Source: Candidatus Pacearchaeota archaeon
GTDB taxonomy: Archaea; Nanobdellota; Nanobdellia; Pacearchaeales; UBA284
DNA length: 58,605 nt
Assembly (NCBI GenBank): GCA_049699715.1
Contig: JBNAVB010000003.1
Span: 1 to 58,605, forward strand
Reading direction: 5' to 3'
Shown here: positions 1 through 58,605 of the stretch, piece by piece
How the letters are laid out: every line of letters starts with the position of its first letter
Numbering within the stretch: position 1 is the stretch's first letter
Notes under the pieces: model-generated
Database searches by the model: none
What the model saw: the letters and a program-made list of their open reading frames with translations, nothing else
What the model was told of the DNA's origin: nothing
Translations under genes and position numbers: made by a program

Positions 1-51
1 GGGTCGCATTCCTCCTATGCTTGAAAGCATAGGTATCCTGCGACTTATGTA
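1..51 (-). mobile_element. End of non-autonomous IS200/IS605-type element (PATE/MITE), cut by window edge
   Basis: gggtcgcattcctcCTATGCTtgaaAGCATAGgtatcctgcgacttatgta matches the reverse complement of 49026-49076 except for compensatory changes in the hairpin; followed by ATGA. Confidence 0.8.
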
Positions 52-567
52 ATGAATATAATCAAAAACAAGAAAGGCCAAGCAGGGGAGTCGATGGCAG
101 ACTTGTCAGCTGCCGTAATTTTAGTTTTGCTGCTTATTGTTTTCTTTATACTCTCTAACACGTTATGGGCCCGCTCTAGCGTAGACATCAAAAAATTCTC
201 CAGCACTTACTCAAAAATAGATCAAGAACATTTTTCGCTTTATTCATGGCTCCAAAAATCTGTTTTAATCACCTATGAGAATCAAAAGCAGAATATAACA
301 ATCGCTGAGCTCATTATCCTAACGGATTTCGACCGAAGTTATAACTCCCTTCTCAATATAGAAGCAAAAAAAGCCTTCGGAGAAGATTTTGAATTCCAAA
401 TAATCTCCGAAGAAGAGATCACAAGAATAGGTTGGCAACCAGCATTCATCGCAGGTCAGTTTATGCTTATACCTTCGCCAACAATGAAAGGAATTCTATT
501 TTATATTCCATCGCCAACAAAAAACAAACCGATATTCGTAAATATTGCAAAAAAAGAGGTAAAATGA
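52..567 (+). CDS. Type IV pilin-like protein (class III signal peptide)
   Basis: N-terminus KNKKG|Q followed by a hydrophobic helix (AAVILVLLLIVFFIL). Confidence 0.6.
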   Translation: MNIIKNKKGQAGESMADLSAAVILVLLLIVFFILSNTLWARSSVDIKKFSSTYSKIDQEHFSLYSWLQKSVLITYENQKQNITIAELIILTDFDRSYNSLLNIEAKKAFGEDFEFQIISEEEITRIGWQPAFIAGQFMLIPSPTMKGILFYIPSPTKNKPIFVNIAKKEVK

Positions 568-1355
568 ATAAAAGAGCAGTTGCATTCGCATATAGCATTA
601 TAATCGCAATGATAGTCCTTATGTCAGCGGCATGGTATGCGTTTACAACAACTAACAACAAAATCACAGCTGAAGTGACCGCCTTATCGGTATTAAGAAA
701 TTACTACAATGAGCAGGACAGATTTTCAGTTTATCTTGAAGAATCTCAGAAGCTCGCGGCTTCACAGGCATTTTATCAGCTTTTGAAAGATTCTGCAATA
801 GACAAATCGCAAATTTCGTGCAAGATCATTGAGAATGTGATTGTTTGGAGCGACAGCTGCCATCCAGAAGAGGATTTTATTAGAGTTAAATTCATAGAAG
901 ATTACAGATTTTCTTTCAGTAGCCTAATGAAAAATTATCCCAATGAGAAATTCAGGCCAGAATATGCCAACGCGCTTAATGAAGCCATGGACGAAATAAT
1001 CTCTGTGACCACCCCTTTCACTCTTAGCATACAAAAACAAGGCACTTTTGCAACATATACATTTAATTATACCATAGACCCAACCACAAAACTCAATCTA
1101 ACCCTACAATCAATTTATCTCAAAGATTTTGAAGAGCTCTACAATAAAATAAAAGAAGAAAAGAACAAATGTTCTTCCGTAAGCGCAGACTGTTTCAAAA
1201 ACCTCAATTTTGAGCATTGGACTTTTACGACAGAGGATAAAATGTCATATCTTTTGTTCAAATTCAAGACAAAAGGCGCTTTTATTTTCAAAGAGCCTGA
1301 AACAAACGCCCAAAACTTCAAGCCAATCGAATTAAATTTTATAATTGAAAAATAA
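564..1355 (+). CDS. Pilin-like secreted protein (class III signal peptide)
   Basis: Start moved to ATG 564 (ATGA overlap with upstream stop, GAGGT RBS); MNKRA|V plus hydrophobic helix. Confidence 0.55.
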   Translation: MNKRAVAFAYSIIIAMIVLMSAAWYAFTTTNNKITAEVTALSVLRNYYNEQDRFSVYLEESQKLAASQAFYQLLKDSAIDKSQISCKIIENVIVWSDSCHPEEDFIRVKFIEDYRFSFSSLMKNYPNEKFRPEYANALNEAMDEIISVTTPFTLSIQKQGTFATYTFNYTIDPTTKLNLTLQSIYLKDFEELYNKIKEEKNKCSSVSADCFKNLNFEHWTFTTEDKMSYLLFKFKTKGAFIFKEPETNAQNFKPIELNFIIEK

Positions 1356-1416
1356 CCAATTGATTGCATAAAAATTTAAAAACAAACCTTTCTTTTTTAA
1401 GAGGAATAATTTAAAA

Positions 1417-1581
1417 GAGATCATGAATAAAAATGTTACAAAGAATTCCAAGGTTGAGAAGAATAGAGGGCAACATCAGCCCTCTTTCTTTTAACGAGAT
1501 TCAGAAATTAATTCAGAAATTAAATTTAGTGGAAGAAGGCAATTCCTCTCTCGCTAAAACCGAGGTATCCTTGCATTAGAA
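1417..1581 (-). mobile_element. Non-autonomous IS200/IS605-type element (one end degenerate)
   Basis: 1417-1574 identical to 8642-8799; terminal hairpin gcaattcctctctcgctaaaaccgaggtatccttgc; abuts ATGA of rpa. Confidence 0.75.
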
Positions 1582-2553
1582 ATGATTCAAGCAACTTATC
1601 AACAGTTGATAGAAAGAATTTCTAGATTAAGCGGTTTAGAGCTCAACGAAATCCAAAGGAGGGTTGAAGCAAAGAAAGCAAAATTAAGTGGATTAATCAG
1701 TGACGAAGGCGCCGCACAAGTCGTAGCGGCCGAGCTGGGCATTTCTTTTGATAAACAGAAATTCAAGATAATTGATTTGCTTATAGGAATGAAAAAAATC
1801 CAAGTCGTTGGCAAAGTTCTTGAGATTTATCCTATAAGGAAATATAAGAGGGCAGAGCATGAAGGGGAGATTGGCTCGATGCTTATAGCTGATGAGACTT
1901 CTGCAGTTCGTGTTGTTCTATGGGACACTAACCATATAGAACTCATAAAAAATAACACAATCCAAAAGGATTCTGTAATTGAGATAAAAAATGCCGATGT
2001 TCGTGGTACTACAGCAAAAGAGATTCATCTTAATTCTACATCAGAAATATCTCTCAGTGATGCCAAGATTGAAAAAATCAAAATTGAATTAGAGAAACCG
2101 AGGATGGCAAAGCTCTCTGAGCTTAAAAACGGCGAGCAAGCCAGTATCCGTGGCAATATAGTCCAGTTATTTCAGCCAGCATTTTTCTCGGTTTGCCCAG
2201 AGTGCAACATGAAAGTTTCATTCGAAGGGAACAAGGCAGTGTGCGTAAGACATGGCGCGATTATTCCATCAAAGCGCGCGATTCTTAATATGGTAATTGA
2301 TGATGGCTCAGATAACATAAGGGCAATGGCTTTCAGTGAGAATATCGCAAAATTCTTGAAAATCAGTGACGATGAAGTGTTGAACTTAGAAAATCCTCAA
2401 TTTTTCCTTAGCAAAAAAGCCGAGTTGCTTGGAACTGAATGGATTTTTTCTGGGCGTTCAAGAAAAAATATCTTGTTCAACCGCAGCGAGTTTGTTATTA
2501 ATTCTCTCCAAGAATCCCAGCCGGAAGAAATAATAAAGGAGTTGAGCGAATAA
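1582..2553 (+). CDS. rpa: Replication protein A (OB folds plus Zn finger)
   Basis: N-terminal GLISDEGAAQVVAAELG, OB-fold DETSAVRVVLWD, CPEC...CVRH Zn finger; upstream of radA. Confidence 0.85.
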   Translation: MIQATYQQLIERISRLSGLELNEIQRRVEAKKAKLSGLISDEGAAQVVAAELGISFDKQKFKIIDLLIGMKKIQVVGKVLEIYPIRKYKRAEHEGEIGSMLIADETSAVRVVLWDTNHIELIKNNTIQKDSVIEIKNADVRGTTAKEIHLNSTSEISLSDAKIEKIKIELEKPRMAKLSELKNGEQASIRGNIVQLFQPAFFSVCPECNMKVSFEGNKAVCVRHGAIIPSKRAILNMVIDDGSDNIRAMAFSENIAKFLKISDDEVLNLENPQFFLSKKAELLGTEWIFSGRSRKNILFNRSEFVINSLQESQPEEIIKELSE

Positions 2554-2617
2554 AGCAATTCTAAAGCATATCTTTCACTGGAATAATCTTTATAAAAGTC
2601 AACTCTCTTGTTAAGAT

Positions 2618-3607
2618 ATGGCTAAGGAAAAAAAAGAGAAAGAAAGTAAGGGCATGGATGAATTGAGGCTGACTGATTTGCCTGGAATCGGGCCAACAAC
2701 AGCGACAAAACTTGAAGAAGCGGGCTATAGCGACTTGATGGCAATCGCAGTCATGACCCCATCTGATTTGAGTGCAGTGGCGGATTTGGGAGAAGCTGTC
2801 GCAAGAAAGGCTATTTTAGCCGCACGAAAGATGCTCCATCTCGAGTTCGAAGACGCAACAGAATACATGAAAAAACGCGAACAAGTCTTCAAGATTACAA
2901 CAGGCTCAAAAAATCTCGATGCGCTACTCGGAGGGGGGGTTGAGACAGGCGCGATTACAGAGGCTGCCGGAGCTTTTGGTTGCGGCAAAACTCAGATAGG
3001 CCATTGTCTCGCAATCAATGTTCAACTTCCAAAAGAACAGGGCGGCGCGGAAGGTAAAGCTGTTTACATAGACACAGAAAGCACTTTCAGGCCAGACAGG
3101 ATAAAACAAATTGCTTTAGCGAAAGGCCTCGATCCAGAAATTGTCCTCAAGAATATTTTCGTAGCAAGAGCTTTCAATGCAGATCATCAGATTTTGCTTG
3201 TTGATAAAGTTACAGAGCTCATAAAAAATGGAGAGCCTATTAAATTGATAATCGTAGATTCATTGATGGCCCACTTCCGTGCTGAGTTTGCCGGGAGAGG
3301 CATGCTTGCAGACAGACAGCAAAAAATTAACAAACATCTTCACAATTTAATGAGGCTCGCAGAGGCCCACAACATAGCGATATACATCACAAACCAAGTC
3401 ATGGCTAACCCTGCCATAATGTTCGGCGATCCAACAACTCCCATAGGCGGCCATATAGTTGCGCATGGCTCGACTTACAGGATATATTTAAGAAAGGGAA
3501 AAAAAGATTCAAGAGTCGCAAAAATGATTGACTCTCCGAACCTGCCCGAGTCAGAAACAATTTTCTTCATCACAGCAAAAGGTATAGAAGATGGTGAGCT
3601 AAAATAA
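2618..3607 (+). CDS. radA: DNA repair and recombination protein RadA
   Basis: HhH LPGIGP, Walker [32 protein letters not shown]. Confidence 0.97.
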
Positions 3608-3638
3608 TTTTGAAAAATTTTGAGATAATTAACTTTAG

Positions 3639-4691
3639 TCATTGACTTGGAGCTCTTTCTTTGTCATTATTCATTTCCTGGGTTTTTCTGATATTTGTCT
3701 TTGAATAAAGTGTTCTTTGGATTGCAACAATCTTGTTTTCTTCTCGGGGTACAGAATCTCCAAATAGTTTTATTTGATATTCTCTGGCAGTTCGTCCGCT
3801 CAGTTTTTTGGTTAATTCATCGCATTTTTGGCTAATCTCGCAATGGTCGCACAGCCTCCCGCGTTCAGGGAAAACATTTCCGGATTCGAACTGTTGTTCC
3901 ATGCCTTTTATCATCTCCATAAAATCGTAGAAATTAATATCGTTTCTCTTCATCGGATAGATTTCATCTTTCATGATAAGCAGATATTCCAAGGCTATTT
4001 TGTCGCTCAAATAAATTGGATTACCCCCCCATTGTTTTGCTTCTTCTTCTGAAACTCCAATAGATTTTGCGAATTCCTTGTCTTTATTGCACAAACATCC
4101 CAAGGCAAGAGCATACAATGTAAATTGAGGGTCATATTTCAATTTCATATCGCCAGGAACTCTATGTCCAGATTTTATGTCTCTTATTTTTGGCCCGTAT
4201 AGAATTGAGTCAATTCTCCCGTTGAAAAAATGCCCGTTAATTTCAAATATCGGAATCTTATATTCAATATGGATTGGTGCGGGTTCTTTTGAAAGTCGTT
4301 CATACATCTTATAACACATTTGCCATATTTCTTCTCTGATTATCCAAGGCTCGGCTTCATTTTTCCATTTTATTTGTTTGCCTTGGATAGTTCCATTAGC
4401 CACAATGAAATTCCACCATCCCCCTTTTCTCCCTCTGCCTTCTTCATTCTTCTTGCCAGCGATTACATTTGCAAAATCCTCTGCAGAGCGGAATCTTATT
4501 TGATATAATTTGGTTTGTTTATCTTTTTTGTAGAGATATTCTGCAGCTTTATGCATTATAATTCCTTTAGCCATATCGCCGGTAACAGGTTTTTGAATGC
4601 CCATAAAATGTATCAAGAAATACTTGTACGGGCAGTAAGTTGCTTCATCAATATTTGTAGGATTCCAAACATATTTCGGCTTAGATTGCAT
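3639..4691 (-). CDS. PD-(D/E)XK nuclease, Cas4/AddB-like with predicted Fe-S cluster
   Basis: N-terminal CP, G..MH, GRID...DIKSG, Q..LY, C-terminal CDHC.....C. Confidence 0.8.
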   Translation of the reverse strand: MQSKPKYVWNPTNIDEATYCPYKYFLIHFMGIQKPVTGDMAKGIIMHKAAEYLYKKDKQTKLYQIRFRSAEDFANVIAGKKNEEGRGRKGGWWNFIVANGTIQGKQIKWKNEAEPWIIREEIWQMCYKMYERLSKEPAPIHIEYKIPIFEINGHFFNGRIDSILYGPKIRDIKSGHRVPGDMKLKYDPQFTLYALALGCLCNKDKEFAKSIGVSEEEAKQWGGNPIYLSDKIALEYLLIMKDEIYPMKRNDINFYDFMEMIKGMEQQFESGNVFPERGRLCDHCEISQKCDELTKKLSGRTAREYQIKLFGDSVPREENKIVAIQRTLYSKTNIRKTQEMNNDKERAPSQ

Positions 4692-4754
4692 TGAGAAACC
4701 AGGAACAAGAAACTTATAAAATTAGTTGTGAAAAAAAATAACTATTATATCACT

Positions 4755-5642
4755 TCATTTCTTCTTTCTTTTTATTTCTTCAGTTTTCGCAACAATCTTT
4801 TTCAATTTTGCGATTTTAGCTTTAGTTCCCGGAGTTCTAGTTTTTTTGGTCTTTATTTCTTCGCTAACATCTCTCAATTCTTTCACTGATGAAACCAATG
4901 GTTGCAAAATCTGTGAGAACGCGCTCTGCAAAGCCTGTATTTCTGTATTCAAACTTTCAATTTTTGAGCTATACTGATTGACTTGGCTCATAATCCCTAA
5001 TTGAACTTTGTCAAATGCAATCTCGAGTTTTTTCATGCGCTCTTCTACTTGTTTGAGCTTTGATTCAATATGTTTCTTTAATTCTGAAACATCGCCTATT
5101 TTCTCGCGGAACTCTTCCCATTTCTCGTTGATGACCTCTTCAACAAGCTCTTCAACAACCTCGGTTCCTGCTGGCGCAATAGCAGGCGCAACAGCCTCGT
5201 AGGGAGAAGGATATGCTTCATAGCCCGTCTGAGGCACTGGCGCATATTCTTCCTCTGCTCCTGGCGCAGGGGCCCCCACAAGAGCCTCTGGTGCATAACT
5301 TTCTTCAGGAGCTTCCTCTTGCTCCATTATCGAAGGTATCATCTCCTCGCCAGGAACTGCAGCTTCTTCCTCTATAATTTCACTTGGAACTTCTGCTTCT
5401 GGCGCCTCTTCATATTCGCCTGGCGCGGGCGCTTCTTCTTCTAATTCGCCAATTTCTCCTCCGTACTCTTCTTCCATGCCAGCAGTCCTTGCAAGTTCAA
5501 GTTTAACCTTGGCTTGGTTAATTGCATCATTAATCTCTGTTGAGCTGTAGCCTTCGCTTCTCAGATACTTTATGATGTCAGCATCGGTGTAGCCTTGTCT
5601 ACTCAGCTTCAAAACTTCATTCACAGGAACTTTTTTTGCCAT
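4755..5642 (-). CDS. Hypothetical protein with acidic Glu/Pro/Ala linker and coiled coil
   Basis: 295-aa ORF, low-complexity middle, heptad-rich C-terminal half. Confidence 0.75.
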   Translation of the reverse strand: MAKKVPVNEVLKLSRQGYTDADIIKYLRSEGYSSTEINDAINQAKVKLELARTAGMEEEYGGEIGELEEEAPAPGEYEEAPEAEVPSEIIEEEAAVPGEEMIPSIMEQEEAPEESYAPEALVGAPAPGAEEEYAPVPQTGYEAYPSPYEAVAPAIAPAGTEVVEELVEEVINEKWEEFREKIGDVSELKKHIESKLKQVEERMKKLEIAFDKVQLGIMSQVNQYSSKIESLNTEIQALQSAFSQILQPLVSSVKELRDVSEEIKTKKTRTPGTKAKIAKLKKIVAKTEEIKRKKK

Positions 5643-5656
5643 TTTTACTCTATTTT

Positions 5657-6049
5657 TTACTCTTCTACTTCAATAATCTCGCCTCGTTTACTTTTCACCA
5701 TCTTGCTCACAATCCTCTTGACATCGTCTTCTGTGGCATACTTGAGAGGCTCGAACATCTTCATAGAACGCTCCAAAACTTTTAACTCTTCCTTACGCGC
5801 AAGCTCAGCGCTTTCGCTGATAATATGTTCAACAGCCTCTTTTAACCGGTCAATTTCATCTCTTAAGCCAGAAATATCGTCCTTGATAAGCGTTAACTCT
5901 TTGTTCAGTCGGTCATTTTGTCTTAGTATAGTTTGGCTTACGACAGCCATCCTTTCCTTAAGTAGTCTCATATTTTCTTCCAAATCATTCATCCTTGTGC
6001 TAAAATCCGCGAGAAGTGCTGATACAGCCCCCAATTCTTGATTGTCCAT
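5657..6049 (-). CDS. Hypothetical coiled-coil protein
   Basis: 130-aa helical ORF co-oriented with 4755-5642. Confidence 0.7.
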   Translation of the reverse strand: MDNQELGAVSALLADFSTRMNDLEENMRLLKERMAVVSQTILRQNDRLNKELTLIKDDISGLRDEIDRLKEAVEHIISESAELARKEELKVLERSMKMFEPLKYATEDDVKRIVSKMVKSKRGEIIEVEE

Positions 6050-6241
6050 TTTATAGCTCTTTTGTTTATAGAAAAAAAGGAATTTTGATTTAAATATTTA
6101 ACTTAATCCCATATTGAAAAGAAGCAAAAAGAATTAGAAAGAACTAAAGAGAAACACAAAAATTAAAAACAGCTCCTTCGTTATAAAGGAGTTATAAACT
6201 TATAAAAAAGGAGTCATGATAAACTGTAGTAAAAAAAGAAA

Positions 6242-8533
6242 ATGATGTTTAAAGAGGGTACTCAATTATATTCTTATGAGGTTGTGCGCGAGGGCGGACA
6301 GGATGTTATGTATGTTAATTATCTAGGCGCGGCTTTTGTCCCTAGCATCGCTGATTTGCCCATCGTCATGGCCAGAACAATAGACTATTTAACAGAATCT
6401 CCAAGTGTTACAAGGATTGTGTTTGTGCAGCAGAGGAACTATAGCTATGATTTCCATGAAGTCACAATGCTCAACGAAATAGCTCAGCTCTACACTCATT
6501 TGATAAAACAAGAGAAAGTTCTTTCAGCCACAACTCTTGAGCCGTATAAATGCAAGAAGCATTTAGCTCAACGCTACGAGGCCATGCGCTATCTAATTTT
6601 AACATTGTTGAAACAGGATCCAATTGGTTGTTATGTAGAAACAAAAAGATTATTGCACGAAGAGAGAATAGCAGCCAAAGGGTTGTCTCAAGCCGAGCTC
6701 ACTTGCGAAAATCATTACATAAGGCTTCTGACAAAAATTGTTGCGATGCTAGACAATTTAACATTAATAAAAGAGGTAAAAGATAGGATAGAAGGCTACA
6801 AGTTAGGCGACAGAAGCCTTTACATTGAATTGTTCAGGCCAGAAATAGTCCCGAATTTCACTTTCACGAGGCTTATGGCAGCAATGCCCACGGAAGCAGA
6901 GATTGTCGATGAGTATGAAGTCGGCCCAGAGCATGACAAAAGCTCTGTAACAATCTTGAAAATTCCAAATTCAACAAAATATGTTTATCATCTAACTGCT
7001 CCTGAGTTCACTTTGAATGAAGATTTACAATCTTTAGTGAACTTAGCAAGAAATGTGTTGCTCGAGCATAAGCCAAAAGCAGAAGAGTTCACTGATCCCA
7101 CCCGCATAAGACAAGTTTTTTTTAACATAGCCAGGGACCTTTTGCAAGAACTGAGTGAAACAAAAAGAATTGCTCTTAACTATAGACAGCTTAACAAACT
7201 CGCTACTATTCTTGTGAGGCACACCATAGGCTTCGGCCTTATCGAAGTTCTTTTACAGGATGAAAAACTTCAAGATATAATGGTTAATGCCCCTGCCGGT
7301 GCTGTCCCAATATTTGTTAGGCATCAAGATTATGATGAATGCGACACTAATATCATCCCAAGTCAGGAAGACACCGAATCATGGGCCGCGAAGTTTAGAA
7401 TGATGTCTGGCCGCGCGCTTGATGAAGCTAACCCTGTGCTTGACACAGAGCTCATCATTGGCACATCCCGTGCAAGAGTTGCTATAATCCAACAGCCGTT
7501 ATCGCCTTATGGTTTAGCTTATGCACTTAGAAGACACAGAGAAAAACCCTGGACATTGCCATTGTACATAAAAAATCGTATGATTAATTCGCTAACCGCG
7601 GGCTTATTGTCCTTTCTTATTGACGGTTCAAGAACAATGTTGATAGCAGGGACTCGAAGCTCAGGTAAAACCTCATTGTTAGGGGCCTGTATGCTGGAAA
7701 TTATGCCGCGCTTTAGGATTATTGTGTGTGAAGGAACTATGGAGTTGCCTGTAGATTCATTTAGGAATATGGGATATGACATATTGAGGATGAAAGTTCG
7801 CGAGGCTCTAACAAGAGAAAGCTCTGAACTTAGCGCAGCCGAGGGTATTAGAACGAGCTTGCGTTTAGGAGATTCTAGTTTGATTGTTGGCGAGGTGAGA
7901 AGTGAAGAGGCTTTAAGCTTGTACGAAGCAATGAGAGTTGGTGCATTAGCAAATGTTGTCGCAGGAACAATTCATGGAGCGTCGCCTTATGGTGTCTTCG
8001 ATAGAGTTGTTAATGACTTGAAAGTTCCTGCTACAAGTTTTAAAGCAACGGACATAATTGTTATAGCAAACCCCATTAAAAGCCCTGATGGATTACATAG
8101 ATGGCGCCGAGTTCTTCAGTTAGCGGAAGTCAGAAAACACTGGACATTGGACCCTACAACAGAACACGGTTTTGTAGATTTGATGAGATATGATGTTACT
8201 AAAGACGAGCTTATCGCTACAGATGACTTACTTAATGGCGAGTCAGAAGTGCTTAAAGATATCGCCGGCCAAGTTAAAGGCTGGGCAGGTTCGTGGGACG
8301 CGGTTTGGGACAATATTCTTTTAAGAGCAAAAATCAAACAAGCGATAGTTGAAGCAAGCATTAAGGCCAAAGATGCAAACTTGCTCGAAGCCCCTTTTGT
8401 AGTTAAATGTAATAATGCTTTCCATGAAATAAGCGACAAGGTAAGGCAAGAGATAGGGGTGCCCCAAGGCAAGCGCGTTTTCAAGGAATGGCAAGTATGG
8501 CTAGAACATGAACTCAAGAGAAAGAAATTGTGA
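6242..8533 (+). CDS. Type II/IV secretion (pilus assembly) ATPase, FlaI/VirB11/CpaF family
   Basis: Walker A GTRSSGKT, Walker B IVGEVRSEEA, GTIHG His box. Confidence 0.9.
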   Translation: MMFKEGTQLYSYEVVREGGQDVMYVNYLGAAFVPSIADLPIVMARTIDYLTESPSVTRIVFVQQRNYSYDFHEVTMLNEIAQLYTHLIKQEKVLSATTLEPYKCKKHLAQRYEAMRYLILTLLKQDPIGCYVETKRLLHEERIAAKGLSQAELTCENHYIRLLTKIVAMLDNLTLIKEVKDRIEGYKLGDRSLYIELFRPEIVPNFTFTRLMAAMPTEAEIVDEYEVGPEHDKSSVTILKIPNSTKYVYHLTAPEFTLNEDLQSLVNLARNVLLEHKPKAEEFTDPTRIRQVFFNIARDLLQELSETKRIALNYRQLNKLATILVRHTIGFGLIEVLLQDEKLQDIMVNAPAGAVPIFVRHQDYDECDTNIIPSQEDTESWAAKFRMMSGRALDEANPVLDTELIIGTSRARVAIIQQPLSPYGLAYALRRHREKPWTLPLYIKNRMINSLTAGLLSFLIDGSRTMLIAGTRSSGKTSLLGACMLEIMPRFRIIVCEGTMELPVDSFRNMGYDILRMKVREALTRESSELSAAEGIRTSLRLGDSSLIVGEVRSEEALSLYEAMRVGALANVVAGTIHGASPYGVFDRVVNDLKVPATSFKATDIIVIANPIKSPDGLHRWRRVLQLAEVRKHWTLDPTTEHGFVDLMRYDVTKDELIATDDLLNGESEVLKDIAGQVKGWAGSWDAVWDNILLRAKIKQAIVEASIKAKDANLLEAPFVVKCNNAFHEISDKVRQEIGVPQGKRVFKEWQVWLEHELKRKKL

Positions 8534-8617
8534 AGGCAACAAATATAGAAATATAGTTTAGAGTATAGAAAAATAAATAAAAGGGTTTTGTTGTATATTA
8601 TAGTCATATATTATCAA

Positions 8618-8809
8618 ATGAATCACTCCGCGCTAAAGCCCGAGATCATGAATAAAAATGTTACAAAGAATTCCAAGGTTGAGAAGAATAGAGGGCAACA
8701 TCAGCCCTCTTTCTTTTAACGAGATTCAGAAATTAATTCAGAAATTAAATTTAGTGGAAGAAGGCAATTCCTCTCTCGCTAAAACCGAGGTATCCTTGCC
8801 TTTTATGTA
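8618..8809 (-). mobile_element. Non-autonomous IS200/IS605-type element
   Basis: Both terminal hairpins present (8618-8647 degenerate; 8764-8799); core identical to 1417-1574; abuts ATGA at 8810. Confidence 0.8.
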
Positions 8810-9514
8810 ATGATATTCAAAAAAGAATTGGCAAACGAACTTTTTGTCTTTCTCCTTGCTTCTGTGTTTATGGCTTTCATTTTTGCCATCAAGTTGAAAT
8901 GGCCTGTATTGACTCTCGAGCCTTTAGCTATCCTTCTTGGTTTTCTTTATGCTTTGATAATGTTCGCTTTGTTCATTGGCGTTCAGAAACTTGTGGCATT
9001 TGCTCTTGATTGCAGAACCACCACGAAACTTTTGAGCTTTAGGCGGTACTGGTTCAAGCCCCATTCAATTTTTCCTTTCGAGTTCCCTGCGTGGTTTTTC
9101 CTTCCAGTGATATTAGCATTAGTAGGAATAAAATGGCCAGCGATTCTGAACTTTGATGTTGAGCCAAAAATAACTCATGTAAGGCAAAGATGGCAGAATA
9201 TAACAGAAAGTGATATCGGTAAGATCGCGATTTCTGGGCCTTTGGCTGTAATGGCCCTGGGCATCTTGATGCGAGTTTTTGGAGCGAATGAATTCGCATT
9301 CTTATGTGTCTTGTTCACTTTCGCAGCTTTGATCCCTATAGGCATGGGCTTCAAACTTTTCAATAGCTCTCGTATTTTGTGGTTTTTCTCATTTGTATTT
9401 TCACTGGCAGTGTTGCTTTTGATTAATATTCAGAGCGTATTCGCGGTTATCTTGACGGCAGTTATATTCGCTGCTCTCGCCACAATCTCTTATTATGTAT
9501 TGTATGAGAAATAA
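8810..9514 (+). CDS. Multi-pass membrane protein, M50 peptidase-like without HExxH
   Basis: Hydrophobic helices, GKIAISGPL motif typical of M50 family; no catalytic HExxH. Confidence 0.6.
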   Translation: MIFKKELANELFVFLLASVFMAFIFAIKLKWPVLTLEPLAILLGFLYALIMFALFIGVQKLVAFALDCRTTTKLLSFRRYWFKPHSIFPFEFPAWFFLPVILALVGIKWPAILNFDVEPKITHVRQRWQNITESDIGKIAISGPLAVMALGILMRVFGANEFAFLCVLFTFAALIPIGMGFKLFNSSRILWFFSFVFSLAVLLLINIQSVFAVILTAVIFAALATISYYVLYEK

Positions 9515-9536
9515 GAAATTTTTTTCTTATTTTTGA

Positions 9537-10010
9537 TTATCCCTTTTCCCCTTTCTCTTCCCCGACTTCTTCTTTTGTTCTCCTTATCACTTTGACATTA
9601 TCTATCTTCACTGTTATTGGAATTGGCACTGCTGCCTCAAGAAGCTCGACAACAACTTCCTCGCGGGTTTTATCAATTCGCGTTACTTTTGCTTTCTCTC
9701 TCTTGAAAGGTTCTGTTAGCATTTCAACAATATCCCCCTTTTCTATATTGATCGCGGTGACAGCAGGTTGGACCATTGCCTCAATCTCCTTGTAACTTAT
9801 GGCTTTTGGGATTAAACCTTTGACATAAGGCAAGTTGTAAATTGCTTGCTCTGCGCTCTCAGCGTCCAAAGCTTCAAGAATTATGTAGCCCCTTAATCCG
9901 TGTGGCCTGGCAACTGAAAAAACATTCAAGTTCTTTTTTTCGGCCCTGTCAGCGATGAGATCTAAGGCTAGATCTTCTTTGTTCGTTGTAACCTTAACCA
10001 CAAATATCAT
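9537..10010 (-). CDS. spt5: Transcription elongation factor Spt5 (NusG)
   Basis: NGN domain (LRGYIILE) plus KOW (GDIVE...PFK), VELLEAAVPIPITV. Confidence 0.95.
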   Translation of the reverse strand: MIFVVKVTTNKEDLALDLIADRAEKKNLNVFSVARPHGLRGYIILEALDAESAEQAIYNLPYVKGLIPKAISYKEIEAMVQPAVTAINIEKGDIVEMLTEPFKREKAKVTRIDKTREEVVVELLEAAVPIPITVKIDNVKVIRRTKEEVGEEKGEKG

Positions 10011-10037
10011 TTGTTATTTTTGATTTGATTTTTATAT

Positions 10038-10361
10038 TTAATAAATCTTATTAGCGTAAATGTAATATCCAAGGAATATTTCTTTCATAACTGTTCCTTT
10101 AACTGTCACTTTTTTCCCTTCTTCAGGAAGCTCTTTGCTCTGGACATTTATTGAGTAATCTCCGTCTGTCAGCGCAAATCCGGATAAGGTCCCTATTTTT
10201 ACTGAATTTTTCACAATCCCACTCACAACTATCTCTTTGCCAAGATATTTTTCAGGGTTTTCCTTAAGCTCCTTGACGCTCACGAAACCGCATCCAGCGC
10301 TAGACACTAGAATCAAGACTAACAAAAAAGATAAAAGGGCAAAAAAATATTGTGTTTTCAT
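10038..10361 (-). CDS. Secreted/lipoprotein OB-fold protein
   Basis: Signal peptide ending SAGC; ENPEKYLGKEIVVSG OB-fold-like pattern. Confidence 0.6.
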   Translation of the reverse strand: MKTQYFFALLSFLLVLILVSSAGCGFVSVKELKENPEKYLGKEIVVSGIVKNSVKIGTLSGFALTDGDYSINVQSKELPEEGKKVTVKGTVMKEIFLGYYIYANKIY

Positions 10362-10384
10362 TTTAATTTATTTTGATTTAATTT

Positions 10385-10585
10385 TTATGTGAATATCAAA
10401 ATGTAGATTATGCCTATAATAAAACCTATCGCACCTATGGCCAATATTCCTAAAGCCGAAATCTTGGAAACCTGTTTTACCTCTTCGCTTGTTGGTTTCC
10501 TAGCTACTTTAAACACTCTCACGCATTTCCCGAAGAACTCTCCTGTAGCTTTAAAAAGATTTTTCTTTTGTATTTGTTCTTCCAT
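10385..10585 (-). CDS. secE: Protein translocase SecE (Sec61 gamma)
   Basis: RVFKVARKPTSEE plus C-terminal TM; ftsZ-secE-spt5 synteny. Confidence 0.93.
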   Translation of the reverse strand: MEEQIQKKNLFKATGEFFGKCVRVFKVARKPTSEEVKQVSKISALGILAIGAIGFIIGIIYILIFT

Positions 10586-10642
10586 CTTATTTTAGTATTA
10601 AAATATCCCTAGATAAATTAAAAATTAGAAGCCTTAAAAACC

Positions 10643-11731
10643 TTACTTTTCTTCAACAAAATCAATGCCGAGCTCTTGTTCCATCTCCCTTACATTCTTA
10701 TCAAATCGTCTCTCCCCAGGCCCCAATATTTGTGAGCTTTTTACTCCAGTCACAATTAACAAAACTCGTAAGGTTTTATCCATATCCTCACTAAGCTGCG
10801 CTCCCCATATCATCTTGGCTCTAGGATTAATTCTCTTGCCAACAGTCTCTATGACTTTCTTTGCTTCATCTAAAGTTAAGTCTAACCCCCCGATAATATT
10901 GATCAATGCGCCAGAAGCATCGTTAATGTCAACATCAAGCAAAGGATTTTCTATAGCTTTCTCAACAGCTTCTGTTGCCCTGTTCTGCGAATCGCTCTCA
11001 CCAACACCTATCATTGCTACTCCACCATTAAGCATTATGGCCTTGATGTCAGCAAAATCCAAGTTGACTAAGCCGGCTTTTGTGACAAGTTCAGCTGTTC
11101 CTTTGACAGCGTTAGTTAAAATTTCATCAGCAACTTTAAAAGCAGTGTGCAATGGTAAGTCTGGCGCTAGTTCAAGCAGTTTGTCATTAGGGATGACAAT
11201 CAAAGTGTCAACCGCGTCCTCAAGCTTCTCCAATCCAATCATTGCATTTTCATATCTTCTCTCACCCTCAATTGTGAAAGGCAAGGTTACTACAGCAATT
11301 GTCAATGCTCCCATTTTCTTTGCCATTGCCGCTACGACAGGTGCCGTTCCTGTCCCAGTTCCTCCACCCAAGCCACATGTTATAAAAACCATATCTGCAC
11401 CTTGAAGTTTTTGTTTAATCTCATGCTCTGATTCATGAGCAGCTTCCTCACCGATCTGTGGATTGCTTCCTGCCCCTAGTCCATGTGTTAACTCTTTTCC
11501 GACAAGAATTTTAGAATCCGCGCAAGTGTAAAGCAGATCCTGCGCGTCAGTGTTAATAGCAATAAGTTCCGCGCCCTTGATTCCTATCTCTTTCATTCTC
11601 GTCAAGGTGTTCCCGCCTCCGCCGCCACAACCAAATACTTTGATGGCAGCCTTTTGTTTAGCAATAATCTCTTCAAGCTCTCTGTCAACTTCATGAGTTA
11701 CTTCCTCTTTTAATTGGTAAAGTTCAGCCAT
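10643..11731 (-). CDS. ftsZ: Cell division protein FtsZ
   Basis: GGGGGN, NTDAQ, tubulin signature [15 protein letters not shown]. Confidence 0.98.
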
Positions 11732-11774
11732 TTTTCAGCAAACATATAATTTAAAAATAAATAGTATATAAATT

Positions 11775-12437
11775 TTAGTATTCTTTAGTCAATATTTCAA
11801 TTTTTGTCAGCTCTAAAACTTTTTTCTTGAACAGTTCAACATCATTTTTGCTGACTTTTGTCATTTTCTTGAACGAAACAATTGTTTTACCTTCTTTTTC
11901 TTCTATTTTTTCGATCTCAATCCCAAACATCTTAGCTATAGCCTTAATTTTCTTGTTGTTGTCGAGCACAATCTCATTAATTTTGAACTTATAGACAATT
12001 TCCTTGCCAGCAAGAGGATTGTTCAAATCCACAAGGGCTCGCCCAGAAGTTACAGAAATAACTTTAGCAACAATCCCGTTGACATTCACGAGCATCCCAG
12101 CATGAGGCATCTCTGTGAAAGCGCTCAAAGGCACTATCTTGATAAGTTTAGGGTCGCGCTTGCCGAAAGCATGCTCTGGTTTTAAAGCAACTTCATAATT
12201 CTTGCCGATATCTTTATTCTCGAGCTCTTTGTCAAGACTCTTCAGAAGCATTGCCTCACCAATGCATAGTACAAAAGGCTCGAACTTTTTGTCCTTGATT
12301 TCAATGCCTGCTTTTTTGGCATCTTCAATGCGAGTGGTGTCAAAAAGCATTCCATCTTTGGTGTAGGCACTAAAATCTATCTCGATGAAATCCCCTTTCT
12401 TCGTCTTTCTACTTGTCTCCCCACTCTTCTCGCCCAT
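11775..12437 (-). CDS. slyD: FKBP-type peptidyl-prolyl isomerase (SlyD-like)
   Basis: GDFIEIDF, LFDTT, PEHAFGKRD, VDLNNPLAGK. Confidence 0.9.
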   Translation of the reverse strand: MGEKSGETSRKTKKGDFIEIDFSAYTKDGMLFDTTRIEDAKKAGIEIKDKKFEPFVLCIGEAMLLKSLDKELENKDIGKNYEVALKPEHAFGKRDPKLIKIVPLSAFTEMPHAGMLVNVNGIVAKVISVTSGRALVDLNNPLAGKEIVYKFKINEIVLDNNKKIKAIAKMFGIEIEKIEEKEGKTIVSFKKMTKVSKNDVELFKKKVLELTKIEILTKEY

Positions 12438-12558
12438 AGCTAAATAAGAAAAAATCGCTTTAAATGTTTTGCTTTTCGATTTATTTTTCTGATTTTTTTC
12501 ATCACTTTACTGTTACATCATACGAAAGTTTTATATATCTAATCGCTATTAAGATAAT

Positions 12559-12948
12559 ATGACATGGCGTAAGGGGCTCAGCAAAGAACTTCGGTATCAT
12601 CTAGAGAAGATCATTCTTGAAAGCTACTCACACAAGCATGCTATAACTCATGCAAAAGACAAAGGAAAAGCGCAATTGTGGGTTGCTTTGGCAATTCTCC
12701 AAAAGAAAATTACAGAGCTTGAGCTGAAAACAGCATATCTTGAAAGAACATTACAGCAATTTTTCCCGAGAAAGAAACAGCTTTCAGAGAATGAGAGGAA
12801 AAAACAAGAGGCCGAAGTGGAAGCAATATTGAAAAATCTCGTCACAGGAAAAAGGTTTGAAGCAAAACTAAATACAAAGCGAGACAAAAGACACAAAAAA
12901 AGACACGAGAAAGGGCGAAGTTCTATAAAAATAGCAAAATCTTTATAA
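12559..12948 (+). CDS. Hypothetical protein
   Basis: 129-aa ORF with BRE/TATA-like gaaagttttatata about 25 nt upstream. Confidence 0.65.
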   Translation: MTWRKGLSKELRYHLEKIILESYSHKHAITHAKDKGKAQLWVALAILQKKITELELKTAYLERTLQQFFPRKKQLSENERKKQEAEVEAILKNLVTGKRFEAKLNTKRDKRHKKRHEKGRSSIKIAKSL

Positions 12949-12970
12949 ATCATCTTTCTTTTCTTGTGGC

Positions 12971-13366
12971 ATGTCATTAAAATTGGTTGATGCTACTGAA
13001 TTAAGACAGGGTAGTTTTGCGATGATAAATGAGGCTCCTTGCGTTGTCAAGTCTATTGATATAAGCAAGACTGGTAAGCATGGTGCAAGTAAGTGTAGGA
13101 TAGAGGCTATTGGGATTCTTGATGACAAAAAAAGGATAACTGTCATGCCTGGCTCAGAGCGAGTGGCAGTGCCGATGATTGAAAAAAAGCGCGCCCAGGT
13201 TTTAAGCATCAACAAACAAGACGCAAAAGCAAGCGTTATGGATCTTGAAAACTTTGAGACCATAGACGCTGCAATAGCATCAGACTTATTAGAAAGCGTT
13301 GCAGAAGGCTCCCAAGTGGAGTATTGGAATGTCGAAGGGAGCAAAATAATTAAGAGGTTATTGTAG
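12971..13366 (+). CDS. eif5a: Translation factor aIF-5A
   Basis: Hypusination motif SKTGKHGASK. Confidence 0.96.
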   Translation: MSLKLVDATELRQGSFAMINEAPCVVKSIDISKTGKHGASKCRIEAIGILDDKKRITVMPGSERVAVPMIEKKRAQVLSINKQDAKASVMDLENFETIDAAIASDLLESVAEGSQVEYWNVEGSKIIKRLL

Positions 13367-13385
13367 ATATTGTAAAAATTGTAAA

Positions 13386-13556
13386 ATGGCGAAGATAGAA
13401 GCGGCACACTCAAGACTTTTCAAAGAAGTTTTTGTGTGTAGAAGATGTGGAAGCAAAATAAAAGCGCAGTCAAGAAAAGTTTCAGAAGGAAGCGTCAGAT
13501 GCAGAAAATGCAAAAGTCTCGCGCTCCGTCCAAAGAGAAAAAAGACTAAAAAGTAA
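13386..13556 (+). CDS. rpl40e: 50S ribosomal protein L40e
   Basis: Not in ORF track; translated by hand: MAKIEAAHSRLFKEVFVCRRCGSK...CRKCKSLALRPKRKK. Confidence 0.9.
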   Translation: MAKIEAAHSRLFKEVFVCRRCGSKIKAQSRKVSEGSVRCRKCKSLALRPKRKKTKK

Positions 13557-13603
13557 GTTAAAATAACTTAAAAATCAGAGAATAAAAATAAAAAAGAAAT
13601 AAG

Positions 13604-15013
13604 ATGTCATTTGTTATTTTTGATTTGATTTTTTTTGGGGTTTTTTGTCTAATAATTGGGTTATTTCTGTACAGGAAAAGGGAAAAACTTAAAATAGAAT
13701 CGAAAGTTTTTCTGCTTTACAGAACAAAAGTAGGCCTAAAATTCATAAAATGGTTCAGCAAAAAATTCTCTCCACTTTTACATATTTTGAGTTACTTTTC
13801 TATCGTATTCGGATTCGTTGCCATGATCCTTTCTATTGCATTGCTCTATAGAAGCATCGAAATAATTATTTCTTTAGTTACTATCCCAAAAATCCCCCCA
13901 TTAATGCCACTTGTCCCCTATCTCCCACAAATATTTGACTTGCCATTGCCCCCATTTTATTTCACTTATTGGCTTATTATCATTGCTATAGTCGCAATTG
14001 TCCACGAATTTTCCCATGGTATATTCGCTTCTCTCTATAAATTAAAAATCAAGGCGACTGGATTTGGTTTCTTGGGACCTTTTCTTGCAGCATTTGTCGA
14101 GCCTGATGAAAAAGCAATGCAAAAAAAGAGCGCAAAGCAACAATTAGCTATCTTATCCGCGGGAAGTTTTGCGAATTTTATCTTCGCCATCTTGTTCCTG
14201 ATAATCTTAAATATTTTCTTTGTATTGAGCACAATGCCTTCTGGCATAATTTATGCAACATCATCAATCAACGCAAGCAATATAACAAATTTCACAATAG
14301 ATTCTACAATAATCGAGGGTCTAGAGAGGGATCAGTTATTGCCCCTATTGAACGATTCCCATGAGTTAATACCCATAGGAACTGATAATGGTACCTATTA
14401 TATCAGCCATAGTTTGCTAAAGGAACAAATGCGCTCCTGGAAAAATAACTCCCAATCGTTGATAGTTTTTTATAACAGCCCGATGATTAGGGCAAACATC
14501 CAAGGAGAAATAACCAAAGTAAATGGGATAGCAGTTAAAGATTATGATAAGATTTTTGTGAATCTTTCAGAGCTATCTCCTGGTGACAAAGTAAAAATAG
14601 AAACTACCAAAGGAAGTTACGAAGTCGCTGCTGACAGACACCCTTTGAATGAAAGCCGCGGATTTATTGGATTGGGTTCAACAGTTTTGCCTATAAGTGG
14701 ATTTGCCAAAGTTCTCCAAGATATAAGTTCGGTGCCAAAGAATCCCTTCATGTTTTACTCCCCAAAATATGATATGGAAACTTTTACCTTTAGCTATGAT
14801 TTGTTATGGTGGCTTGTGTTAATCTGTATTTCAATAGCGCTAATCAATATGCTTCCCTTAGGAATGCTCGATGGTGGTCGCTTCATTTATGTCACTGCTT
14901 TAGGCCTTACAAAATCAAAAAAATTTGCAGAGATAACATTCAAAATCGCGGCCTTCTTGGTTGTATTGATATTGTTAGCTTTGACAATTGTATGGTTTGT
15001 CAAGATAATCTAA
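13604..15013 (+). CDS. Site-2 protease (M50) with PDZ-like insert
   Basis: HEFSH, AFVEPD, AGSFAN, NMLPLGMLDGG. Confidence 0.92.
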   Translation: MSFVIFDLIFFGVFCLIIGLFLYRKREKLKIESKVFLLYRTKVGLKFIKWFSKKFSPLLHILSYFSIVFGFVAMILSIALLYRSIEIIISLVTIPKIPPLMPLVPYLPQIFDLPLPPFYFTYWLIIIAIVAIVHEFSHGIFASLYKLKIKATGFGFLGPFLAAFVEPDEKAMQKKSAKQQLAILSAGSFANFIFAILFLIILNIFFVLSTMPSGIIYATSSINASNITNFTIDSTIIEGLERDQLLPLLNDSHELIPIGTDNGTYYISHSLLKEQMRSWKNNSQSLIVFYNSPMIRANIQGEITKVNGIAVKDYDKIFVNLSELSPGDKVKIETTKGSYEVAADRHPLNESRGFIGLGSTVLPISGFAKVLQDISSVPKNPFMFYSPKYDMETFTFSYDLLWWLVLICISIALINMLPLGMLDGGRFIYVTALGLTKSKKFAEITFKIAAFLVVLILLALTIVWFVKII

Positions 15014-15056
15014 AATTATTTAAAACAAATTTCCTTCTGCCTTTTGCAAGAAAAGC

Positions 15057-15127
15057 GGGCCCGTAGTCTAATGGCAAGACGCCTCCTTCGCAGGGAGGAA
15101 TTTCGAGTTCGACTCTCGACGGGTCCA
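15057..15127 (+). tRNA. tRNA-Ala(CGC)
   Basis: Acceptor GGGCCCG/CGGGTCC with G3:U70, A73; anticodon stem CCTCC/GGAGG; TTCGA loop. Confidence 0.9.
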
Positions 15128-15355
15128 TAAAATTTCTATTTTATATAGATTTATTTGCACTAGAAATAAAAAATTTGGAATTATTTGGATTTTATTTTTC
15201 GATGTTTTTTTGCAAAAAAAATTTACCTTCGACAAAATTTTTTGAATTTTAGAAAAAAAATAAAAATTTCAATAAAAAAGAAAAGATATATAAATAAAAA
15301 TGCATTTATTTTTTTAACAAATATTAAATTCAATCTCACTAAAAGAGGTTTCAAA

Positions 15356-15391
15356 ATGGCAAAAAAGAAGAAAGGAAAGAAAAAGAGATAG
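15356..15391 (+). CDS. Putative 11-aa Lys-rich micropeptide MAKKKKGKKKR
   Basis: GAGGT RBS, upstream TATA-like aaagatatataaat, T-rich tract downstream. Confidence 0.4.
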   Translation: MAKKKKGKKKR

Positions 15392-15470
15392 TTATAATTA
15401 ACTCTTAATCACAATTTTATTTTTGTTCTTGTTTTATTCTTGATTCTTCTTCTAGAAATCTACAATTATC

Positions 15471-15845
15471 TCAAAATTCAATTATTCCATCTCGAGTCAA
15501 TGCAACAAATTTTATCCCCACCGGCAACTGCAACAATGCTGAAATTAGTGCCATATGCTCCTTCCCATCCCCAGAAGCAATTGAAAGCGCAACCTCTATT
15601 CCATTAATTTTACCTTTCAGTTTTTCTTTAATTTCATCTACAGTTTCTTTGATTGACTTATCAAAATTTATGCTTATAACCTCCGCCTTTTTGCTGAAAT
15701 TAAATTTACCGACAGAAGCTTTGAAAAAATTATCACAAATCAATATTACTTTCTCCCATGTTCCCCTATTGACTAAGCCCGCGACCTGCCCCCACGTGCC
15801 TTTTCCACTTGATAATAACGCGATCAGTTCCATAAAAAAAAACAT
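15471..15845 (-). CDS. Hypothetical protein
   Basis: Globular-looking ORF (SSGKGTWGQV...ASGDGKEHMAL); start may be a few codons later. Confidence 0.7.
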   Translation of the reverse strand: MFFFMELIALLSSGKGTWGQVAGLVNRGTWEKVILICDNFFKASVGKFNFSKKAEVISINFDKSIKETVDEIKEKLKGKINGIEVALSIASGDGKEHMALISALLQLPVGIKFVALTRDGIIEF

Positions 15846-15883
15846 AACCTAAAGTTTATAAGGATTATGTCAGTATTGTATAC

Positions 15884-16339
15884 ATGAAAGAGCGCTCATT
15901 AAGTGAGATTACATTAAGAAAATATGAAAAACCTTATGAATTAAGCCAGCGCGACTTATTGAAAAAAATCTGTTTAAGTCTCGGTTTGTTACAGCCAGGG
16001 GATTCTCGAGACATTATTGTAGATATTTTACAAGTTCTCTTTGAACACAGAAAACAAAAACAAGAACTTACAACAGAACAGATAAAAGAAAGGGCCATAG
16101 CAAACAGAAAGCGGGCAAATCTCGAAATCAAAGGGATCGCAGACTCAAATATTAGGAGGCAATTAAAAAGACTACGAGATTTGTTTCTTGTTGAAAAAGA
16201 AAATAATCTCTACCGAATCGCCGAATTCGACAGTCTAGAAGAAATTTTTTCAAAAAAAATAGAAAAATTTTATATTGCCAGCATCATAGAGAGAATAAAG
16301 GAATATCTTGCTGTCTTGGAACAAAATAATAATAAATAG
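15884..16339 (+). CDS. Hypothetical winged-helix-like protein
   Basis: SNIRRQLKRLRDLFLVEK..NLY recognition-helix/wing pattern. Confidence 0.65.
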   Translation: MKERSLSEITLRKYEKPYELSQRDLLKKICLSLGLLQPGDSRDIIVDILQVLFEHRKQKQELTTEQIKERAIANRKRANLEIKGIADSNIRRQLKRLRDLFLVEKENNLYRIAEFDSLEEIFSKKIEKFYIASIIERIKEYLAVLEQNNNK

Positions 16340-16402
16340 CGACGGAAAATAAAAGATTTTGCAAGAGAAACCTTTATAAATGCCCTTTCTTTTAGATTAT
16401 TA

Positions 16403-16451
16403 TTCCGTTAAAACTACTACTTAAAGGGCCAGTTTAAGGATGTAGGAGGAA
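16403..16451 (+). promoter_or_regulatory. Putative L1-binding autoregulatory mRNA element overlapping the rpl1 SD
   Basis: ttCC-GTTAAAAC-TAC...GTA-GGA-GGaa resembles the L1-binding asymmetric loop of 23S rRNA and methanococcal L1 mRNA. Confidence 0.65.
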
Positions 16452-16454
16452 AAA

Positions 16455-17075
16455 ATGAATTTTTCTGAATCCCTAACAGAATTAAGAAAAGCAAACAAGA
16501 AAAGGAATTTTGACCAAACAGTTGACCTGATCATAAATCTAAAGGACTTTGATCCCCGCCGTGACAGTTTGAACACTTTTTCCATACTCCCCCACCTAAG
16601 CATAAAAAAGAAAGTTTGCGGATTTTTGGAGCACCCTTCATCAAAGGTCTATTCCATAACAAAAAATGATATCGAAAAGTTGACCCAATCAGATATTAAA
16701 AAACTAATCAAAGAATATGACTTTTTCATCGCAAATGCAAAACTTATGCCTTCAATAGCGCAGAAATTTGGCAAGGTTCTAGGGATAGCTGGTAAAATGC
16801 CCGATCCTAAAATGGGATGCGTTCTTTTGCAAGAAAATGAGAAATCTATAGAAGAAATTGTCGATAAGCTTTCAAAGATGATAAAAATAAAGGCAAAAGA
16901 GGCAAGTTTGAAGATAGCTATAGGAAAAGAAAGCATGAATGATAAGGAGATAGCGGACAACGCGCAGACAGCGCTAAAAGCCGTGATAGACGCCTTACCA
17001 AAGAAAGAGTTAAATCTACGTTCAGTCATGTTAAAATTCACAATGAGCAAGCCCATTAAAATAAAATTCAAATAA
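16455..17075 (+). CDS. rpl1: 50S ribosomal protein L1
   Basis: KRNFDQTVDLIINLK, GKMP, LKFTMS. Confidence 0.95.
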   Translation: MNFSESLTELRKANKKRNFDQTVDLIINLKDFDPRRDSLNTFSILPHLSIKKKVCGFLEHPSSKVYSITKNDIEKLTQSDIKKLIKEYDFFIANAKLMPSIAQKFGKVLGIAGKMPDPKMGCVLLQENEKSIEEIVDKLSKMIKIKAKEASLKIAIGKESMNDKEIADNAQTALKAVIDALPKKELNLRSVMLKFTMSKPIKIKFK

Positions 17076-17113
17076 AAACAAGTAAAAAATAAAAAAACAA
17101 GTAAAAAATAAAA

Positions 17114-17971
17114 ATGCCGAAGAAGCAAAACAATATAGAAGCAAAAGTTTCAGAGAAAAAGAAACAGATTTTAAGAGATCTTGTAAATCTCATCAATGAA
17201 AGCAATACGGTGATAATCGCTTCAATCATAAATATCTCATCATTGCAGTTCCAAAAACTAAAACAATCGTTAAAAGGGAAGGCAATAATAAAGGTTGTCA
17301 AGAAAAATCTTGCACTAAAAGCCCTGGAACAAGCAAAAGCAAAGAAACAGGGGATAGAGCAACTTAAACAGACTATAGGAAACGGAAGCAACTTCGCTTT
17401 GTTGTTCTCAGAACTCGACGCTTTTGAGCTCGCAGCAATACTCTCAGAAAACAAAAGGCCTTCTAAAATCAAACCGGGCCAAATAGCACCGCAAGACATT
17501 ATCCTAGAAGCTGGCCCCACAGACTTACCAGCCGGTCCCGCGATATCAGATCTCTCAAAAGTGAAGATAAAGGCCGGCATCGAAGGCGGCAAAATAGTAA
17601 TCAAAGAGCGCGCAGTGTTAACAAAGCAAGGAGAGAAAGTTTCTGAAGATGTCGCTTCAGTGCTTGCGAAGCTCGAGATTATGCCCTTATCTGTCGGTAT
17701 AGAACCTCTAGCAGCGTACGATTCCAAAGGCAACAAAGTTTACACAAATATCAAAATAGATAAATCAGCAATAATCCAAGACTTGAAAATTAAGACTAAT
17801 CAAGCTGTGGCTTTAGCACTTCACATAAGCTATCCTTCGCAGGAAACAATAAGGCTTTTGCTAGCTAAAGCGAACATGCAAGGCAACTCAATTTTAAACT
17901 TAGTCGGCCATTCCAAACCATCTCAAACGCCAACAGCTCAAGAAATTCCTACTCAACAAACCCAAAGTTAA
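17114..17971 (+). CDS. rpl10: 50S ribosomal protein L10 (P0)
   Basis: [28 protein letters not shown]; L1-L10-L12 order. Confidence 0.95.
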
Positions 17972-17987
17972 ATCAACAGGAGGAGAA

Positions 17988-18278
17988 ATGCAATACATAT
18001 ATGCAGCTTTACTTTTGCACAATGCTGGAAAAGAAATTACAGAGGACAATCTCAAGAAAGTGATCGAGGCCGCGGGAACACATGCAGATGAAGCGCAGAT
18101 AAAAACAGTAGTGGCAAGTTTGAAAGGCGTTGATATAGAAAAAGCACTTTCTGAAGCAGTTGCTATGCCTGCTGCTGTAGGGGCCCCTACAGCCGGTGCA
18201 TCAACACAAGTAAAAACAGAAGAGAAAGAAGAAAAGGCAGAAGAAGCTGCAGAAGGTTTAGCTGCCCTATTCGGCTAA
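17988..18278 (+). CDS. rpl12: 50S ribosomal protein L12 (P1)
   Basis: [11 protein letters not shown]...GLAALFG. Confidence 0.97.
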
Positions 18279-18285
18279 AGTTAGA

Positions 18286-18759
18286 ATGGATTCTTTATTG
18301 AGGGCAATGTTCCTAAGCCTTCTGCCTATCGCAGAACTCAGAGGCGGCATCCCCTATGCAGTCGCCCTAGGCATCGATCCTATAATGGCTTTTGTTTTCT
18401 GCACTTTCGCGAATATTCTTGTTGTGCCAATATGTTTCTTGTTCCTGCAGACTTTGAACAAACTTCTCTTGAACATCAAACCCTACAAAAAATTCTTTAA
18501 TATCTACATAAAAAGTCTTAGAAAGCGAAAGGAAAAAGTAGAGAAAGCTTATGAGATTTATGGAATTCTTGCTCTTACAATCTTTGTTGCGATTCCTTTG
18601 CCATTTACAGGCGCGTGGACTGGAACATTTATAGCCTGGCTCCTCGGTTTAAAACACATAAGAAGTTTTTTCGCAATCTCGTTAGGAGTTATAATTGCTG
18701 GCATAATAGTTACATTGATAGCGGCGGGAATTCTAGCAGCACTTTCTTTTTTATTGTAA
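18286..18759 (+). CDS. Small multidrug export family membrane protein (COG2426-like)
   Basis: LPIAELRGGIP, FVAIPLPFTGAWTG. Confidence 0.85.
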   Translation: MDSLLRAMFLSLLPIAELRGGIPYAVALGIDPIMAFVFCTFANILVVPICFLFLQTLNKLLLNIKPYKKFFNIYIKSLRKRKEKVEKAYEIYGILALTIFVAIPLPFTGAWTGTFIAWLLGLKHIRSFFAISLGVIIAGIIVTLIAAGILAALSFLL

Positions 18760-19284
18760 TTTTCTCTGTTCAATTAAGAACTTAACATCAGAATAAAAAG
18801 GGATTGCCTTAATTCTGAAAAACCAAATGCTCAGAAACCAGATTGCTATCACAAACACAGTGCTCAAAACATACCAAAAGAATTTATGTGTAAAATCAAA
18901 AGCTACAGAACTATGGACTACCATATTTATCAAAATTAACAGTCTTAGTATGTTTAAAGCAAGCAATAAAAGCGCGTCAAACACAAACAAAACTACACGT
19001 TTCTTAAAGCTTAAGTCTCGAGTTAGGGCATTGAGTAAGAAAAGTAAGGTATAGGCGCTTCCAGCTATGCATGCGTCAATAATTTCAATCCCAATTCCAT
19101 TAATTATCATACTCTGTAGGTCATTTAAGGCGATATCATAGCAAAAATTTAAAAGCCAATACACTGGATAAACCGTAAGTGGCCTGAAAATAACGTAGAA
19201 TATTGGCAATACCAATGCGGCAACTACGACAATCATTGCAATTCCATAGCGCAGCAATATTTCGGCTCCCTTGTTTATTGCCAT
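18751..19284 (-). CDS. Archaeosortase/exosortase family protein (pacearchaeosortase-like)
   Basis: Catalytic Cys (IIDACIAG), Arg (LNILR) and His (FTHK) in a multi-TM protein. Confidence 0.8.
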   Translation of the reverse strand: MAINKGAEILLRYGIAMIVVVAALVLPIFYVIFRPLTVYPVYWLLNFCYDIALNDLQSMIINGIGIEIIDACIAGSAYTLLFLLNALTRDLSFKKRVVLFVFDALLLLALNILRLLILINMVVHSSVAFDFTHKFFWYVLSTVFVIAIWFLSIWFFRIKAIPFYSDVKFLIEQRKLQ

Positions 19285-19335
19285 AATTCTATAGTCAAGG
19301 ACAATTTATTTAAATATCTTTAGCTAAGAAACTCT

Positions 19336-19887
19336 ATGAAACCAAATAAGAATATCATAATCTTAATAATCGCAATAATCTTGTTCATCCTCTCACTGTT
19401 TTTTGATTCTCAAATATTTGGTTTCATACAGTCAATAAGATGCCCTATCGCCGATACATTCTTTTCTTGGCTTCTTATAATAGAAAAGGATCTTGTTTTT
19501 TATCCTCTCGTAATTTTTGCAACATTGGTTATCTTGTCAATCAGAAACAGAAAGAACGCTCTCCCTTACCTCCTTGGCCTTGTCGCAGCAGGGGTTTTAA
19601 CGCTCGTGTTGAAAGTGGTTTTTGCTAGGTCGAGACCAAATGGATTAGATGAATTATCTTTCCCTTCTGGTCACACGGTTCTATTAACGACATCAATCCC
19701 TTTTCTCAATAACAAAACAGTGAGAATTGTATGGATAATTCTTTCATGTGTATTCTTATCGGCAAGATTATGGTTAGGTTTACATTATCTAAGCGACATA
19801 ATCGCTGGCGCGATTATTGGTTATTTCATTCCAATGATGATTTGCAGATTGATAACAATTAAAGTAATGAAGAAGAAAAGAAAATGA
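19336..19887 (+). CDS. PAP2 family lipid phosphatase
   Basis: K......RP, SFPSGH, R..LGLHYLSD. Confidence 0.92.
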   Translation: MKPNKNIIILIIAIILFILSLFFDSQIFGFIQSIRCPIADTFFSWLLIIEKDLVFYPLVIFATLVILSIRNRKNALPYLLGLVAAGVLTLVLKVVFARSRPNGLDELSFPSGHTVLLTTSIPFLNNKTVRIVWIILSCVFLSARLWLGLHYLSDIIAGAIIGYFIPMMICRLITIKVMKKKRK

Positions 19888-20489
19888 AGCACGCAGCATT
19901 AGAGGTATGGAGGCAAATGTTTCATCTGCTATTCGGGATTCTCATAATAATGTTTATCCTGTTCACAGAGCATGATATTGTTCTAATAACCTTATTCCTA
20001 TTGTTTTTATTGAGCGTTTTATTTTCTATCATTGCCACAAAAACAAAAGTTCCAATAATCCGTTTTCTTCTGGAAAAATTTGGCCGAGATACAGAAATCA
20101 AGACATTTCCTGGCAAAGGTATAATCTTTTTTATAGCGGGCTGCCTCTTGACATTTAAACTGTTCCAGCAAGACATTGCTTTAGCATCAATTGCAGTTCT
20201 GACGTTTGGCGATGCCATCTCAACTCTTGCAGGATTTTTCGGCCAAAAATACAAGAAAAAGCCATTCAGCAAATTCAAAACATTGTATGGCACTATGATC
20301 GGAACAGTTGTATCGTTTTTAGTCGCATTGATCTTCATCGAGCCGCTTTATGCAGCTACAGCGGCGATTTTTGGGATGTTCATAGAAGCATTAGCAATAA
20401 AATTAGGAGAAACAGAAGCTGATGATAATCTAATTGTCCCTCTCGCTTCAGGCACCGCATGTTATTTATTAAGGTTTGTTTTAGGCTAA
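19884..20489 (+). CDS. Dolichol/phytol kinase-like (SEC59/DGK1) membrane protein
   Basis: RQMFH, FGDAIS, KTLYG, DDNLIVP. Confidence 0.85.
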   Translation: MKHAALEVWRQMFHLLFGILIIMFILFTEHDIVLITLFLLFLLSVLFSIIATKTKVPIIRFLLEKFGRDTEIKTFPGKGIIFFIAGCLLTFKLFQQDIALASIAVLTFGDAISTLAGFFGQKYKKKPFSKFKTLYGTMIGTVVSFLVALIFIEPLYAATAAIFGMFIEALAIKLGETEADDNLIVPLASGTACYLLRFVLG

Positions 20490-20551
20490 AATAAGATTAA
20501 TAAACTATAAAATAAATATATAAAAATAAAAGGGGTAGTAAGAGATATAGG

Positions 20552-21157
20552 ATGACAACATTCGTAGAGATTTTGAACCAGTTTGCTATAGGGTTTAGTA
20601 TAATTTTTGAAAGAGCCGTTGAAATTCTAAAGCAGCCTGCCTTAAACAAAGATATGCTATGGATTCTGCTCCCATCTATAGTCACCCTTTTCCTGATGGA
20701 GCTCTATTTCGGCCGCTACAAAGAGGAAGAGTTGGGATGGAACAGCGCAGTGAGTAATGCTCTTGTCCTATTTTTTGTGGGCATGAATCTTGCTTCATGG
20801 CTATATTCCCACCAATTATTAATTGGATTTTTCAGCGTTGAAGAGACTATATTCATGAATGCGCTGATAAAGACGCTCATCGCAATTTTTGTTCTTGTAG
20901 AGAGCGCACTGCTGCTTTTTTTGAATTTCTTCCACCTCGTAAAGAAGAAATTTGCATTCGGCATTTCATCAACCCTTATCATCAATTTTATAGGAGTAAT
21001 CAGCATTATCCTAGTTTATTCCGAAGTTCCTTTGGATGCCTTGACTTTCCCCGCGGTATTGATGACATTCATAGCACTCGTTATTTTTTTCAGGTTTATT
21101 AAATTATTAGAACCAACAATTACAAAAAAACAAGAAATGGGGGAAGAACTTGGATAA
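20552..21157 (+). CDS. Hypothetical membrane protein
   Basis: About 5 TM helices, ELYFGRYKEEELGWNSA. Confidence 0.75.
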   Translation: MTTFVEILNQFAIGFSIIFERAVEILKQPALNKDMLWILLPSIVTLFLMELYFGRYKEEELGWNSAVSNALVLFFVGMNLASWLYSHQLLIGFFSVEETIFMNALIKTLIAIFVLVESALLLFLNFFHLVKKKFAFGISSTLIINFIGVISIILVYSEVPLDALTFPAVLMTFIALVIFFRFIKLLEPTITKKQEMGEELG

Positions 21158-21275
21158 GAACCCGAGGAAGTTACAGCAAAATATAAAAAAATAGTTAAAA
21201 GAGAAAAATAAGAGGAAAGAACACCATGGAAAGAAATAAGAATAAATTTAAATAAACTTCATTCTTAAGGAAATC

Positions 21276-22763
21276 ATGAGAAAAAAAGAGTTCGGCGCAA
21301 TAGAAAAACTCGACAAGATTACAGCTATAGCATTCAAGCGGGGATTTTTCTGGCCTACGGCCGAAATTTATGGTGGCAAAGCTGGCTTCTATAGTTATGG
21401 ACATTTAGGCAAATCAATGAAATCAAAGTTTGAGGGAGTATGGAGACAGCATTTTCTCGGAGAGAACTGTTACGAAATCCAAGGATCTGCGATTCTGCCA
21501 GAACAAGTTTTCATAGCTTCAGGACACTTGGAAAATTTTAATGACCCGCTTGTTGAATGCAAGACTTGCCATTTTCGTTTTCACGCAGATCAGTTCTTAG
21601 AAGATAACGGAATAAATACAGAAGACTTAAGCATAGAAGAAATGTCAAAGCTCATCGCAGAAAAACAGCTCAAGTGCCCGAAATGCAATTCGTGGCATTT
21701 AAGCTCAGCAAAATGGTTCAACATGATGTTTCCAGTTACTCTGGGGGCTACAGGAGTAAAAGACATCGCTTATCTTACGCCAGAAACTGCTCAAGCCTCT
21801 TATCTTGCATTCAAGCGTGAGTTCGAAGCTACGCGCAAGAAACTTCCTTTAGGAATAGCCATTATAGATAAAGCCTTCAGAAACGAAATTTCGCCAAGAC
21901 AACTTTTCTTCAGACTTCGAGAATTCACACAGGCAGAACTTCAGATTTTCTTTGATCCTCAGGAAATAGACAAAATAGAAGAAGAAAAGTGGAAGTCGGT
22001 TGCTAAATATAAGTTAATACTTTTACCACAAAAAAAAGAAAGTCAAGAGATAAGTTGTGAGGATGCAAACAAGAAACTCAAGATTCCCAAGTTCTATATT
22101 TACCACATGGCTCTCGTTCAGCAATTCTATCTAGACAAACTCAGTATCCCTAAATCAAAGTTCCGCTTCCGAGAGCTTGGAGAACAAGAAAGGGCCTTCT
22201 ACAACAAGATTCATTGGGACATCGAGCTAGATCTTGAGACTTTAGGAGGTTTCAAAGAAGTTGCAGGAATACACTATAGGACAGACCATGACTTGGCGGG
22301 CCACGAGAAGCGCAGCAAAGAAAACTTAAAAGTGTTTTATAATGGCAGAAGCTTCTTACCCCACGTTCTTGAACTTAGTTTCGGTGTTGATAGAAACCTT
22401 TGGGCCTTGCTCGATATTTTTTACAAAGAAGAAAAGGAAAACGATCGAACAATTTTTACTTTTGCTGAAACCATCGCTCCAATTGACGTGGCTATATTCC
22501 CCCTAGTTTCAAGAGAAGGAATGCCAAAGAAGGCTTTAGAAGTCTATAACATGCTAAAAAAAGAAACTTCATTATCTTGTTTCTACGATGAAGTTGATTC
22601 TATAGGCCGACGTTACAGAAGACAAGATGAAATTGGCACACCATATTGCATTACAATTGATTCACAAACAATAAAAGACGACACTGTAACTATAAGAGAG
22701 CGCGACAACATGAAACAAAAAAGAGTCAAGATCGATAAGCTGAAAGAAGAATTATCAAAATGA
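21276..22763 (+). CDS. glyS: Glycine--tRNA ligase (alpha2 type)
   Basis: ASGHLENFNDP, PETAQ, FRNEISPRQ..FRLREFTQAE, SIGRRYRRQDEIGTP. Confidence 0.97.
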   Translation: MRKKEFGAIEKLDKITAIAFKRGFFWPTAEIYGGKAGFYSYGHLGKSMKSKFEGVWRQHFLGENCYEIQGSAILPEQVFIASGHLENFNDPLVECKTCHFRFHADQFLEDNGINTEDLSIEEMSKLIAEKQLKCPKCNSWHLSSAKWFNMMFPVTLGATGVKDIAYLTPETAQASYLAFKREFEATRKKLPLGIAIIDKAFRNEISPRQLFFRLREFTQAELQIFFDPQEIDKIEEEKWKSVAKYKLILLPQKKESQEISCEDANKKLKIPKFYIYHMALVQQFYLDKLSIPKSKFRFRELGEQERAFYNKIHWDIELDLETLGGFKEVAGIHYRTDHDLAGHEKRSKENLKVFYNGRSFLPHVLELSFGVDRNLWALLDIFYKEEKENDRTIFTFAETIAPIDVAIFPLVSREGMPKKALEVYNMLKKETSLSCFYDEVDSIGRRYRRQDEIGTPYCITIDSQTIKDDTVTIRERDNMKQKRVKIDKLKEELSK

Positions 22764-23278
22764 TGTTTCGAACCCACATTCTTTTCGCATTATTCTTTTA
22801 CATTCTTGCAATCAATCTTTTCTTGTTAAACTTCTCAATTCTTTTCACAGTTATTCTTGCGTTCGGCGCAATCTTGCCAGACATTGACTCGCCTTCAAGT
22901 TTTGTTAATAGAAAATATTTATTCGGAATCGGCAAGGGCGTCTCATTGTTTTCGGAGCATCGTGGTTTTTTTCACAGCATTTTCGGCGCCTTGATATTTT
23001 TTGCAATGGCTTTAGTTGTTGTTTTCTTTCTGAAAGCTTCATTTGTTTTTGCAATTGCTCTTGCTTTAGGTTACCTATCGCATCTAGCAGCAGATTCCTT
23101 AAATGTCTCTGGTATAAAATGGTTCTGGAAATCTGGCCATGTCAAAGGCCCGATAAGGACAGCGAGCTTTTTTGAACAATTGTTTTTTGTTGCTCTTCTT
23201 GCATTAACTATTTATCTTATAATAGGAAACCAAGGTTTCCAAAGCATTACAGCATTTGTTTCAAAGACAAAACCTTAA
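22760..23278 (+). CDS. Membrane-bound metal-dependent hydrolase (YdjM-like)
   Basis: TH, LPDID, HRGFFHS, GYLSHLAAD. Confidence 0.88.
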   Translation: MMFRTHILFALFFYILAINLFLLNFSILFTVILAFGAILPDIDSPSSFVNRKYLFGIGKGVSLFSEHRGFFHSIFGALIFFAMALVVVFFLKASFVFAIALALGYLSHLAADSLNVSGIKWFWKSGHVKGPIRTASFFEQLFFVALLALTIYLIIGNQGFQSITAFVSKTKP

Positions 23279-23318
23279 ATTTAAATATTCTTTTTGATAA
23301 TTTTGTTGAGGTATGAGA

Positions 23319-23389
23319 GGGCCTGTCGTATAAAGGCATTATACCCGCCTGGCTTGCGGGAGATTCGGGTTCGATTCCCGACAGGTCCA
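23319..23389 (+). tRNA. tRNA-Ala(GGC)
   Basis: GGGCCTG/CAGGTCC with G3:U70; anticodon arm CCCGC-CTGGCTT-GCGGG. Confidence 0.9.
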
Positions 23390-23517
23390 CTTTTAAAAAT
23401 TTTTCATATTAAACCGAAAAGAAGAGTTGTATTATTAAAAAGTTGTAAAAAAGTAAAGAAAAGATTATAAAGCCCTCACACTTAACAAATCTCTGTAGGG
23501 GCTCGATAAAACTTAAA

Positions 23518-24003
23518 ATGAAAATCGGAATTATAGGAGACACGCACGACAATGTTATGAATGTCAAGAAAGCGATTAATCTATTCAAGAGAAAAAAAGT
23601 GAATTTTGTTATACATACTGGCGATATAGTATCGCCGAAAACTGCAGCATTATTCAAGGGATTGAATCCAATCTTTGTTCAAGGAAACTGTGACGGCGAC
23701 GCCGAGAAACTGAAAGAAAAGATTTCTGAAATTGGTGGAAAGATGTTCTTGGGGGGCTTTGGCGAGATTGAGATAGGCGGAAAGAAGTTTGCGATAACCC
23801 ACAAGCCCACGGTTATAGAAACGATTCTTGGCGCGAAGTACGATTTTATAATTTATGGCCACACACATGAAAAAAAGATTGAAAAGATAGGCAAAGTTAT
23901 TCTAATAAACCCTGGAAGTCATTATCTTGGCGATCCAAAAAAAGAAAACTGCGTCGTCATAATAGACTTAGTCAAGAATCTTGTGGATATCATGAAAGTT
24001 TAA
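23518..24003 (+). CDS. Metallophosphoesterase (YfcE/MJ0936 family)
   Basis: GDTH, HTGD, GNCD, GHTH, NPGS. Confidence 0.92.
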   Translation: MKIGIIGDTHDNVMNVKKAINLFKRKKVNFVIHTGDIVSPKTAALFKGLNPIFVQGNCDGDAEKLKEKISEIGGKMFLGGFGEIEIGGKKFAITHKPTVIETILGAKYDFIIYGHTHEKKIEKIGKVILINPGSHYLGDPKKENCVVIIDLVKNLVDIMKV

Positions 24004-24015
24004 GGTAGGGATAAA

Positions 24016-24507
24016 ATGATTGAGCGGACTCTTGTTCTTATCAAACCTGATGGAGTTAAACGAGCGCTTATAGGAGAATGCATTACAAGATTTGAGAAAC
24101 GCGGTTTGAAGATAGTTGCAATGAAGATGAGATGGATTGATAAAGACTTCGCCATGAAGCATTATACCGAAGATATAACACGAAGAAGAGGCGAGAAAGT
24201 CAGAAACAAGCTCATTGATTTTATAATTTCTGGCCCTGTCGTGGCAATGGTCATAGAAGGGGTTCACGCTGTCGAGGCAGTAAGGAAGATCGTAGGCGAC
24301 ACAGAGCCTAGAAGCGCGATGCCCGGAACGATTCGGGGGGATTTCGCGCATGTAAGCTATAGTTATGCCGACGCTGCAAACAAAGCAATAGAAAATCTAA
24401 TACATGCTTCTTCGAGCATAGGAGAAGCAAAACAAGAGATTGCTTTATGGTTCAGCAGCGATGAAATCCACACTTATAAAACTTCTCACGAAACGCATGT
24501 TCTCTAG
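24016..24507 (+). CDS. ndk: Nucleoside diphosphate kinase
   Basis: ERTLVLIKPDGV, PGTIRGDF, NLIHAS. Confidence 0.97.
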   Translation: MIERTLVLIKPDGVKRALIGECITRFEKRGLKIVAMKMRWIDKDFAMKHYTEDITRRRGEKVRNKLIDFIISGPVVAMVIEGVHAVEAVRKIVGDTEPRSAMPGTIRGDFAHVSYSYADAANKAIENLIHASSSIGEAKQEIALWFSSDEIHTYKTSHETHVL

Positions 24508-24574
24508 TCCATTTTGATACTATAATCACTAAATCACAATAAAGTATAAAAAGAGGAAAAAACAAGTAATAAAG

Positions 24575-24700
24575 ATGAAAGAGAAAAAAGAGGGAAAAGA
24601 AAAAAAGGTGAAAGAAAACTTTCCAGAATTAGACGATTCCTTAAAAAGCAGGTACGAAGATAAGGAAACAATAGAGGCAATAAACCGCTACATTGGTTGA
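24575..24700 (+). CDS. Small hypothetical protein (41 aa)
   Basis: MKEKKEG...EAINRYIG*, TATA-like aaagtataaa about 25 nt upstream. Confidence 0.45.
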   Translation: MKEKKEGKEKKVKENFPELDDSLKSRYEDKETIEAINRYIG

Positions 24701-24728
24701 TTCTTTTATCATCTCGTAAAAAGATAAA

Positions 24729-25130
24729 ATGTCTCTAGATTGTATTTTTTGCAAGATCATCAAGGGCAAGCTCCCTTGCTATAAAGTTTATGAGGACAGC
24801 AAGTTTCTAGCATTTCTTGATGTCAATCCGCTTAACCCCGGACACACCCTGCTTGTACCAAAAAAACATGTTCAATTTGTTGATGAATATGAACCATTTT
24901 GTGATTACTGGAAGACTGCAAGAAAACTTTCAAAAGTCATAAAGAAATCCATGCGCTGTATTCTTGTTTCATATGTTGTTTATGGACTTGGCGTTCCTCA
25001 TGCCCACATCCATCTAATCCCTAAGTTCAAAAATGATGAACATCCTTTGGGCCCAGACCCTCATAAAGTCCAAAAAATCCCCAAAGAAGAGATGAGGAAA
25101 ATAGCTTCCAGAATAAAGAATTCTTTATAA
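24729..25130 (+). CDS. HIT family hydrolase
   Basis: CIFCKI, GHTLLVPK, HAHIHLIP. Confidence 0.95.
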   Translation: MSLDCIFCKIIKGKLPCYKVYEDSKFLAFLDVNPLNPGHTLLVPKKHVQFVDEYEPFCDYWKTARKLSKVIKKSMRCILVSYVVYGLGVPHAHIHLIPKFKNDEHPLGPDPHKVQKIPKEEMRKIASRIKNSL

Positions 25131-25152
25131 ATCTTCGAGCTTTTAAAAAAAC

Positions 25153-26679
25153 ATGGAATTATTGGCTAGGGAGTATCAGCTAAACATATTAGAAACCGCG
25201 AAAAAGCGCAATACTTTAGTTGTGCTGCCGACAGGTTTGGGAAAAACCCTCATCGCTTTGATGCTCGCAAAGGAAAGATTAGAGAAATTTCCGGAAAGCA
25301 AAGTAATTTTTCTCGCCCCGACCCGCCCATTGACAGAGCAGCATTATAACTATTTTAGGAAATATCTCACAGGCTTTGAACAGCATATTTTTACAGGAAA
25401 AATTAACCCCAAAAAACGCGCTGAGCTCTGGGAAAAAGCCAAAATAATATTTTCAACGCCACAATGCATTGAGAATGATCTGAAAAACGGGATGATATGT
25501 TTAAATAATAGCTCTTTATTGATTGAAGATGAGTGCCACAGGTGTTTGAAAAACTACAGTTATGTTTATGTCGCTCAGGAATATCTAAAAAATGCGAAGA
25601 ATCCGAGGATTTTAGGACTGACCGCTTCACCGGGCAGTGATGCTGCCGTGATAAGAGACATATGTAAGAATCTTGGCATCAATGCTGTTGAGATAAGAAC
25701 TCGAGAAAGCAAAGATGTCAAGCCCTATCTGCAAAAACTTGAACGAAATATAGTAAAAGTTGATTTGCCAAGCGAGATGAAAGAGATTCTTTCACTGTTA
25801 AAAATAATTTATGACAAAAAAGTTAATGAGTTACAGAACCGAAAGCTCTTGTTTGGCCGCGCGACCAAGACAAATATAATTGAGTTGCAGAAAAGACTAA
25901 TAAGAATGCTCTCGACAGGAAGCCATAATTTTAATGTGCTACGGGGCACGAGTGTCTGCGCGCAGGCAATCAAAGTGCAGCATGCTATGGAGATGTTAGA
26001 AACCCAAGGGGTAGAACCAAGTTATAACTATTTTAATGATATCTTTGAACAAGCTAACAAGTGCAAAAGCAAAGCCGTCAAACAGCTTGTTAACACGCCA
26101 GAATTTGGTGATGCATACACTCTTTTATTAAAACTCTTCCATAATAATATTGAGCATCCGAAATTCGCGAAACTAAAAGAAATCATGTCAGAAGAAATAA
26201 AAAACAAACCTGAGCTTAAGGCAATAATATTCTCACAATATCGCGATACTGTAAACAAAATAAGTGAAACTCTCAAGGCAATGGGCATCAAGGCGAAAAC
26301 ATTCATCGGACAGGCTAAAAGAAAGACAGATGGTTTAACACAAATTGAACAGCAGGCAATATTGCGCGAGTTTTCGCAAGGAAAAATCAACGCACTCGTC
26401 TCTACGAGCATCGGCGAGGAGGGCTTGGACTTGCCAGAAGTTGATTTAGTTGTGTTCTATGAGCCTATCCCTTCGGCAATAAGGAAGATACAGCGCGCTG
26501 GGCGAACTGCGCGTCTGAAACCAGGGAAATTGATAGTTCTCGTTACCAAAGGCACCAGAGATGAGAGCAATTACTGGGCCTCTCACTACAAGGAAAAAAG
26601 AATGTACTCTGAATTAAAGAACTTGCAAGAAAGCTTCAATAAAAAAGAGCTGTCTCAAAAAAAGTTGGATTCGTTTTGA
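25153..26679 (+). CDS. hef: Hef/FANCM-like SF2 helicase (no nuclease domain)
   Basis: PTGLGKT, DECH, TASPG, SIGEEGLD, QRAGRTAR. Confidence 0.9.
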   Translation: MELLAREYQLNILETAKKRNTLVVLPTGLGKTLIALMLAKERLEKFPESKVIFLAPTRPLTEQHYNYFRKYLTGFEQHIFTGKINPKKRAELWEKAKIIFSTPQCIENDLKNGMICLNNSSLLIEDECHRCLKNYSYVYVAQEYLKNAKNPRILGLTASPGSDAAVIRDICKNLGINAVEIRTRESKDVKPYLQKLERNIVKVDLPSEMKEILSLLKIIYDKKVNELQNRKLLFGRATKTNIIELQKRLIRMLSTGSHNFNVLRGTSVCAQAIKVQHAMEMLETQGVEPSYNYFNDIFEQANKCKSKAVKQLVNTPEFGDAYTLLLKLFHNNIEHPKFAKLKEIMSEEIKNKPELKAIIFSQYRDTVNKISETLKAMGIKAKTFIGQAKRKTDGLTQIEQQAILREFSQGKINALVSTSIGEEGLDLPEVDLVVFYEPIPSAIRKIQRAGRTARLKPGKLIVLVTKGTRDESNYWASHYKEKRMYSELKNLQESFNKKELSQKKLDSF

Positions 26680-26713
26680 AAAGGCTTTTAAATTGCCATT
26701 ACTTAAAATTTAT

Positions 26714-28837
26714 ATGAAAAAGGGCGAGAGCAAATCCACGAAACCAAAAATTATCCATTTTGTCAAGAAAAGAGATGGTTCCATAGTTTCTTTCAATCCG
26801 ATCAAAATTGAAAAGGCCATACTTAAAGCTATGAAAGCCCTAGATATGGCAAATGACAAGACTGCAAAGAGGTTTACACAGCAGGTCATAGACAATTTAA
26901 ACAAGAACATAAAGAAATTTGAAAATAATATCCCCTCGGTTGAGCAAATCCAAACAGTTGTTGAACAAGTTCTTGAAAAAAATTATGACCGCTTGTTTAA
27001 GGTTTATTCTTTATATAGAAGATCAAGAAATATAGCTAGAGAAATCCGCAAGTTCTTCGCAATTAAAGACGATTTGAAATTTAGCGCTAACGCGCTGAAG
27101 GTCCTTGAAGAGCGTTACTTGCTTAAGGACGACACCGGCAAAATCATTGAAACCCCGACAGAAATGTTTAGAAGAATCTCTAAAGTAATTGCGGCTGCTG
27201 ATGCAAAATACACAAAAAGTGCCGAACAAATCAGAAAAACTGAAACAGAATTCTTCGAGATGATGAGAAACCTCGAGTTCCTGCCAAACTCGCCGACTAT
27301 AATGAACGCCGGCACAAGCATAGGGCAGCTTAGCGCCTGTTTTGTGCTTCCCATAGAAGACAACCTTGAATCAATTTTTACTACTTTGAAGCATATGGCA
27401 CTTATCCAACAATCCGGCGGAGGTACTGGTTTCAGTTTCTCAAGATTAAGGCCTGCCGGAGATATGGTAAAAAGCACCAAAGGAGTAGCTTCCGGCCCCG
27501 TTAGCTTTATCAAAATCTATGATGCTGCGACTGATGTTATTAAGCAAGGTGGCAAACGAAGAGGGGCCAACATGGCCATCTTGCATGTAACGCATCCAGA
27601 CATACAAAAGTTCATAATAGCAAAGCAAGACTCAAGACAGCTTAGCAATTTTAATATCTCTGTTGCTGTGACAGATGAATTCATGAAGAGTGTACTGAGA
27701 AATAAACAATTCACTCTGATTAACCCTCGAAACAAGAAAGTCGAAGGCAAGATTAATGCAGCAAAGACATTTGATTTAATTTGCAATTCTGCCTGGAAAA
27801 CCGGAGACCCGGGGATAGTTTTTATAGACGAAATCAATAGAAAACAGCCAACACCATTATTAGGCAAGATAGAATCAACTAATCCTTGTGGGGAGGTTCC
27901 ATTGCTCGCTTACGAGTCTTGTAACCTTGGTTCGATTAACTTAAGTAAATTTATAGTTCATAATAAAATAGATTGGGGAAGGTTGCAGGAAACAGTGCAT
28001 CGGGCTGTTCATTTCTTAGATAATGTGATTGATGTTAATAAATACCCTCTGCCCGAGATAGAAGCAATGACCAAAGCCAATAGAAAGATTGGCCTGGGGG
28101 TGATGGGCTTTGCTGATTTGCTAATCAAGTTGAAGATTCCTTATAACTCCAACGAGGCTCTTGCACTAGCGCGGCGGATCATGAGCTTTATTACAAGGGA
28201 GGCGCGCATAGCATCGATGAATCTTGCCAAGGTTCGCGGGAGCTTCCCGAACTTCGATAAAAGTGTTTGGAAAGCCAAGGTTCCATGCCTAAGAAATGCA
28301 ACTTGTACTACAATTGCGCCGACTGGATCTATAAGTGTTATTGCTGGCTGTTCAAGTGGAATTGAACCTTTATTTGCAATAGCGTTTGTTCGTGAAATTA
28401 TGGAAAAAAAGAGATTTGTTGAAATAAACCATGACTTCCAGATGGAACTTATCAAAAAAGATCTTTACACAGATGATTTAATCAAAAAAATAGCTTCAAG
28501 AGGCTCTATACAAAAAACTCCATTACCAAAAGAAATGAAAAGAATTTATATAACTGCTTTAGACATTCCAGCAGAGTGGCATGTCAAAATGCAAGCAGCA
28601 TTCCAAGAATCAACAGATAATGCTGTAAGCAAAACTGTGAATCTACCAGAAAATGCAAAACCAGATGAAATTAAAAAGATTTTCATGCTTGCGTGGAAGC
28701 TAAAATGTAAGGGTATCACAGTTTACAGATATGGAAGCAAACCAGAACAAGTCTTGTATTTAGGAAAAGGCAAAAAATTTACAAAAGCCGAGCTTCATTA
28801 TTCCGGCGGTTCGGCATGTGCTGAATGTTCAATCTAA
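26714..28837 (+). CDS. nrdJ: Adenosylcobalamin-dependent (class II) ribonucleotide reductase with ATP cone
   Basis: ATP cone VKKRDG, PNSPT, SACF, TNPCGE, TIAPTG, C-terminal CAEC; next to cobalamin adenosyltransferase. Confidence 0.93.
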
Positions 28838-28881
28838 AAGTATAAATAACTCATTAATATGTTATTTAAGGAGGAAACAAA

Positions 28882-29394
28882 ATGTCAATTTATCTTTACA
28901 CTGGAGAAGGGGCAGGAAAGACAACTAACGCATTAGGCCTCGCGCTCCGAAGTCTTGGCCATAAACATAAAGTCATTATGATACAATACCTTAAAGGCAG
29001 GAAAGACATAGGCGAATACAAGTTTCAAAAATATCTAAAGAATCCAGACAATTACAAAGTCTATCAGTTCGGCCACTCCTCTTTCATTGACTTAAAAAAT
29101 CCTAACAAAAAAGATATTGAACTTGCAAAGAAAGGACTCGAGTTTATATTAAAAGTTGTAAAGCAAAAGCCCCATTTATTGATTCTTGACGAAATAAACC
29201 TTGCCGCAGCATTCGGCTTGATAAATGTTGATGAAGTCGTAAGAACACTCAGAAAAATCCCTAAAAGTACAGATGTAGTAATGACTGGAAGATATGCCCC
29301 TAGAAAATTCATTGATTTTGCAGATTATGTCAATGAAATTTCTATAGTAAAAATGCCCAAGAAGTTCGAGAACAAAAGGGGCATTCAATACTGA
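28882..29394 (+). CDS. cobO: Cob(I)alamin adenosyltransferase (CobA/CobO/BtuR)
   Basis: YTGEGAGKTT, QYLKG, LILDEI, TGR, RGIQY. Confidence 0.92.
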   Translation: MSIYLYTGEGAGKTTNALGLALRSLGHKHKVIMIQYLKGRKDIGEYKFQKYLKNPDNYKVYQFGHSSFIDLKNPNKKDIELAKKGLEFILKVVKQKPHLLILDEINLAAAFGLINVDEVVRTLRKIPKSTDVVMTGRYAPRKFIDFADYVNEISIVKMPKKFENKRGIQY

Positions 29395-29417
29395 AGCGGC
29401 TTATTATAAATGTTTTA

Positions 29418-29696
29418 TTATAACAAACTGAAGACCCCTTTCTGTGCAATTGCGAAAGCCGCGATTATCAGTATTATCGCATTAATGCTCAGAAATAGAG
29501 AAAGGAGCAGGATTACCATGACTGCTATATCTATAATACTTGCTACGCAGAAGGACAGTATGAAAGGTAGAGATTTTATTGCCAAGATTAAGATAAGCAG
29601 GATTACTAGCCAGCTCCAGATGTGGGCCTGCATCGCGAGAATAAACAATATCAGTGCAACAAACAAATCGAATGCGCCCATTATCTTGACTAGCAT
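29418..29696 (-). CDS. Small membrane protein
   Basis: 92 aa, almost entirely hydrophobic. Confidence 0.65.
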   Translation of the reverse strand: MLVKIMGAFDLFVALILFILAMQAHIWSWLVILLILILAIKSLPFILSFCVASIIDIAVMVILLLSLFLSINAIILIIAAFAIAQKGVFSLL

Positions 29697-29736
29697 AAAT
29701 CTTAAAAGCCTCTTTTGTTTTTAAACTTTAGTTAAA

Positions 29737-30363
29737 ATGATTATAGTGGATAAAAGAGAGAAAAATTCGCTTGTTTTGGCAGAGCTAATTGAAAGAAAAC
29801 ATGATATTAAACTTGAGCAGCTTCAAGTCGCTGACTATGTCATTGGCCAAGTTGCCGTTGAAAGAAAAACTCTAGCAGATTTTGTCTCAAGCATGCTGAA
29901 CAAAAGGCTTTTGCGGCAACTCGAAGAATTGAAGCAGTATCCAAAACCATTATTGATTATTGAAGGCATAGATGACCATCCATTATATGAATTCGGCAAG
30001 CTCAATCCAAATGCGATTAGGGGCATGATGCTCTCTATAATGTTAGAATTCAAAATACCGATTGTCCTCACAAAAAATTCAAAGGACACTGCAGAATTTT
30101 TGATTTTGATTGATAAAAGGCAAGGAAGGGAGGAAAAAGAAATCTCGCTCAAGGCGAAAAGGAAAGCTTTCAACCTCGCTCAGCAACAGCAATTCATTCT
30201 CGAAAGCTTCCCGGGCATTGGCCCAGCAACAGCCAAGTCACTCTTAAAAAAATTCAAAACAATCAAAGCAGTAATAAACGCAAAACCAGAACAACTGAAA
30301 GAAATTATTGGAAAAAAAGCAGAGATGATAAAAAAAATTATAGAAGCCAAGTATTTAGATTGA
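29737..30363 (+). CDS. ERCC4/XPF nuclease with HhH
   Basis: IIVDKRE, ADY, VERKT, PGIGP. Confidence 0.92.
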   Translation: MIIVDKREKNSLVLAELIERKHDIKLEQLQVADYVIGQVAVERKTLADFVSSMLNKRLLRQLEELKQYPKPLLIIEGIDDHPLYEFGKLNPNAIRGMMLSIMLEFKIPIVLTKNSKDTAEFLILIDKRQGREEKEISLKAKRKAFNLAQQQQFILESFPGIGPATAKSLLKKFKTIKAVINAKPEQLKEIIGKKAEMIKKIIEAKYLD

Positions 30364-30736
30364 ACTTTGAAATAATGGCTTTATAATATTCTTCATTATT
30401 TTTTATTATATTTTTAATCATTTTCTTTTTCTCTTCTTCCAGAAGATTTTTTGCTTTTTCGCTCGCATACCACCTCGTATATTTTAAAGTACAATCACAA
30501 TCAATAATTCTTGTCTTTAGATCACAAGTAAGATAGTAGAAAACTGGCGAATACATCCTTATTGCAGCGTCTCTTTCAAGATTATAGAGTTTACAGAGTT
30601 TATCTTCGAGCTTGTCTAAATCCCCGCCGTTCATAGAAATTCTAATTGACTCATCAATGCAAAATAAAACAAATTCCTCTAGAAAAATTTGCCCGTTATT
30701 TTTATTATTAAAATTTAAATTCTTTGATTGTTTCAT
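30338..30736 (-). CDS. Hypothetical protein
   Basis: 132-aa ORF at the end of a minus-strand run. Confidence 0.45.
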   Translation of the reverse strand: MKQSKNLNFNNKNNGQIFLEEFVLFCIDESIRISMNGGDLDKLEDKLCKLYNLERDAAIRMYSPVFYYLTCDLKTRIIDCDCTLKYTRWYASEKAKNLLEEEKKKMIKNIIKNNEEYYKAIISKFNLNTWLL

Positions 30737-31241
30737 AAATTGGCCCTTTTTCAGTTAAAGTTGATTTTTTGAGTGCAAAGCCGTGAACCTGGAATTCGAC
30801 TGGCTTAATCTTTATTTCCTTGAGCTTCTTAGAAAAACCTTCTTTATCCTTAATAAACTTAACTCTTGCTAAGGTCACATGACTTTCGAATACCTTATCT
30901 TTCTTGAATTTCTCTTTTTCTAGTATCAATTCAATTTGTTCGTGCAATTCTTTAACTTTCTCGCTAGGTTCCATTGAAACCCAGACTACTCTTAAAAAAC
31001 CCAAAGAAGGAAAAACACCTACCGAGCCAAGACTTGTTTTAAATTTTTCAAACTTCACGTTGTTCAACCTCTCTTTCACTTTATTTACCTGAAAATCCGA
31101 GAGCTCGCCAAGAAACTTGAGTGTTAAATGCAGATTTTCTGATTCTACAAGTTTCATGTTTGCTTCAGGAAGCTGTTTCTGTATCCTCACAAGTTCCTCT
31201 CGAACTTCTTCCGGCAGTTCTACAGCAAGAAAGCATCTCAT
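30708..31241 (-). CDS. thpR: RNA 2',3'-cyclic phosphodiesterase (2H family)
   Basis: MRCFLAV, HLTLKFLG, HVTLAR. Confidence 0.93.
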   Translation of the reverse strand: MRCFLAVELPEEVREELVRIQKQLPEANMKLVESENLHLTLKFLGELSDFQVNKVKERLNNVKFEKFKTSLGSVGVFPSLGFLRVVWVSMEPSEKVKELHEQIELILEKEKFKKDKVFESHVTLARVKFIKDKEGFSKKLKEIKIKPVEFQVHGFALKKSTLTEKGPIYETIKEFKF

Positions 31242-31255
31242 TTTAATACTCTAAA

Positions 31256-31876
31256 CTACTCTAAACCCTGTGGGGGTTTGTGCAGTTTCATTTTTGCAGT
31301 TACTGTTTTTATTCTATGATCTTTCAATTCTGCTTTGCTTAAGCCTATCAAGATTCCACAACCTATAAGTGCCAGAATTCCTACAACAATAAACACGGGC
31401 TCAAAACCAAATTTCGACGCAAGTTGAGAGCCAACAAAAGCTGCAACAGCAGTGCCTATTCCAACTGAACTTGAATAAATTGCCCATTCAAAACCCTTCT
31501 TGCCCTTAGCAAGATTGTTAGCAAACAATGAAAACCATGCAGGATTCGCTAAACCAGCTCCAAATCCATGAATTAGGGCAGCGATATAAATATGAGTTAC
31601 ATTAGTTGAAAAGAAATAAATAAATGGCACAACCGCAATAAAAAGAGTTCCTGTAACTGCCATTCTATAACGATGTTTTGGCTTAGCAATATGAGCAAAA
31701 ACCAACTGAAGGATACATCTAACAAAAGTTGTAATTGCTGCCACGATGCCTACAGTTGCAATACTGCCCCCAATCAAGTTTTCTTTAATGAAAATTGCCA
31801 TAATCGGCGATATTAAAGCAAAACCCGTCAACACGAATACATCAGAAAATATCAACAATTTCAATGTCTGATTCAT
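31256..31876 (-). CDS. Half-size (about 6 TM) MFS-like transporter
   Basis: Single MFS repeat, about 206 aa. Confidence 0.75.
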   Translation of the reverse strand: MNQTLKLLIFSDVFVLTGFALISPIMAIFIKENLIGGSIATVGIVAAITTFVRCILQLVFAHIAKPKHRYRMAVTGTLFIAVVPFIYFFSTNVTHIYIAALIHGFGAGLANPAWFSLFANNLAKGKKGFEWAIYSSSVGIGTAVAAFVGSQLASKFGFEPVFIVVGILALIGCGILIGLSKAELKDHRIKTVTAKMKLHKPPQGLE

Positions 31877-31898
31877 TTTTCCTCTTTTCACTTTCTCA

Positions 31899-32603
31899 CT
31901 AATTTTTCATTAATCTTAAGATTATCTTTCTTGCTAACTTAATGGTTTTTCCATTTAAATCCTTTTCTGGATTAACTTCAACTAAGTCAACTACCTTGGC
32001 CTTATCCTTTATTTTATCCAATAATCTATAAAAACCCGTAAGTTTCAGTCCTTTCTTTTCACGATAGCCGGTTCCCGGCGCGATAGCTGGATCAAATACA
32101 TCAATATCAATACTCAAATAAACATTACAATCCACTAAAGAATCTATCAAAGAATCAAGATTAGAATTAATTAAAACTTCTTTTCTCTTTTTTAGAAAAC
32201 TTGCTTCTTCTGGTTCAACTTTCCTCCCACCAATAAGAAAAATTTTGTCAAACAAGTTTTCTTCTATAACTGCCCTTAACCATTCTTCATGTGTTGGCTC
32301 TTTCATTCTTGGCATGCAATCCACATGAGCATCAAAAACAACAAGACATTTTTTCTTTTTCGAGACCTTGGAAAATGCCTTCACAAGAGGATAAGAAATT
32401 GAATGATCTCCGCCTATAAATAAGACTTTTTCTTTTGTTTTCAAAAATCTTAAAGCTTCTTTATAAATTTTCTCTGTTGATTCTTTAATATTATCGTTAT
32501 TGACAATTATTTCTTCATCATTTTTCACTAGAATACTAGGAGCTTTTTCACAGCCAATTGTTTTTCCAAGACCATTGATAAAAGGAACTTTAACAATTAA
32601 CAT
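31899..32603 (-). CDS. Arginase/agmatinase family protein
   Basis: GGDHSISY, FDAHVD, SIDIDVFDP, DLVEVNP. Confidence 0.92.
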   Translation of the reverse strand: MLIVKVPFINGLGKTIGCEKAPSILVKNDEEIIVNNDNIKESTEKIYKEALRFLKTKEKVLFIGGDHSISYPLVKAFSKVSKKKKCLVVFDAHVDCMPRMKEPTHEEWLRAVIEENLFDKIFLIGGRKVEPEEASFLKKRKEVLINSNLDSLIDSLVDCNVYLSIDIDVFDPAIAPGTGYREKKGLKLTGFYRLLDKIKDKAKVVDLVEVNPEKDLNGKTIKLARKIILRLMKN

Positions 32604-32604
32604 C

Positions 32605-33804
32605 CTATTTCGGCACGACAGCCGCGAAAACATAATTTTTTATTTTAGCTATATTCTTAACATCTTTTAGTTTTACTTCAGAGATTTTTTCATCATAATT
32701 ATAGAAGTCTTCGGCCTTAGTTGCAATTTCTTGGAATGTTATTGATGCGGCGGTCTTCTCGCTGTCTTCAAGATCGAGCTGCCAGTTTCCAATACACTGC
32801 TCTTTAGCTTCTTCTAAGTCTCTAAGCTTTAACGCTTTGAATTTTTTTATTTCTTTCAATATAATTTCCTTAACTTTCTTCAAGTTCTCTTTATTGATGC
32901 CGGCATAAACAACGCAATACCCATAATCTTTCTCATTTTCAATAAAGCTTTTTATTGTATAAGCCCATCCTCTTTTTTCTCTAACCTCTTGAAAAAGCCA
33001 GGATGACATCCCTTGGCCAAGAATCGCATTAAATAAATCTGCAGGGTATTTCTGTTTATCGCTTAATTTTGGGGAGTTAAACGCAAGAGTTAAATGTGCC
33101 TGGTTAATATCTTTCCTTTTTTCAATAAATTCCGCATTCTTGTCTGCAGGAAGTAAATTTAACTTTGGCAGCGGATTTCTGTAAGAATTAAAGTTCTTCT
33201 TGGCGATTTCTTCTATAGTTTCTACATCCGCGTCGCCAACAACGGAAATCACAGAATTTTCAGCGCCATAAAATTTATCGTGCCATCTTATAAATGTCTC
33301 GCGATCGAAACTCATGACGGTCTCTTTGTTGCCCAAAATCGGCAACCCAAATGGTTTTTTGTAAAGCAGCTCTTTGGCTTTATTAAATAAGAAGTTCATT
33401 GGTAAATCATGAGTTCTTTTAATTTCAGACACTATAACTCCTTTCTCCTTTTCTATTTCGTTCTTGTCAAATTTTGGGTTCGCAAACATATCAAAAACAA
33501 TATCTGCCCCCAAAGTAGCCTGTTTTGATGGCATTTTACACCAAAAAGCTGTGATCTGTTCAGCAGTAAATCCATTCAAAATGCCGCCTGCCTTTTCTAT
33601 CGAGCTTGAGATGGTTTTTTGTTCTCGCGATTTTGAGCCCTTGAAAAGCATGTGTTCTGTAAAATGCGCTATGCCTTTATTGTTCTCACTCTCATAAGCT
33701 GCCCCAGCTCTAGTCGCTGCGATAATAGTCACCACAGGTAGATTTCTCTTTTCGAACAATAACGTCGCCCCATTTTTTAGTCGTGTTTTATAAAATTCGG
33801 TCAT
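32605..33804 (-). CDS. M16 family zinc peptidase
   Basis: Inverted HxxEH (HFTEH), LFQEVREKRG. Confidence 0.93.
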   Translation of the reverse strand: MTEFYKTRLKNGATLLFEKRNLPVVTIIAATRAGAAYESENNKGIAHFTEHMLFKGSKSREQKTISSSIEKAGGILNGFTAEQITAFWCKMPSKQATLGADIVFDMFANPKFDKNEIEKEKGVIVSEIKRTHDLPMNFLFNKAKELLYKKPFGLPILGNKETVMSFDRETFIRWHDKFYGAENSVISVVGDADVETIEEIAKKNFNSYRNPLPKLNLLPADKNAEFIEKRKDINQAHLTLAFNSPKLSDKQKYPADLFNAILGQGMSSWLFQEVREKRGWAYTIKSFIENEKDYGYCVVYAGINKENLKKVKEIILKEIKKFKALKLRDLEEAKEQCIGNWQLDLEDSEKTAASITFQEIATKAEDFYNYDEKISEVKLKDVKNIAKIKNYVFAAVVPK

Positions 33805-34242
33805 GTCTATAATTGTTTGCCCCCGTTTAAATGGTTTTCTATAACTATGGTATTCTCTAAACTCGTTTCCATGTTAAAATATATTAAATAATATATGTAA
33901 GGCAACGACATAATGTATTTAAAGAAAAATGTTGATAATAGATTAAGGCTTTCGGGGGAAATATGAATAAGCCAAATGACTTCATTTCTTGTATTTTTTT
34001 TATTTCTTAATTTCTTCTTCTCTTTCTTTTTTTATTTTTCCGTTGTGAAGCACTACAATTTCTTGTAGCTAAAGGAATTTCAGCACAAATTATAGTAGCC
34101 CATAAAATTTTGCCGTCGCAAACCAAAAAATTAGGTTTTGACCCTTCTTTGTCGCAGGGGAAAAGTTTAAATATTTCTGTTGGTGGGTATTTTACACAAA
34201 AAGTAATGAAAGGGATCCAAAGGCTGAGAGTGAGGAGAAGAA

Positions 34243-34485
34243 ATGTCAATGACAGCGGGCGGATGCCGCGATTTGAGAAAATACATGAATGATCCCAAAA
34301 CTCTGGAAATCTTTGGCAAATTAATTAGCGGCAGGAGTGGTTATGTTCCTGTTGTAGAGAAGCGCGTTGAGATTTTATATTGCAAAGGTTGCCATCTTCA
34401 GTTGAGTGGCGAGGAGAAATTCTGTCCAGAATGCGGCACGAAGGTCGTCAAAGAAGAGCCGAAAAAAGAAGAAGAAATGCAATAG
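34243..34485 (+). CDS. Small zinc-ribbon protein
   Basis: CKGC...FCPECG; GAGGAG RBS. Confidence 0.75.
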   Translation: MSMTAGGCRDLRKYMNDPKTLEIFGKLISGRSGYVPVVEKRVEILYCKGCHLQLSGEEKFCPECGTKVVKEEPKKEEEMQ

Positions 34486-34501
34486 ATTTAACAAGATAAA
34501 C

Positions 34502-35461
34502 TTATCTGAAGTTCTTTCGTATCGGTGCTATAATCTTTTCTAAGTGTTCTATAACAGCGTTTTTCAAATCTAATGGATGTAGCTTGCCCTCTTTGTAAGC
34601 TATTTCCAATTGATTGTAGCTAGAAAACTCAATAACACCCCCGAACTTCGCGGGCCTTACTATTTTTATTGATTTTATTCTTGGAAAGATGATAAGTTTT
34701 ACTATCTGCAACACAGGATTGTTCTCAATAATTTTTTCAGGACAGTAAGCATCTTGAAGCGTTCTTTTAATCTCGTCATAAGAATCTGTAACTGCGATTC
34801 CAGAGCCAGGAACACTCTTTGACATTTTCTCACCAGGGTCTTTCAATGAAGTTATTAATGGGGTGTGCAAAGCGACATAATTCCACCCTAACAATTTTTC
34901 TTCTTCTCTGCCAAGGACATGGACTTTTCTTTGTTCCAAGCCGCCCAAAGCCAAATCAACTTGTAAATGCTTTACATCAACAATCTGCATTAAAGGATAT
35001 AGCAACTGTGATATTGTTGCATGTTCTATGTCCCTCGCAATCTCTTGCATACATCTCAGCCCCCTGTTAATCGTGGTTTTTTGTGCAAGCTTTATGACAT
35101 CAAGTTGATAATCTTTCTGGAACTGAAAACTGCTTCCTAGAACTATCTCTGCCTTCAACCCTATCGCTTTGATGGTTTTTTTCCATGCGTTTACCTCTTT
35201 AGCAATTTCCTTGCCAGCGCCTTTCCTATTTAAAAAAGCGTGAACATCCGCGAGTAGAATCTTTACCTTAAATCCCGCTTTCTCTAGCTCTTGAAGTTTA
35301 GTTATAGTTACGAAATGCCCAAGGTGCAATGGTCCTGAAGGCTCGTAACCGCAATAAACAACTGGCTTTGTTTTTTTCCTTAGCAATTCCATCAACTCCG
35401 GTTCTGTCAACACTTCAACAACATTTCTTCTGATAAGCGCAAGCCTCTTTTCCGCATCCAT
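34502..35461 (-). CDS. tyrS: Tyrosine--tRNA ligase
   Basis: GYEPSG, HLGH, YPLMQ, KMSKS. Confidence 0.96.
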   Translation of the reverse strand: MDAEKRLALIRRNVVEVLTEPELMELLRKKTKPVVYCGYEPSGPLHLGHFVTITKLQELEKAGFKVKILLADVHAFLNRKGAGKEIAKEVNAWKKTIKAIGLKAEIVLGSSFQFQKDYQLDVIKLAQKTTINRGLRCMQEIARDIEHATISQLLYPLMQIVDVKHLQVDLALGGLEQRKVHVLGREEEKLLGWNYVALHTPLITSLKDPGEKMSKSVPGSGIAVTDSYDEIKRTLQDAYCPEKIIENNPVLQIVKLIIFPRIKSIKIVRPAKFGGVIEFSSYNQLEIAYKEGKLHPLDLKNAVIEHLEKIIAPIRKNFR

Positions 35462-35530
35462 AGAATCATCAAGAAAGAAAGTTTTTTATAGTTTTCTACA
35501 ATAAGAATTATATAAAAGAGGCAAAAAAAG

Positions 35531-35959
35531 ATGGATTATATCACGCTCATCTTAAGGCTTTTAATCGTAACTTTACTTTCGGGCTTAATAGGATGGGAAA
35601 GGGAAGCTTATAGGGTTCTTGTCAAGGGAACAGCAGGATTAAGGACACATATGCTTGTGGGGCTTGCTGCGGCATTACTCACTATTATCAGCTTGCATTT
35701 CTTCGAGATTTATGGAAGCACTGCTGATCCCGGCAGAATTGTAAGTTATATTATTTTAGGGATAGGTTTTATAAGCGCGGGCACAATAATGGCATCGAAA
35801 AAGGGGGTGATTGGCTTGACAACAGCCGCCTCTATATGGCTTGTTTCTGCTGTAGGAATCTCAGTAGCATTGGGGCTTTATCTGCCAGCGGTTGTAACCA
35901 CAGTAATAGCATTGATTATTTTAGAGTTTTGGAGATTTGAGAAAAAAAGTACGGATTAA
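35531..35959 (+). CDS. MgtC/SapB family protein
   Basis: IGWERE, AGLRTH, GLTTAASIW. Confidence 0.92.
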   Translation: MDYITLILRLLIVTLLSGLIGWEREAYRVLVKGTAGLRTHMLVGLAAALLTIISLHFFEIYGSTADPGRIVSYIILGIGFISAGTIMASKKGVIGLTTAASIWLVSAVGISVALGLYLPAVVTTVIALIILEFWRFEKKSTD

Positions 35960-35969
35960 GAGAGCAACA

Positions 35970-36314
35970 ATGGAAAACAGAGCGCTCTTAAAACTTTCTT
36001 TAGTAATTGCGTTAGTCAGTATTTTTATTATTACGATTCTTGCAACTAATTTAGAGCCCCCTGTAAGGAAAATAGCCACTATCAATGAAAGAAGCCTTGA
36101 CGAGTGGGTCAAAATCCAAGGGGAAGTGACTCAACAAAAGGAATATGAGAATCTGAAAATAATAACTGTCCATGACGATACCGCAAGCATTAATTGTGTT
36201 CTTAGATTTGATACTGAACCTCTCGAGAACAGAACCGTTGAGATCTTAGGTAAAGTAATTGATTACAAGGGAGATTTTGAAATAGATGTAAGTAGATTAT
36301 TCATAATAAAATGA
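35970..36314 (+). CDS. Membrane-anchored OB-fold protein
   Basis: N-terminal TM plus VKIQGEV...DDTASI...VEILGKV. Confidence 0.7.
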   Translation: MENRALLKLSLVIALVSIFIITILATNLEPPVRKIATINERSLDEWVKIQGEVTQQKEYENLKIITVHDDTASINCVLRFDTEPLENRTVEILGKVIDYKGDFEIDVSRLFIIK

Positions 36315-37516
36315 TTGAACAGATTTTCCTGGCAATTTTGATTGGGATAATCGCGGGAACTTTCACCGGCCTCTTTCCAGGAATCCATATCAATCTTGTG
36401 GCTATGCTCCTTTTTGTTTTATCAGCTTTCTTTTTACAGTTCACTTCTCCGATAGTGCTAGCAACTTTCATTGTTGCAATGACAGTCACACATTGTTTTC
36501 TTGATTTTATTCCATCAGTATTCTTGGGTGCGCCAAATGAAGACACGGCATTGAGCATTTTACCCGGCCATAGGATGTTAATGGAAGGTCAAGGCTATAG
36601 CGCGATAAAATTAACAACAATCGGCGCTTTCTTCGGAGTGTTAATTGCTCTCGCCCTTACTCCTCTATTTATAGCGACTGCGCCATTGTTTTATCCCATT
36701 CTTACAAAAATAATGGCTTTTCTACTAATTACGATAGTCGCCTTCTTAGTTTTCAGTGAAGAGAAAAAATTCTGGGCATTTTTTATCTTTTCTCTTTCAG
36801 GGATCCTAGGATTAGCTGCAATGAATTTAACTGTAATCAATCAACCCCTGTTCCCACTTTTTTCGGGCTTGTTTGGAACCTCTCTTCTTTCTATGAGTTT
36901 TTTGCAAAACGTAGTGATCCCAAAACAAAAGATTCAGAAAATAAATATTGATAAGAAAGATATGGCTAAGACTTTTGGATTGAGCATCATTGCTTCATCT
37001 CTTGTTTCATTTTTGCCTGGCGTAGGCAGCGCACAGGCAGCTACAATAGCCTCTGCATTCAAGAAATTCGAAAAAAAGAATTTTTTGCTATTATTAGGGG
37101 CAGTAAGTACAATAACTATGATATTAAGTTTTGTTGCGCTCTATGCAATCCAAAAGCCGAGAAGTGGAGTCGCGGTCTTTGCAGGGAAATTTTTGCCATA
37201 TCTTAGCTTACGACATCTTATGCTTTTGTTGTTCGCAGGACTAGTCGCAGCAAGCTTCTCTGTTTTTCTCTCGTTGTTTTTTGCAAGAATTTTTTCAAAG
37301 GGAATAGTAAAAGTAAATTACAAATGGCTATGTTTTTTAATCATTCTATTTATTATTATACTTTCCTTAGTCCTTTCTGGCCCGCTTTCTTTATTGATTC
37401 TTATTGCAGGCACATCTATCGGCATAGCTACGAGTTTAATTGGAATCAAGAAAATTCATATGATGGGTTCTTTGCTATTGCCTGTAATAATATGGCATTT
37501 ATCATCAGTGTTTTAA
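36311..37516 (+). CDS. TctA-like (DUF112) membrane protein
   Basis: GLFPGIHIN, FIPSVFLGAP, LPGH. Confidence 0.85.
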   Translation: MIEQIFLAILIGIIAGTFTGLFPGIHINLVAMLLFVLSAFFLQFTSPIVLATFIVAMTVTHCFLDFIPSVFLGAPNEDTALSILPGHRMLMEGQGYSAIKLTTIGAFFGVLIALALTPLFIATAPLFYPILTKIMAFLLITIVAFLVFSEEKKFWAFFIFSLSGILGLAAMNLTVINQPLFPLFSGLFGTSLLSMSFLQNVVIPKQKIQKINIDKKDMAKTFGLSIIASSLVSFLPGVGSAQAATIASAFKKFEKKNFLLLLGAVSTITMILSFVALYAIQKPRSGVAVFAGKFLPYLSLRHLMLLLFAGLVAASFSVFLSLFFARIFSKGIVKVNYKWLCFLIILFIIILSLVLSGPLSLLILIAGTSIGIATSLIGIKKIHMMGSLLLPVIIWHLSSVF

Positions 37517-40500
37517 TCAAAAAAACTTCTTCAGATTTTGTTGTTTTTCAGTCTCTTTACCAAACATGCTTTCTATTGCTGCCTTGGTTATTTCTAAACT
37601 TTGTCTGATGTATGCAGACACATTATAGTTTTTGGCAAGCTGAATCGCGGGCTCAAGATACTTGATAATAGAACCTTCTGCAATTGTGAAAATTATCCTG
37701 CCGCCGCACTTCAAACATTTTCCGGCAAGCGGCGGCCTTCGATATTTCTCATTACAATCAACACATCTGAACTGCTGCTGCGTGAATTTATTGAAATTTC
37801 CTTTGATATCGCGCATAAAATGCCTGTCAATTATGAGCCTTGCCATATCGGATTCATCAACTGCTCTGAGTTTTTTCGCGAGATCCATCTGTTTGAAAAG
37901 TTTGTCTTGCATGGCCACGAGAGTTTTGTAAGAGCTGCATAAAATTCCTTGATTGACATCTGTTGTTTGATGTGTGTAATAAAGATTTTTGAAAGCGTCA
38001 AACTCTCCTCCCGATTTTATCCTGTCACTTATCTGTTCTATCTTGACAGTATTTGGCATCATCTCCTTTTCAGCAGCCATATAAAGCTCCAGAGGATATT
38101 CTTTCACAACATCAATATCAAAAATCATGTCATCAACTTCAGAGGGTCGTATTCTCGAGTTCAAAATCAATGGTGCGTCTTGTGTTGCGCCACGATGTGC
38201 TGGCAAATATTCCCTAGAAAAGTTGATCAAAGCATCAAGAAGCAGCATTATGGCGGCTTCATCTCCATCACAATCTCGCCTCATGGCAGCATGCATATAT
38301 GGTGAAGCCAAAAAGCTTTGAGTTTTGCTGAATCCTATAATTCTTCCTACAACTCCTGCGCAATTGTGGGGGGCCATGCATAGAAGCAAATGCCCTACGA
38401 GCTCTTCTTTTTTCTTGATGTTAAAAAAAGGTTTCATCCCATAAAGGTTCACCAATAATGCATCCACAAACTTTGCAACATTGAAAAATGTTACATCTGA
38501 AGGTTCATCAGAGGAAGTGTCAGAGCAGGGAAGTATAACATCGTGCGGCATCAACTCTAAAATTTGTGAATCATTTTCTAGTTCCTTGCCATGAATATCT
38601 TTTTTATATCCTAACTCCTTGAGTTTTTCTACAGAAACGCCTATTTCACGTGGCTTGAATTGGGTTATGGGTATTTCGCTGGCATCATACCTTATCGTAC
38701 CATCTTTATTAACATGTAAATTCAAGAGCGCGCGCAGGATTCCCTTACCCATATGCTCGGGAATATGGTTCACAGAGCTCGTTCCTCTCACGCCTTTAAC
38801 TAACATTGGTAGTTCCTTTTGATTCAACAATTTTACAGCATAATCAAAATAATGCTTAATATCAACATTCCGTTCATAAAAGGTTTTGGCTTTGCCATGC
38901 AATGGGCACAATTCTGTTGGAATCTTTCTCGAGCATTGTGGGCAGAAAAAAAACTGTTTCGTCTTGCTTCCGCATTTCTCGCAGATATAATAAACAGTTT
39001 CAGTCTTGCAGTTCTCACAGAAATATATTGGAAAATCCGCTTTCACAAAACCTTTTTCGATGGCAGCCATCACACTTCTCAACTTCCCCCCTTCTTCGCC
39101 TACAGGAAATAAAACATGTGGCGAGCCAGTTAATTCACGGGGTTTTGCTTTCTCTGGCCTGCCCATTCTCGCCCCTATGAAAGTTCCTGCTTTATCCTTT
39201 ATTCTTAATTTTGAAAATTGGTTAAGCACATCCAAAATGTTTTTTTGTTGCATTTCTTGTTTGTTCTTTTGCAAATTTTCGAATATCTCTGAAACATTGT
39301 TAAAATTGCTAAGATCCTGTTGCAATCCAAGATTCACGGCTAATGATCTCGCCTCTGGATTATCAATAACTACGCTCGCAGTAGCAACCCTATGTTCAAC
39401 TCCTAAGATTTCTAATGATCTCTTTGCCCTTTCAAGTTCTTCGCGCCGATGAGTTTCATAAGGCAAATCGATTTTTCCTTCACGGATTGTCGCCTCGCTG
39501 AGCCATTTCATTAGTTCAAAAAACTGTTCAAAACTTATCTGGCTCCAGAAAAAAATGTATTTTGGATGCAAGGGCATGTTAAAAAGCTGTGATATTTTAA
39601 TTGCGTCCTCTATCGAAGGCTCATGTTTGTCAAGATATTGCAATGAGCGCTGAATATCTTCAAGTTCGCTTTGGCTTTTTCCTATAAGCATTTCAGGATT
39701 AGAATATTTCGTCGCGATTTCTTTGAGTTCGGCTAACCACCATTCATTATTATAACCACAAGGCAAAAGCGACTGGTTTCTGTTAAAAAAATCTCCATAA
39801 GCAATAAGAATGTCGCCATTGTAAAGAATCTCTTCAACTTTATCATCTATCTTGTCGGCCATCTCTCTTGTATTAACCTTAGTCACAGAACCGTCCTTTA
39901 ACTTTACAATAGGTCCTTCGATATCATCACAAACGCCCACTGCTGCAGCCTTCATTGGTTTTTCTAGCTTAAGCTGGGTTCCGAATGCAATGAATCCATT
40001 GAGAAGCTTCATTGTCGCGGGATGTAAAGCTATAGCACTATAGCCGCTACAACGCGATCTTCCGTAACGCAACCTGAAAGCTCCGGAATAAGAAGGATGC
40101 CCAAAAATTGGCCTGCCTGCAACCGCATCTTGGATATAAGTCCCGGTTGCGGCCTGTTTTTTTTCCTTTATTATCTCTCTTTGCATATTAACAAAATCTT
40201 CAAGAAAATCCCAATCGGGGAGTTTGAATCCTTTCGCTCTCAGCTTCTGTACTATTTTCAAAAGCTTAGGGGCTTTTTGTGTTAATGATTCGCCTATTAC
40301 AAGGCAGACTCCATTTCTCAACCGATTGGTATGAACTCGCTCCAGATCCTTATAATTGCTAACTTCCCTTTCTTCAGAAGGCAACCCTTCGATTTGTATA
40401 GGGAGATTTCTAACAAAAAAATCGATCTCTTTCTCGGAAGGAAGATATTGTAGATTGGTTACTCTTTCATGATAATCATAAAGCTCTGTTATGGTTCTTT

Positions 40501-41047
40501 TTATTTCAATCTCTGTAGGATCGTATTTGGCGTAACCAAACACGTTTCGCAAATAATCAATGATGACTACAGCGAATGCCGCCGCTGTCGTTCCAGCACT
40601 CCTTATTGGCCCTGAAAAAAATACCGCCCAGTAATCTTCGCCTTTTTTTGTTTTGCGCACTTCAAAATGTGTGAAGCCTTCGAGTGGAGGCACTACAACA
40701 CCCAAAGTATAATAAGCGAATGCGACCCTTATCCCAGCATCAATAGCTTCGAGCAAACTCGAGAACTTGCAAAACCTTTCTTTCGCAATCTCTTCAGCTA
40801 TAGTTAAACAGACAGCATGATCTAAGAACCCATATTCTTTTTCAAGCTCTCGAATCCTTGCTTCGACTTTTGGATTATTGATTTGGGGATATATTGTTCC
40901 AACAAGCGCCATTGCCCTCTGAGCGAGATTCGTAGCAAGAGAAATCTCAACTATATCTTTGGGATCATAGCCTTTGGCTCTTGCCTGCTTCGCTATCTCA
41001 TAAAGCTCATTAGTTCTGTCCTGAATCTCTTTGAAATAATGTTGCAT
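37517..41047 (-). CDS. polC: DNA polymerase D large subunit DP2
   Basis: GPIRSAG, FRLRYGRSR, IGARMGRPEK, RRDCDGDE, Zn fingers; no intein. Confidence 0.97.
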   Translation of the reverse strand: MQHYFKEIQDRTNELYEIAKQARAKGYDPKDIVEISLATNLAQRAMALVGTIYPQINNPKVEARIRELEKEYGFLDHAVCLTIAEEIAKERFCKFSSLLEAIDAGIRVAFAYYTLGVVVPPLEGFTHFEVRKTKKGEDYWAVFFSGPIRSAGTTAAAFAVVIIDYLRNVFGYAKYDPTEIEIKRTITELYDYHERVTNLQYLPSEKEIDFFVRNLPIQIEGLPSEEREVSNYKDLERVHTNRLRNGVCLVIGESLTQKAPKLLKIVQKLRAKGFKLPDWDFLEDFVNMQREIIKEKKQAATGTYIQDAVAGRPIFGHPSYSGAFRLRYGRSRCSGYSAIALHPATMKLLNGFIAFGTQLKLEKPMKAAAVGVCDDIEGPIVKLKDGSVTKVNTREMADKIDDKVEEILYNGDILIAYGDFFNRNQSLLPCGYNNEWWLAELKEIATKYSNPEMLIGKSQSELEDIQRSLQYLDKHEPSIEDAIKISQLFNMPLHPKYIFFWSQISFEQFFELMKWLSEATIREGKIDLPYETHRREELERAKRSLEILGVEHRVATASVVIDNPEARSLAVNLGLQQDLSNFNNVSEIFENLQKNKQEMQQKNILDVLNQFSKLRIKDKAGTFIGARMGRPEKAKPRELTGSPHVLFPVGEEGGKLRSVMAAIEKGFVKADFPIYFCENCKTETVYYICEKCGSKTKQFFFCPQCSRKIPTELCPLHGKAKTFYERNVDIKHYFDYAVKLLNQKELPMLVKGVRGTSSVNHIPEHMGKGILRALLNLHVNKDGTIRYDASEIPITQFKPREIGVSVEKLKELGYKKDIHGKELENDSQILELMPHDVILPCSDTSSDEPSDVTFFNVAKFVDALLVNLYGMKPFFNIKKKEELVGHLLLCMAPHNCAGVVGRIIGFSKTQSFLASPYMHAAMRRDCDGDEAAIMLLLDALINFSREYLPAHRGATQDAPLILNSRIRPSEVDDMIFDIDVVKEYPLELYMAAEKEMMPNTVKIEQISDRIKSGGEFDAFKNLYYTHQTTDVNQGILCSSYKTLVAMQDKLFKQMDLAKKLRAVDESDMARLIIDRHFMRDIKGNFNKFTQQQFRCVDCNEKYRRPPLAGKCLKCGGRIIFTIAEGSIIKYLEPAIQLAKNYNVSAYIRQSLEITKAAIESMFGKETEKQQNLKKFF

Positions 41048-41064
41048 TTTTTATCCTATAGTTT

Positions 41065-42627
41065 TTAACTAAAGTCCATAATGTTTACTTTTCCTGTTTT
41101 TAAATTTAATATCGGAACCTTGCAGGGGTCTGGCTCGTGGCCGAATTTCTCTTGATATGCTGTCTTGCTTTGCCAGCATGAACATGAAATTGTCAAGATA
41201 TTGTTGTAATGCGAAACAGCGCTCTTATGGATATGACCCGTGACGAAAATGTCTGGAATGATTCTTAATACAAGGTAATCCTTTTCCGAGGGGTAATAAG
41301 TTGTTGAAGTATGAGAAGGCGCTAGATGTCTTTTGTTCAGCAAAAAGTGGCTTATCATATCTGGCTTAAACTTCGCATTATTGAGTCTTAAACTATCCAC
41401 AGCATCTCCGTAATAATCAAAGGAGTCTCCATGATACATCAATACATCAAATCCTTGAAAGTCTTTTGTTTGTCCTATCCTTATCACTGACGGATTAACT
41501 GTCAATAACACATTGTCCATCTGATGGAGCTCTGGCGCGAACTCCTTGGAAATTTTTGGCTGTGGTTCTATTTGCCTAACAGCATCATGTTTACCGCCGG
41601 CGCACATTATTATCGTAACATCTTTACGGATTCTTCCGAGATATTCAGCCAACAACTTGTATTGTTCCCTAACATCCTTTATCAGAAGCTCTTTCTCTTG
41701 TTTAGGATATACGCCGACACCATCGACAGTGTCTCCTACAATGAAGAGATATTTTATCTTCTTTGCAATCTCGCGCTGGTGTTCAGAGCCGACATTTCCA
41801 TTCAGCCAATCTATGAATTTGAGAAAATTCTGCTCTAGAAACTTCGCAGAACCTATATGAATGTCTGCTGTAAATGCCACAAGCTCCTCTTTTGGAGAGA
41901 ATTTTTTTTCTTTTGCAAGATTGGGAAAAATAACATCGTTGGCGAACATTATTTCTCGAGAACCAGCGCCTGTAACCGCAATTACTTCATCTAAAACAAT
42001 ATTTTGCGCTTTTTCAAACAGTTCGGTTTTGTCTTTGTGGATAATTATGGGGATTCTACTAGTCATATCCTCGAGCTCTATAAGCATATTTTTATTTTTT
42101 GTGTAGCGGATGTCGTAAACCAACCCTATCACAGAAAGTATTCTTCTTTGATTTGATATTTTTCCTATACTGCTTAACCCAACAAGATCACGCTCCTGCA
42201 AACAATTTTTTAGTACAAAGTATCTGTCGCGGAAATACTGCACAAAATCCTCTACAGTTATCTTCTTCGCAGGAAATTCATGCGAATCTATGACAATGGC
42301 ATTCCGCCTGCGGTCAAATTGGATTGTTCTTGCGGGTTTTTCCTCAATTTCTTTTTTTACTTCGATTGAGAAATATGCTTTGATCCGTTCCATCTGGTTT
42401 TTGTCCACTTTTCCGAAATTTCCGGACTCCAAATTCCCAACAATCTCAAATATGTTTTTGTAGATCAGGTTTTTTGTTATCAGTTTTGGTGGATTAAATT
42501 TCAAAAGCAGATTTGTCATAGGAATTTCTGAAAAAATGTCCCTTAAAAGCTGAGCTACTTCTTGCTCTACGAGATATCCCTGAGACAATAACAGAGTAAC
42601 ATCTTCTCTCATTTTTATATCTTTCAA
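41065..42627 (-). CDS. polB: DNA polymerase D small subunit DP1
   Basis: OB fold plus phosphoesterase DIHIG, GDTVDG, YHG, HLAP, GHIH. Confidence 0.95.
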   Translation of the reverse strand: MKDIKMREDVTLLLSQGYLVEQEVAQLLRDIFSEIPMTNLLLKFNPPKLITKNLIYKNIFEIVGNLESGNFGKVDKNQMERIKAYFSIEVKKEIEEKPARTIQFDRRRNAIVIDSHEFPAKKITVEDFVQYFRDRYFVLKNCLQERDLVGLSSIGKISNQRRILSVIGLVYDIRYTKNKNMLIELEDMTSRIPIIIHKDKTELFEKAQNIVLDEVIAVTGAGSREIMFANDVIFPNLAKEKKFSPKEELVAFTADIHIGSAKFLEQNFLKFIDWLNGNVGSEHQREIAKKIKYLFIVGDTVDGVGVYPKQEKELLIKDVREQYKLLAEYLGRIRKDVTIIMCAGGKHDAVRQIEPQPKISKEFAPELHQMDNVLLTVNPSVIRIGQTKDFQGFDVLMYHGDSFDYYGDAVDSLRLNNAKFKPDMISHFLLNKRHLAPSHTSTTYYPSEKDYLVLRIIPDIFVTGHIHKSAVSHYNNILTISCSCWQSKTAYQEKFGHEPDPCKVPILNLKTGKVNIMDFS

Positions 42628-42666
42628 TTTACGTTATGGCCAACCTTTTGTATTAATTTACATTAA

Positions 42667-44010
42667 TTAGAGACTGAGTGCGTTGTTCAAAACAGCGTGG
42701 ATTCTCTCGACCATCATTATAGGAAGGTCAACTCTTATCTCTCTCGTTCGGCCATAACGCCCCTTGCTTATAACTTTGGCATTGATTATTCCTTGCATAT
42801 CAAACTGCACGATAATGTCACTCACTCGCCTTTGCGTCAGATAATCTACTTTAAATTTTTTGCAAAGCTCACGATAAAGATTATAAACATCACCTGTAAA
42901 CAAAGGCTCGTTTCTCCTATCGCGGAAATTTTTCTTGAAAAGTTCAATGATTGCCATTAAGACAAGTTGGAATTGTTTTGGATGCGTTTCCACAGCCATT
43001 AAAATTTTGTCTGCCTCAATTTTTTCGTTGGCTTTATCAATATAATCTAATGTTATTTTGTTTTTGCCGTCTCTTTCAACTAGCTCTCCCGCAATTCTCA
43101 GCAAATCCAGCGCTCTTCTCGCGTCGCCATGCTCCCTAGCAGCGTAAGCCGCACATTTTTCTATGACTCCTTCTCCGATTACGCCTGATTTAAAAGCCTC
43201 TTTCGCTCTTTCTTTGAGGATGTCTTGGAGCTGCAATGCATTGTAGGGAGGGAATAAAATCTCTTCTTCGCTCAAAGAACTTTTGACTCTTGGATCTAAA
43301 GAATCGAGAAACTTTAAATCGTTGGATATACCGACAATGCTTATTTGTGCATTGTTCAGTTCATTGTTGATTCTCGTGAAATTGTACAAGAACTCATCCC
43401 CTATTCTTGCGACTGCTTGATCAATCTCGTCAAAGACAACAATCAACACCTGTTTCTTGTCGTCAATCAAGTTTACAAATCTGTGATAAAGCTGATCTGT
43501 GGGCAATCCTGTAGCGGGAACCTTATCTCCCAATTTTTTAATTAGCTCTGCCAAAATCCTATATTCTGTATCTGCTACTTTTTTCAACTTGCAATTAACA
43601 TATGGAATTAATAAAGTTATGTTTTGTTCCTGGGCTTTTTTCTGAAGTTGTTTTTTGATATATTGCATCACAAGTGTTTTGCCGGTGCCGGTCAACCCAT
43701 AAATAAAAAGATTGCTTGGCTTCTCTAACCTTAAGCTAGGGGCAACTATCGCGGCTACTTGGCTCACTTGCTTGTCCCTGTGTGGGATATTTTCCGGGGT
43801 GTAATTAGTCTGTAAAATTATTTTATTCTTGAAAATTGTCTGTTTGATAAAGGAATCAAAAATTTTATTGATGTCTCGCGGATCTCTTTCTTTACCAACT
43901 TTGCCATTACTTTTTCCCTTCCTATCCCCCTCCTTATTTTCTCTCTTTTCCATCCTTTCCTCGTTTTTTTGTAATTTATCGTCGTGCTTAGGCAAACGCC
44001 ACCACACCAT
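42667..44010 (-). CDS. cdc6: Orc1/Cdc6 replication initiator (true start possibly 43953)
   Basis: GLTGTGKT, DEID, LDPRVKS, HGDARRALD, GRYGRT. Confidence 0.97.
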   Translation of the reverse strand: MVWWRLPKHDDKLQKNEERMEKRENKEGDRKGKSNGKVGKERDPRDINKIFDSFIKQTIFKNKIILQTNYTPENIPHRDKQVSQVAAIVAPSLRLEKPSNLFIYGLTGTGKTLVMQYIKKQLQKKAQEQNITLLIPYVNCKLKKVADTEYRILAELIKKLGDKVPATGLPTDQLYHRFVNLIDDKKQVLIVVFDEIDQAVARIGDEFLYNFTRINNELNNAQISIVGISNDLKFLDSLDPRVKSSLSEEEILFPPYNALQLQDILKERAKEAFKSGVIGEGVIEKCAAYAAREHGDARRALDLLRIAGELVERDGKNKITLDYIDKANEKIEADKILMAVETHPKQFQLVLMAIIELFKKNFRDRRNEPLFTGDVYNLYRELCKKFKVDYLTQRRVSDIIVQFDMQGIINAKVISKGRYGRTREIRVDLPIMMVERIHAVLNNALSL

Positions 44011-44452
44011 TATTTCTAATGGAAAATGTTATGTGGCTTTTAGTTTAAAAATCTTTGTCCTCACGAAACAATAACAAAACCCTTATTGCGCATGGAATTC
44101 TTGTTTTTTAGTTTAGTAAAAAATTTATAGGTCTTTTATAATCTTGTTTTTTTAACCTTCTTGAGCAAGAATAAAATGTAACGAAAATGGAATATATACT
44201 AGGTTATAATAAAATGTAATGAAAATATTATATAAATTATACCTTAATTGGGCGGGTGTAATAATATCTTATACTAAACAAATTAATATATACACTATAA
44301 TATATAAAATTATAACATACACATACACTATAAAATTATAAAAAATATATACTACACTATACAAAAATTTATAAATGAAAAGTAATAAACCGAAAATCTC
44401 GTTGGTATTTAAAGCCTAATGAAATTTTCCATATGCAACAGGAGGGTAGGGG
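43998..44452. other. Replication origin oriC (ORBs plus AT-rich DUE)
   Basis: ORB-like TTCCATTAGAAATAATGGTGTGG (minus, ~44000-44024), TTCCATGCGCAATAAGGG (minus, 44080-44097) and TTCCATATGCAACAGGAGGG (plus, 44427-44446) flank a very AT-rich segment upstream of cdc6. Confidence 0.85.
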
Positions 44453-44599
44453 TATAAGAGCATAATTAAATAAACAATAACCCTAAAAATCATTAATCTA
44501 ATAAACTAACATAAAACAATACATTTCATGATTGTTGCATAATAAAAGAGAAAAATTTATAAACAAGTCGGGGTTTTGAATTAGTAATTATCTAATAAA

Positions 44600-44860
44600 A
44601 TGGCATTAGAAAAAAGACCAGCAAAAGAGCTTGTAGGAAAGTTAGTTGTAACAAAAGAAGGTAAGCGAATCGGCATAGTGAAAGATTTGACATTTGAGAC
44701 AAGGAGCGGCGAACTTATACAACTAGTGATAACCAACGCAACATCTTACGCTTCATCTCTTAATCTAGAAAAAGGGAAAGCCGGCGAATTTCTTATCCCT
44801 TATTCTTCGATCATGGCAATAGGGGACTTTGTCGTGGTTAGCGAAGAGGACATGAGATAA
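44600..44860 (+). CDS. PRC-barrel protein (possible CdpB-like division protein)
   Basis: LVGKLVVTKEGKRIGIVKD...IPYSSIMAIGDFVVV. Confidence 0.85.
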   Translation: MALEKRPAKELVGKLVVTKEGKRIGIVKDLTFETRSGELIQLVITNATSYASSLNLEKGKAGEFLIPYSSIMAIGDFVVVSEEDMR

Positions 44861-44896
44861 GACAAATTCTACTCCACTTTTGTTGCATTTTGAAAA

Positions 44897-45343
44897 ATGG
44901 TAGTCATTGGTTTTAATCTGAAAAAAATTCTCGTTGAAAGGAAAACTTTAGTCAGAGGCGAAGTTAAAGTTAACACAAAAATGAATATTATTGATGTCAA
45001 GAAAGAGGACATCAAACTGACAGCCGGCAAAGATGTTATAAATTTTGATTTTGAATTTGCTGTAAATTACACAGGTATAGCTAATCACACAGGCCCCGTT
45101 GCCGATATTCTCTTCGAAGGCAACGTTCTATATCTCGTAGACCCTAAAGATACAAAAAAAATTCTTGATGACTGGAAAAGGAAAGAGATAGAAGAAGAAG
45201 TCAAGCTCAAGGTTCTAAACACAATACTAGCGAAATGCAATCTTAAAGCATTGGTTCTAGAAGAAGAATTGGGATTGCCCGCGCACCTGCCTATGCCGAG
45301 ATTCGGTGGCAAAAAAGGCAAAGAAAAAGAATCAAAAAAGTAA
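44897..45343 (+). CDS. Hypothetical archaeal protein
   Basis: Globular beta-rich ORF ending LPAHLPMP. Confidence 0.75.
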   Translation: MVVIGFNLKKILVERKTLVRGEVKVNTKMNIIDVKKEDIKLTAGKDVINFDFEFAVNYTGIANHTGPVADILFEGNVLYLVDPKDTKKILDDWKRKEIEEEVKLKVLNTILAKCNLKALVLEEELGLPAHLPMPRFGGKKGKEKESKK

Positions 45344-45363
45344 AAGAAAAGTCAGAGTTTAAA

Positions 45364-45486
45364 CGCCAGGAGGAGGATTCGAACCTCCAAGTCCGTAAGG
45401 ACATCGGTTATCTAGTTTTCTTTTTGCCTAAAGATTTTTTAAATCTTTATTTCGAGACCGACGCATTACCATTCTGCCATCCTGGC
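45364..45486 (-). tRNA. tRNA-Ser(CGA) with 41-nt intron at 37/38 (45410-45450)
   Basis: GCCAGGA/TCCTGGC, G73, long variable arm, anticodon stem TCGGT/ACCGA split by intron. Confidence 0.9.
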
Positions 45487-45526
45487 AAAGGACAAGATAT
45501 TTAAATATTACCTTATTAAAAAGCTT

Positions 45527-46249
45527 ATGGCTAAGACAAGTTTAATAACAATCTTCATGATAACAACCCTATTGATTTTAACATTGGCAGTTATTGGGGC
45601 CGGTTGTAGCCAGCAAGAACAAAGGCAGCAACAAGGGCAAGAACAGCAAGAACAACAACAGGATCATCAACAACCATCGATACTTTTCTCAGATGATTTC
45701 AACACAGAACAGTCTGGGGCGATTCCATCGAAATGGACTATTGTAACAAAAGAAGGTTTGTTAGCCTCGGTAAAAGGAACAACCCAATCTAATGACATAT
45801 TTGGGATGGTCCTCGAGCTTAAAGGAAGATTTATAAAAACAGGCGGTGCGAACTGGCAAGACTACACTATCGAGACTGAGTTTAAAATATTCAATGCCGG
45901 CGAACACACTGGCCCAGAGATTCTGTTCAGGCTCCAGGACGACAATAACTACTATTTATTCTCGACAGAAACCCAACCGACAGGAACGAACTATATTCTT
46001 TACAAAGTAGCCGATAAGCAACAATTTGAGTTGAAACAAAGGGCTCAGAACAAGAGAATAGACGATGAAAAGTGGCACAAGATAAAACTGAACATCCGAG
46101 GAAATGATTTTTCAGCAGAAATAGATGGTGAGAATGTCATGACCACAACCTTCGATGGAACTTTCAACTCAGGAGGGATCGGATTAATGTCTCACCCCTT
46201 TAGCGACATCTATTTTGACAACATAGTTGTTATTGGAACCACAACATAA
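45527..46249 (+). CDS. Lipoprotein with DUF1080/ConA-like beta-sandwich domain
   Basis: Lipobox GAGC, Gln-rich linker, FSDDFN...WQDY...WHKIKL...GGIGL...FDNIVV. Confidence 0.75.
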   Translation: MAKTSLITIFMITTLLILTLAVIGAGCSQQEQRQQQGQEQQEQQQDHQQPSILFSDDFNTEQSGAIPSKWTIVTKEGLLASVKGTTQSNDIFGMVLELKGRFIKTGGANWQDYTIETEFKIFNAGEHTGPEILFRLQDDNNYYLFSTETQPTGTNYILYKVADKQQFELKQRAQNKRIDDEKWHKIKLNIRGNDFSAEIDGENVMTTTFDGTFNSGGIGLMSHPFSDIYFDNIVVIGTTT

Positions 46250-46337
46250 AAGAACATAAAAGACTACAGCATAAATTTCCACATAAATCTCTATTTCTTT
46301 GTTTTTTCTAATATAAGGATTATTTCTGTCAATTATT

Positions 46338-46970
46338 TTAAATTTTTTGTTTTATATCACCCAATTGCCATAATATAAAATCGAGCATTTTTACATCGCC
46401 AATCTCTACTCCCAATCTTTCTTTAAAATCTTTAATAATTTCTTTTATCTCTTGGCTTGCAAAAATTTTATTAAACTTCTTTTTAAGCAAATTATACACC
46501 GCTACTCTGTCGTCTATCCTTTCGTTGATATCTCTAATGTTATAATCCAATTTAATATTAAAAATTTTAGCTACTCTACTATCATAAATTGGTTGATTAT
46601 TGTCAACGGTATGGATTAATTTAGAAGCAAAACTTAATAATACCACGGGTTTACCATTTAATCTTGGAATTTTAGACAACTCAATAAGAACTTTTTTAAT
46701 ATCCGTTTCTCCTCTTTGTAACAACTCAAAATATCTATCAATTAGTTTTTCTCCAAGGCCTCCTCTATTCAAAACATAAAACTTTCTATAAACTTTTTTA
46801 AACTTATCATTATTAACTACATTACCAGTTTTAAATTCGGTTAAAATACAATTATAATCGTTGAAAAATTTTTTGTTTTTAAATTTATTAAAAATCTCCT
46901 CTTTATGCTTTTTAATTAAACTTATTATATCCTTTGTCTCCATTTGTTGGCTAATATTAAATTTTCTCAA
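46338..46970 (-). CDS. Hypothetical protein, very AT-rich
   Basis: 210-aa ORF (SFASKLIHT...PIYDS); start may be the later METKD. Confidence 0.65.
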   Translation of the reverse strand: MRKFNISQQMETKDIISLIKKHKEEIFNKFKNKKFFNDYNCILTEFKTGNVVNNDKFKKVYRKFYVLNRGGLGEKLIDRYFELLQRGETDIKKVLIELSKIPRLNGKPVVLLSFASKLIHTVDNNQPIYDSRVAKIFNIKLDYNIRDINERIDDRVAVYNLLKKKFNKIFASQEIKEIIKDFKERLGVEIGDVKMLDFILWQLGDIKQKI

Positions 46971-47092
46971 CTTCGGTCTAAATTTTGATTATTTCTTTCT
47001 CTAACTTTAAGAGGTTTAAATATATCAAATTTAATTCTCGCTTTATTAGTAATATCAATGCCCCCTTCTCTCTGTTTTTTTCTTTGTTATTT

Positions 47093-47827
47093 CTATTTTA
47101 TATTTTTCAACTTACCAAAGTTATAAACTTTGCCTTTCTCGTCCAAAACATAAACCTCAAAGTTCTTGATTGCGCGCTCTTCCAGGAACGGCGATAAGAG
47201 TTTCTCACATTTCACATCAGAACCTTCATAAACTGAGAAGAATGAGGGCAGGACAACAAGACTCTTGTCATGCCACTTGCCTTTTAGAAAACATTTATAT
47301 ATTTCTTGCTTGACACCCTCGCGAATCGACACAGCAGGATGCTCATGAGCAATAATTATTGTTTTGATTTTCTTTGCATAGATCTCCTTATCCAAAAGAA
47401 TTTTGTGGCCATGCAATATCGCGATATCATTAACAATATAAAAATTCCTTACAGTCAAATTCTTTTTCTTAGCAATTGGCTCAAGAATTGTGTCGTGATT
47501 TCCTTTAATCAGCACAACCTTTGCTTTTTTCAATAAAATGTCAAGAATCTCAAGAGTCTCGAACCATTCTTGCCTCGAGATTTCACCAAATTCGTGTTTC
47601 AAGTCGCCATTAATTACAACAATCTTTGGCTTTAACTTCAACAGCTCTAGAATTTCCTTTTTTATCTTGCTAAAAGTTACCTTTGGAACTAAAACCCCCT
47701 CTTCAATTAAAGCTTCTTCATAGCCAATATGTAAATCCCCAATGATTAACACTTTCTGTCTCGAGAGCCACAATGCTTTATTCTTTATCTCAATTCCTTT
47801 CAAAATTTCCATCTTTAATGTTTCCAT
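47093..47827 (-). CDS. Metallophosphoesterase (Lhr-associated type)
   Basis: DLHIG, NGDLKH, GNHD, HGH, HEHP. Confidence 0.9.
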   Translation of the reverse strand: METLKMEILKGIEIKNKALWLSRQKVLIIGDLHIGYEEALIEEGVLVPKVTFSKIKKEILELLKLKPKIVVINGDLKHEFGEISRQEWFETLEILDILLKKAKVVLIKGNHDTILEPIAKKKNLTVRNFYIVNDIAILHGHKILLDKEIYAKKIKTIIIAHEHPAVSIREGVKQEIYKCFLKGKWHDKSLVVLPSFFSVYEGSDVKCEKLLSPFLEERAIKNFEVYVLDEKGKVYNFGKLKNIK

Positions 47828-47829
47828 AT

Positions 47830-48060
47830 TTAACGAAGAGCACTTAAATTTAAATAATTTTCATCGAAACTTTCATTCGAATTTTGTTGTGAGTCTGTTG
47901 TGGGTCTGGCTGGCGAAGAAGTAAGGACATATGGGTAGACCACGGACATCGCCGGCATCGCCAGAGAGCTGTCAAAAGAATTTAAAACACAGGACATAGA
48001 AGCTAAAATTAAACCACAGACACAAGAAACAAGACATAACAAACAAAGCCAAAAATCCAT
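47830..48060 (-). CDS. Small hypothetical protein
   Basis: 76-aa ORF with Cys-rich hydrophobic N-terminus. Confidence 0.35.
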   Translation of the reverse strand: MDFWLCLLCLVSCVCGLILASMSCVLNSFDSSLAMPAMSVVYPYVLTSSPARPTTDSQQNSNESFDENYLNLSALR

Positions 48061-48279
48061 TTACTCGCCACTAAAATTTCTTGCTTATATATTTGAGAAA
48101 GACTAACAAAAAGGCTGGCAGATTGGGCAGAAGATTGGGCAAACAAATAGTAGTTGAAGAATGGATGACAAAAAATAGATGATAAATAAATTAAATAAAA
48201 TCACGTGCGAGTTTGCGCAACCACAAAAAGGTTATGCATAATTCATGCAATGCTTCGCAAGAATCAAGAATTCATGATC

Positions 48280-48422
48280 CTATGACAATAGGATAGGCGG
48301 CTCTAATGTAGAAAGTAGCCATAAGGCTGTAAAACTGATTAGAGCGCCCCATCCAATTAAACAAACCACGACTTCACGACTTGTCATAGTGCGGCCTTGA
48401 CCGCGAATAAGCGTATGTCGTG
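48280..48422 (+). ncRNA. IS110-family left end with bridge-RNA-like double internal-loop structure; recombinase absent
   Basis: Two stem-internal loop-stem-loop modules; loop 2 strand TTGTCATAG is the reverse complement of the element start CTATGACAA; followed by GGAGGTGA RBS and a 5-codon ORF. Confidence 0.6.
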
Positions 48423-48684
48423 CAAAATAAAAATGTATTTGAACTATAAAAAACTATAAAAGTTTTATGGAGGTGAAGAAATGAAAGAGTTCTTATAAGC
48501 AAGTTAACAGAACCGTCGGAAGAAAAATTCAAATGTTCATCTACTCTTGTTAATTCTTGAAATTTGCAAAAACCGCTTTCCTTAATTTCCCTTGATAATA
48601 GAGATAAAAATAGAAATTCCAGAAGGATTCAGGAAGAGAAACAAAACTTCCACATATACATTCTTTTTGAAGAATTCAATCTTA

Positions 48685-49017
48685 TTACTGAATTTCTATT
48701 TCTAACTTATTTTTTCCTACTGGATAAATCAAAACAGGCCCCTCTTTTTTTAAGTGCATGGCTTCTGAAATTTTTTTTGGTATTCTTATAATAAGCGAAT
48801 TCCCACTATAGCTTATTTTACTCTCCTTGCTTAAACCAAAAATGCCTTTTTCCTTTTCAATTTTTTCTATTTTTCTTGCTGTCAGCTCATCAAACCACTG
48901 TTCTTTGCATTTGACACAAACCATTGCAGGAAATCTCCCAAGTTCAATCCCATAGGTGCTATAAGCCACAACTTTCTTGACAAGTTTTCCATCGCATAAA
49001 ACGCATTTTTTTATCAT
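48685..49017 (-). CDS. YgiT-type Zn finger plus AbrB/MazE-like domain protein (antitoxin-like)
   Basis: CVLC...CVKC, then SGNSLIIRIPKKI; start set at MIKKC. Confidence 0.8.
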   Translation of the reverse strand: MIKKCVLCDGKLVKKVVAYSTYGIELGRFPAMVCVKCKEQWFDELTARKIEKIEKEKGIFGLSKESKISYSGNSLIIRIPKKISEAMHLKKEGPVLIYPVGKNKLEIEIQ

Positions 49018-49025
49018 TTTATCAT

Positions 49026-49206
49026 TACATAAGTCGCAGGATACCTCTATTTTCAAATAGAGGAGGAATGCGACCCTCCAATAAATTTAATTTCTTCAAT
49101 ATTTTAGCATGAAAGAGGGCTGATGTTGCCCCCCTATTGCTCAATCAAAAGGTATACGTTGATGCCTTGCTCATAATGCTGCGACCTTTAGGTCGCAGTA
49201 GTTTAT
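49026..49206 (+). mobile_element. Complete non-autonomous IS200/IS605-type element
   Basis: Follows TCAT; LE hairpin cctctatt-ttca-aatagagg, RE hairpin ctgcgacc-ttta-ggtcgcag-tagtttat; shares gaaagagggctgatgttgccc with the 1417 and 8618 copies. Confidence 0.85.
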
Positions 49207-49330
49207 TTTTCAATTTTTTAAATACAACTTTAATATGTTTATAAATTGAAACAATTTTATCATTTTTTTGAAAGCTTTTTGCTCCACATCTTATTGTTTC
49301 TTCAGTCTCATTAATCTCTTTCTGTTTTTT
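49207..49330 (-). pseudogene. Possible toxin gene remnant (DUF4258-like)
   Basis: Start-less frame EETIRCGAKSFQKNDKIVSIYKHIKVVFKKLK directly upstream of the antitoxin-like gene. Confidence 0.3.
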
Positions 49331-49347
49331 TATCTTCTTTTATCTTC

Positions 49348-51984
49348 TTACCCTCCTCTTTCAATCCTATCAAGAACTTGCTGATGCATTCTTTTTAGAA
49401 AATCTATTTTTGCTTCTATTTTCATAAGCTCTGCATAGCCTTGCGTTATCAAATTGAGCGCAAAAGGCGAGGGGATGTCGGTCACTATGGTTTCAACTTT
49501 TATTTTCTTATCTTTTATCCATCTTAGCACTTTCATTGCATTATTGATATCCATTAAATCCTCAAGCACTTCGCGCCTTGTTTCTTTGAGGATTGGAAAA
49601 TCATTGCTAATTTTTTTGACAGCTCCCAATAAAAAATCACTTTTCATCTGTTGCTTACCTACGGTTTTGCTTTTTCCTTTGTAAGAGCGAAGAATCATTA
49701 GTGAGCGAGTAGCACAATGTCTAAACCTTCTCTTGAATATTTCTGTCTTGTCAATTGCTTCTTCAAGCAACGTTCTCAAGGCTTCTGGTTTGTCGCTCAA
49801 TAACTTGAATGCTTTCTCAATTTGCATAGGTCCTTTACTTACAATAAAAAACCCATTGTCATTAATCCCAACCTCAACATCTCTTCTCCCGAATCTTGCT
49901 ACAAGATATGCGAAAGCGCGAGACAAAGCATCATTGACTCTGCGCCCATAAAGCGAATGAATCAAGACATATTGTTTGTCTTCTCTATCCATATATCTCT
50001 CGATGACCACGCGATTCTCGTGAGGCATCTTGCCATTAGTGTAATGATATTGTTCATAAAAATAATTGTAAAGTGCGCTAACAGCATTCTTGTCAACATA
50101 ACAATAACTTTCAATAAACTCTTTAACTTCCTTCTCGCTTTTCCTATTGTCAAACATCTCACAAACCAATTTTCTAAAACGTTGTATTGCCAAGGCCAAA
50201 TCAAATGAAAGTGGCAGCATCTCACTTACCCACGAAGGAATTGTTGGCGGTTTATAAACAGAAGCATTGACATAAACATTCATGCCCCTCGAGTAAAGGA
50301 ACTCGTATTTGTTGCCGCCTAAAACAAAAACATCTCCTTTTTTCAGCCTTTCGAGAAACCCTTCATCGATTTTGCCTATCTTTTCGTCTTTTCTTTCATA
50401 AGGTGTTGCTATAATAACATTTGCAAATGCTTCATCAGGAATTGTTCCTATGTTTGTCATGTAGATCATTCTCGCGAGCTTGCCTTTCTTCCCTAGCTCT
50501 CTCGACTTTTCATCATACCATACCTTTGCATAAACACTCCTTCGTTCTAGCCCTACATACTCACCAGTTAAGTAACTTATTACAGAAAGAAAATCTTCCC
50601 GGGAAAGCTCGTGATAACAATAGCTTTTTTTGATAAGAGAAAAGAGCTCCTCGATATTCCATTTTCTTTGGATTGCCATGCCAAAAATCTGTTGGCTAAG
50701 AACATCCAGACAGTTTTTTGGAAACTCTATCTTGTCAATTTTTCTTTCGAGCGCTTCTTTCAGCATCACAGAACACTCCACGAGATCGTCTCTGTCTAAC
50801 ACAACAAGTCTTCCTTTACTGATGTTATGTAACTTGTGTCCCGCGCGCCCAGTTCTTTGTAATATTCTAGCAACAGATTTCGGAGAGCTCAATAACACAA
50901 CTAAATCAATATATCCTATATCAATTCCCAACTCTAGTGAAGTGCTCGTGACAACACATTTCAACTTGCCCTCACGTAACCTTTGTTCAATGCTATAACG
51001 CAGAGCTTTGCTCAAACTTGAATGATGTGCGCCGATTGTTTCTTCAACTTGTTCATACCTGCCAGGAAACATTTCTTTAAGATGATTGATAACTCTCTCA
51101 GTCGCAGAGCGGGTGTTAGTGAAGATTAAAGTTGTCTTGTGCTCCTGTATCAGCTTATCCAACAAGCCATAAAGACTCATTTGCATTTCTTTCGCATTAG
51201 TGTCAATCAAGTCAGGCACTGGAGAGAGAACTTTCAAATCGAACTTCTTGGCGAACTGGACATCTGCCACAAGACATTCGCGCTCTTTCTCTTTTCCATC
51301 AACATTTTCATAGCCAACGAGAAACTTGGCGATCTCCTCAAGAGGCGCGATAGTGGCGCTCAATCCAATTCTTACAGGGACAATTATGCTTAGGCTCTCA
51401 AGCCTTTCAAGAGACAAGGACAAATGAACTCCTCTTTTATTAGCCAAGGCATGAATTTCATCAACAACAACAAACTCAACAGCCTTGAAAGCCTCTACGA
51501 ATTTTTTTGTGCTTAACACTATGGCTAAAGACTCAGGAGTTGTGATTAAAATGTGAGGCGCGTGTTTCAACATTTTCTGCTTCTCTTCTGTTGTCGTGTC
51601 TCCTGTTCTCACTGCAATTCTTATTCCAAACTCTTTTCCCGCAAGTTTCTCCATTTCTTCAAGAGGCTCTTTCAAGTTGACTTCAATATCTCTGCTCAAG
51701 GCTTTCAAAGGCGAGACATAAACACAATAAACTTTATTCTCTAACTCGTTTCTTTCAGCAAGCGAGATTAAATAGTTAAGGATAGAAGTGAAAGCGCATA
51801 GAGTTTTGCCAGAGCCTGTAGGCGCGGTCACAAGGATATTTTTCCTTTGATGAATTGGCATTATTGCATATCTCTGGCTATCCGCGAATGAGCCAAACTT
51901 CTCCTTGAACCATCTCGCGACAATTGGATTCAGCGCGCTGAGAATTTCTGAATCTGTGTTTGGCTTTTCAATTAGTCTTATCAT
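49348..51984 (-). CDS. lhr: Lhr-core ATP-dependent helicase
   Basis: APTGSGKT, TTPESL, DEIH, AHHSSLS, SLELGIDIG, QRTGRAGH, GTIPD. Confidence 0.95.
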   Translation of the reverse strand: MIRLIEKPNTDSEILSALNPIVARWFKEKFGSFADSQRYAIMPIHQRKNILVTAPTGSGKTLCAFTSILNYLISLAERNELENKVYCVYVSPLKALSRDIEVNLKEPLEEMEKLAGKEFGIRIAVRTGDTTTEEKQKMLKHAPHILITTPESLAIVLSTKKFVEAFKAVEFVVVDEIHALANKRGVHLSLSLERLESLSIIVPVRIGLSATIAPLEEIAKFLVGYENVDGKEKERECLVADVQFAKKFDLKVLSPVPDLIDTNAKEMQMSLYGLLDKLIQEHKTTLIFTNTRSATERVINHLKEMFPGRYEQVEETIGAHHSSLSKALRYSIEQRLREGKLKCVVTSTSLELGIDIGYIDLVVLLSSPKSVARILQRTGRAGHKLHNISKGRLVVLDRDDLVECSVMLKEALERKIDKIEFPKNCLDVLSQQIFGMAIQRKWNIEELFSLIKKSYCYHELSREDFLSVISYLTGEYVGLERRSVYAKVWYDEKSRELGKKGKLARMIYMTNIGTIPDEAFANVIIATPYERKDEKIGKIDEGFLERLKKGDVFVLGGNKYEFLYSRGMNVYVNASVYKPPTIPSWVSEMLPLSFDLALAIQRFRKLVCEMFDNRKSEKEVKEFIESYCYVDKNAVSALYNYFYEQYHYTNGKMPHENRVVIERYMDREDKQYVLIHSLYGRRVNDALSRAFAYLVARFGRRDVEVGINDNGFFIVSKGPMQIEKAFKLLSDKPEALRTLLEEAIDKTEIFKRRFRHCATRSLMILRSYKGKSKTVGKQQMKSDFLLGAVKKISNDFPILKETRREVLEDLMDINNAMKVLRWIKDKKIKVETIVTDIPSPFALNLITQGYAELMKIEAKIDFLKRMHQQVLDRIERGG

Positions 51985-52026
51985 TGTAGCGAAAAATAAA
52001 GTAGAACTATTTATAAGTTTTTGGCT

Positions 52027-52905
52027 TTAATTGCCTGTCAAAGTTCTCATGTCCAAAGGCGCGCAGTAAACAGCCTTGCTGTTAATCCGATCATTCCCGC
52101 GCGCATGAACCTTATAATCTCGCGAGATGGCCTTCAAAGCCCACCCTACAATGCTGCTCTCGCCCCTTGAAATTTCAAATTCAACCAGTTTTGGGGCTCT
52201 TCTGACTTTTTTATCCATGAAAATGTCAATGTCAAAAACCCCATAACCGTGATACTCTACTTCATTAGGCCACACATGATCGCCCGCTATTGTATTGCCC
52301 ATCTCTGTGATAGTTCGTCTTAATTGATATTCTGAAATTCTGTCAACTATTCCCTTAAGTCTCAAGAATTCCTCAACATCTTTCTTGTCTATCTTTAGGA
52401 CCTTCAACATAGCATAACCCTTACCTTTCAACTCCTCGATTATATAATCCACCTCATGCATGACTTCTGCCGCCGAGCTGTAGATGGCTTCATTCTTAAC
52501 TTTGTCAAGGTTGACTTCATAAACCTTTTTTGAGATTTCAGTTTCATCTATACTAAAGAACCAGAAAATGACCTGATCCAATCCTTTAGAGTTTTTCCAG
52601 TCATCTTCTCCAAGATAAGCCAAAGCGCGCAGCTTGCCCGAGCCTCCCCGAGGCCCACAGATATATTCCATCCTCACGTTTAACTCGCTGCTATCATCAA
52701 AAGGTAAAGTATAACCACAGATTTTTTCGCCTTTCAGCTTCAAAGCATCGTTCATTCTTGTTTCGATATCCCCCTTGCCCTTGTAGCCATAATTTTGGCC
52801 AAAGGTCATTAGCGGCTTAGCCAACAAGCCTATAGTTCCTAATCCTAAAATTTTCAAGAATTCTCTCCTATCAATCTTTTTTTGCAGTATTTTATCAAGC
52901 AACAT
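52027..52905 (-). CDS. Hypothetical protein with twin-arginine-like N-terminus
   Basis: IDRREFLKILGLG. Confidence 0.65.
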   Translation of the reverse strand: MLLDKILQKKIDRREFLKILGLGTIGLLAKPLMTFGQNYGYKGKGDIETRMNDALKLKGEKICGYTLPFDDSSELNVRMEYICGPRGGSGKLRALAYLGEDDWKNSKGLDQVIFWFFSIDETEISKKVYEVNLDKVKNEAIYSSAAEVMHEVDYIIEELKGKGYAMLKVLKIDKKDVEEFLRLKGIVDRISEYQLRRTITEMGNTIAGDHVWPNEVEYHGYGVFDIDIFMDKKVRRAPKLVEFEISRGESSIVGWALKAISRDYKVHARGNDRINSKAVYCAPLDMRTLTGN

Positions 52906-52960
52906 GTTCGTATTAACGAAAAACAACAATATTTATAAATATTATTTTTATAGAACCGTT

Positions 52961-53296
52961 ATGCCAAGGATATCAGCGACAAAAGAGAACAAGATAAAAG
53001 AGGCCATACTGCATCTGTTATTCGAGCAGTCGCCCAAGTCGCTATTCACTTATCATATCGCTCGAGAACTTGCTAGAGATGAAGAATACATCAAGAAACT
53101 TATGCAAGAGCTCGAAGCCAAAAATATGGTAGCTGGCGTCCGCAAGAATAGCAATGGCAAAGATTACAGCAGAAGGATCAGATGGCGCCTTTCATCTCAA
53201 ACTTATGACGCTTACAAGAAGCTTAATACCAATTTTAACACTAATTATCCAAGCCAGTCGAGTACAATTCAACCAGAACAGTCGCCGCAATCTTAG
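52961..53296 (+). CDS. Winged-helix domain protein
   Basis: LFTYHIARELARDEEYIKKLMQELE...RRIRWRL; TATA atttataaat upstream. Confidence 0.75.
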   Translation: MPRISATKENKIKEAILHLLFEQSPKSLFTYHIARELARDEEYIKKLMQELEAKNMVAGVRKNSNGKDYSRRIRWRLSSQTYDAYKKLNTNFNTNYPSQSSTIQPEQSPQS

Positions 53297-53341
53297 TTTA
53301 AATTCCAAACAACAAATGGGCTAGGAAAACTGTTGTCTAAA

Positions 53342-54145
53342 ATGGGCTTTTTTAATAAAAACAAAGACAAAAGAATTGAGCTTTCTTTCCAGAAGATGAA
53401 ATCCGATGTTCTCAACCTCCAACAAGAAATTACTATCCTAAAGCAAGAGATTCAGGAAATAAACTCCAATTTTAACGCATTTCTTGGCCAGTTCAAGCAG
53501 GTTTTACACTCCAACAGATATCCAGCACACATCCAACACAAGAAACCTATTCCAACACATAATTCACAGAATCAGGCAATAAATCAGCCATATTTCCATA
53601 GTTCCATAGGAAATAAAGGGGTTCCAACAGACAGTCAACAGACAGTCAACAGACAACCCAACACATTAAAACGAATTTCTTTTTACAACAAGAATCTTTC
53701 CTATATACCTCTAGATTCTTCTGATCTAAGAAATCCTAATCTAAGAAAGATTCCTGGAGAGACTCCTATCAAAAATACACAGACTCCCCTTCAGGTTCAA
53801 GATCATAACAAAGATCAGATTGACATGCCGCAACTATCGAATATAGTTTCGAACATGAAGCAAGAGCTCCAAGAGAAGTTCAAAAAACTAACAAAACAGG
53901 AGTTCTTTGTTTTTTCAGTGTTGTATTCTCTTGAAGAAGAAAAAAGCAAAGTTACTTATAGGGACATAGCTTTAAGAGCCAAACTCGCCGAAAGTTCTGT
54001 TAGAGACTATGTCTCAAGGCTCGAATACAAGGGAATTCCATTAGTGAAAGAGCGTATAAATAATAAGGTTGTATCACTAAAGATATCACCTGAGCTTAGG
54101 AATATTGTGACTTTAGACTCGCTCTCGAAGCTGGTTAGATTCTAG
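53342..54145 (+). CDS. Coiled-coil plus C-terminal winged-helix protein with internal DNA repeats
   Basis: N-terminal SF.K.K.D coiled coil; LTKQE...TYRDIA....LAESSVRDYVSRL HTH. Confidence 0.8.
   Translation: MGFFNKNKDKRIELSFQKMKSDVLNLQQEITILKQEIQEINSNFNAFLGQFKQVLHSNRYPAHIQHKKPIPTHNSQNQAINQPYFHSSIGNKGVPTDSQQTVNRQPNTLKRISFYNKNLSYIPLDSSDLRNPNLRKIPGETPIKNTQTPLQVQDHNKDQIDMPQLSNIVSNMKQELQEKFKKLTKQEFFVFSVLYSLEEEKSKVTYRDIALRAKLAESSVRDYVSRLEYKGIPLVKERINNKVVSLKISPELRNIVTLDSLSKLVRF
53510..53665 (+). repeat. Intragenic ORB-like site flanked by 11-bp-phased repeats
   Basis: tccaacagata/tccagcacaca/tccaacacaag; GTTCCATAGGAAATAAAGGGG (53601-53621); caacagacagt x2 plus caacagaca. Confidence 0.8.
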
Positions 54146-54251
54146 TGATTCTAGTAACTTACATATGATGGCCTTAGAAACTCTCTTTCTAAAAACCTAT
54201 AAGCAGCTATAGCCAATTTATAGCTGCTAAATTAAATTGAAAGGAGGTAAA

Positions 54252-54338
54252 ATGCAATTAGGAGAAGAAACTTTTATTGGCTTAGACACACATAAAGAAA
54301 AGATAAGAAGTTGCTCAGCAATTTCCCTTGCAAACTAA
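54252..54338 (+). pseudogene. IS110-family recombinase N-terminal stub
   Basis: GGAGGT RBS; MQLGEETFIGLDTHKE carries the first DEDD motif (GxDxxK), then stop. Confidence 0.6.
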
Positions 54339-54960
54339 TAAAAATTTTAAAATAAAATTCTTGTGAAGGGTAGTTCTGTTAAGCCGATGACGAAGAAAAA
54401 ATGTCACAATAAAGAAAACGAACTTTTTTATTAAAATCTCAACGATAAATTTGTTCTCACCTTATAAGTTAGTATAACCCTCTTAATTGCTGTAATAAAG
54501 AAAGAGAGTTTATTCTAAGGGATGCCTTTTATTCCGTTTATACCATCCAAACTTTATTTTGGTTGTTCGGTTTACCGATTTAATTTTATTATATTCCTAG
54601 CTAAGAAACAATTCATTCAAATTATTTGGATTTAAGGCTTAAATATTGTTTTTAAAAAATCCTATAAAGCCCACTAGATACCTTTTTTCAATCATGAACT
54701 CACTTTGCCCTAAACTCAACTAGTTTCGATTTTCTCTTTTTTTCTTAGTTTTTTGAAACTTTTTTAGATCCTCACTTAAAGTTCGTTTTAATATGATAAC
54801 AAACTCTCACTTTTCCATCTTTTAAGGACTTTTTTATTCGGTTTGTAATACCCTTTTCCTCTCTTTTTCTTTTTTTACTCTTTTTTTGTAGTTTTTCTCT
54901 AGACTCTACATGTCTTAACTCTCACTTCTTCTGTTTTATTATTCGGTTTATTACTTCCCT

Positions 54961-55590
54961 TTACTTGCCCCATTCCCATCCTTCTGGCTTCCGGCTAGCC
55001 ATTTTTTTACTTTCGACTTTCATCTTTTTGAGCAGAATCCCCTTCAGTTTCTCATCAACATAATATCTCTTTTTCCCACTTTTTTCAATAAACTCACTTA
55101 TCCAGCTTTCATTCTTTTGTTTTATGTTGTTGATTTGACTTCTCACAGTTGACCTGTCCTTTGCGAGTAAAACTGCTATGTCTTCGCAGCTTAATTTCTG
55201 TTCAGAGTTCAACAAAATCCATAAAATAACCTTCTCCTGTTGTGTCAAACCTCTTAAAAATGCTGTTTGGACAGCTGTGTAGACAGGTGTTTGGACACCT
55301 TCCACACGTGTGTGTTTATCCACAGCTGTGGAATTCTGCCTAAAAACACGCGAGGCAACCCGCGTATCAAAGAATGAAATGAACTGTTTTATTCCGTCGA
55401 TATCCTGTTTAATTTCCATAATTTCATTGTAAATTCTTTGGATTTGATCTTCGTGCGAGCTGTCTTTGGCACTTAAATGTTTTATCCACGCTGAAATTTT
55501 GGAAATATCTTGCTTGACTGACTCAAAAGAATGAGCGATTTTCTCATCATCGTGCTCTTTTTTCTTTCTCCCGAACCAGAGAAAACCCAT
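54961..55590 (-). CDS. Coiled-coil plus winged-helix protein, paralog of 53342-54145
   Basis: MGF...SFESVKQDI; LTQQE...SCEDIA.....RSTVRSQINNI. Confidence 0.8.
   Translation of the reverse strand: MGFLWFGRKKKEHDDEKIAHSFESVKQDISKISAWIKHLSAKDSSHEDQIQRIYNEIMEIKQDIDGIKQFISFFDTRVASRVFRQNSTAVDKHTRVEGVQTPVYTAVQTAFLRGLTQQEKVILWILLNSEQKLSCEDIAVLLAKDRSTVRSQINNIKQKNESWISEFIEKSGKKRYYVDEKLKGILLKKMKVESKKMASRKPEGWEWGK
55262..55333. repeat. Intragenic 12-bp repeats and palindromes
   Basis: gctgtttggaca/gctgtgtagaca/ggtgtttggaca; palindromes cacacgtgtg and tccacagctgtgga. Confidence 0.75.
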
Positions 55591-55705
55591 AATAATTTCA
55601 GCAAAACTCCGCTTTTAAATCTTTCGCAAAAAAACGCGAGATTTATAAATAAACAAGAACTTTTAAGCATAAATAACCTAAAATTTTGATAAAATTCCAA
55701 CAAAA

Positions 55706-55987
55706 ATGCCAAAAAAGCCGGGAAATGTTTTAGCCGAAAAAGCAAAGGAAAAAGCCAAAGATTTCGCAGCCAGGGTCAGAGATAAAATAGCTGTTGCAAT
55801 AGGCGCAGCTTTTGGATTAGTTATTGCTCTAGCATGGAACTCTGCGATTCAAGAAGGCGTTAACAATCTAATGACTTATTTAGGGATTGTCGGCACAACA
55901 TATATCTATAAACTAATTGCTGCTGTGGTTGTGACAATAATTGCCGTGATGGGGATCATTATAGTCTCAAGATGGGCTGAAAAGTGA
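55706..55987 (+). CDS. DUF5654-like small membrane protein
   Basis: AAFGLVIALAWNSAI. Confidence 0.75.
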   Translation: MPKKPGNVLAEKAKEKAKDFAARVRDKIAVAIGAAFGLVIALAWNSAIQEGVNNLMTYLGIVGTTYIYKLIAAVVVTIIAVMGIIIVSRWAEK

Positions 55988-56075
55988 AAAAAGCACAAAA
56001 ATACTAAAATAAAACAAAAAGCTTAAAACTTTCAAGCGAAATAGCATAAGTTTTAGCATGAATAAAAACTAAAAA

Positions 56076-56339
56076 ATGCCAAAAAACAAAGAGAAATCAA
56101 AAAAAGTAAAGCGTAGTTTCAGAAGAGAGTTCAAGAGACAAGTAAGAATGGCAGTTGCAGCAGCAATTGGTTTTATTATAGCTTTTAGTTGGAGAAACTT
56201 CGTTTATGACATGACAAAAACATGGCTAGAAAAAATAACTCCCTTAAGCGGAGCTTTTGAGAGTAGATTAGCCTCTGCTCTTTTCATAACAGTCATCGGA
56301 GTGATTCTCATACTTATCAGCTCTCGGCTTCTAAAATAA
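56076..56339 (+). CDS. DUF5654-like small membrane protein (paralog)
   Basis: AAIGFIIAFSWR. Confidence 0.7.
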   Translation: MPKNKEKSKKVKRSFRREFKRQVRMAVAAAIGFIIAFSWRNFVYDMTKTWLEKITPLSGAFESRLASALFITVIGVILILISSRLLK

Positions 56340-56641
56340 TTGAGAAAATGTCAAAATTAGGGGTTTTAATCCTTCGGTTTCTTCTTTATATGCCCTCTTA
56401 TAGCAGTTATCAATAGATTTATGAAGCTTGCTATCACCAAAATCAAGAAAATCAGGCCAAAAATGCCCCAAACATGAGATATTCCCTCGCTTAAATATTT
56501 CTATCAAAATAGGATAACCTTCTGCGTGAGTGAAAATACCGTCGGAAACCAGGGAAAAACAGCTAAAAAGGGCCAAAACTTCGCACAAGATGCATTAAAC
56601 GAAATGATAAAATTTAAATAGAAGTTCGTTTTAATATTTCT

Positions 56642-56998
56642 ATGAAAAACAATAAATTTGAGCAAGCAGGTAAGGTTTTCAGAAGTCTAGTGAATGAAGC
56701 AAACAATACAAAAATAGGGGATTATGTCAGGGTTCCTAAAAATTCTGATGGACTTTTTGGCATAGCTGCTTTAGCAGTAGCTGCATTAAATGATCTCGGT
56801 GCAGAACGCATAGAACCATATGAAAAAGAACTATTTGGACCATTCAATTTAACTGTTTTGTGTAGTGCTAATATGATTTTGGCAAATTATTTTTTAAGAG
56901 ATATAACCCAATTTGATAGAGATGACTATGAAATGCTTGAGAGAGTATGTTACTCAGCTCAAATACTCTATGATAAAGGCATTATTCGTTGTTTTTAA
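56642..56998 (+). CDS. Hypothetical protein
   Basis: 118-aa ORF with TATA aaatttaaat upstream. Confidence 0.55.
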   Translation: MKNNKFEQAGKVFRSLVNEANNTKIGDYVRVPKNSDGLFGIAALAVAALNDLGAERIEPYEKELFGPFNLTVLCSANMILANYFLRDITQFDRDDYEMLERVCYSAQILYDKGIIRCF

Positions 56999-57027
56999 TA
57001 AAAAGATAGCGAAAACAGTAAAAAGAA

Positions 57028-57852
57028 GTGGAAAAAATGAAAAAAGAGGAATTTCTTGAAAAACTTGAAACCGAGCTAAAGCTAATAAAAAAATCTCCCT
57101 TGACAATTCGTAATTACAAATACTTTAATTCAAAATTATTAGATTCTGTAAACAAAGAGCCAGATGCTTTAACAGAAGGCGATATCAAAAAGTTTTTAGC
57201 AGCAATGGCAGACAAAGCCTCTAGCTCAATGATTCTTGCTTTAGCAGCTATAAGATTTGCAAGTTCCAAGATTTTGGGCAAGGATTTAACACTCAATATA
57301 GAAAGGCCAAAAAAAGAAAAAACCCTGCCAAGCGTTCTAAGCAAGGATGAAATCAAAGCCCTAATCGAGTCAGCAGAAACAAAGAAATCAAGGCTAATAA
57401 TTCAGTTTCTTTATAGTACAGGATTAAGAGTTTCAGAATTAGTTAATTTGAAAGTCCAAGATCTCAATCTTGCAGAAAAAACAGGCATAGTTAGGCAAGG
57501 AAAAGGCAAGAAAGACCGAATGTTTACATTATCAGAAAAATCAATAAGTGATATTCAGGCTTATCTCAATGAACACCCCCAAAATACATATCTTTTCTCA
57601 GAAACTGAGCCCCTCACAACCCGCAACATACAAAAAATAATCAAACATACAGCAAAAAAAGCTCAAATCCAGAAGAAAGTTACCCCCCACACTCTAAGAC
57701 ATAGCTATGCAACGCATTTGTTAGAATCAGGCACAGATATCAGGGTAATCCAGACATTATTAGGCCACGAAAATCTCAACACAACTCAAATCTACACCCA
57801 TGTCAGCACAGAAGAGCTGAAGAAAGTCAAGAATCCTTTAGACGAATTGTAA
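57028..57852 (+). CDS. xerA: Tyrosine recombinase XerA
   Basis: TGLRVSEL, GKGKKDR, HTLRHSYATH, LGH, TTQIYTH. Confidence 0.9.
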   Translation: MEKMKKEEFLEKLETELKLIKKSPLTIRNYKYFNSKLLDSVNKEPDALTEGDIKKFLAAMADKASSSMILALAAIRFASSKILGKDLTLNIERPKKEKTLPSVLSKDEIKALIESAETKKSRLIIQFLYSTGLRVSELVNLKVQDLNLAEKTGIVRQGKGKKDRMFTLSEKSISDIQAYLNEHPQNTYLFSETEPLTTRNIQKIIKHTAKKAQIQKKVTPHTLRHSYATHLLESGTDIRVIQTLLGHENLNTTQIYTHVSTEELKKVKNPLDEL

Positions 57853-57853
57853 A

Positions 57854-57940
57854 ATGGAAAAGAAAACAAGAAGAAACAAAAAACCGGAGATAAAAACCTT
57901 AATTTTTGACCACGGCAGAGTTTTCTCTAAAACAGATTAG
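57854..57940 (+). pseudogene. HAD-hydrolase-like N-terminal fragment ending at the IS200 insertion
   Basis: IKTLIFDHGRVF resembles HAD motif I; stop TAG lies in the TTAG just before the IS end. Confidence 0.45.
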
Positions 57941-58550
57941 GCATAAATTTAAGCGAAGAATTCCACTAGTCTATGACTAGTGGTAAAAGCAAAAGCTTTT
58001 TCTTCTTTGCATAATTATTATGAAAGTAGCTTTGATGCTAAGCTACTGAAAGCACCCAATTAGCTGTAGCTTTCTATCTTAATAAAATTTTCGGAGGTGT
58101 AAAATGTTAGCTAGAGCTAGCTCTTGTGTTGGAAGTTCATGGTGTCATGCTATGTTCAAAATAAAATACTGTCACCCAATTTTCGACGACGTTAGGGTAA
58201 GATTTTTTACTTACCTTAGGTTAAAAGAAATATCCGAGCGATATGATATGCCAATAAAAAAGGTAGGATTTAACTCGAATCGTGTGCATTTTCGCGTCGA
58301 TATAAAGTTGAGAAGCAAACCGGAAGTTGCGAAAATAATAAAAGGAATAACAGGAAAGAAAATTCTTGAGGCTTTTCCAGAAATAAAGAAAAAATATTTC
58401 TGGGGAAGTGGCTTTTGGAATCCCGCTTATTTGATGGATAACATTGGCGGTGACGAGGGGGCTATAGATAATTATATTGCTTCTCAGAAATATCCAATTA
58501 ATTGATTACGCCGCGATCATGCCACCGGTCACAGACCGGTGGTTCTTGAC
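57941..58550 (+). mobile_element. IS200-like element (tnpA only)
   Basis: Subterminal hairpins ccactagtc-tat-gactagtgg (57963-57983) and ccaccggtc-aca-gaccggtgg-ttcttgac (58522-58550); left boundary approximate. Confidence 0.85.
58104..58505 (+). CDS. tnpA: IS200/IS605 Y1 transposase TnpA
   Basis: H.MF..KY, IKG, FWGSGFW, YIASQ (YxxxQ); HUH motif reads RVH. Confidence 0.9.
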   Translation: MLARASSCVGSSWCHAMFKIKYCHPIFDDVRVRFFTYLRLKEISERYDMPIKKVGFNSNRVHFRVDIKLRSKPEVAKIIKGITGKKILEAFPEIKKKYFWGSGFWNPAYLMDNIGGDEGAIDNYIASQKYPIN

Positions 58551-58605
58551 AATTCTCTTTACATTTCTAGTTGAAAGAGGAAAAGAGCGAAGGAATATAG
58601 CATTC

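Follow-up and report, generated by a model that had tools for sequence, protein, structure and literature searches.

Four related repeats and the genes behind them

The window, by which we mean the whole 58,605-nt stretch of DNA analysed here, carries four related elements, each followed directly by ATGA (52-55, 1582-1585 and 8810-8813 on the plus strand, 49022-49025 on the minus strand). A sequence-only reading had placed them there, and two kinds of search agree with it: in a repeat comparison 1417-1577 and 8642-8802 are 99% identical and 1-55 is 89% identical to 49022-49076 in inverted orientation, while a covariance model of the terminal hairpin has exactly four matches in the window, at 3-51, 1537-1578, 8762-8809 and 49026-49074 (minus strand). 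In copy A (1-51, plus strand) the contig start truncates the element, of which the left-end (LE) terminal hairpin is what remains (model match 3-51, 70.2 bits); the 53 nt here also open contig C10 and close contig C21. Copy A adjoins the ATGA start of an ORF (52-567, plus strand) encoding 171 aa with a membrane-anchored N-terminus. Copy B (1417-1581, plus strand) is a miniature element without the right-end (RE) hairpin and with a variant end, ...cattagaa; the rpa-like gene (1582-2553, plus strand; 323 aa, OB folds) starts on its ATGA. Copy C (8618-8809, plus strand) is a complete miniature with an RE hairpin at 8626-8644 (loop TAAA), a hairpin at 8691-8709 (loop AACATCA), an AT-rich box at 8740-8753 and the LE hairpin at 8762-8809; its right end starts with ATGA, and the boundary there is uncertain by ~4 nt. 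A membrane-protein ORF (8810-9514, plus strand; 234 aa) begins on the ATGA that adjoins it. Copy D (49026-49210, minus strand) is a complete miniature of a second subfamily, 97% identical to a copy on contig C8. Its target side (49010-49025, minus strand) is an 8-nt tandem repeat, ATGATAAA twice in the minus-strand reading, of which the first unit holds the ATGA at 49022-49025 and the second contains the start of an antitoxin-like ORF (48685-49017), 8 nt beyond the ATGA. The ATG is thus a start codon at three copies and lies just short of one at the fourth, as had been claimed, and the AACATCA-loop hairpin described earlier is found in all three uncut copies.

The gene names proposed from sequence fared unevenly. 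RadA is confirmed (Rad51 family, 321 bits in Pfam), and the rpa product has OB-fold/RPA-type Pfam matches, with PF01336 (28.3 bits, cut-off 27) and PF17244 (26.9 bits, cut-off 25.4) passing and the RPA C-terminal domain falling below its cut-off (25.5 vs 28.5 bits). For the host proteins called 'pilin-like' (171 aa) and 'M50-like' (234 aa), the Pfam search returned no significant family.

Insertion sequence family, target and empty sites

Full-length relatives, located through the end of the element, are ~650 nt long and comprise a left end of ~170 nt, a gene for a 137-aa Y1 (HUH) transposase and a right end of ~60 nt; in this genome the full-length parent is unassembled, and its form is judged from these relatives in other organisms. 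Their products match Y1_Tnp (PF01797) at 99.1 bits (L058) and 93.2 bits (L060), and a fragment at the end of contig C26 in this genome matches 16 of 17 residues of the C-terminus of the L058 transposase (E 2e-11). Both ends carry a subterminal hairpin followed by GGTAT, alike and in the same orientation, with no terminal inverted repeats; the LE model even matches the RE hairpin of a divergent copy (L006:1335-1363). The compensatory changes noted earlier in the terminal hairpin are real: 11 of its 13 pairs vary on both sides among 27 distinct copies, and the covariation score of 0.438 compares with 0.155 for shuffled alignments, none of 500 of which attain it, and with no more than 0.148 when partners are slid. 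IS200-type insertion sequences measure ~650-700 nt, encode one small Y1 transposase behind a structured leader and have hairpin-bearing ends, of which PATE miniatures retain the ends only. The elements described here share this size, the lone Y1 transposase, the structured leader and the hairpin ends, and their miniatures likewise consist of ends only, copies C and D keeping both hairpins within 185-192 nt and having lost the transposase gene. All four repeats in the window derive from an IS200-type insertion sequence (IS200/IS605 family), of which they are non-autonomous miniatures resembling PATEs. Both the family and the orientation given in the sequence-only reading are correct, because the 137-aa Y1 gene runs antisense to the host gene, which, on the strand of the element itself, puts TCAT 5' of the left end. 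In full-length copies the AACATCA hairpin and the agaaattaaattta box sit between the LE hairpin and the transposase start, and are therefore most simply the transposase's own leader/promoter region. Flanking repeats show no consistency (an 11-nt repeat flanks the C4 copy on either side, and copy D has the 8-nt tandem repeat at its target), and ATGA or ATAA also forms the beginning of the right end.

Elements of the family lie directly 5' of a host ATGA, with tnpA antisense to the host gene, and this ATGA is mostly a start codon. At least 11 left-end junctions occur in this 622-kb DPANN (Pacearchaeota-like) genome, ten at ATGA and one, the C21 copy, at ATAA; a DNA-similarity search of other genomes added three junctions, all at ATGA. 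Seven of the ten ATGA junctions fall on the start of an ORF of at least 57 aa, including rpa and the genes for ribosomal proteins L18 and L15, where the insertions lie within a ribosomal-protein operon. A pattern scan yielded 18 of 20 distinct junctions on ORF starts; since it demanded ...TTATGTAATGA, it is silent on the frequency of ATGA and informative only on what comes after it. Ten of these 18 ORFs have a Pfam match, six of which align from profile position 5 or less within the first 10 residues, as does L18 in this genome, and an unbiased protein search placed both close relatives (2/2) on ORF starts. Against a null restricted to non-coding or start ATGA sites (expected 0.31-0.36), P is ~0.01-0.03 for 7/10 and <1e-6 for 18/20; this null is crude, resting on our own crude ORF calls, and per-copy probabilities are not multipliable because the copies are related. 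The genome-wide search for further copies thus upheld the ATGA and start-codon bias seen in the window.

Insertion at N|ATGA has been published for IS605B and ISC transposons (Kapitonov, Makarova and Koonin 2016, PMC4810608), which, as described there, belong to the same superfamily, have subterminal hairpins instead of inverted repeats and insert exactly 5' of ATGA, with no target duplication reported. They tolerate ATAA and ATCA variants, comparable to the ATAA at our C21 copy, but carry TnpB or IscB and derive from Cyanobacteria and Proteobacteria, whereas the clade studied here is tnpA-only and archaeal (DPANN). The main text of that paper says nothing of a preference for start codons or of a reverse strand kept open, and the terms 'start codon', 'initiation codon' and 'intergenic' are absent from it.

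A search of two same-genus genomes, G001 and G002, did not find the element, and empty orthologous sites are present at three genes. The uninserted starts read ATGATTCAAGC for rpa, identical in both genomes to the start found here, ATGAAG / ATGAAA for L18 and ATGATT / ATGGCT for L15. The rpa promoter region (1348-1382, plus strand) is 91% identical to that of G001, and its TATA-like box (1371-1382) lies ~22 nt before the ATG in G001 and 199 nt before it here. Of the two TATA-like boxes that had been proposed outside the far ends of the elements, this one is therefore conserved, while that at 8594-8602 is TATA-like, but the promoter box in common with relatives is another one, at 8569-8582. Over 346 genes a TATA-like peak lies at -29 to -22 from the ATG, so that most host genes look leaderless, as had been supposed.

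An open frame on the host-sense strand

In this clade tnpA avoids precisely those three codons that read as stops on the complementary strand, and the whole host-sense strand is one open frame. In all 11 full-length copies it spans ~200 codons, beginning at an ATG just inside the RE hairpin and ending in a TAA that overlaps the host ATG (TAATGA). Its length is 197-218 codons in eight complete copies, a ninth being open to the contig end (158 codons); L072 has a 257-codon frame, and in L073 the frame is open up to the end of the locus, for 179 codons or more. The remaining two frames of the same copies reach 9-38 codons only. The frame is codon-aligned antisense to tnpA (137 aa), and the eight complete tnpA genes use TTA or CTA for none of 80 Leu and TCA for none of 78 Ser (0/158 in total), although the same codons make up 31% of Leu and 22% of Ser in this genome's long ORFs. 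These eight copies share 73-84% DNA identity, and at their Leu/Ser sites codons have changed no fewer than 28 times. When the non-coding LE part (55-58 codons) is shuffled, just 1.4-3.1% of the shuffled sequences contain no stop. The controls, by contrast, do contain these codons: an unrelated Y1 gene in the window, the copy on C22 and four members of other subfamilies. Among more distant Y1 loci an open antisense frame covers the gene in 1 of 26 scored (two further loci had no match in the scoring). The frame's AAAAATG is ~55 nt in from the right end and is not preceded by a Shine-Dalgarno motif at the customary distance, which counts against the translated leader proposed below. Other subfamilies residing on ATGA starts have 25-67 open codons before TAATGA, so the full-length open frame is not needed for residence there.

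The miniatures at rpa, the membrane-protein gene and L15 (contig C10) have a 48-50-codon version of the frame. In copy B it runs from 1433 to 1579 (plus strand; 48 codons) with a TAG stop 2 nt before the rpa ATG, and in copy C from 8658 to 8810 (plus strand; 50 codons), where a TAA overlaps the host ATG (TAATGA) and the start is the counterpart of the conserved start of the ~196-codon frame in full-length relatives. Judged from those relatives in other organisms, the short version is consistent with deletion of a multiple of three bases. All six miniatures on start codons, complete or contig-cut, have an ORF, 26 codons or longer, whose end lies no more than 2 nt from the host ATG (ATG-initiated in C3b, C3c, C10b and C9, open to the contig start in two G011 copies), and none of the three copies off a start (C3d, C4, C8) has such an ORF. 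In copy D only 39 codons are open, with no start codon except a terminal ATG-TAA; its frame and that of the C9 copy are broken or short, yet both copies lie at or near starts.

A proposed translated leader and its alternatives

In operons of archaea and bacteria, termination and reinitiation are coupled where stop and start codons overlap (ATGA, TAATG). The layout at the end of the element is the same, its sequence reproducing a junction of this kind, and one uninserted relative even has a native ATGA stop/start overlap at the L18 site. The upstream 'gene' here is the reverse strand of a transposon rather than a host gene, and coupling would operate by analogy. We suggest that the element is tolerated at start codons as a translated leader that may pass ribosomes on to the host start. 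RNA over the element would come from host transcription or from the promoter-like AT-rich right terminus, and ribosomes would translate across the element on that RNA, stop at TAATGA and begin anew on the host gene. To this explanation as a whole (IS200 miniatures, docking at start codons, a frame kept open and a translated leader) we assign a probability of roughly 0.6. The sequence-only reading had offered a tolerated leader, a promoter supplied by the element or its removal from the RNA; a leader kept open for translation is a fourth option that it missed and that we now rank first. Its bolder form, in which this IS200 clade evolved translational transparency by purging the stop-complement codons from tnpA, building in the stop/start overlap and residing as a translated leader on the starts of essential genes, is more tentative, and we hold it at slightly under even odds; on that view translation across the element might also silence the antisense transposase.

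Residence could also be purely passive, the open frame having another cause, such as a real antisense-encoded protein or silencing of the transposase by transcription and translation across the element, and doing no service to the host gene. Y1 transposition needs TCAT, and in a genome that is 87% coding nearly all other ATGA sites are intragenic, so survivors would concentrate at starts; 41% of crude gene calls (257/628) begin with ATGA, and subfamilies without the long frame also occupy starts (L052, L062, L064, L069). The conserved start of the frame and its near-constant length (590 nt in five of eight complete copies) speak for this view as well. However, the Pfam search matched no family to the frame, which always ends on the host ATG and crosses the non-coding left end, where the hairpin covaries while the encoded residues vary freely, indicating that openness is kept and not a protein sequence. 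Occupancy of starts also exceeds the passive null, and we consider this explanation improbable, at a fraction of the weight given to the translated leader. A little less probable again is an outward promoter, in which the agaaattaaattta box, 56 nt before the host ATG, would act as a host-direction TATA box giving a leader of ~30-35 nt and making translation of the rest irrelevant. The box resembles the local TATA consensus, is invariant over three subfamilies that otherwise differ by ~30%, and would account for expression in broken-frame miniatures; it was also the earlier candidate for a supplied promoter. Yet in full-length copies it occupies the expected promoter site of the transposase, on the opposite strand, and this position alone explains its conservation; moreover, its spacing would place the transcript start within the hairpin, and it would leave unexplained why three codons are missing along 414 nt of tnpA.

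Two further readings, an origin as relics of an RNA-guided system (IscB/HEARO or the omega RNA of TnpB) and a fixed cis-regulatory leader RNA belonging to the host genes, are already contradicted for the window copies and appear very improbable. ISC elements are indeed reported at N|ATGA (PMC4810608), and the relative L059 has a TnpB gene behind a similar left end. Nevertheless, nothing links the window copies to the IscB/HEARO elements mentioned earlier for their ATGA target: an Rfam search of the window at gathering thresholds gave three tRNAs only, the ends belong to a Y1-only element, and the conserved module is the left end plus leader of a Y1 gene. A TnpB element was likewise rejected, the sole PF07282 match in this genome scoring 21 bits (cut-off 26.3) and lying elsewhere. 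A fixed leader is ruled out by the empty orthologous positions in both same-genus genomes searched.

The bare finding is ordinary, because both the element type and the ATGA target were already known. What stands out is the evidence, visible in its codons, of a transposon shaping its own gene in such a way that the other strand can be translated up to the host start codon. We know of no description of an IS200 or PATE element with a host-sense frame spanning the element or with a TAATGA end, and a literature search at the level of titles and abstracts returned none. For annotation, the elements create conserved-looking 'genes' of 50-200 codons that should not be taken for host proteins. If ribosomes cross them, this would explain how insertions between promoter and start of rpa and ribosomal-protein genes are tolerated in a 0.6-Mb genome with mostly leaderless mRNAs. 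It would represent a new way for mobile DNA to reduce its cost to the host and a case of long-range translational coupling in archaea, and translational transparency would then be a transposon-level adaptation to dense genomes.

Family, orientation and end structure

All four elements that the sequence-only reading had placed in the window exist there: copies A (1–51), B (1417–1581) and C (8618–8809) on the plus strand and copy D (49026–49210) on the minus strand. Using them as blastn queries, we found additional copies in the source genome (assembly G000; 622 kb, 26 contigs, 37% G+C, the window being the entire contig C3) on contigs C4, C8, C9, C10 (two), C21, C24 and C26. Contig ends often fall within the element: C2, C13 and C21 begin with its right end, which also lies close to the end of C26, and its left end, which abuts the host ATGA, opens C3 and C10 and closes C21. 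The assembly was thus broken by longer parent copies, whose interiors are missing.

Exact 24-mer scans of the genome and metagenome contigs gave zero matches; a gapped pattern derived from conserved left-end motifs recovered relatives where these had not, namely 17 metagenome loci and 5 genome loci, two of them the copies already known from another genome (G011). The 50-aa ORF of the miniatures, searched against 301 genomes of the order, matched in G000 and G011 only, plus one weak match. A junction-string match at window position 6712 was a chance match within a gene. An Rfam search of the window at gathering thresholds returned three tRNAs only; a 123-nt tRNA match at 45364–45486 on the minus strand (50.1 bits), for which ARAGORN returned none, is probably an intron-containing tRNA gene.

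Several of the relatives recovered by the gapped pattern are full length, with the transposase stop ~587 nt from the host ATGA and a right end of ~60 nt. They encode a 137-aa Y1 transposase (PF01797, 99.1 and 93.2 bits) in the gene tnpA, and one relative carries TnpB (PF07282, PF01385) in place of the Y1 gene. The final 61 nt of C26 depart from the miniature sequence, and their reverse strand encodes a peptide 16/17 identical to the C-terminus of the 137-aa protein of one such relative (L058; BLASTP, E 2e-11) and without a BLASTP match to the window's own Y1 protein. An ORF at this contig end was considered as a host-direction gene of the parent and dropped, as its reverse strand matched the Y1 C-terminus. 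Because the transposase gene reads away from the ATGA side, that side is the left end, with TCAT 5′ of it on the element strand, which bears out the orientation proposed from sequence. The empty sites described below fit N↓ATGA and equally an element that carries a terminal ATGA of its own and integrates 3′ of ATGA; the direction of the transposase gene and the TnpB-bearing relative favour TCAT on the left-end side.

Each end of the element carries a hairpin with GGTAT after it, and the left-end hairpin model also matches the right-end hairpin of one divergent copy. Since RNAalifold folded a plain MAFFT alignment poorly, a hand-set structure with model-based realignment was used. Across 27 distinct left ends, 11 of the 13 hairpin pairs changed on both sides, with a covariation score of 0.438; shuffles scored 0.155 and slid partners no more than 0.148. 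Between this hairpin and the transposase start, which has GGAGG 6–7 nt upstream, lie the AACATCA-loop hairpin and a agaaattaaattta box, most simply read as the transposase's promoter and leader. The left-end hairpin of the copy at ~9500–9760 of contig C4 contains an internal 10-nt duplication; this copy lies between convergent genes, with an identical 11-nt string on both flanks followed by TCAT/TTAT-like letters.

Two further IS200-type families occur in the genome. The second, unrelated element occupies 57950–58605 of the window and carries a 133-aa Y1 gene at 58104–58505 (PF01797, 60.8 bits), which was considered as a partner of the miniatures and rejected on account of differing hairpins and absent codon avoidance (see below). 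Its far side leads into a 55-nt repeat that also occurs on C11 and C25, bordering another transposase-like ORF on C25. The third (contig C22, 2200–3100) has a split Y1 gene and a distinct GC-rich hairpin and recurs at the ends of C6, C15, C9 and C8; its terminal letters resemble the right end of a divergent copy in another genome (G045).

Insertion at host start codons

Left-end junctions in G000 read ATGA at 10 of 11 sites and ATAA at one (C21), and the three junctions that DNA similarity identified elsewhere (two in G011, one in G045) are likewise at ATGA. N↓ATGA is the target given for IS605B and ISC elements, with ATAA and ATCA variants, in the main text of PMC4810608, where the words 'start codon' and 'intergenic' do not appear. 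Among the listings and abstracts screened from the open-access literature on IS200/IS605, none describes a start-codon habit or a stop-free reverse strand.

No copy of the element was found in either of two same-genus genomes (G001 and G002), both of which are syntenic and provide empty sites. At rpa, the host of copy B, both read ...ATGATTCAAGC straight after the promoter region, with a TATA-like box ~22 nt upstream in G001. The L18 sites carry ATGAAG and ATGAAA, the second of which forms a native stop/start overlap at ATGA, and the L15 sites read ATGGCT after a 12-nt spacer in G001 and ATGATT one base past the upstream stop in G002. From these readings, the start codon at the ATGA belongs to the host itself, and the element is placed immediately 5′ of it. 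The comparison is less clear for copy C, where orthologue N-termini differ; between the orthologues of its flanking genes, G001 has an additional ~0.9-kb ORF (locus L019, 2640–3545) and G002 a 97-nt spacer. Copy D lies inside a 1.57-kb insert with a toxin-antitoxin-like pair, which is missing from G002. This insert (47816–49383) includes an antitoxin-like zinc-ribbon/MazE-like ORF (48685–49017), and between the flanking orthologues G001 has ~5 kb of other DNA, marking a variable spot. At the target side of copy D, ATGATAAA occurs twice on the minus strand as an 8-nt tandem repeat (49010–49025), which is not an expected product of Y1 transposition.

The start-codon bias suspected in the sequence-only reading is present across the genome: 7 of the 10 ATGA junctions fall on starts of ORFs of at least 57 aa. 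These are a 171-aa membrane-anchored ORF (starting at 52), rpa and a 234-aa membrane protein (8810) in the window, and L18, L15, a 581-aa secreted protein and a 58-aa ORF elsewhere. Copy D lies 8 nt ahead of a start, the C21 ATAA junction 15 nt ahead of a ribosomal-protein start, and the C4 and C8 copies between convergent genes or past a gene end. The L18 and L15 copies both sit within a ribosomal-protein operon (C10, 1–2000), in which the genes between and beyond them are intact. Among distinct pattern-scan junctions, 18 of 20 open an ORF of at least 57 aa, a test that covers only the sequence after ATGA since ATGA was built into the pattern. Ten of these 18 ORFs have a Pfam match, and in six (UDG, MJ1316, S24e, a thioredoxin-reductase-like domain, GNAT and class-V aminotransferase) the alignment begins no later than profile position 5 and within the first 10 residues, L18 of G000 behaving likewise; judged by these profiles, the six predicted starts are true N-termini.

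A crude gene call on G000 (628 ORFs, 87% coding) gave 257 ATGA starts vs 581 intergenic ATGA sites, an expected start share of 0.31 (0.23–0.36 under other ORF cut-offs). Against this null, P is ~0.01–0.03 for 7/10 and <1e-6 for 18/20. ATGA opens 41% of the crude gene calls. Profiled upstream of 346 genes, the sequence shows a TATA-like peak at −29 to −22 without a clear Shine-Dalgarno signal, so most genes of this genome look leaderless. The same profile has AAA at −3 to −1 (62–70% A per position), and a target lengthened to AAA↓ATGA would lift the null to 0.63–0.77. We rank this source of the start-codon bias low; the A-run looks like part of the element because the same run precedes unrelated flanks at six or more sites.

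An open frame antisense to the transposase gene

In the host-sense direction, the frame whose TAA overlaps the host ATG (TAATGA) is open for 197–218 codons in the nine full-length members that the pattern scan gave for the 137-aa clade (one is cut by a contig end at 158), and the remaining two frames of the same copies run for 9–38 codons. The frame starts, by a first-ATG rule, at a conserved AAAAATG just inside the right-end hairpin, and the distance from there to the host ATG is 590 nt in five of eight complete copies (584, 593 and 638 nt in the others). It is codon-aligned antisense to tnpA. The eight complete tnpA genes use TTA/CTA for 0 of 80 Leu codons and TCA for 0 of 78 Ser codons, vs 31% of Leu and 22% of Ser in long ORFs of G000, and this at 73–84% DNA identity to one another and across 28 or more codon changes at Leu/Ser positions. 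The non-coding left-end part (55–58 codons) is stop-free too, a state reached by 1.4–3.1% of shuffles. As controls, TTA, CTA and TCA do occur in the window's own Y1 gene, in the C22 copy and in four copies of other subfamilies.

When 401 genomes of the class were searched at the protein level, with the element ends left unconstrained, two close relatives emerged (72–76% identity). Both have an open frame (257 codons; at least 179 to the locus end) that closes in TAATGA, neither uses TTA, CTA or TCA, and their host ORFs are 199 and 247 aa long. Of the remaining 28 loci, 26 were scorable, and in L096 alone among these does an antisense frame stay open across the gene. The host-sense frame has no Pfam family match, and its left-end residues vary freely while the hairpin covaries. 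On these comparisons it is openness, and not protein sequence, that the frame conserves.

Some miniatures retain this arrangement in shortened form. In copy C (8658–8810) and the L15 copy, a single 50-codon ORF runs from the conserved start to the TAATGA end; its span of 152 nt up to the host ATG and the 590 nt of the full-length copies are both 2 modulo 3, so they differ by a multiple of three. In copy B this ORF closes with a TAG stop 2 nt ahead of the rpa ATG. All six start-codon miniatures have an ORF of at least 26 codons that ends no more than 2 nt from the host ATG, initiated by ATG in copies B, C, C10b and C9 and open to the contig start in both G011 copies, vs none of three off-start copies (D; C4, with its duplication; C8, with a deletion), both samples being small.

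Possible translation across the element

Leaderless initiation at the right end's own ATGA was dropped as a general mechanism: this ATGA is in frame with the long ORF in one copy only (L057), and many copies have ATAA instead. The open frame and its overlap with the host start suggest that the element would be a translated leader for the host gene. Transcription across it could start at the displaced host promoter or in the AT-rich right terminus, a sequence similar to local TATA boxes; ribosomes would then cross the element and restart on the host ATG via the built-in stop/start overlap.

What the first reader, a model, noticed from the sequence alone, without database searches (positions are those of the whole stretch)
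48280..48498. Orphan IS110 bridge-RNA-like element with readable guides and no recombinase
Seen: module 1 is ggataggcggctctaat[GTAGAAAGT]agcc-ataa-ggct[GTAAAACTG]attagagcgccccatcc; module 2 is cacgac[TTGTCATAGT]gcgg-ccttga-ccgc[GAATAAGCGTAT]gtcgtg. The loop-2 5' strand is the exact reverse complement of CTATGACAA at 48280. A strong SD leads to MKEFL* only. Known: IS110 bridge RNAs have target- and donor-binding internal loops around a 2-nt core. Inference: core CT and target about TAAAA-CT-TTCTAC, whose reverse complement AGAAAGTTTTA resembles this genome's BRE-TATA promoters. A 12-nt match lies at 46777-46788 and may be chance. The current left flank does not match that target and the stems are intact, so it may be a trans-acting guide or non-autonomous element.
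Basis: partly seen in the sequence, partly recalled or inferred. Interest (0 to 1): 0.75.

Follow-up and report, generated by a model that had tools for sequence, protein, structure and literature searches.

The report
Leftover guide RNA of a dead transposon
This is the surviving tail of a decayed jumping gene of the IS110/IS1111 kind in a tiny archaeal genome: its folded guide ("bridge") RNA and right end are intact, but the enzyme gene and left end are gone, so it is most likely a well-preserved fossil.

Summary
The two hairpins are in the sequence exactly as described, and they are not chance. A covariance model of them finds homologues about 20 nt downstream of IS110-family recombinase genes. 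This holds for 12 of 13 DPANN genome loci (the 13th is N-masked) and 53 of 60 assessable metagenome loci.

Across the family, the hairpin-1 loop strands match the DNA flanking each copy, and the hairpin-2 3' strand matches the element's right end. The window shows the second match too: the variant ATAAGC occurs in both its hairpin-2 loop and its right end.

The window keeps only four things:
- the last 24 recombinase codons, including the stop inside CTATGACAA
- a small 5' hairpin
- the RNA
- the right subterminal repeat, which is the "MKEFL" ORF

No left end and no recombinase were found anywhere in the 88%-complete genome. The flank does not match the target loop.

Verdict: the core identification (orphan bridge/seek RNA) is right. 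The proposed left end, the CT core and the trans-acting or mobile reading are not supported. This is a new member of a known kind.

The same scan had earlier noted an archaeal IS1111-type bridge RNA in another genome.

The parts
47886..48094 (+). Context, not part of the element: frameshifted remnant of a small phosphatase-like gene. In relatives this gene lies between the metallophosphoesterase and Lhr helicase genes.
   Evidence: tblastn of the 146-aa protein of G015 (residues 16-59) hits 47951-48094, E 3e-5. A CX5R-like 'VCCGSGWRRS' lies in another frame near 47890.
48211..48285 (+). Remnant of the IS110-family recombinase gene: the last 24 codons (VCATTKRLCIIHAMLRKNQEFMIL) plus the stop TGA at 48283-48285.
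   Evidence: 9 of 10 recombinase queries align here, E down to 1e-7, at 48-65% identity. Only one query (L080) extends upstream of 48211, weakly, through three in-frame stops.
48278..48293 (+). Small 5' hairpin TCCTAT-GACA-ATAGGA straddling the stop codon. The motif CCTATGA is conserved in most family copies.
   Evidence: Fold. Conserved 'CCTATGA' is seen upstream of hairpin 1 in the sequences.
48291..48354 (+). Hairpin 1, the target-binding loop. The 5' loop strand is GTAGAAAGT (48308-48316). The 3' loop strand is GTAAAACTGAT (48329-48339).
   Evidence: Structure and covariation. In homologues these two strands match the right and left flanks of the element.
48375..48422 (+). Hairpin 2, the donor-binding loop. 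The 5' loop strand is TTGTCATAGT (48381-48390). The 3' loop strand is GAATAAGCGTAT (48405-48416).
   Evidence: Loop letters are conserved across the family. The 3' strand ATAAGC equals the window's own right-end junction ATAAGC.
48423..48485 (+). A/T-rich 3' spacer of the non-coding region, between the RNA hairpins and the right end. It corresponds to the '..GCTTAAATA..AAGC..' segment of intact copies.
   Evidence: Positional correspondence in the sequences. The function is inferred only.
48486..48499 (+). Right subterminal inverted repeat AGAGTTCTTAT plus the 3-bp extension AAG. This is the right end of the element, and it contains the 'MKEFL*' ORF (48481-48498).
   Evidence: Matches the family right end AAGAATTCTCATAGG with 3 mismatches, and is the only such site that follows the RNA. 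The 11-13-bp sTIR with a 3-bp right extension is the IS1111 rule (PMC11187229, passages read).

Best explanation
Window 48211-48499 (+) is the 3' part of a decayed IS1111-group (IS110-family) insertion sequence.

In an intact element the order is:
- left end
- DEDD recombinase gene
- a ~135-nt bridge/seek RNA
- right end

In that RNA, the internal loop of hairpin 1 pairs with both strands of the target. [quoted passage not shown] The loop of hairpin 2 recognises the element's own ends.

In the window, the left end and all but the last 24 codons of the recombinase gene have been lost. The RNA module and the right end remain structurally intact. Without a left end and without a recombinase in the genome, this copy can neither move nor direct recombination, so it is most likely a recent fossil.

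Shown: homology, family anatomy, covariation of guides with flanks and ends, and absence of the left end and of a recombinase in the assembly.

Inferred: that the RNA worked as a guide in the ancestor, that loss was by deletion, and that the remnant is now inert.
For: 1. A model of the window's two hairpins finds full-length matches in other genomes of the order. In L070 the match starts 29 nt after a 333-aa ORF carrying PF01548 (75.5 bits) and PF02371 (82.6 bits).

2. The RNA lies directly downstream, on the same strand, in 12 of 13 DPANN recombinase loci; the 13th, L078, is N-masked there. Of 80 fetched metagenome loci, 49 have a full recombinase, 4 have one cut by the contig end, 7 have none, and 20 have too little upstream DNA.

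3. The window holds the recombinase C-terminus at 48211-48279, followed by LTGA.

4. Intact copies end in inverted repeats TATGAGAATTCT / AGAATTCTCATA, with ..GATGAT on the left and AGG on the right. This fits the IS1111 rule of an 11-13-bp sTIR with 7/3-bp extensions and a 3' non-coding region (PMC11187229; PMC11208160).

5. Guides versus flanks, counted as exact matches of 8 nt or more:
- Left junction to the 3' half of hairpin 1: 8 of 11 cognate against 1 of 165 non-cognate in genome loci, and 28 of 43 against 24 of 2451 in metagenome loci.
- Right junction to the 5' half: 4 of 16 against 1 of 240, and 21 of 47 against 15 of 2679.

6. The base after ATA[A/G]G in the hairpin-2 3' strand equals the base after the right end in 15 of 15 copies (A, T or C). 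The window's unique ATAAGC is present in both places.

7. The RNA is not degraded. Model R2, built without the window, scores it at 120.4 bits, 5th of 13 full-length matches, which range from 102.8 to 127.7 bits.

8. Strand: three pairs are G.U on the + strand in 11-14 of 14 sequences.

9. No recombinase domain was found in the own genome. No second copy, left end or other right end was found. In G002 of the same genus, Lhr and the phosphoesterase gene abut with no such insert. Neither the recombinase nor the RNA was found in 23 genomes of the same family.
Against: - The genome is only 87.66% complete, and IS copies are typically lost from such assemblies. Many family copies sit on ~1.5-kb contigs or at contig ends. 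A full copy in the same organism therefore cannot be excluded.
- The RNA shows no decay at all, which a neutral fossil would accumulate with time.
- A second, independent orphan (L141) keeps recombinase homology from almost the same codon, K-[AV]-[IV]-C-A. This hints that the last ~75 nt of the ORF may belong to a retained transcription unit rather than marking a random deletion edge.
- The window's hairpin-1 loop does not match its right flank (longest shared word 3-4 nt). The original insertion cannot be reconstructed; the same is true of about half of the intact copies.
- No intact relative with the window's ATAAGC variant was found.
- There are no expression data.
Confidence: 0.82

Rival explanations
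1. One reading: a live trans-acting guide or non-autonomous element. The orphan RNA would be transcribed and used by a cognate recombinase encoded elsewhere (in an unassembled copy, a host or a co-resident genome), or the unit would be mobilised in trans.
For: - The RNA is fully intact at 120.4 bits.
- The assembly is 87.66% complete.
- Recombinase-less minis of this same family exist and appear to have moved. L160 (also seen as L069), L166, L200 and L208 share one ORF deletion (left end + 5' UTR + RNA + right end) but sit in different flanks. L166 has a 10-nt left guide match and L208 a 10-nt right guide match.
Against: - This copy has no left end. No match to the family left end was found with 3 or fewer mismatches, and none to the left end predicted from the window's own right repeat. 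It therefore cannot be a donor.
- No recombinase was found in the genome, nor in 23 genomes of its family.
- The target loop does not match the flank.
- No clear target site exists in the genome: 3 sites with 1 mismatch in 14, against roughly 0.2-0.7 expected by my own estimate.
Confidence: 0.08
2. A retained or exapted RNA gene. The last ~75 nt of the recombinase ORF, the RNA and the right end would form a self-contained transcription unit kept by selection for some other role, for instance as a decoy for incoming recombinases.
For: - Two independent orphans, the window and L141, keep recombinase homology from nearly the same codon, with no detectable homology to most queries upstream.
- The RNA is intact.
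Against: - Other orphans have different 5' edges: G106 starts at the RNA itself, G083 and L137 start inside or after hairpin 1, and L210 lacks hairpin 1.
- The unit is not conserved in the genus or the family.
- No promoter or transcript has been shown.
- Two coinciding edges among several truncated copies can be chance.
Confidence: 0.06
3. An unrelated structured RNA (H/ACA-like or C/D-like guide, RNase P or SRP fragment), or chance palindromes or a terminator.
For: - Internal-loop hairpins recall pseudouridylation pockets.
- The element is single-copy in the genome.
Against: - No Rfam family reaches its threshold, and all 8 weak hits at E up to 10 are unrelated.
- RNase P RNA and SRP RNA are elsewhere in the genome.
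- By eye there is no ACA at the expected distance and no K-turn (the criteria are recalled).
- Homology to the non-coding regions of recombinase loci is overwhelming.
Confidence: 0.01

Closest known systems
IS1111-group insertion sequences with a 3' seekRNA (ISEc11, ISKpn4, ISPa11, ISPst6; Siddiquee et al. 2024, PMC11187229, passages read)
   Same: - DEDD recombinase, followed by a long non-coding region encoding the guide RNA.
- Subterminal inverted repeats of 11-13 bp with short terminal extensions.
[quoted passage not shown] That is exactly the order seen here.
   Different: - The hosts are DPANN archaea, with weaker RNA matches in Thermoplasmata.
- The RNA family has no Rfam match.
- Nothing here has been tested experimentally.
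- The window copy lacks the recombinase and the left end.
IS621 bridge RNA (IS110 group; Durrant et al. 2024, PMC11208160, passages read)
   Same: - Two internal loops in the same order: target-binding first, donor-binding second.
- Each loop addresses both DNA strands.
- The donor loop is conserved with the element ends, and the target loop varies.
   Different: - In IS621 the RNA is in the left end, upstream of the gene. Here it is downstream.
- The strand order within the loops is reversed.
- A CT core is not seen; junctions here show [T/A]G.
- The inverted repeats here are long and subterminal.
Transposase-less ssr9 modules of ISPpu9 in Pseudomonas putida (Pares-Guillen et al. 2025, PMC12288879, abstract and passages read)
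   Same: Copies of an IS110-family small-RNA module occur in the genome without the transposase gene.
   Different: - Ssr9 is not required for transposition and is distinct from that element's bridge RNA.
- Those modules are bounded by repeat boxes and form circles.
- The window copy has only one end and an idiosyncratic 5' edge.
Miniature non-autonomous IS derivatives (MITE-like)
   Same: Family members L160 (also seen as L069), L166, L200 and L208 are left end + RNA + right end with the ORF deleted.
   Different: - Those minis carry their own guide RNA.
- The window copy is not one of them, because it has no left end.

Membership tests
IS1111 group of the IS110 family (element) | Encodes a DEDD recombinase (Pfam PF01548 + PF02371) | tested here: not met
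   In the window only the last 24 codons remain, and no domain match exists anywhere in the own genome. The feature is met in homologous loci: L070 scores 75.5 and 82.6 bits, and 49 of 80 metagenome loci have a full gene.
IS1111 group of the IS110 family (element) | Long non-coding region downstream of the recombinase gene that encodes a structured RNA | tested here: met
   The RNA starts 6 nt after the remnant's stop codon. The same position is seen in 12 of 13 genome loci and 53 of 60 assessable metagenome loci.
IS1111 group of the IS110 family (element) | Subterminal inverted repeats of 11-13 bp at both ends, with extensions of about 7 bp (left) and 3 bp (right) | tested here: not met
   Only the right repeat is present (48486-48496, plus AAG). 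No left repeat was found. Intact relatives have both.
Bridge / seek RNA (functional class) | Two stem-internal loop-stem modules supported by covariation | tested here: met
   RNAalifold gives 13 of 26 pairs with compensatory changes. The window scores 120.4 bits against a model built without it.
Bridge / seek RNA (functional class) | Donor loop matches the element's own end | tested here: met
   The hairpin-2 3' strand ATAAGC equals the right-end junction ATAAGC in the window. The variable base agrees in 15 of 15 copies. The pairing partner of the 5' strand could not be fixed.
Bridge / seek RNA (functional class) | Target loop matches the DNA flanking the element | tested here: not met
   In the window, the right flank shares only 3-4 nt with the loop, and the left junction no longer exists. 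For the family the feature is met: left 28 of 43 against 24 of 2451, right 21 of 47 against 15 of 2679.
Bridge / seek RNA (functional class) | RNA is transcribed and bound by the recombinase | not testable with these tools
   No sequencing run was listed.
IS110 group (IS621-type) bridge RNA | [quoted passage not shown] | tested here: not met
   The RNA is downstream, and the strand order is the reverse. The criteria are from PMC11208160.
Archaeal H/ACA guide sRNA (considered) | ACA box about 14-15 nt from the pocket and a K-turn or K-loop in the upper stem (criteria recalled) | tested here: not met
   Neither motif is seen in the sequence. No Rfam family matches at E up to 10.

The most novel reading that the evidence does not exclude
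In this archaeal IS1111-like family the guide RNA module may outlive its recombinase as a unit in its own right. Recombinase-less minis that carry their own bridge RNA have spread to new sites. The window-type orphans (last ~25 codons + RNA + right end, with the same 5' edge in two independent loci) would be self-transcribed guide RNAs. These could still programme, or compete for, a recombinase supplied in trans by another copy or another genome in the community.
Probability: 0.1. Interest if true: 0.6.

Novelty: new member of a known kind. Interest (0 to 1): 0.36.

Why it matters
- It shows that a reader can recognise a bridge/seek RNA from sequence alone, and that the call holds up under test.
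- It defines an archaeal RNA family that Rfam does not detect. The family is found in DPANN genomes, with weaker matches in Thermoplasmata, and has more than 120 copies in metagenomes. Natural variation in the family displays the guide-target and guide-end code of IS1111-type elements.
- For this genome the practical point is annotation. The 850-bp "empty" gap is a phosphatase pseudogene plus an IS fossil. It holds no new RNA gene of the cell and no coding 5-codon ORF.
- The family also contains ORF-less minis that keep the guide RNA. These would be a natural example of a non-autonomous element carrying its own targeting RNA.

Tried and rejected
- BLASTN of the 171 nt against 60 relatives gave only chance hits; the best was 23 nt at E 0.007. 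Homologues appeared only with a structure-aware model.
- Rfam gave nothing. RNase P RNA and SRP RNA are elsewhere in the genome. H/ACA and C/D readings were rejected by eye.
- A link to the neighbouring 123-aa Zn-ribbon/AbrB-like gene was rejected. Its homologues in 17 other genomes have no similar DNA downstream and no RNA-model hit.
- Remnants of other genes in the gap: only the phosphatase-like fragment was found.
- A degenerate left end at 48177 (AGATGATA...): local alignment to 11 left-end regions gave p about 0.02 for one and 0.25 or more for the other ten. This is not significant after multiple testing. The left repeat expected from the window's own right repeat is absent.
- Pairing of CTATGACAA with the hairpin-2 5' strand as a family feature: the extra three bases agree fully in 2 of 12 copies, with a mean of about 1.3 of 3 (one row, L073, was mis-anchored by my regex and corrected by eye).
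- Predicted target in the own genome: no exact site, 3 sites at 1 mismatch of 14, none next to the element.
- The window-specific variant pattern found nothing in metagenome contigs.
- Sequencing runs: none was listed and no RNA holder was listed.
- My first regex for hairpin 1 in the metagenome loci caught only 4 loci. It was corrected, where 59 of 80 loci were anchored; the other 21 were left out of the counts.
- Literature: searches for 'DPANN' + 'IS110' (4 papers), for 'bridge RNA' with three DPANN taxon names, and for 'bridge RNA' + 'non-autonomous' (4 papers) listed nothing on such elements. I saw only listings, plus passages of two of the papers.

Full report
**Observation**

- Hairpin 1 (48291-48354) and hairpin 2 (48375-48422) each have a lower stem, a large two-sided internal loop, a 4-bp upper stem and a small apical loop.
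- TTGTCATAG (48381-48389) is the reverse complement of CTATGACAA (48280-48288).
- A GGAGG-like box precedes a 5-codon ORF at 48481-48498.
- The region folds better than all 200 shuffles on either strand (z -4.1 and -4.7).
- It lies in an 857-bp ORF-poor gap. On one side is a metallophosphoesterase gene (47093-47827, -). On the other are a 123-aa Zn-ribbon/AbrB-like gene (48685-49056, -) and then an Lhr helicase gene (49348-51984, -).
- The genome is small (622 kb in 26 contigs, 87.66% complete) and archaeal; an intron-containing tRNA is at 45364-45486.

**First tests were negative**

- Rfam gives no match, even at E 10.
- The sequence is single-copy in the genome.
- BLASTN finds nothing in 60 relatives.
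- The two IS110 Pfam domains are not found in the genome.
- RNase P RNA and SRP RNA are on other contigs.

**Synteny shows that the gap is an insertion-prone spot**

- In G002 of the same genus, the Lhr and phosphoesterase genes abut.
- G015 has a 146-aa phosphatase-like gene between them. G001 and G006 have other cargo there.
- The left part of the window's gap (about 47886-48094) is a frameshifted remnant of that phosphatase-like gene, E 3e-5.

**Homologues**

A covariance model (R1) of the window's two hairpins was searched over 100 relatives.
- It found full-length matches in G095 (54 bits) and G040 (48 bits), and a hairpin-2 match in G083 (30.5 bits).
- In G040 the match begins 29 nt after the stop of a 333-aa ORF that carries PF01548 and PF02371 above threshold.
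- That protein has relatives at 48-58% identity in 14 other genomes among 401 genomes of the order. None is in the 23 genomes of the window's own family.
- A scan of species-representative genomes added loci whose records are titled Woesearchaeota, Pacearchaeota and Nanoarchaeota, and more distant ones (37-42% identity) titled Thermoplasmata.
- In 12 of the 13 DPANN loci with a (near) full gene, the RNA model matches directly downstream on the same strand. In the 13th, L078, the place is N-masked.
- A second model (R2), built from 11 homologues without the window, scores the window at 120.4 bits. That ranks 5th among 13 full-length matches (102.8-127.7 bits). R2 also hits just downstream of three Thermoplasmata recombinase genes at 32-42 bits.
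- A degenerate pattern of hairpin 2 matched more than 120 stretches in metagenome contigs. Of the 80 fetched, 49 have a full recombinase gene upstream, 4 have one cut by the contig end, 20 have too little upstream DNA, and 7 have none or only a stub.

**What the window retains**

- Frame 3 of the + strand reads VCATTKRLCIIHAMLRKNQEFMIL* at 48211-48285. This aligns to the C-termini of 9 of 10 family recombinases, E to 1e-7.
Together with ATAGGA it forms a small hairpin whose CCTATGA motif is conserved in most copies.
- Intact copies begin ..[flank][T/A]GATGATATGAGAATTCT.. and end ..AAGAATTCTCATAGG.
- These are 11-12-bp subterminal inverted repeats with about 7-bp left and 3-bp right extensions, and a long non-coding region 3' of the gene. 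That is the IS1111 pattern as described in PMC11187229 and PMC11208160.
- The window has the right end, AGAGTTCTTAT+AAG at 48486-48499.
- No left end is present, neither the family motif nor the one predicted from the window's own right repeat. An AGATGATA at 48177 is not followed by a repeat and is not significant.

**Structure**

RNAalifold on 14 sequences returns the same two hairpins with open internal loops. Thirteen of 26 pairs show compensatory changes. Three pairs are G.U on the + strand in 11-14 sequences, which fixes the strand as that of the recombinase.

**Guide code**

- The loop letters of hairpin 1 vary between copies, while those of hairpin 2 are conserved.
- In genome loci, the 14 nt at the left junction share an exact word of 8 nt or more with the 3' half of hairpin 1 in 8 of 11 cognate pairs, against 1 of 165 non-cognate pairs.
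- The reverse complement of the right flank shares such a word with the 5' half in 4 of 16 cognate pairs, against 1 of 240 non-cognate (the 16 include the window and the other orphans).
- In 58 distinct metagenome copies the figures are 28 of 43 against 24 of 2451 (left) and 21 of 47 against 15 of 2679 (right). There, 21 of 80 loci lacked the anchor and were left out.
- The order, with the top-strand complement first, is the one reported for IS1111 seekRNAs and is the reverse of IS621.
- The hairpin-2 3' strand reads ATA[G/A]G + N. It equals the right end plus the next base in 15 of 15 copies, with N being A, T or C. The window alone has ATAAGC, and it has it in both places. This is a double compensatory change, showing that this RNA and this end evolved together.
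- The partner of the hairpin-2 5' strand is not settled. It shares TCAT/ATGA with the left extension, with one supporting variant in L070. The extended match to CTATGACAA is not general.

**State of the window copy**

- Its hairpin-1 loop (5' strand GTAGAAAGT, 3' strand GTAAAACTGAT) shares only 3-4 nt with the present right flank, CAAGTTAAC...
- By analogy with the family, the target would read about TAAAAC-T[G/T]-TCTAC. The genome has no exact site and three with one mismatch in 14. The site at 46776 is one of 14 with two or fewer mismatches.
- With no left end and no recombinase, the copy cannot act as a donor.
- Other orphans exist with different edges:
  - G106 has the RNA plus the right end only.
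  - G083 and L137 have hairpin 2 plus the right end.
  - L210 has the left end fused into the hairpin-1 3' stem.
  
  This variety fits decay by deletion.
- Against a purely random edge, L141 keeps recombinase homology from almost the same codon as the window.

**Noticed beyond the finding**

Four metagenome loci, one of them also seen as a genome locus (L160/L069, L166, L200, L208), are left end + 5' UTR + RNA + right end, with the ORF removed at the same place. They lie in different flanks. L166 matches its left flank and L208 its right flank over 10 nt. They look like mobile minis that carry their own guide RNA. G095 holds such a mini and a full copy.

**Comparison and verdict**

- The element works like, and by its relatives belongs to, the IS1111 group of RNA-guided IS110-family elements.
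- As a copy, it fails the element-level criteria (recombinase, left end) and passes the RNA-level ones, except the flank match.
- It is a new, archaeal member of a known kind, present here as a structurally intact fossil.
I did not test that note.
- No expression data could be obtained.

Noticed in passing
L069 1230-1720 (also seen as L160); L166, L200, L208 (metagenome loci): Recombinase-less mini elements: left end + 5' UTR + bridge RNA + right end. All have the ORF deleted at the same place but lie in different flanks. L166 has a 10-nt left guide-flank match and L208 a 10-nt right one. They look like mobile non-autonomous elements that carry their own guide RNA.
   Followed up: partly
window 48211 and L141 about 1605 (oriented as): Two independent orphans keep recombinase homology from almost the same codon (K-[AV]-[IV]-C-A, about 25 codons before the stop). 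This may mark the start of the RNA's own transcription unit, or it may be coincidence.
   Followed up: partly
window 47886-48094 (+): Frameshifted remnant of a small phosphatase-like gene (CX5R-like motif) that is intact at the same position in G015 and G001. The Lhr-phosphoesterase interval is variable among relatives: empty in G002, and 5.2 kb of sugar-phosphate genes in G001.
   Followed up: partly
window 48685-49056 (-) and 49040-49200: A 123-aa Zn-ribbon + AbrB/MazE-like gene. It was not found in 23 genomes of the own family, but is present at 54-66% identity in other families of the order, so it was probably acquired. Its upstream region holds repeats of TGCGACC in inverted arrangement.
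   Followed up: no
own genome, e.g. C12:37-45, C16:39-47, C11:22905-22913: The 9-mer ACTTTCTAC (reverse complement of the hairpin-1 5' loop strand) occurs 19 times in the genome. Several occurrences sit in two repeated contexts (ttatagagattt|ACTTTCTAC|aagcc and tttctataagaa|ACTTTCTAC|agcgcc), often near contig ends. These look like a shared promoter-like element.
   Followed up: no
L074 and L075 (two genomes of one genus): The target loop of the L074 copy matches both flanks of the L075 copy (9 nt on the left, 7 nt on the right) rather than its own flanks. This suggests either guidance by the RNA of another copy or later change of the loop.
   Followed up: no
L099, L100, L102 (records titled Thermoplasmata/Thermoplasmatales): Recombinases at 37-42% identity also have weak matches (32-42 bits) to the RNA model directly downstream. 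The RNA family therefore seems to reach beyond DPANN archaea.
   Followed up: no

What the first reader, a model, noticed from the sequence alone, without database searches (positions are those of the whole stretch)
52961..55590. Candidate undescribed replication/segregation module: winged-helix genes carrying an ORB and iteron-like repeats inside the coding sequence
Seen: the 53342-54145 gene contains GTTCCATAGGAAATAAAGGGG, a better ORB with G-string than those at oriC. It is flanked on both sides by triplets of (t)cCAACAsA repeats at an 11-bp period (53510-53542, 53625-53655). That period is about one helical turn and not a multiple of 3, so selection is likely on DNA; the encoded stretch is a low-complexity linker. 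A paralog faces it convergently, a third wHTH gene lies upstream, an AT-rich spacer lies between, and oriC and xerA are nearby. Known: lambda O-type initiators hold their iterons intragenically, and WhiP is a non-Orc wHTH archaeal initiator. Inference: a second, Cdc6-coupled origin, an initiator-titration site, or a centromere-like site bound by the encoded proteins.
Basis: partly seen in the sequence, partly recalled or inferred. Interest (0 to 1): 0.85.

Follow-up and report, generated by a model that had tools for sequence, protein, structure and literature searches.

The report
Origin-recognition box frozen inside a gene
A DNA site of the kind that the archaeal replication initiator Orc1/Cdc6 recognises is kept letter for letter, silent codon positions included, inside a DNA-binding-protein gene next to the replication origin of a group of tiny archaea, so part of that protein is really a translated DNA signal.

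Summary
TTCCATAGGAAATAAAGGGG (53602-53621) is the only strict ORB match in the 622-kb assembly. It lies in the disordered-linker coding part of a coiled-coil + MarR-like winged-helix gene. In 23 orthologs the seven motif codons are practically fixed (157 of 159), while conserved residues elsewhere use 2-6 codons. The box occurs once per genome, always in this gene. It is the same motif as the boxes in the cdc6-adjacent oriC, and the most canonical one in every origin region examined. Gene and cdc6 are always divergent, 1.4-15 kb apart.

TCCAACA heptamers flank the box, used in several reading frames. The 11-bp period is local to this family. The convergent paralog carries its own frozen GTYCAAACA repeats.

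Best reading: a non-origin, high-affinity Orc1/Cdc6 site coupling the initiator to this gene module. It is probably not a second origin: there is one box, no inverted partner and no adjacent unwinding region. Binding is untested.

Known precedents are intragenic ORBs in Thermococcales dp1 and the ORB-rich oriC2D of Haloarcula. This scan noted the same phenomenon before on other genomes.

The parts
42667..44010 (-). orc1/cdc6 initiator gene (context)
   Evidence: Pfam Cdc6_lid 1.3e-25 and Cdc6_C 1.1e-24. One copy found in the assembly.
44005..44446 (.). cdc6-adjacent oriC-like gap: two inverted ORB-like boxes (44005-44024 minus strand, 44427-44446 plus strand) around an AT-rich stretch
   Evidence: Sequence and repeats. 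These are the best non-self PWM hits of the region. Neutral core scores 12/14 and 11/14.
52961..53296 (+). small (111 aa) winged-helix-like gene, first gene of the module
   Evidence: Weak Pfam wHTH hits below cut-off. An ortholog lies directly upstream of gene 1 in the relatives' loci.
53342..54145 (+). gene 1: 267 aa with an N-terminal long helix, a disordered middle and a C-terminal MarR-like winged helix. It hosts the ORB.
   Evidence: AlphaFold2 model. Foldseek matches to MarR-family structures. Family present in 56 of 61 relatives and in 656 clusters at 50% identity.
53510..53557 (+). upstream heptamers TCCAACA / TCCAGCA / TCCAACA / TCCAACA (starts 53510, 53521, 53532, 53551), read in three different frames
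   Evidence: Positions -92, -70 and -51 relative to the box recur in relatives.
53602..53621 (+). canonical ORB (dyad TTCCAnnGGAAA plus G-string), translated as S-I-G-N-K-G
   Evidence: Unique in window and assembly. Synonymous sites frozen in 23 orthologs. One copy per genome in 42 of 61 relatives by exact pattern. Same motif as the oriC boxes.
53623..53665 (+). downstream heptamer TCCAACA, then the 11-nt repeat CAACAGACAGT x2.8: the local form of an (ACAG)-type tract that follows the box in relatives
   Evidence: TRF. Relatives' sequences.
54146..54960 (.). AT-rich spacer between the convergent genes, with four sense-strand copies of NCTCACTT (starts 54698, 54770, 54805, 54920)
   Evidence: The motif occurs 36 times in 5,724 nt of 19 spacers, all on the sense strand, against 28 sense + 6 antisense in 210 kb of flanking DNA.
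54961..55590 (-). gene 2: 209-aa convergent paralog with the same architecture
   Evidence: hhalign of the two families' winged-helix domains gives 95.9%.
55262..55345 (-). DNA repeats inside gene 2: GTCCAAACA x2 within a 12-nt array, plus the palindrome TCCACAGCTGTGGA and the ACAnnTGT series
   Evidence: TRF. Genome-wide uniqueness. In 18 orthologs the Gln codon is always CAA and the Thr codon almost always ACA in the VQT repeats.

Best explanation
The element at 53602-53621 is a genuine origin-recognition box, that is, a binding site for the single Orc1/Cdc6 initiator of this archaeon. It is kept by selection on the DNA itself inside the linker-coding part of a conserved, origin-linked DNA-binding-protein gene.

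Shown:
1. It has the dyad plus G-string of ORBs.
2. It is the same motif as the boxes that flank the AT-rich oriC next to cdc6 in the same genomes, and it is the most canonical copy in every origin region examined.
3. Its silent codon positions are frozen across an order and, for the core, across other orders of the class.
4. It occurs once per genome, always in this gene. The gene always lies on the oriC side of cdc6 and is transcribed away from it.
5. The peptide it encodes lies in a region predicted to be disordered.

Inferred:
- Orc1/Cdc6 occupies this box as a high-affinity site outside the origin proper.
- Because the box sits in the transcribed body of a regulator gene, it probably couples initiator occupancy to this three-gene module. 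Orc1 could act as a roadblock or repressor of the gene. The box could also act as a small initiator sink that is duplicated soon after initiation.
- The flanking TCCAACA-type heptamers, the GTYCAAACA repeats in the paralog and the NCTCACTT repeats in the spacer are probably sites for one or more of the module's own winged-helix proteins, so the locus would assemble a larger nucleoprotein complex.
- It is probably not an independent origin.

The confidence given (0.6) is for the whole statement. For the narrower claim that this is an Orc1/Cdc6 site under DNA-level selection I put about 0.85.
For: Uniqueness.

Codon test (23 orthologs, protein identity to the window's protein 34-63% where the match spans the whole gene): TCC 22/22, GGA 23/23, AAT 21/23, GGG 23/23, GTT 23/23, CCA 23/23, GAC 22/22. 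Conserved residues in the helix and winged-helix parts use 2-6 codons, with a top-codon share of 0.29-0.83. Background shares of TCC, GGG and GAC in these genes are 0.13, 0.12 and 0.29.

Same motif as oriC: with a position weight matrix (PWM) built from the intragenic boxes, the best other hits of each locus fall in the cdc6-adjacent gap as inverted pairs (read against the ORF maps). In the leave-one-out scan with an automatic 790-nt zone covering 7.7% of a locus, 19 of 21 best and 16 of 21 second-best hits fall in the zone.

Neutral core: the intragenic box scores 14/14 in 19 of 21 loci and 13/14 in 2, and is top or tied top in all 21.

Published ORBs: passages of PMC1904270 name 'TTCC' and 'GAA' as the perfectly conserved core motifs. 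The printed ORB oligos carry ATTTCCACTGGA, the complement of the same core.

Linkage: in all 41 genomes where gene and cdc6 share a contig they are divergent and 1.4-15 kb apart (my reading of the coordinates). The same holds in 4 of 5 genomes of other orders.

Breadth: the gene is found in 84 of 121 genomes of the class. The box is in frame in 18 of 21 further loci by regex and in the other 3 by PWM.

Disorder: residues 58-161 have pLDDT below 50.

Precedent for Orc1/Cdc6 binding to intragenic ORBs beside the origin: abstract and passages of PMC1904270.
Against: No binding data exist for this lineage. Orc1 occupancy is inferred from motif identity only.

A single box is a weak sink compared with known titration loci (11 boxes in oriC2D).

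No transcript data could be obtained, so the roadblock idea is untested.

The genomes are related metagenome bins, so counts across them overstate independence.

The peptide S-I/T-G-N-x-G-V is itself invariant. A protein-level role for it, in addition to the DNA role, cannot be excluded.

The heptamers sit mostly in one frame (39 of 55 copies), so part of their conservation could be peptide-level (P-T-H/D).

No residue in the three winged-helix proteins covaries with the heptamer type.
Confidence: 0.6

Rival explanations
1. A second, Orc1-dependent replication origin written into a gene, in the manner of phage lambda's origin inside gene O. Heptamer 'iterons' plus the ORB would recruit initiator and helicase, and the 4-nt repeat tract or the AT-rich spacer would melt.
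For: A canonical box flanked by repeated heptamers in linker-coding DNA. Conserved repeat arrays of similar sequence lie in inverted orientation in the two convergent genes, around an AT-rich spacer. The lambda arrangement itself is recalled, not checked.
Against: There is one box, or two tandem boxes in the same orientation in a few relatives, never an inverted pair. No ORB-like hit lies in the spacer or in gene 2. In Sulfolobus oriC1, loss of either of the two inverted boxes abolishes origin activity (Introduction of PMC12141716). The tract next to the box is not AT-rich in this order ((ACAG)n). A regular oriC with inverted boxes lies 1.4-15 kb away in the same genomes.
Confidence: 0.1
2. 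A centromere-like or autoregulatory operator locus. The heptamers, the GTYCAAACA repeats and the NCTCACTT repeats are bound by the module's own winged-helix proteins, as parS lies inside parB/spo0J in bacteria. The ORB is one component, or is recognised by one of these proteins rather than by Orc1.
For: Three kinds of locus-specific conserved repeats lie within 2 kb, and all are unique to this locus in the assembly. Repeat units are homogenised within a genome and differ between genomes: all copies are TTCGACA in L032 and L039, and GTT or GTC throughout in gene 2. That pattern is typical of iterons. Three DNA-binding genes are always adjacent.
Against: No partition ATPase was seen in the conserved block. 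No covarying residue was found in the three proteins (a weak test). The box itself matches the oriC boxes, which argues for Orc1 as its reader.
Confidence: 0.15
3. An RNA-level signal in the mRNA: a structure or a protein-binding site that controls translation or stability.
For: The 171-nt stretch folds better than its shuffles (z -3.3, 0 of 200 shuffles as good).
Against: The predicted hairpins rest on the box's own dyad and on a duplication (TTCCATAG TTCCATAGG) seen only in this genus. No Rfam family matches. The same motif occurs on both strands in non-transcribed oriC gaps.
Confidence: 0.04
4. A purely protein-level short linear motif (SIGNxGVPTD) in a disordered linker. On this view the nucleotide identity is a side effect of codon bias or of repeat homogenisation, and the repeats are slippage-prone simple sequence, possibly a phase-variable switch.
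For: The peptide is invariant. The downstream tract is microsatellite-like and open in all frames. Repeat units are homogenised within genomes.
Against: The fixed codons TCC, GGG and GAC are minority codons in these very genes (0.13, 0.12, 0.29). The box is not repetitive, so homogenisation cannot explain it. Heptamers occur in three frames. All assemblies examined are in frame, with one stop among the 78 match rows.
Confidence: 0.04

Closest known systems
Intragenic ORB3 / mini-ORB cluster in the dp1 (PolD small subunit) gene of Pyrococcus and Thermococcus (Matsunaga et al. 2007, PMC1904270; abstract and passages read)
   Same: ORB-type boxes inside a protein-coding gene a few kb from oriC, conserved across an order. 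In Pyrococcus they are bound by Cdc6/Orc1 in vivo and in vitro. Function unknown there too.
   Different: There it is a cluster of one ORB plus several mini-ORBs, in a replication-enzyme gene on the far side of cdc6. Here it is a single full box in the disordered-linker coding part of a winged-helix regulator gene on the oriC side. It has frozen silent sites, flanking heptamers and a 4-nt repeat tract, and it spans a class of DPANN archaea.
ORB-rich region oriC2D downstream of cdc6E in Haloarcula hispanica (Wu et al. 2014, PMC3936714; abstract and passages read), and E. coli datA as cited there
   Same: Initiator boxes outside the origin proper, close to the initiator gene, proposed to control initiation by binding the initiator.
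   Different: oriC2D is intergenic and holds 11 boxes in 722 bp. Here there are one or two boxes, inside a coding sequence.
Canonical archaeal oriC1-type origins: inverted ORBs flanking a DUE beside orc1/cdc6 (reviews PMC4010727; Introduction of PMC12141716)
   Same: The same box sequence, and polar binding is expected. The same genomes carry such an origin next to cdc6.
   Different: The intragenic copy has no inverted partner and no adjacent AT-rich unwinding element.
Phage lambda origin inside gene O, and parS inside spo0J/parB of Bacillus
   Same: Cis-acting repeats are embedded in the coding sequence of a DNA-binding protein gene. In lambda they lie in its linker-coding part.
   Different: In those systems the gene's own product is the known reader.

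Membership tests
Archaeal origin recognition box (ORB) | Dyad core with the conserved TTCC and GAA motifs (TTCCAnnGGAAA) | tested here: met
   Exact match at 53602-53613. The core motifs are as named in PMC1904270. The full 20-nt neutral core (dyad plus G-string) scores 14/14 in 19 of 21 related loci.
Archaeal origin recognition box (ORB) | G-rich string at fixed distance 3' of the dyad | tested here: met
   GGGG at 53618-53621, at invariant spacing in all orthologs shown.
Archaeal origin recognition box (ORB) | Same motif present at the orc1/cdc6-adjacent origin of the same genome | tested here: met
   The best non-self PWM hits lie in the cdc6-adjacent gap, as inverted pairs.
Archaeal origin recognition box (ORB) | Bound by Orc1/Cdc6 | not testable with these tools
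   No protein-DNA prediction or binding data were available.
Replication origin (oriC1 type) | At least two inverted ORBs flanking an AT-rich unwinding element | tested here: not met
   No inverted partner lies within gene 1, the spacer or gene 2. The tract beside the box is (ACAG)-like.
Replication origin (oriC1 type) | Initiation activity (marker frequency, ARS) | not testable with these tools
   The assembly is in 26 contigs, and no sequencing run was listed.
Initiator-titration locus (datA / oriC2D type) | Cluster of many initiator boxes | tested here: not met
   One box per genome; two in a few relatives.
Initiator-titration locus (datA / oriC2D type) | Located close to the origin, so replicated early | tested here: met
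   1.4-15 kb from cdc6 in all 41 genomes where both share a contig.
Lambda-O-type origin within the initiator gene | Repeated sites inside the linker-coding part of a DNA-binding protein gene | tested here: met
   Heptamers and box lie in residues 57-108 of a region with pLDDT below 50.
Lambda-O-type origin within the initiator gene | The gene's own product binds those repeats and starts replication | not testable with these tools
   The covariation test was negative but weak.
MarR-like winged-helix regulators (gene 1, C-terminal domain) | Winged helix-turn-helix fold | tested here: met
   Confident model for residues 163-264. Foldseek best matches are MarR-family structures, E 4e-4 to 5e-3. 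Pfam HTH hits are all below their cut-offs.
Simple-sequence contingency locus (phase variation) | Repeat tract whose length varies within populations and shifts the frame | not tested
   No reads were available. All assembled orthologs are in frame.

The most novel reading that the evidence does not exclude
The ORB, the phased heptamers and the repeat arrays in the paralog and spacer together form a previously undescribed archaeal replication-control locus. On it, Orc1/Cdc6 and the module's own winged-helix proteins would assemble a nucleoprotein complex written into the linker-coding DNA of its own regulators. It would be a cellular counterpart of lambda's origin-in-gene-O logic. It would act as a licensing or re-initiation switch, or as a conditional second start site, for the very small chromosomes of DPANN archaea.
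Probability: 0.25. Interest if true: 0.85.

Novelty: new variant of a known kind. Interest (0 to 1): 0.72.

Why it matters
How archaea with a single Orc1/Cdc6 control the timing and number of initiations is largely unknown, and nothing is known for DPANN archaea.

This is a perfectly conserved, single-copy, best-in-genome initiator box held inside a regulator gene next to the origin. That points to a concrete control point that can be tested in vitro with synthetic DNA and recombinant proteins, without culturing the organisms.

It is also a clean example of a protein 'motif' (SIGNxGV...TDRQ) that is really a translated DNA signal. That matters for anyone who annotates conserved motifs in disordered regions.

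By my own recalled order-of-magnitude arithmetic (not from any call), one molecule in such ultra-small cells corresponds to roughly 1e-7 M. That is in the range of the half-binding concentrations reported for Pyrococcus Cdc6 on single ORBs (110-240 nM). A single extra box could therefore matter quantitatively.

Tried and rejected
Heterodimer prediction of the two N-terminal helices: no verdict, so not used as evidence.

Search for sequencing runs holding the locus: none was listed, so transcript ends, coverage and repeat-length variation could not be examined.

Rfam at gathering and at permissive thresholds: nothing in the locus beyond chance-level hits.

Covariation between heptamer type (TCCAACA or TTCGACA) and residues of the three winged-helix proteins: only the Pro-to-Ser changes encoded by the heptamers themselves.

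Looking for the repeats elsewhere in the assembly as a regulon signal: they are locus-specific.

Window GC-skew profile: dominated by gene orientation, with no usable switch.

Pfam and NCBIfam-type naming of the module proteins: only sub-threshold HTH hits. The NCBIfam call failed on a coordinate slip and was replaced by a Pfam call.

A promoter reading of the box was considered and dropped: the central AAATRAA is a poor TATA match in most orthologs (by eye).

A XerA/dif reading was considered and dropped: no two-armed site could be made from the element (by eye; the dif consensus is recalled only).

Literature: no paper on ORBs in DPANN or Pacearchaeota, or on synonymous-site-frozen intragenic ORBs, was found in searches. 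Supplementary files were not consulted.
Full report
**What is in the window.** The window is contig C3 of a 621,762-base, 26-contig assembly with about 37% G+C. The sources of the closest protein relatives call it Pacearchaeota or Nanobdellota. It carries orc1/cdc6 (42667-44010, minus strand) followed by the PolD small-subunit gene. An AT-rich, oriC-like gap lies upstream of cdc6, with two inverted ORB-like boxes. A PRC-barrel gene follows, then an Lhr-type helicase.

The finding's three genes come next. They are a 111-aa winged-helix-like gene (52961-53296), gene 1 (53342-54145, 267 aa) and the convergent gene 2 (54961-55590, 209 aa). An 815-nt spacer with 25-31% G+C separates genes 1 and 2. 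A XerA-like recombinase lies at 57028-57852.

**The observation.** GTTCCATAGGAAATAAAGGGG is at 53601-53621. The strict ORB pattern TTCCANNGGAAAN{3,9}GGGG occurs once in the window, and in 0 of 100 shuffles. It occurs once in the whole assembly.

TRF reports 11-nt arrays on both sides. One is at 53506-53540 (3.3 copies, 72% matches). The other is at 53625-53655 (2.8 copies, 100%). The heptamers TCCAACA/TCCAGCA start at 53510, 53521, 53532, 53551 and 53623.

**Selection is on the nucleotides.**
- Gene 1 has relatives in 56 of 61 genomes of the same order and in 656 clusters at 50% identity in the large library.
- In an alignment of 21 relatives, the 'linker' stretch S-I-G-N-x-G-V-P-T-D-S-Q-Q is the best-conserved part of the protein.
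- Of the 30 loci fetched, 23 matched my peptide pattern and went into the codon comparison. In these the codons are TCC 22/22, GGA 23/23, AAT 21/23, GGG 23/23, GTT 23/23, CCA 23/23 and GAC 22/22.
- By contrast, 42 other conserved columns of the same genes use 2-6 codons, with a top-codon share of 0.29-0.83.
- TCC, GGG and GAC are minority codons in these genes (0.13, 0.12, 0.29).
- The 7 loci that my pattern dropped were scanned separately. Each has an ORB-like box, with a variant sequence after the G-string. In six it lies inside the ORF of the same gene; in the seventh (L026) no ORF could be called at the box.
- The genomes are related, so no formal probability is claimed. But protein identities to the window's protein of 34-63%, where the match spans the whole gene, mean that silent sites elsewhere have turned over, as the codon table shows.

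**It is an ORB by comparison with the genomes' own origins.** I fetched 20 regions spanning cdc6 to the gene and mapped their ORFs.
- A position weight matrix (PWM) built from the intragenic boxes finds its next-best hits in the AT-rich gap beside cdc6, usually as an inverted pair.
- In a leave-one-out version with an automatically placed 790-nt zone (7.7% of a locus on average), 19 of 21 best and 16 of 21 second-best non-self hits fall in the zone.
- Most of the misses lie inside, or within about 50 nt of, the ORF-defined gap, because my extrapolated cdc6 start overshoots. The second-best hit of L049 is weak (7.1 bits) and lies outside the gap. In L047 the script took an oriC box that itself fits the full pattern as 'the element'.
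- Against a neutral core (TTCCANNGGAAANNNNGGGG, 14 specified letters) the intragenic box scores 14/14 in 19 loci and 13/14 in 2. It is the top or tied-top site in all 21. The oriC boxes score 11-13, and 14 once.
- The passages I read of Matsunaga et al. 2007 (PMC1904270) name TTCC and GAA as the perfectly conserved core of Pyrococcus ORBs. They print ORB oligos that carry the complement of the same core.

**Copy number, linkage and breadth.**
- The 18-letter pattern GGAAAYNNNGGGGTTCCA is found in 42 of 61 related genomes. It occurs once each (twice in G023, one of the two at a contig end), always at the gene's coordinates. The reversed control has no matches.
- Where gene 1 and cdc6 lie on one contig (41 genomes, my reading of the coordinates) they are always divergent. 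The gene is on the oriC side, 1.4-15 kb away.
- The conserved block is: cdc6, oriC gap, PRC-barrel gene, a ~140-aa gene, an optional insert (Lhr helicase, phosphoesterase and others), the ~90-aa wHTH gene, gene 1, then convergent gene 2.
- Outside the order the exact pattern is rare: 3 of 25 matching genomes among 401 sampled. The gene family, however, is in 84 of 121 genomes of the class.
- The orthologs from other families and orders keep TTCCAnnGGAAAtnnnGGGGT in frame. This holds for 18 of 21 loci by regex and for the other three by PWM.
- In 4 of 5 genomes of other orders the gene is again divergent from cdc6, at 4-8.5 kb. In the fifth it lies 14.6 kb downstream in the same orientation.

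**The repeats.**
- Downstream of the G-string, relatives carry 4-nt-based tracts that differ by lineage: (ACAG)n with recurring CCAACAGAC, (CAAA)n, (ATTC)n or (CAAT)n. This explains the family's common peptide TDRQTDRQ. The 11-nt repeat of this window is the local form, shared with its genus.
- The heptamer T[CT]C[AG]ACA occurs 55 times in the 5,000 nt around the box in 20 genes, against 173 times in 448 kb of the same loci on both strands, a 28-fold excess.
- The positions -92, -81, -70, -51 and +21 relative to the box recur.
- 39 of 55 copies are in one frame. Four genes, this one among them, use all three frames.
- In L032 and L039 every copy, including the one abutting the G-string, reads TTCGACA, while the box is unchanged. 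So the heptamers behave as a set, and their reader is probably not Orc1.
- No residue of the three winged-helix proteins covaries with this switch. With two genomes this is a weak test.
- Heptamer spacings of 11 and 12 are the commonest short ones (5 each), but 7, 10, 13 and 18-19 also occur.

**The paralog and the spacer.**
- Gene 2 has the same architecture. Its winged-helix domain is homologous to that of gene 1 by profile comparison (95.9%, E 6e-9), although BLASTP gives only E 0.045.
- Its middle part encodes (VQTx)3. In 18 orthologs Gln is always CAA (17/17, 15/15, 18/18) and Thr almost always ACA. Gln elsewhere in the gene splits 8:8 and 9:7.
- The Val codon and the fourth codon are uniform within a genome but differ between genomes. 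Iterons evolving in concert show this pattern.
- The unit TTCAAACAG differs by one letter from gene 1's TTCCAACAG. The two arrays are inverted relative to each other.
- The spacer carries NCTCACTT 36 times in 5,724 nt of 19 loci. All copies are on the sense strand of gene 1, and 18 of 19 loci have at least one. The flanking 210 kb hold 28 sense and 6 antisense copies. The motif is locus-specific in this assembly.

**The protein.** AlphaFold2 with the 21-row alignment gives a long N-terminal helix (6-56), no confident structure for 58-161 (pLDDT below 50), and a confident winged helix at 163-264. The fold's best matches are MarR-family regulators. The box and heptamers therefore lie in DNA that encodes a disordered linker, where almost any open reading frame is tolerated.

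**Mechanism.** The identity of the element as an ORB under DNA-level selection is well supported. I put about 0.85 on its being an Orc1/Cdc6 site.

An independent origin is unlikely, for four reasons. There is one box, or tandem boxes in the same orientation. There is no inverted partner in the gene, the spacer or the paralog. No AT-rich element adjoins it. In Sulfolobus both inverted boxes are needed (Introduction of PMC12141716).

A classical titration locus has many boxes (PMC3936714). A single best-in-genome box replicated right after initiation could still matter in very small cells; that is my inference.

Because the box lies in the transcribed body of a regulator gene, I favour a coupling role. 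Orc1 occupancy would gate the gene or module, or the box would act as a small sink. The module's own proteins would read the other repeats. These steps are inferred, not shown.

**Comparison and novelty.** Intragenic ORBs beside an origin that are bound by Cdc6 are known from the dp1 gene of Thermococcales. Extra-origin ORB clusters with a negative role are known from Haloarcula.

I found no paper describing ORBs in DPANN archaea, or a box with frozen silent sites in a regulator gene. Supplementary files were not seen.

This scan's earlier notes on other genomes describe the same gene-embedded box and reach a similar reading. I saw them after forming mine, and they are not independent evidence.

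I class the finding as a new variant of a known kind.

Noticed in passing
window 54698-54927 (spacer 54146-54960): Four same-strand copies of NCTCACTT(T). One (54805) is preceded by GTTCGTTTTAAT about 10 nt upstream. This composite recurs in relatives' spacers. The motif is 47-fold enriched in the spacers of 19 loci and is always on the sense strand. It could be a protein site, a promoter plus transcript start for a small or antisense RNA, or part of a ~105-130-nt degenerate tandem unit.
   Followed up: partly
window 55304-55345 (inside gene 2): A perfect 14-nt palindrome TCCACAGCTGTGGA and a series of ACAnnTGT palindromes. They are specific to this genus; other relatives have further CAAACAGGTGTT units there instead.
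   Followed up: partly
L048 (G051), L025 (G009), L061 (G049): Some relatives carry two ORB-like boxes in tandem, in the same orientation, 43-88 nt apart inside the same gene.
   Followed up: no
window 44600-45343 and the relatives' loci: A PRC-barrel protein (86 aa, Pfam PRC 8e-10) and a ~140-aa protein with no family hit always sit directly beside the oriC gap, opposite cdc6.
   Followed up: partly
window 55706-56339: Two small DUF5654 membrane-protein genes follow gene 2. By eye, from N-terminal sequence only, similar small genes and a XerA-type recombinase gene appear nearby in several relatives. The conserved neighbourhood may therefore extend beyond the three-gene module.
   Followed up: no
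window 45364-45486 (minus strand): Rfam finds a tRNA spanning 123 nt that ARAGORN did not report. It is presumably an intron-containing tRNA gene.
   Followed up: no
window 58104-58505: An IS200-type Y1 transposase gene lies at the end of the contig.
   Followed up: no
genomes G169, G241, G382, G160, G318 (other orders): These genomes have a second, distant Orc1/Cdc6 paralog (31-33% identity) far from the first. The order of the window shows only one.
   Followed up: no
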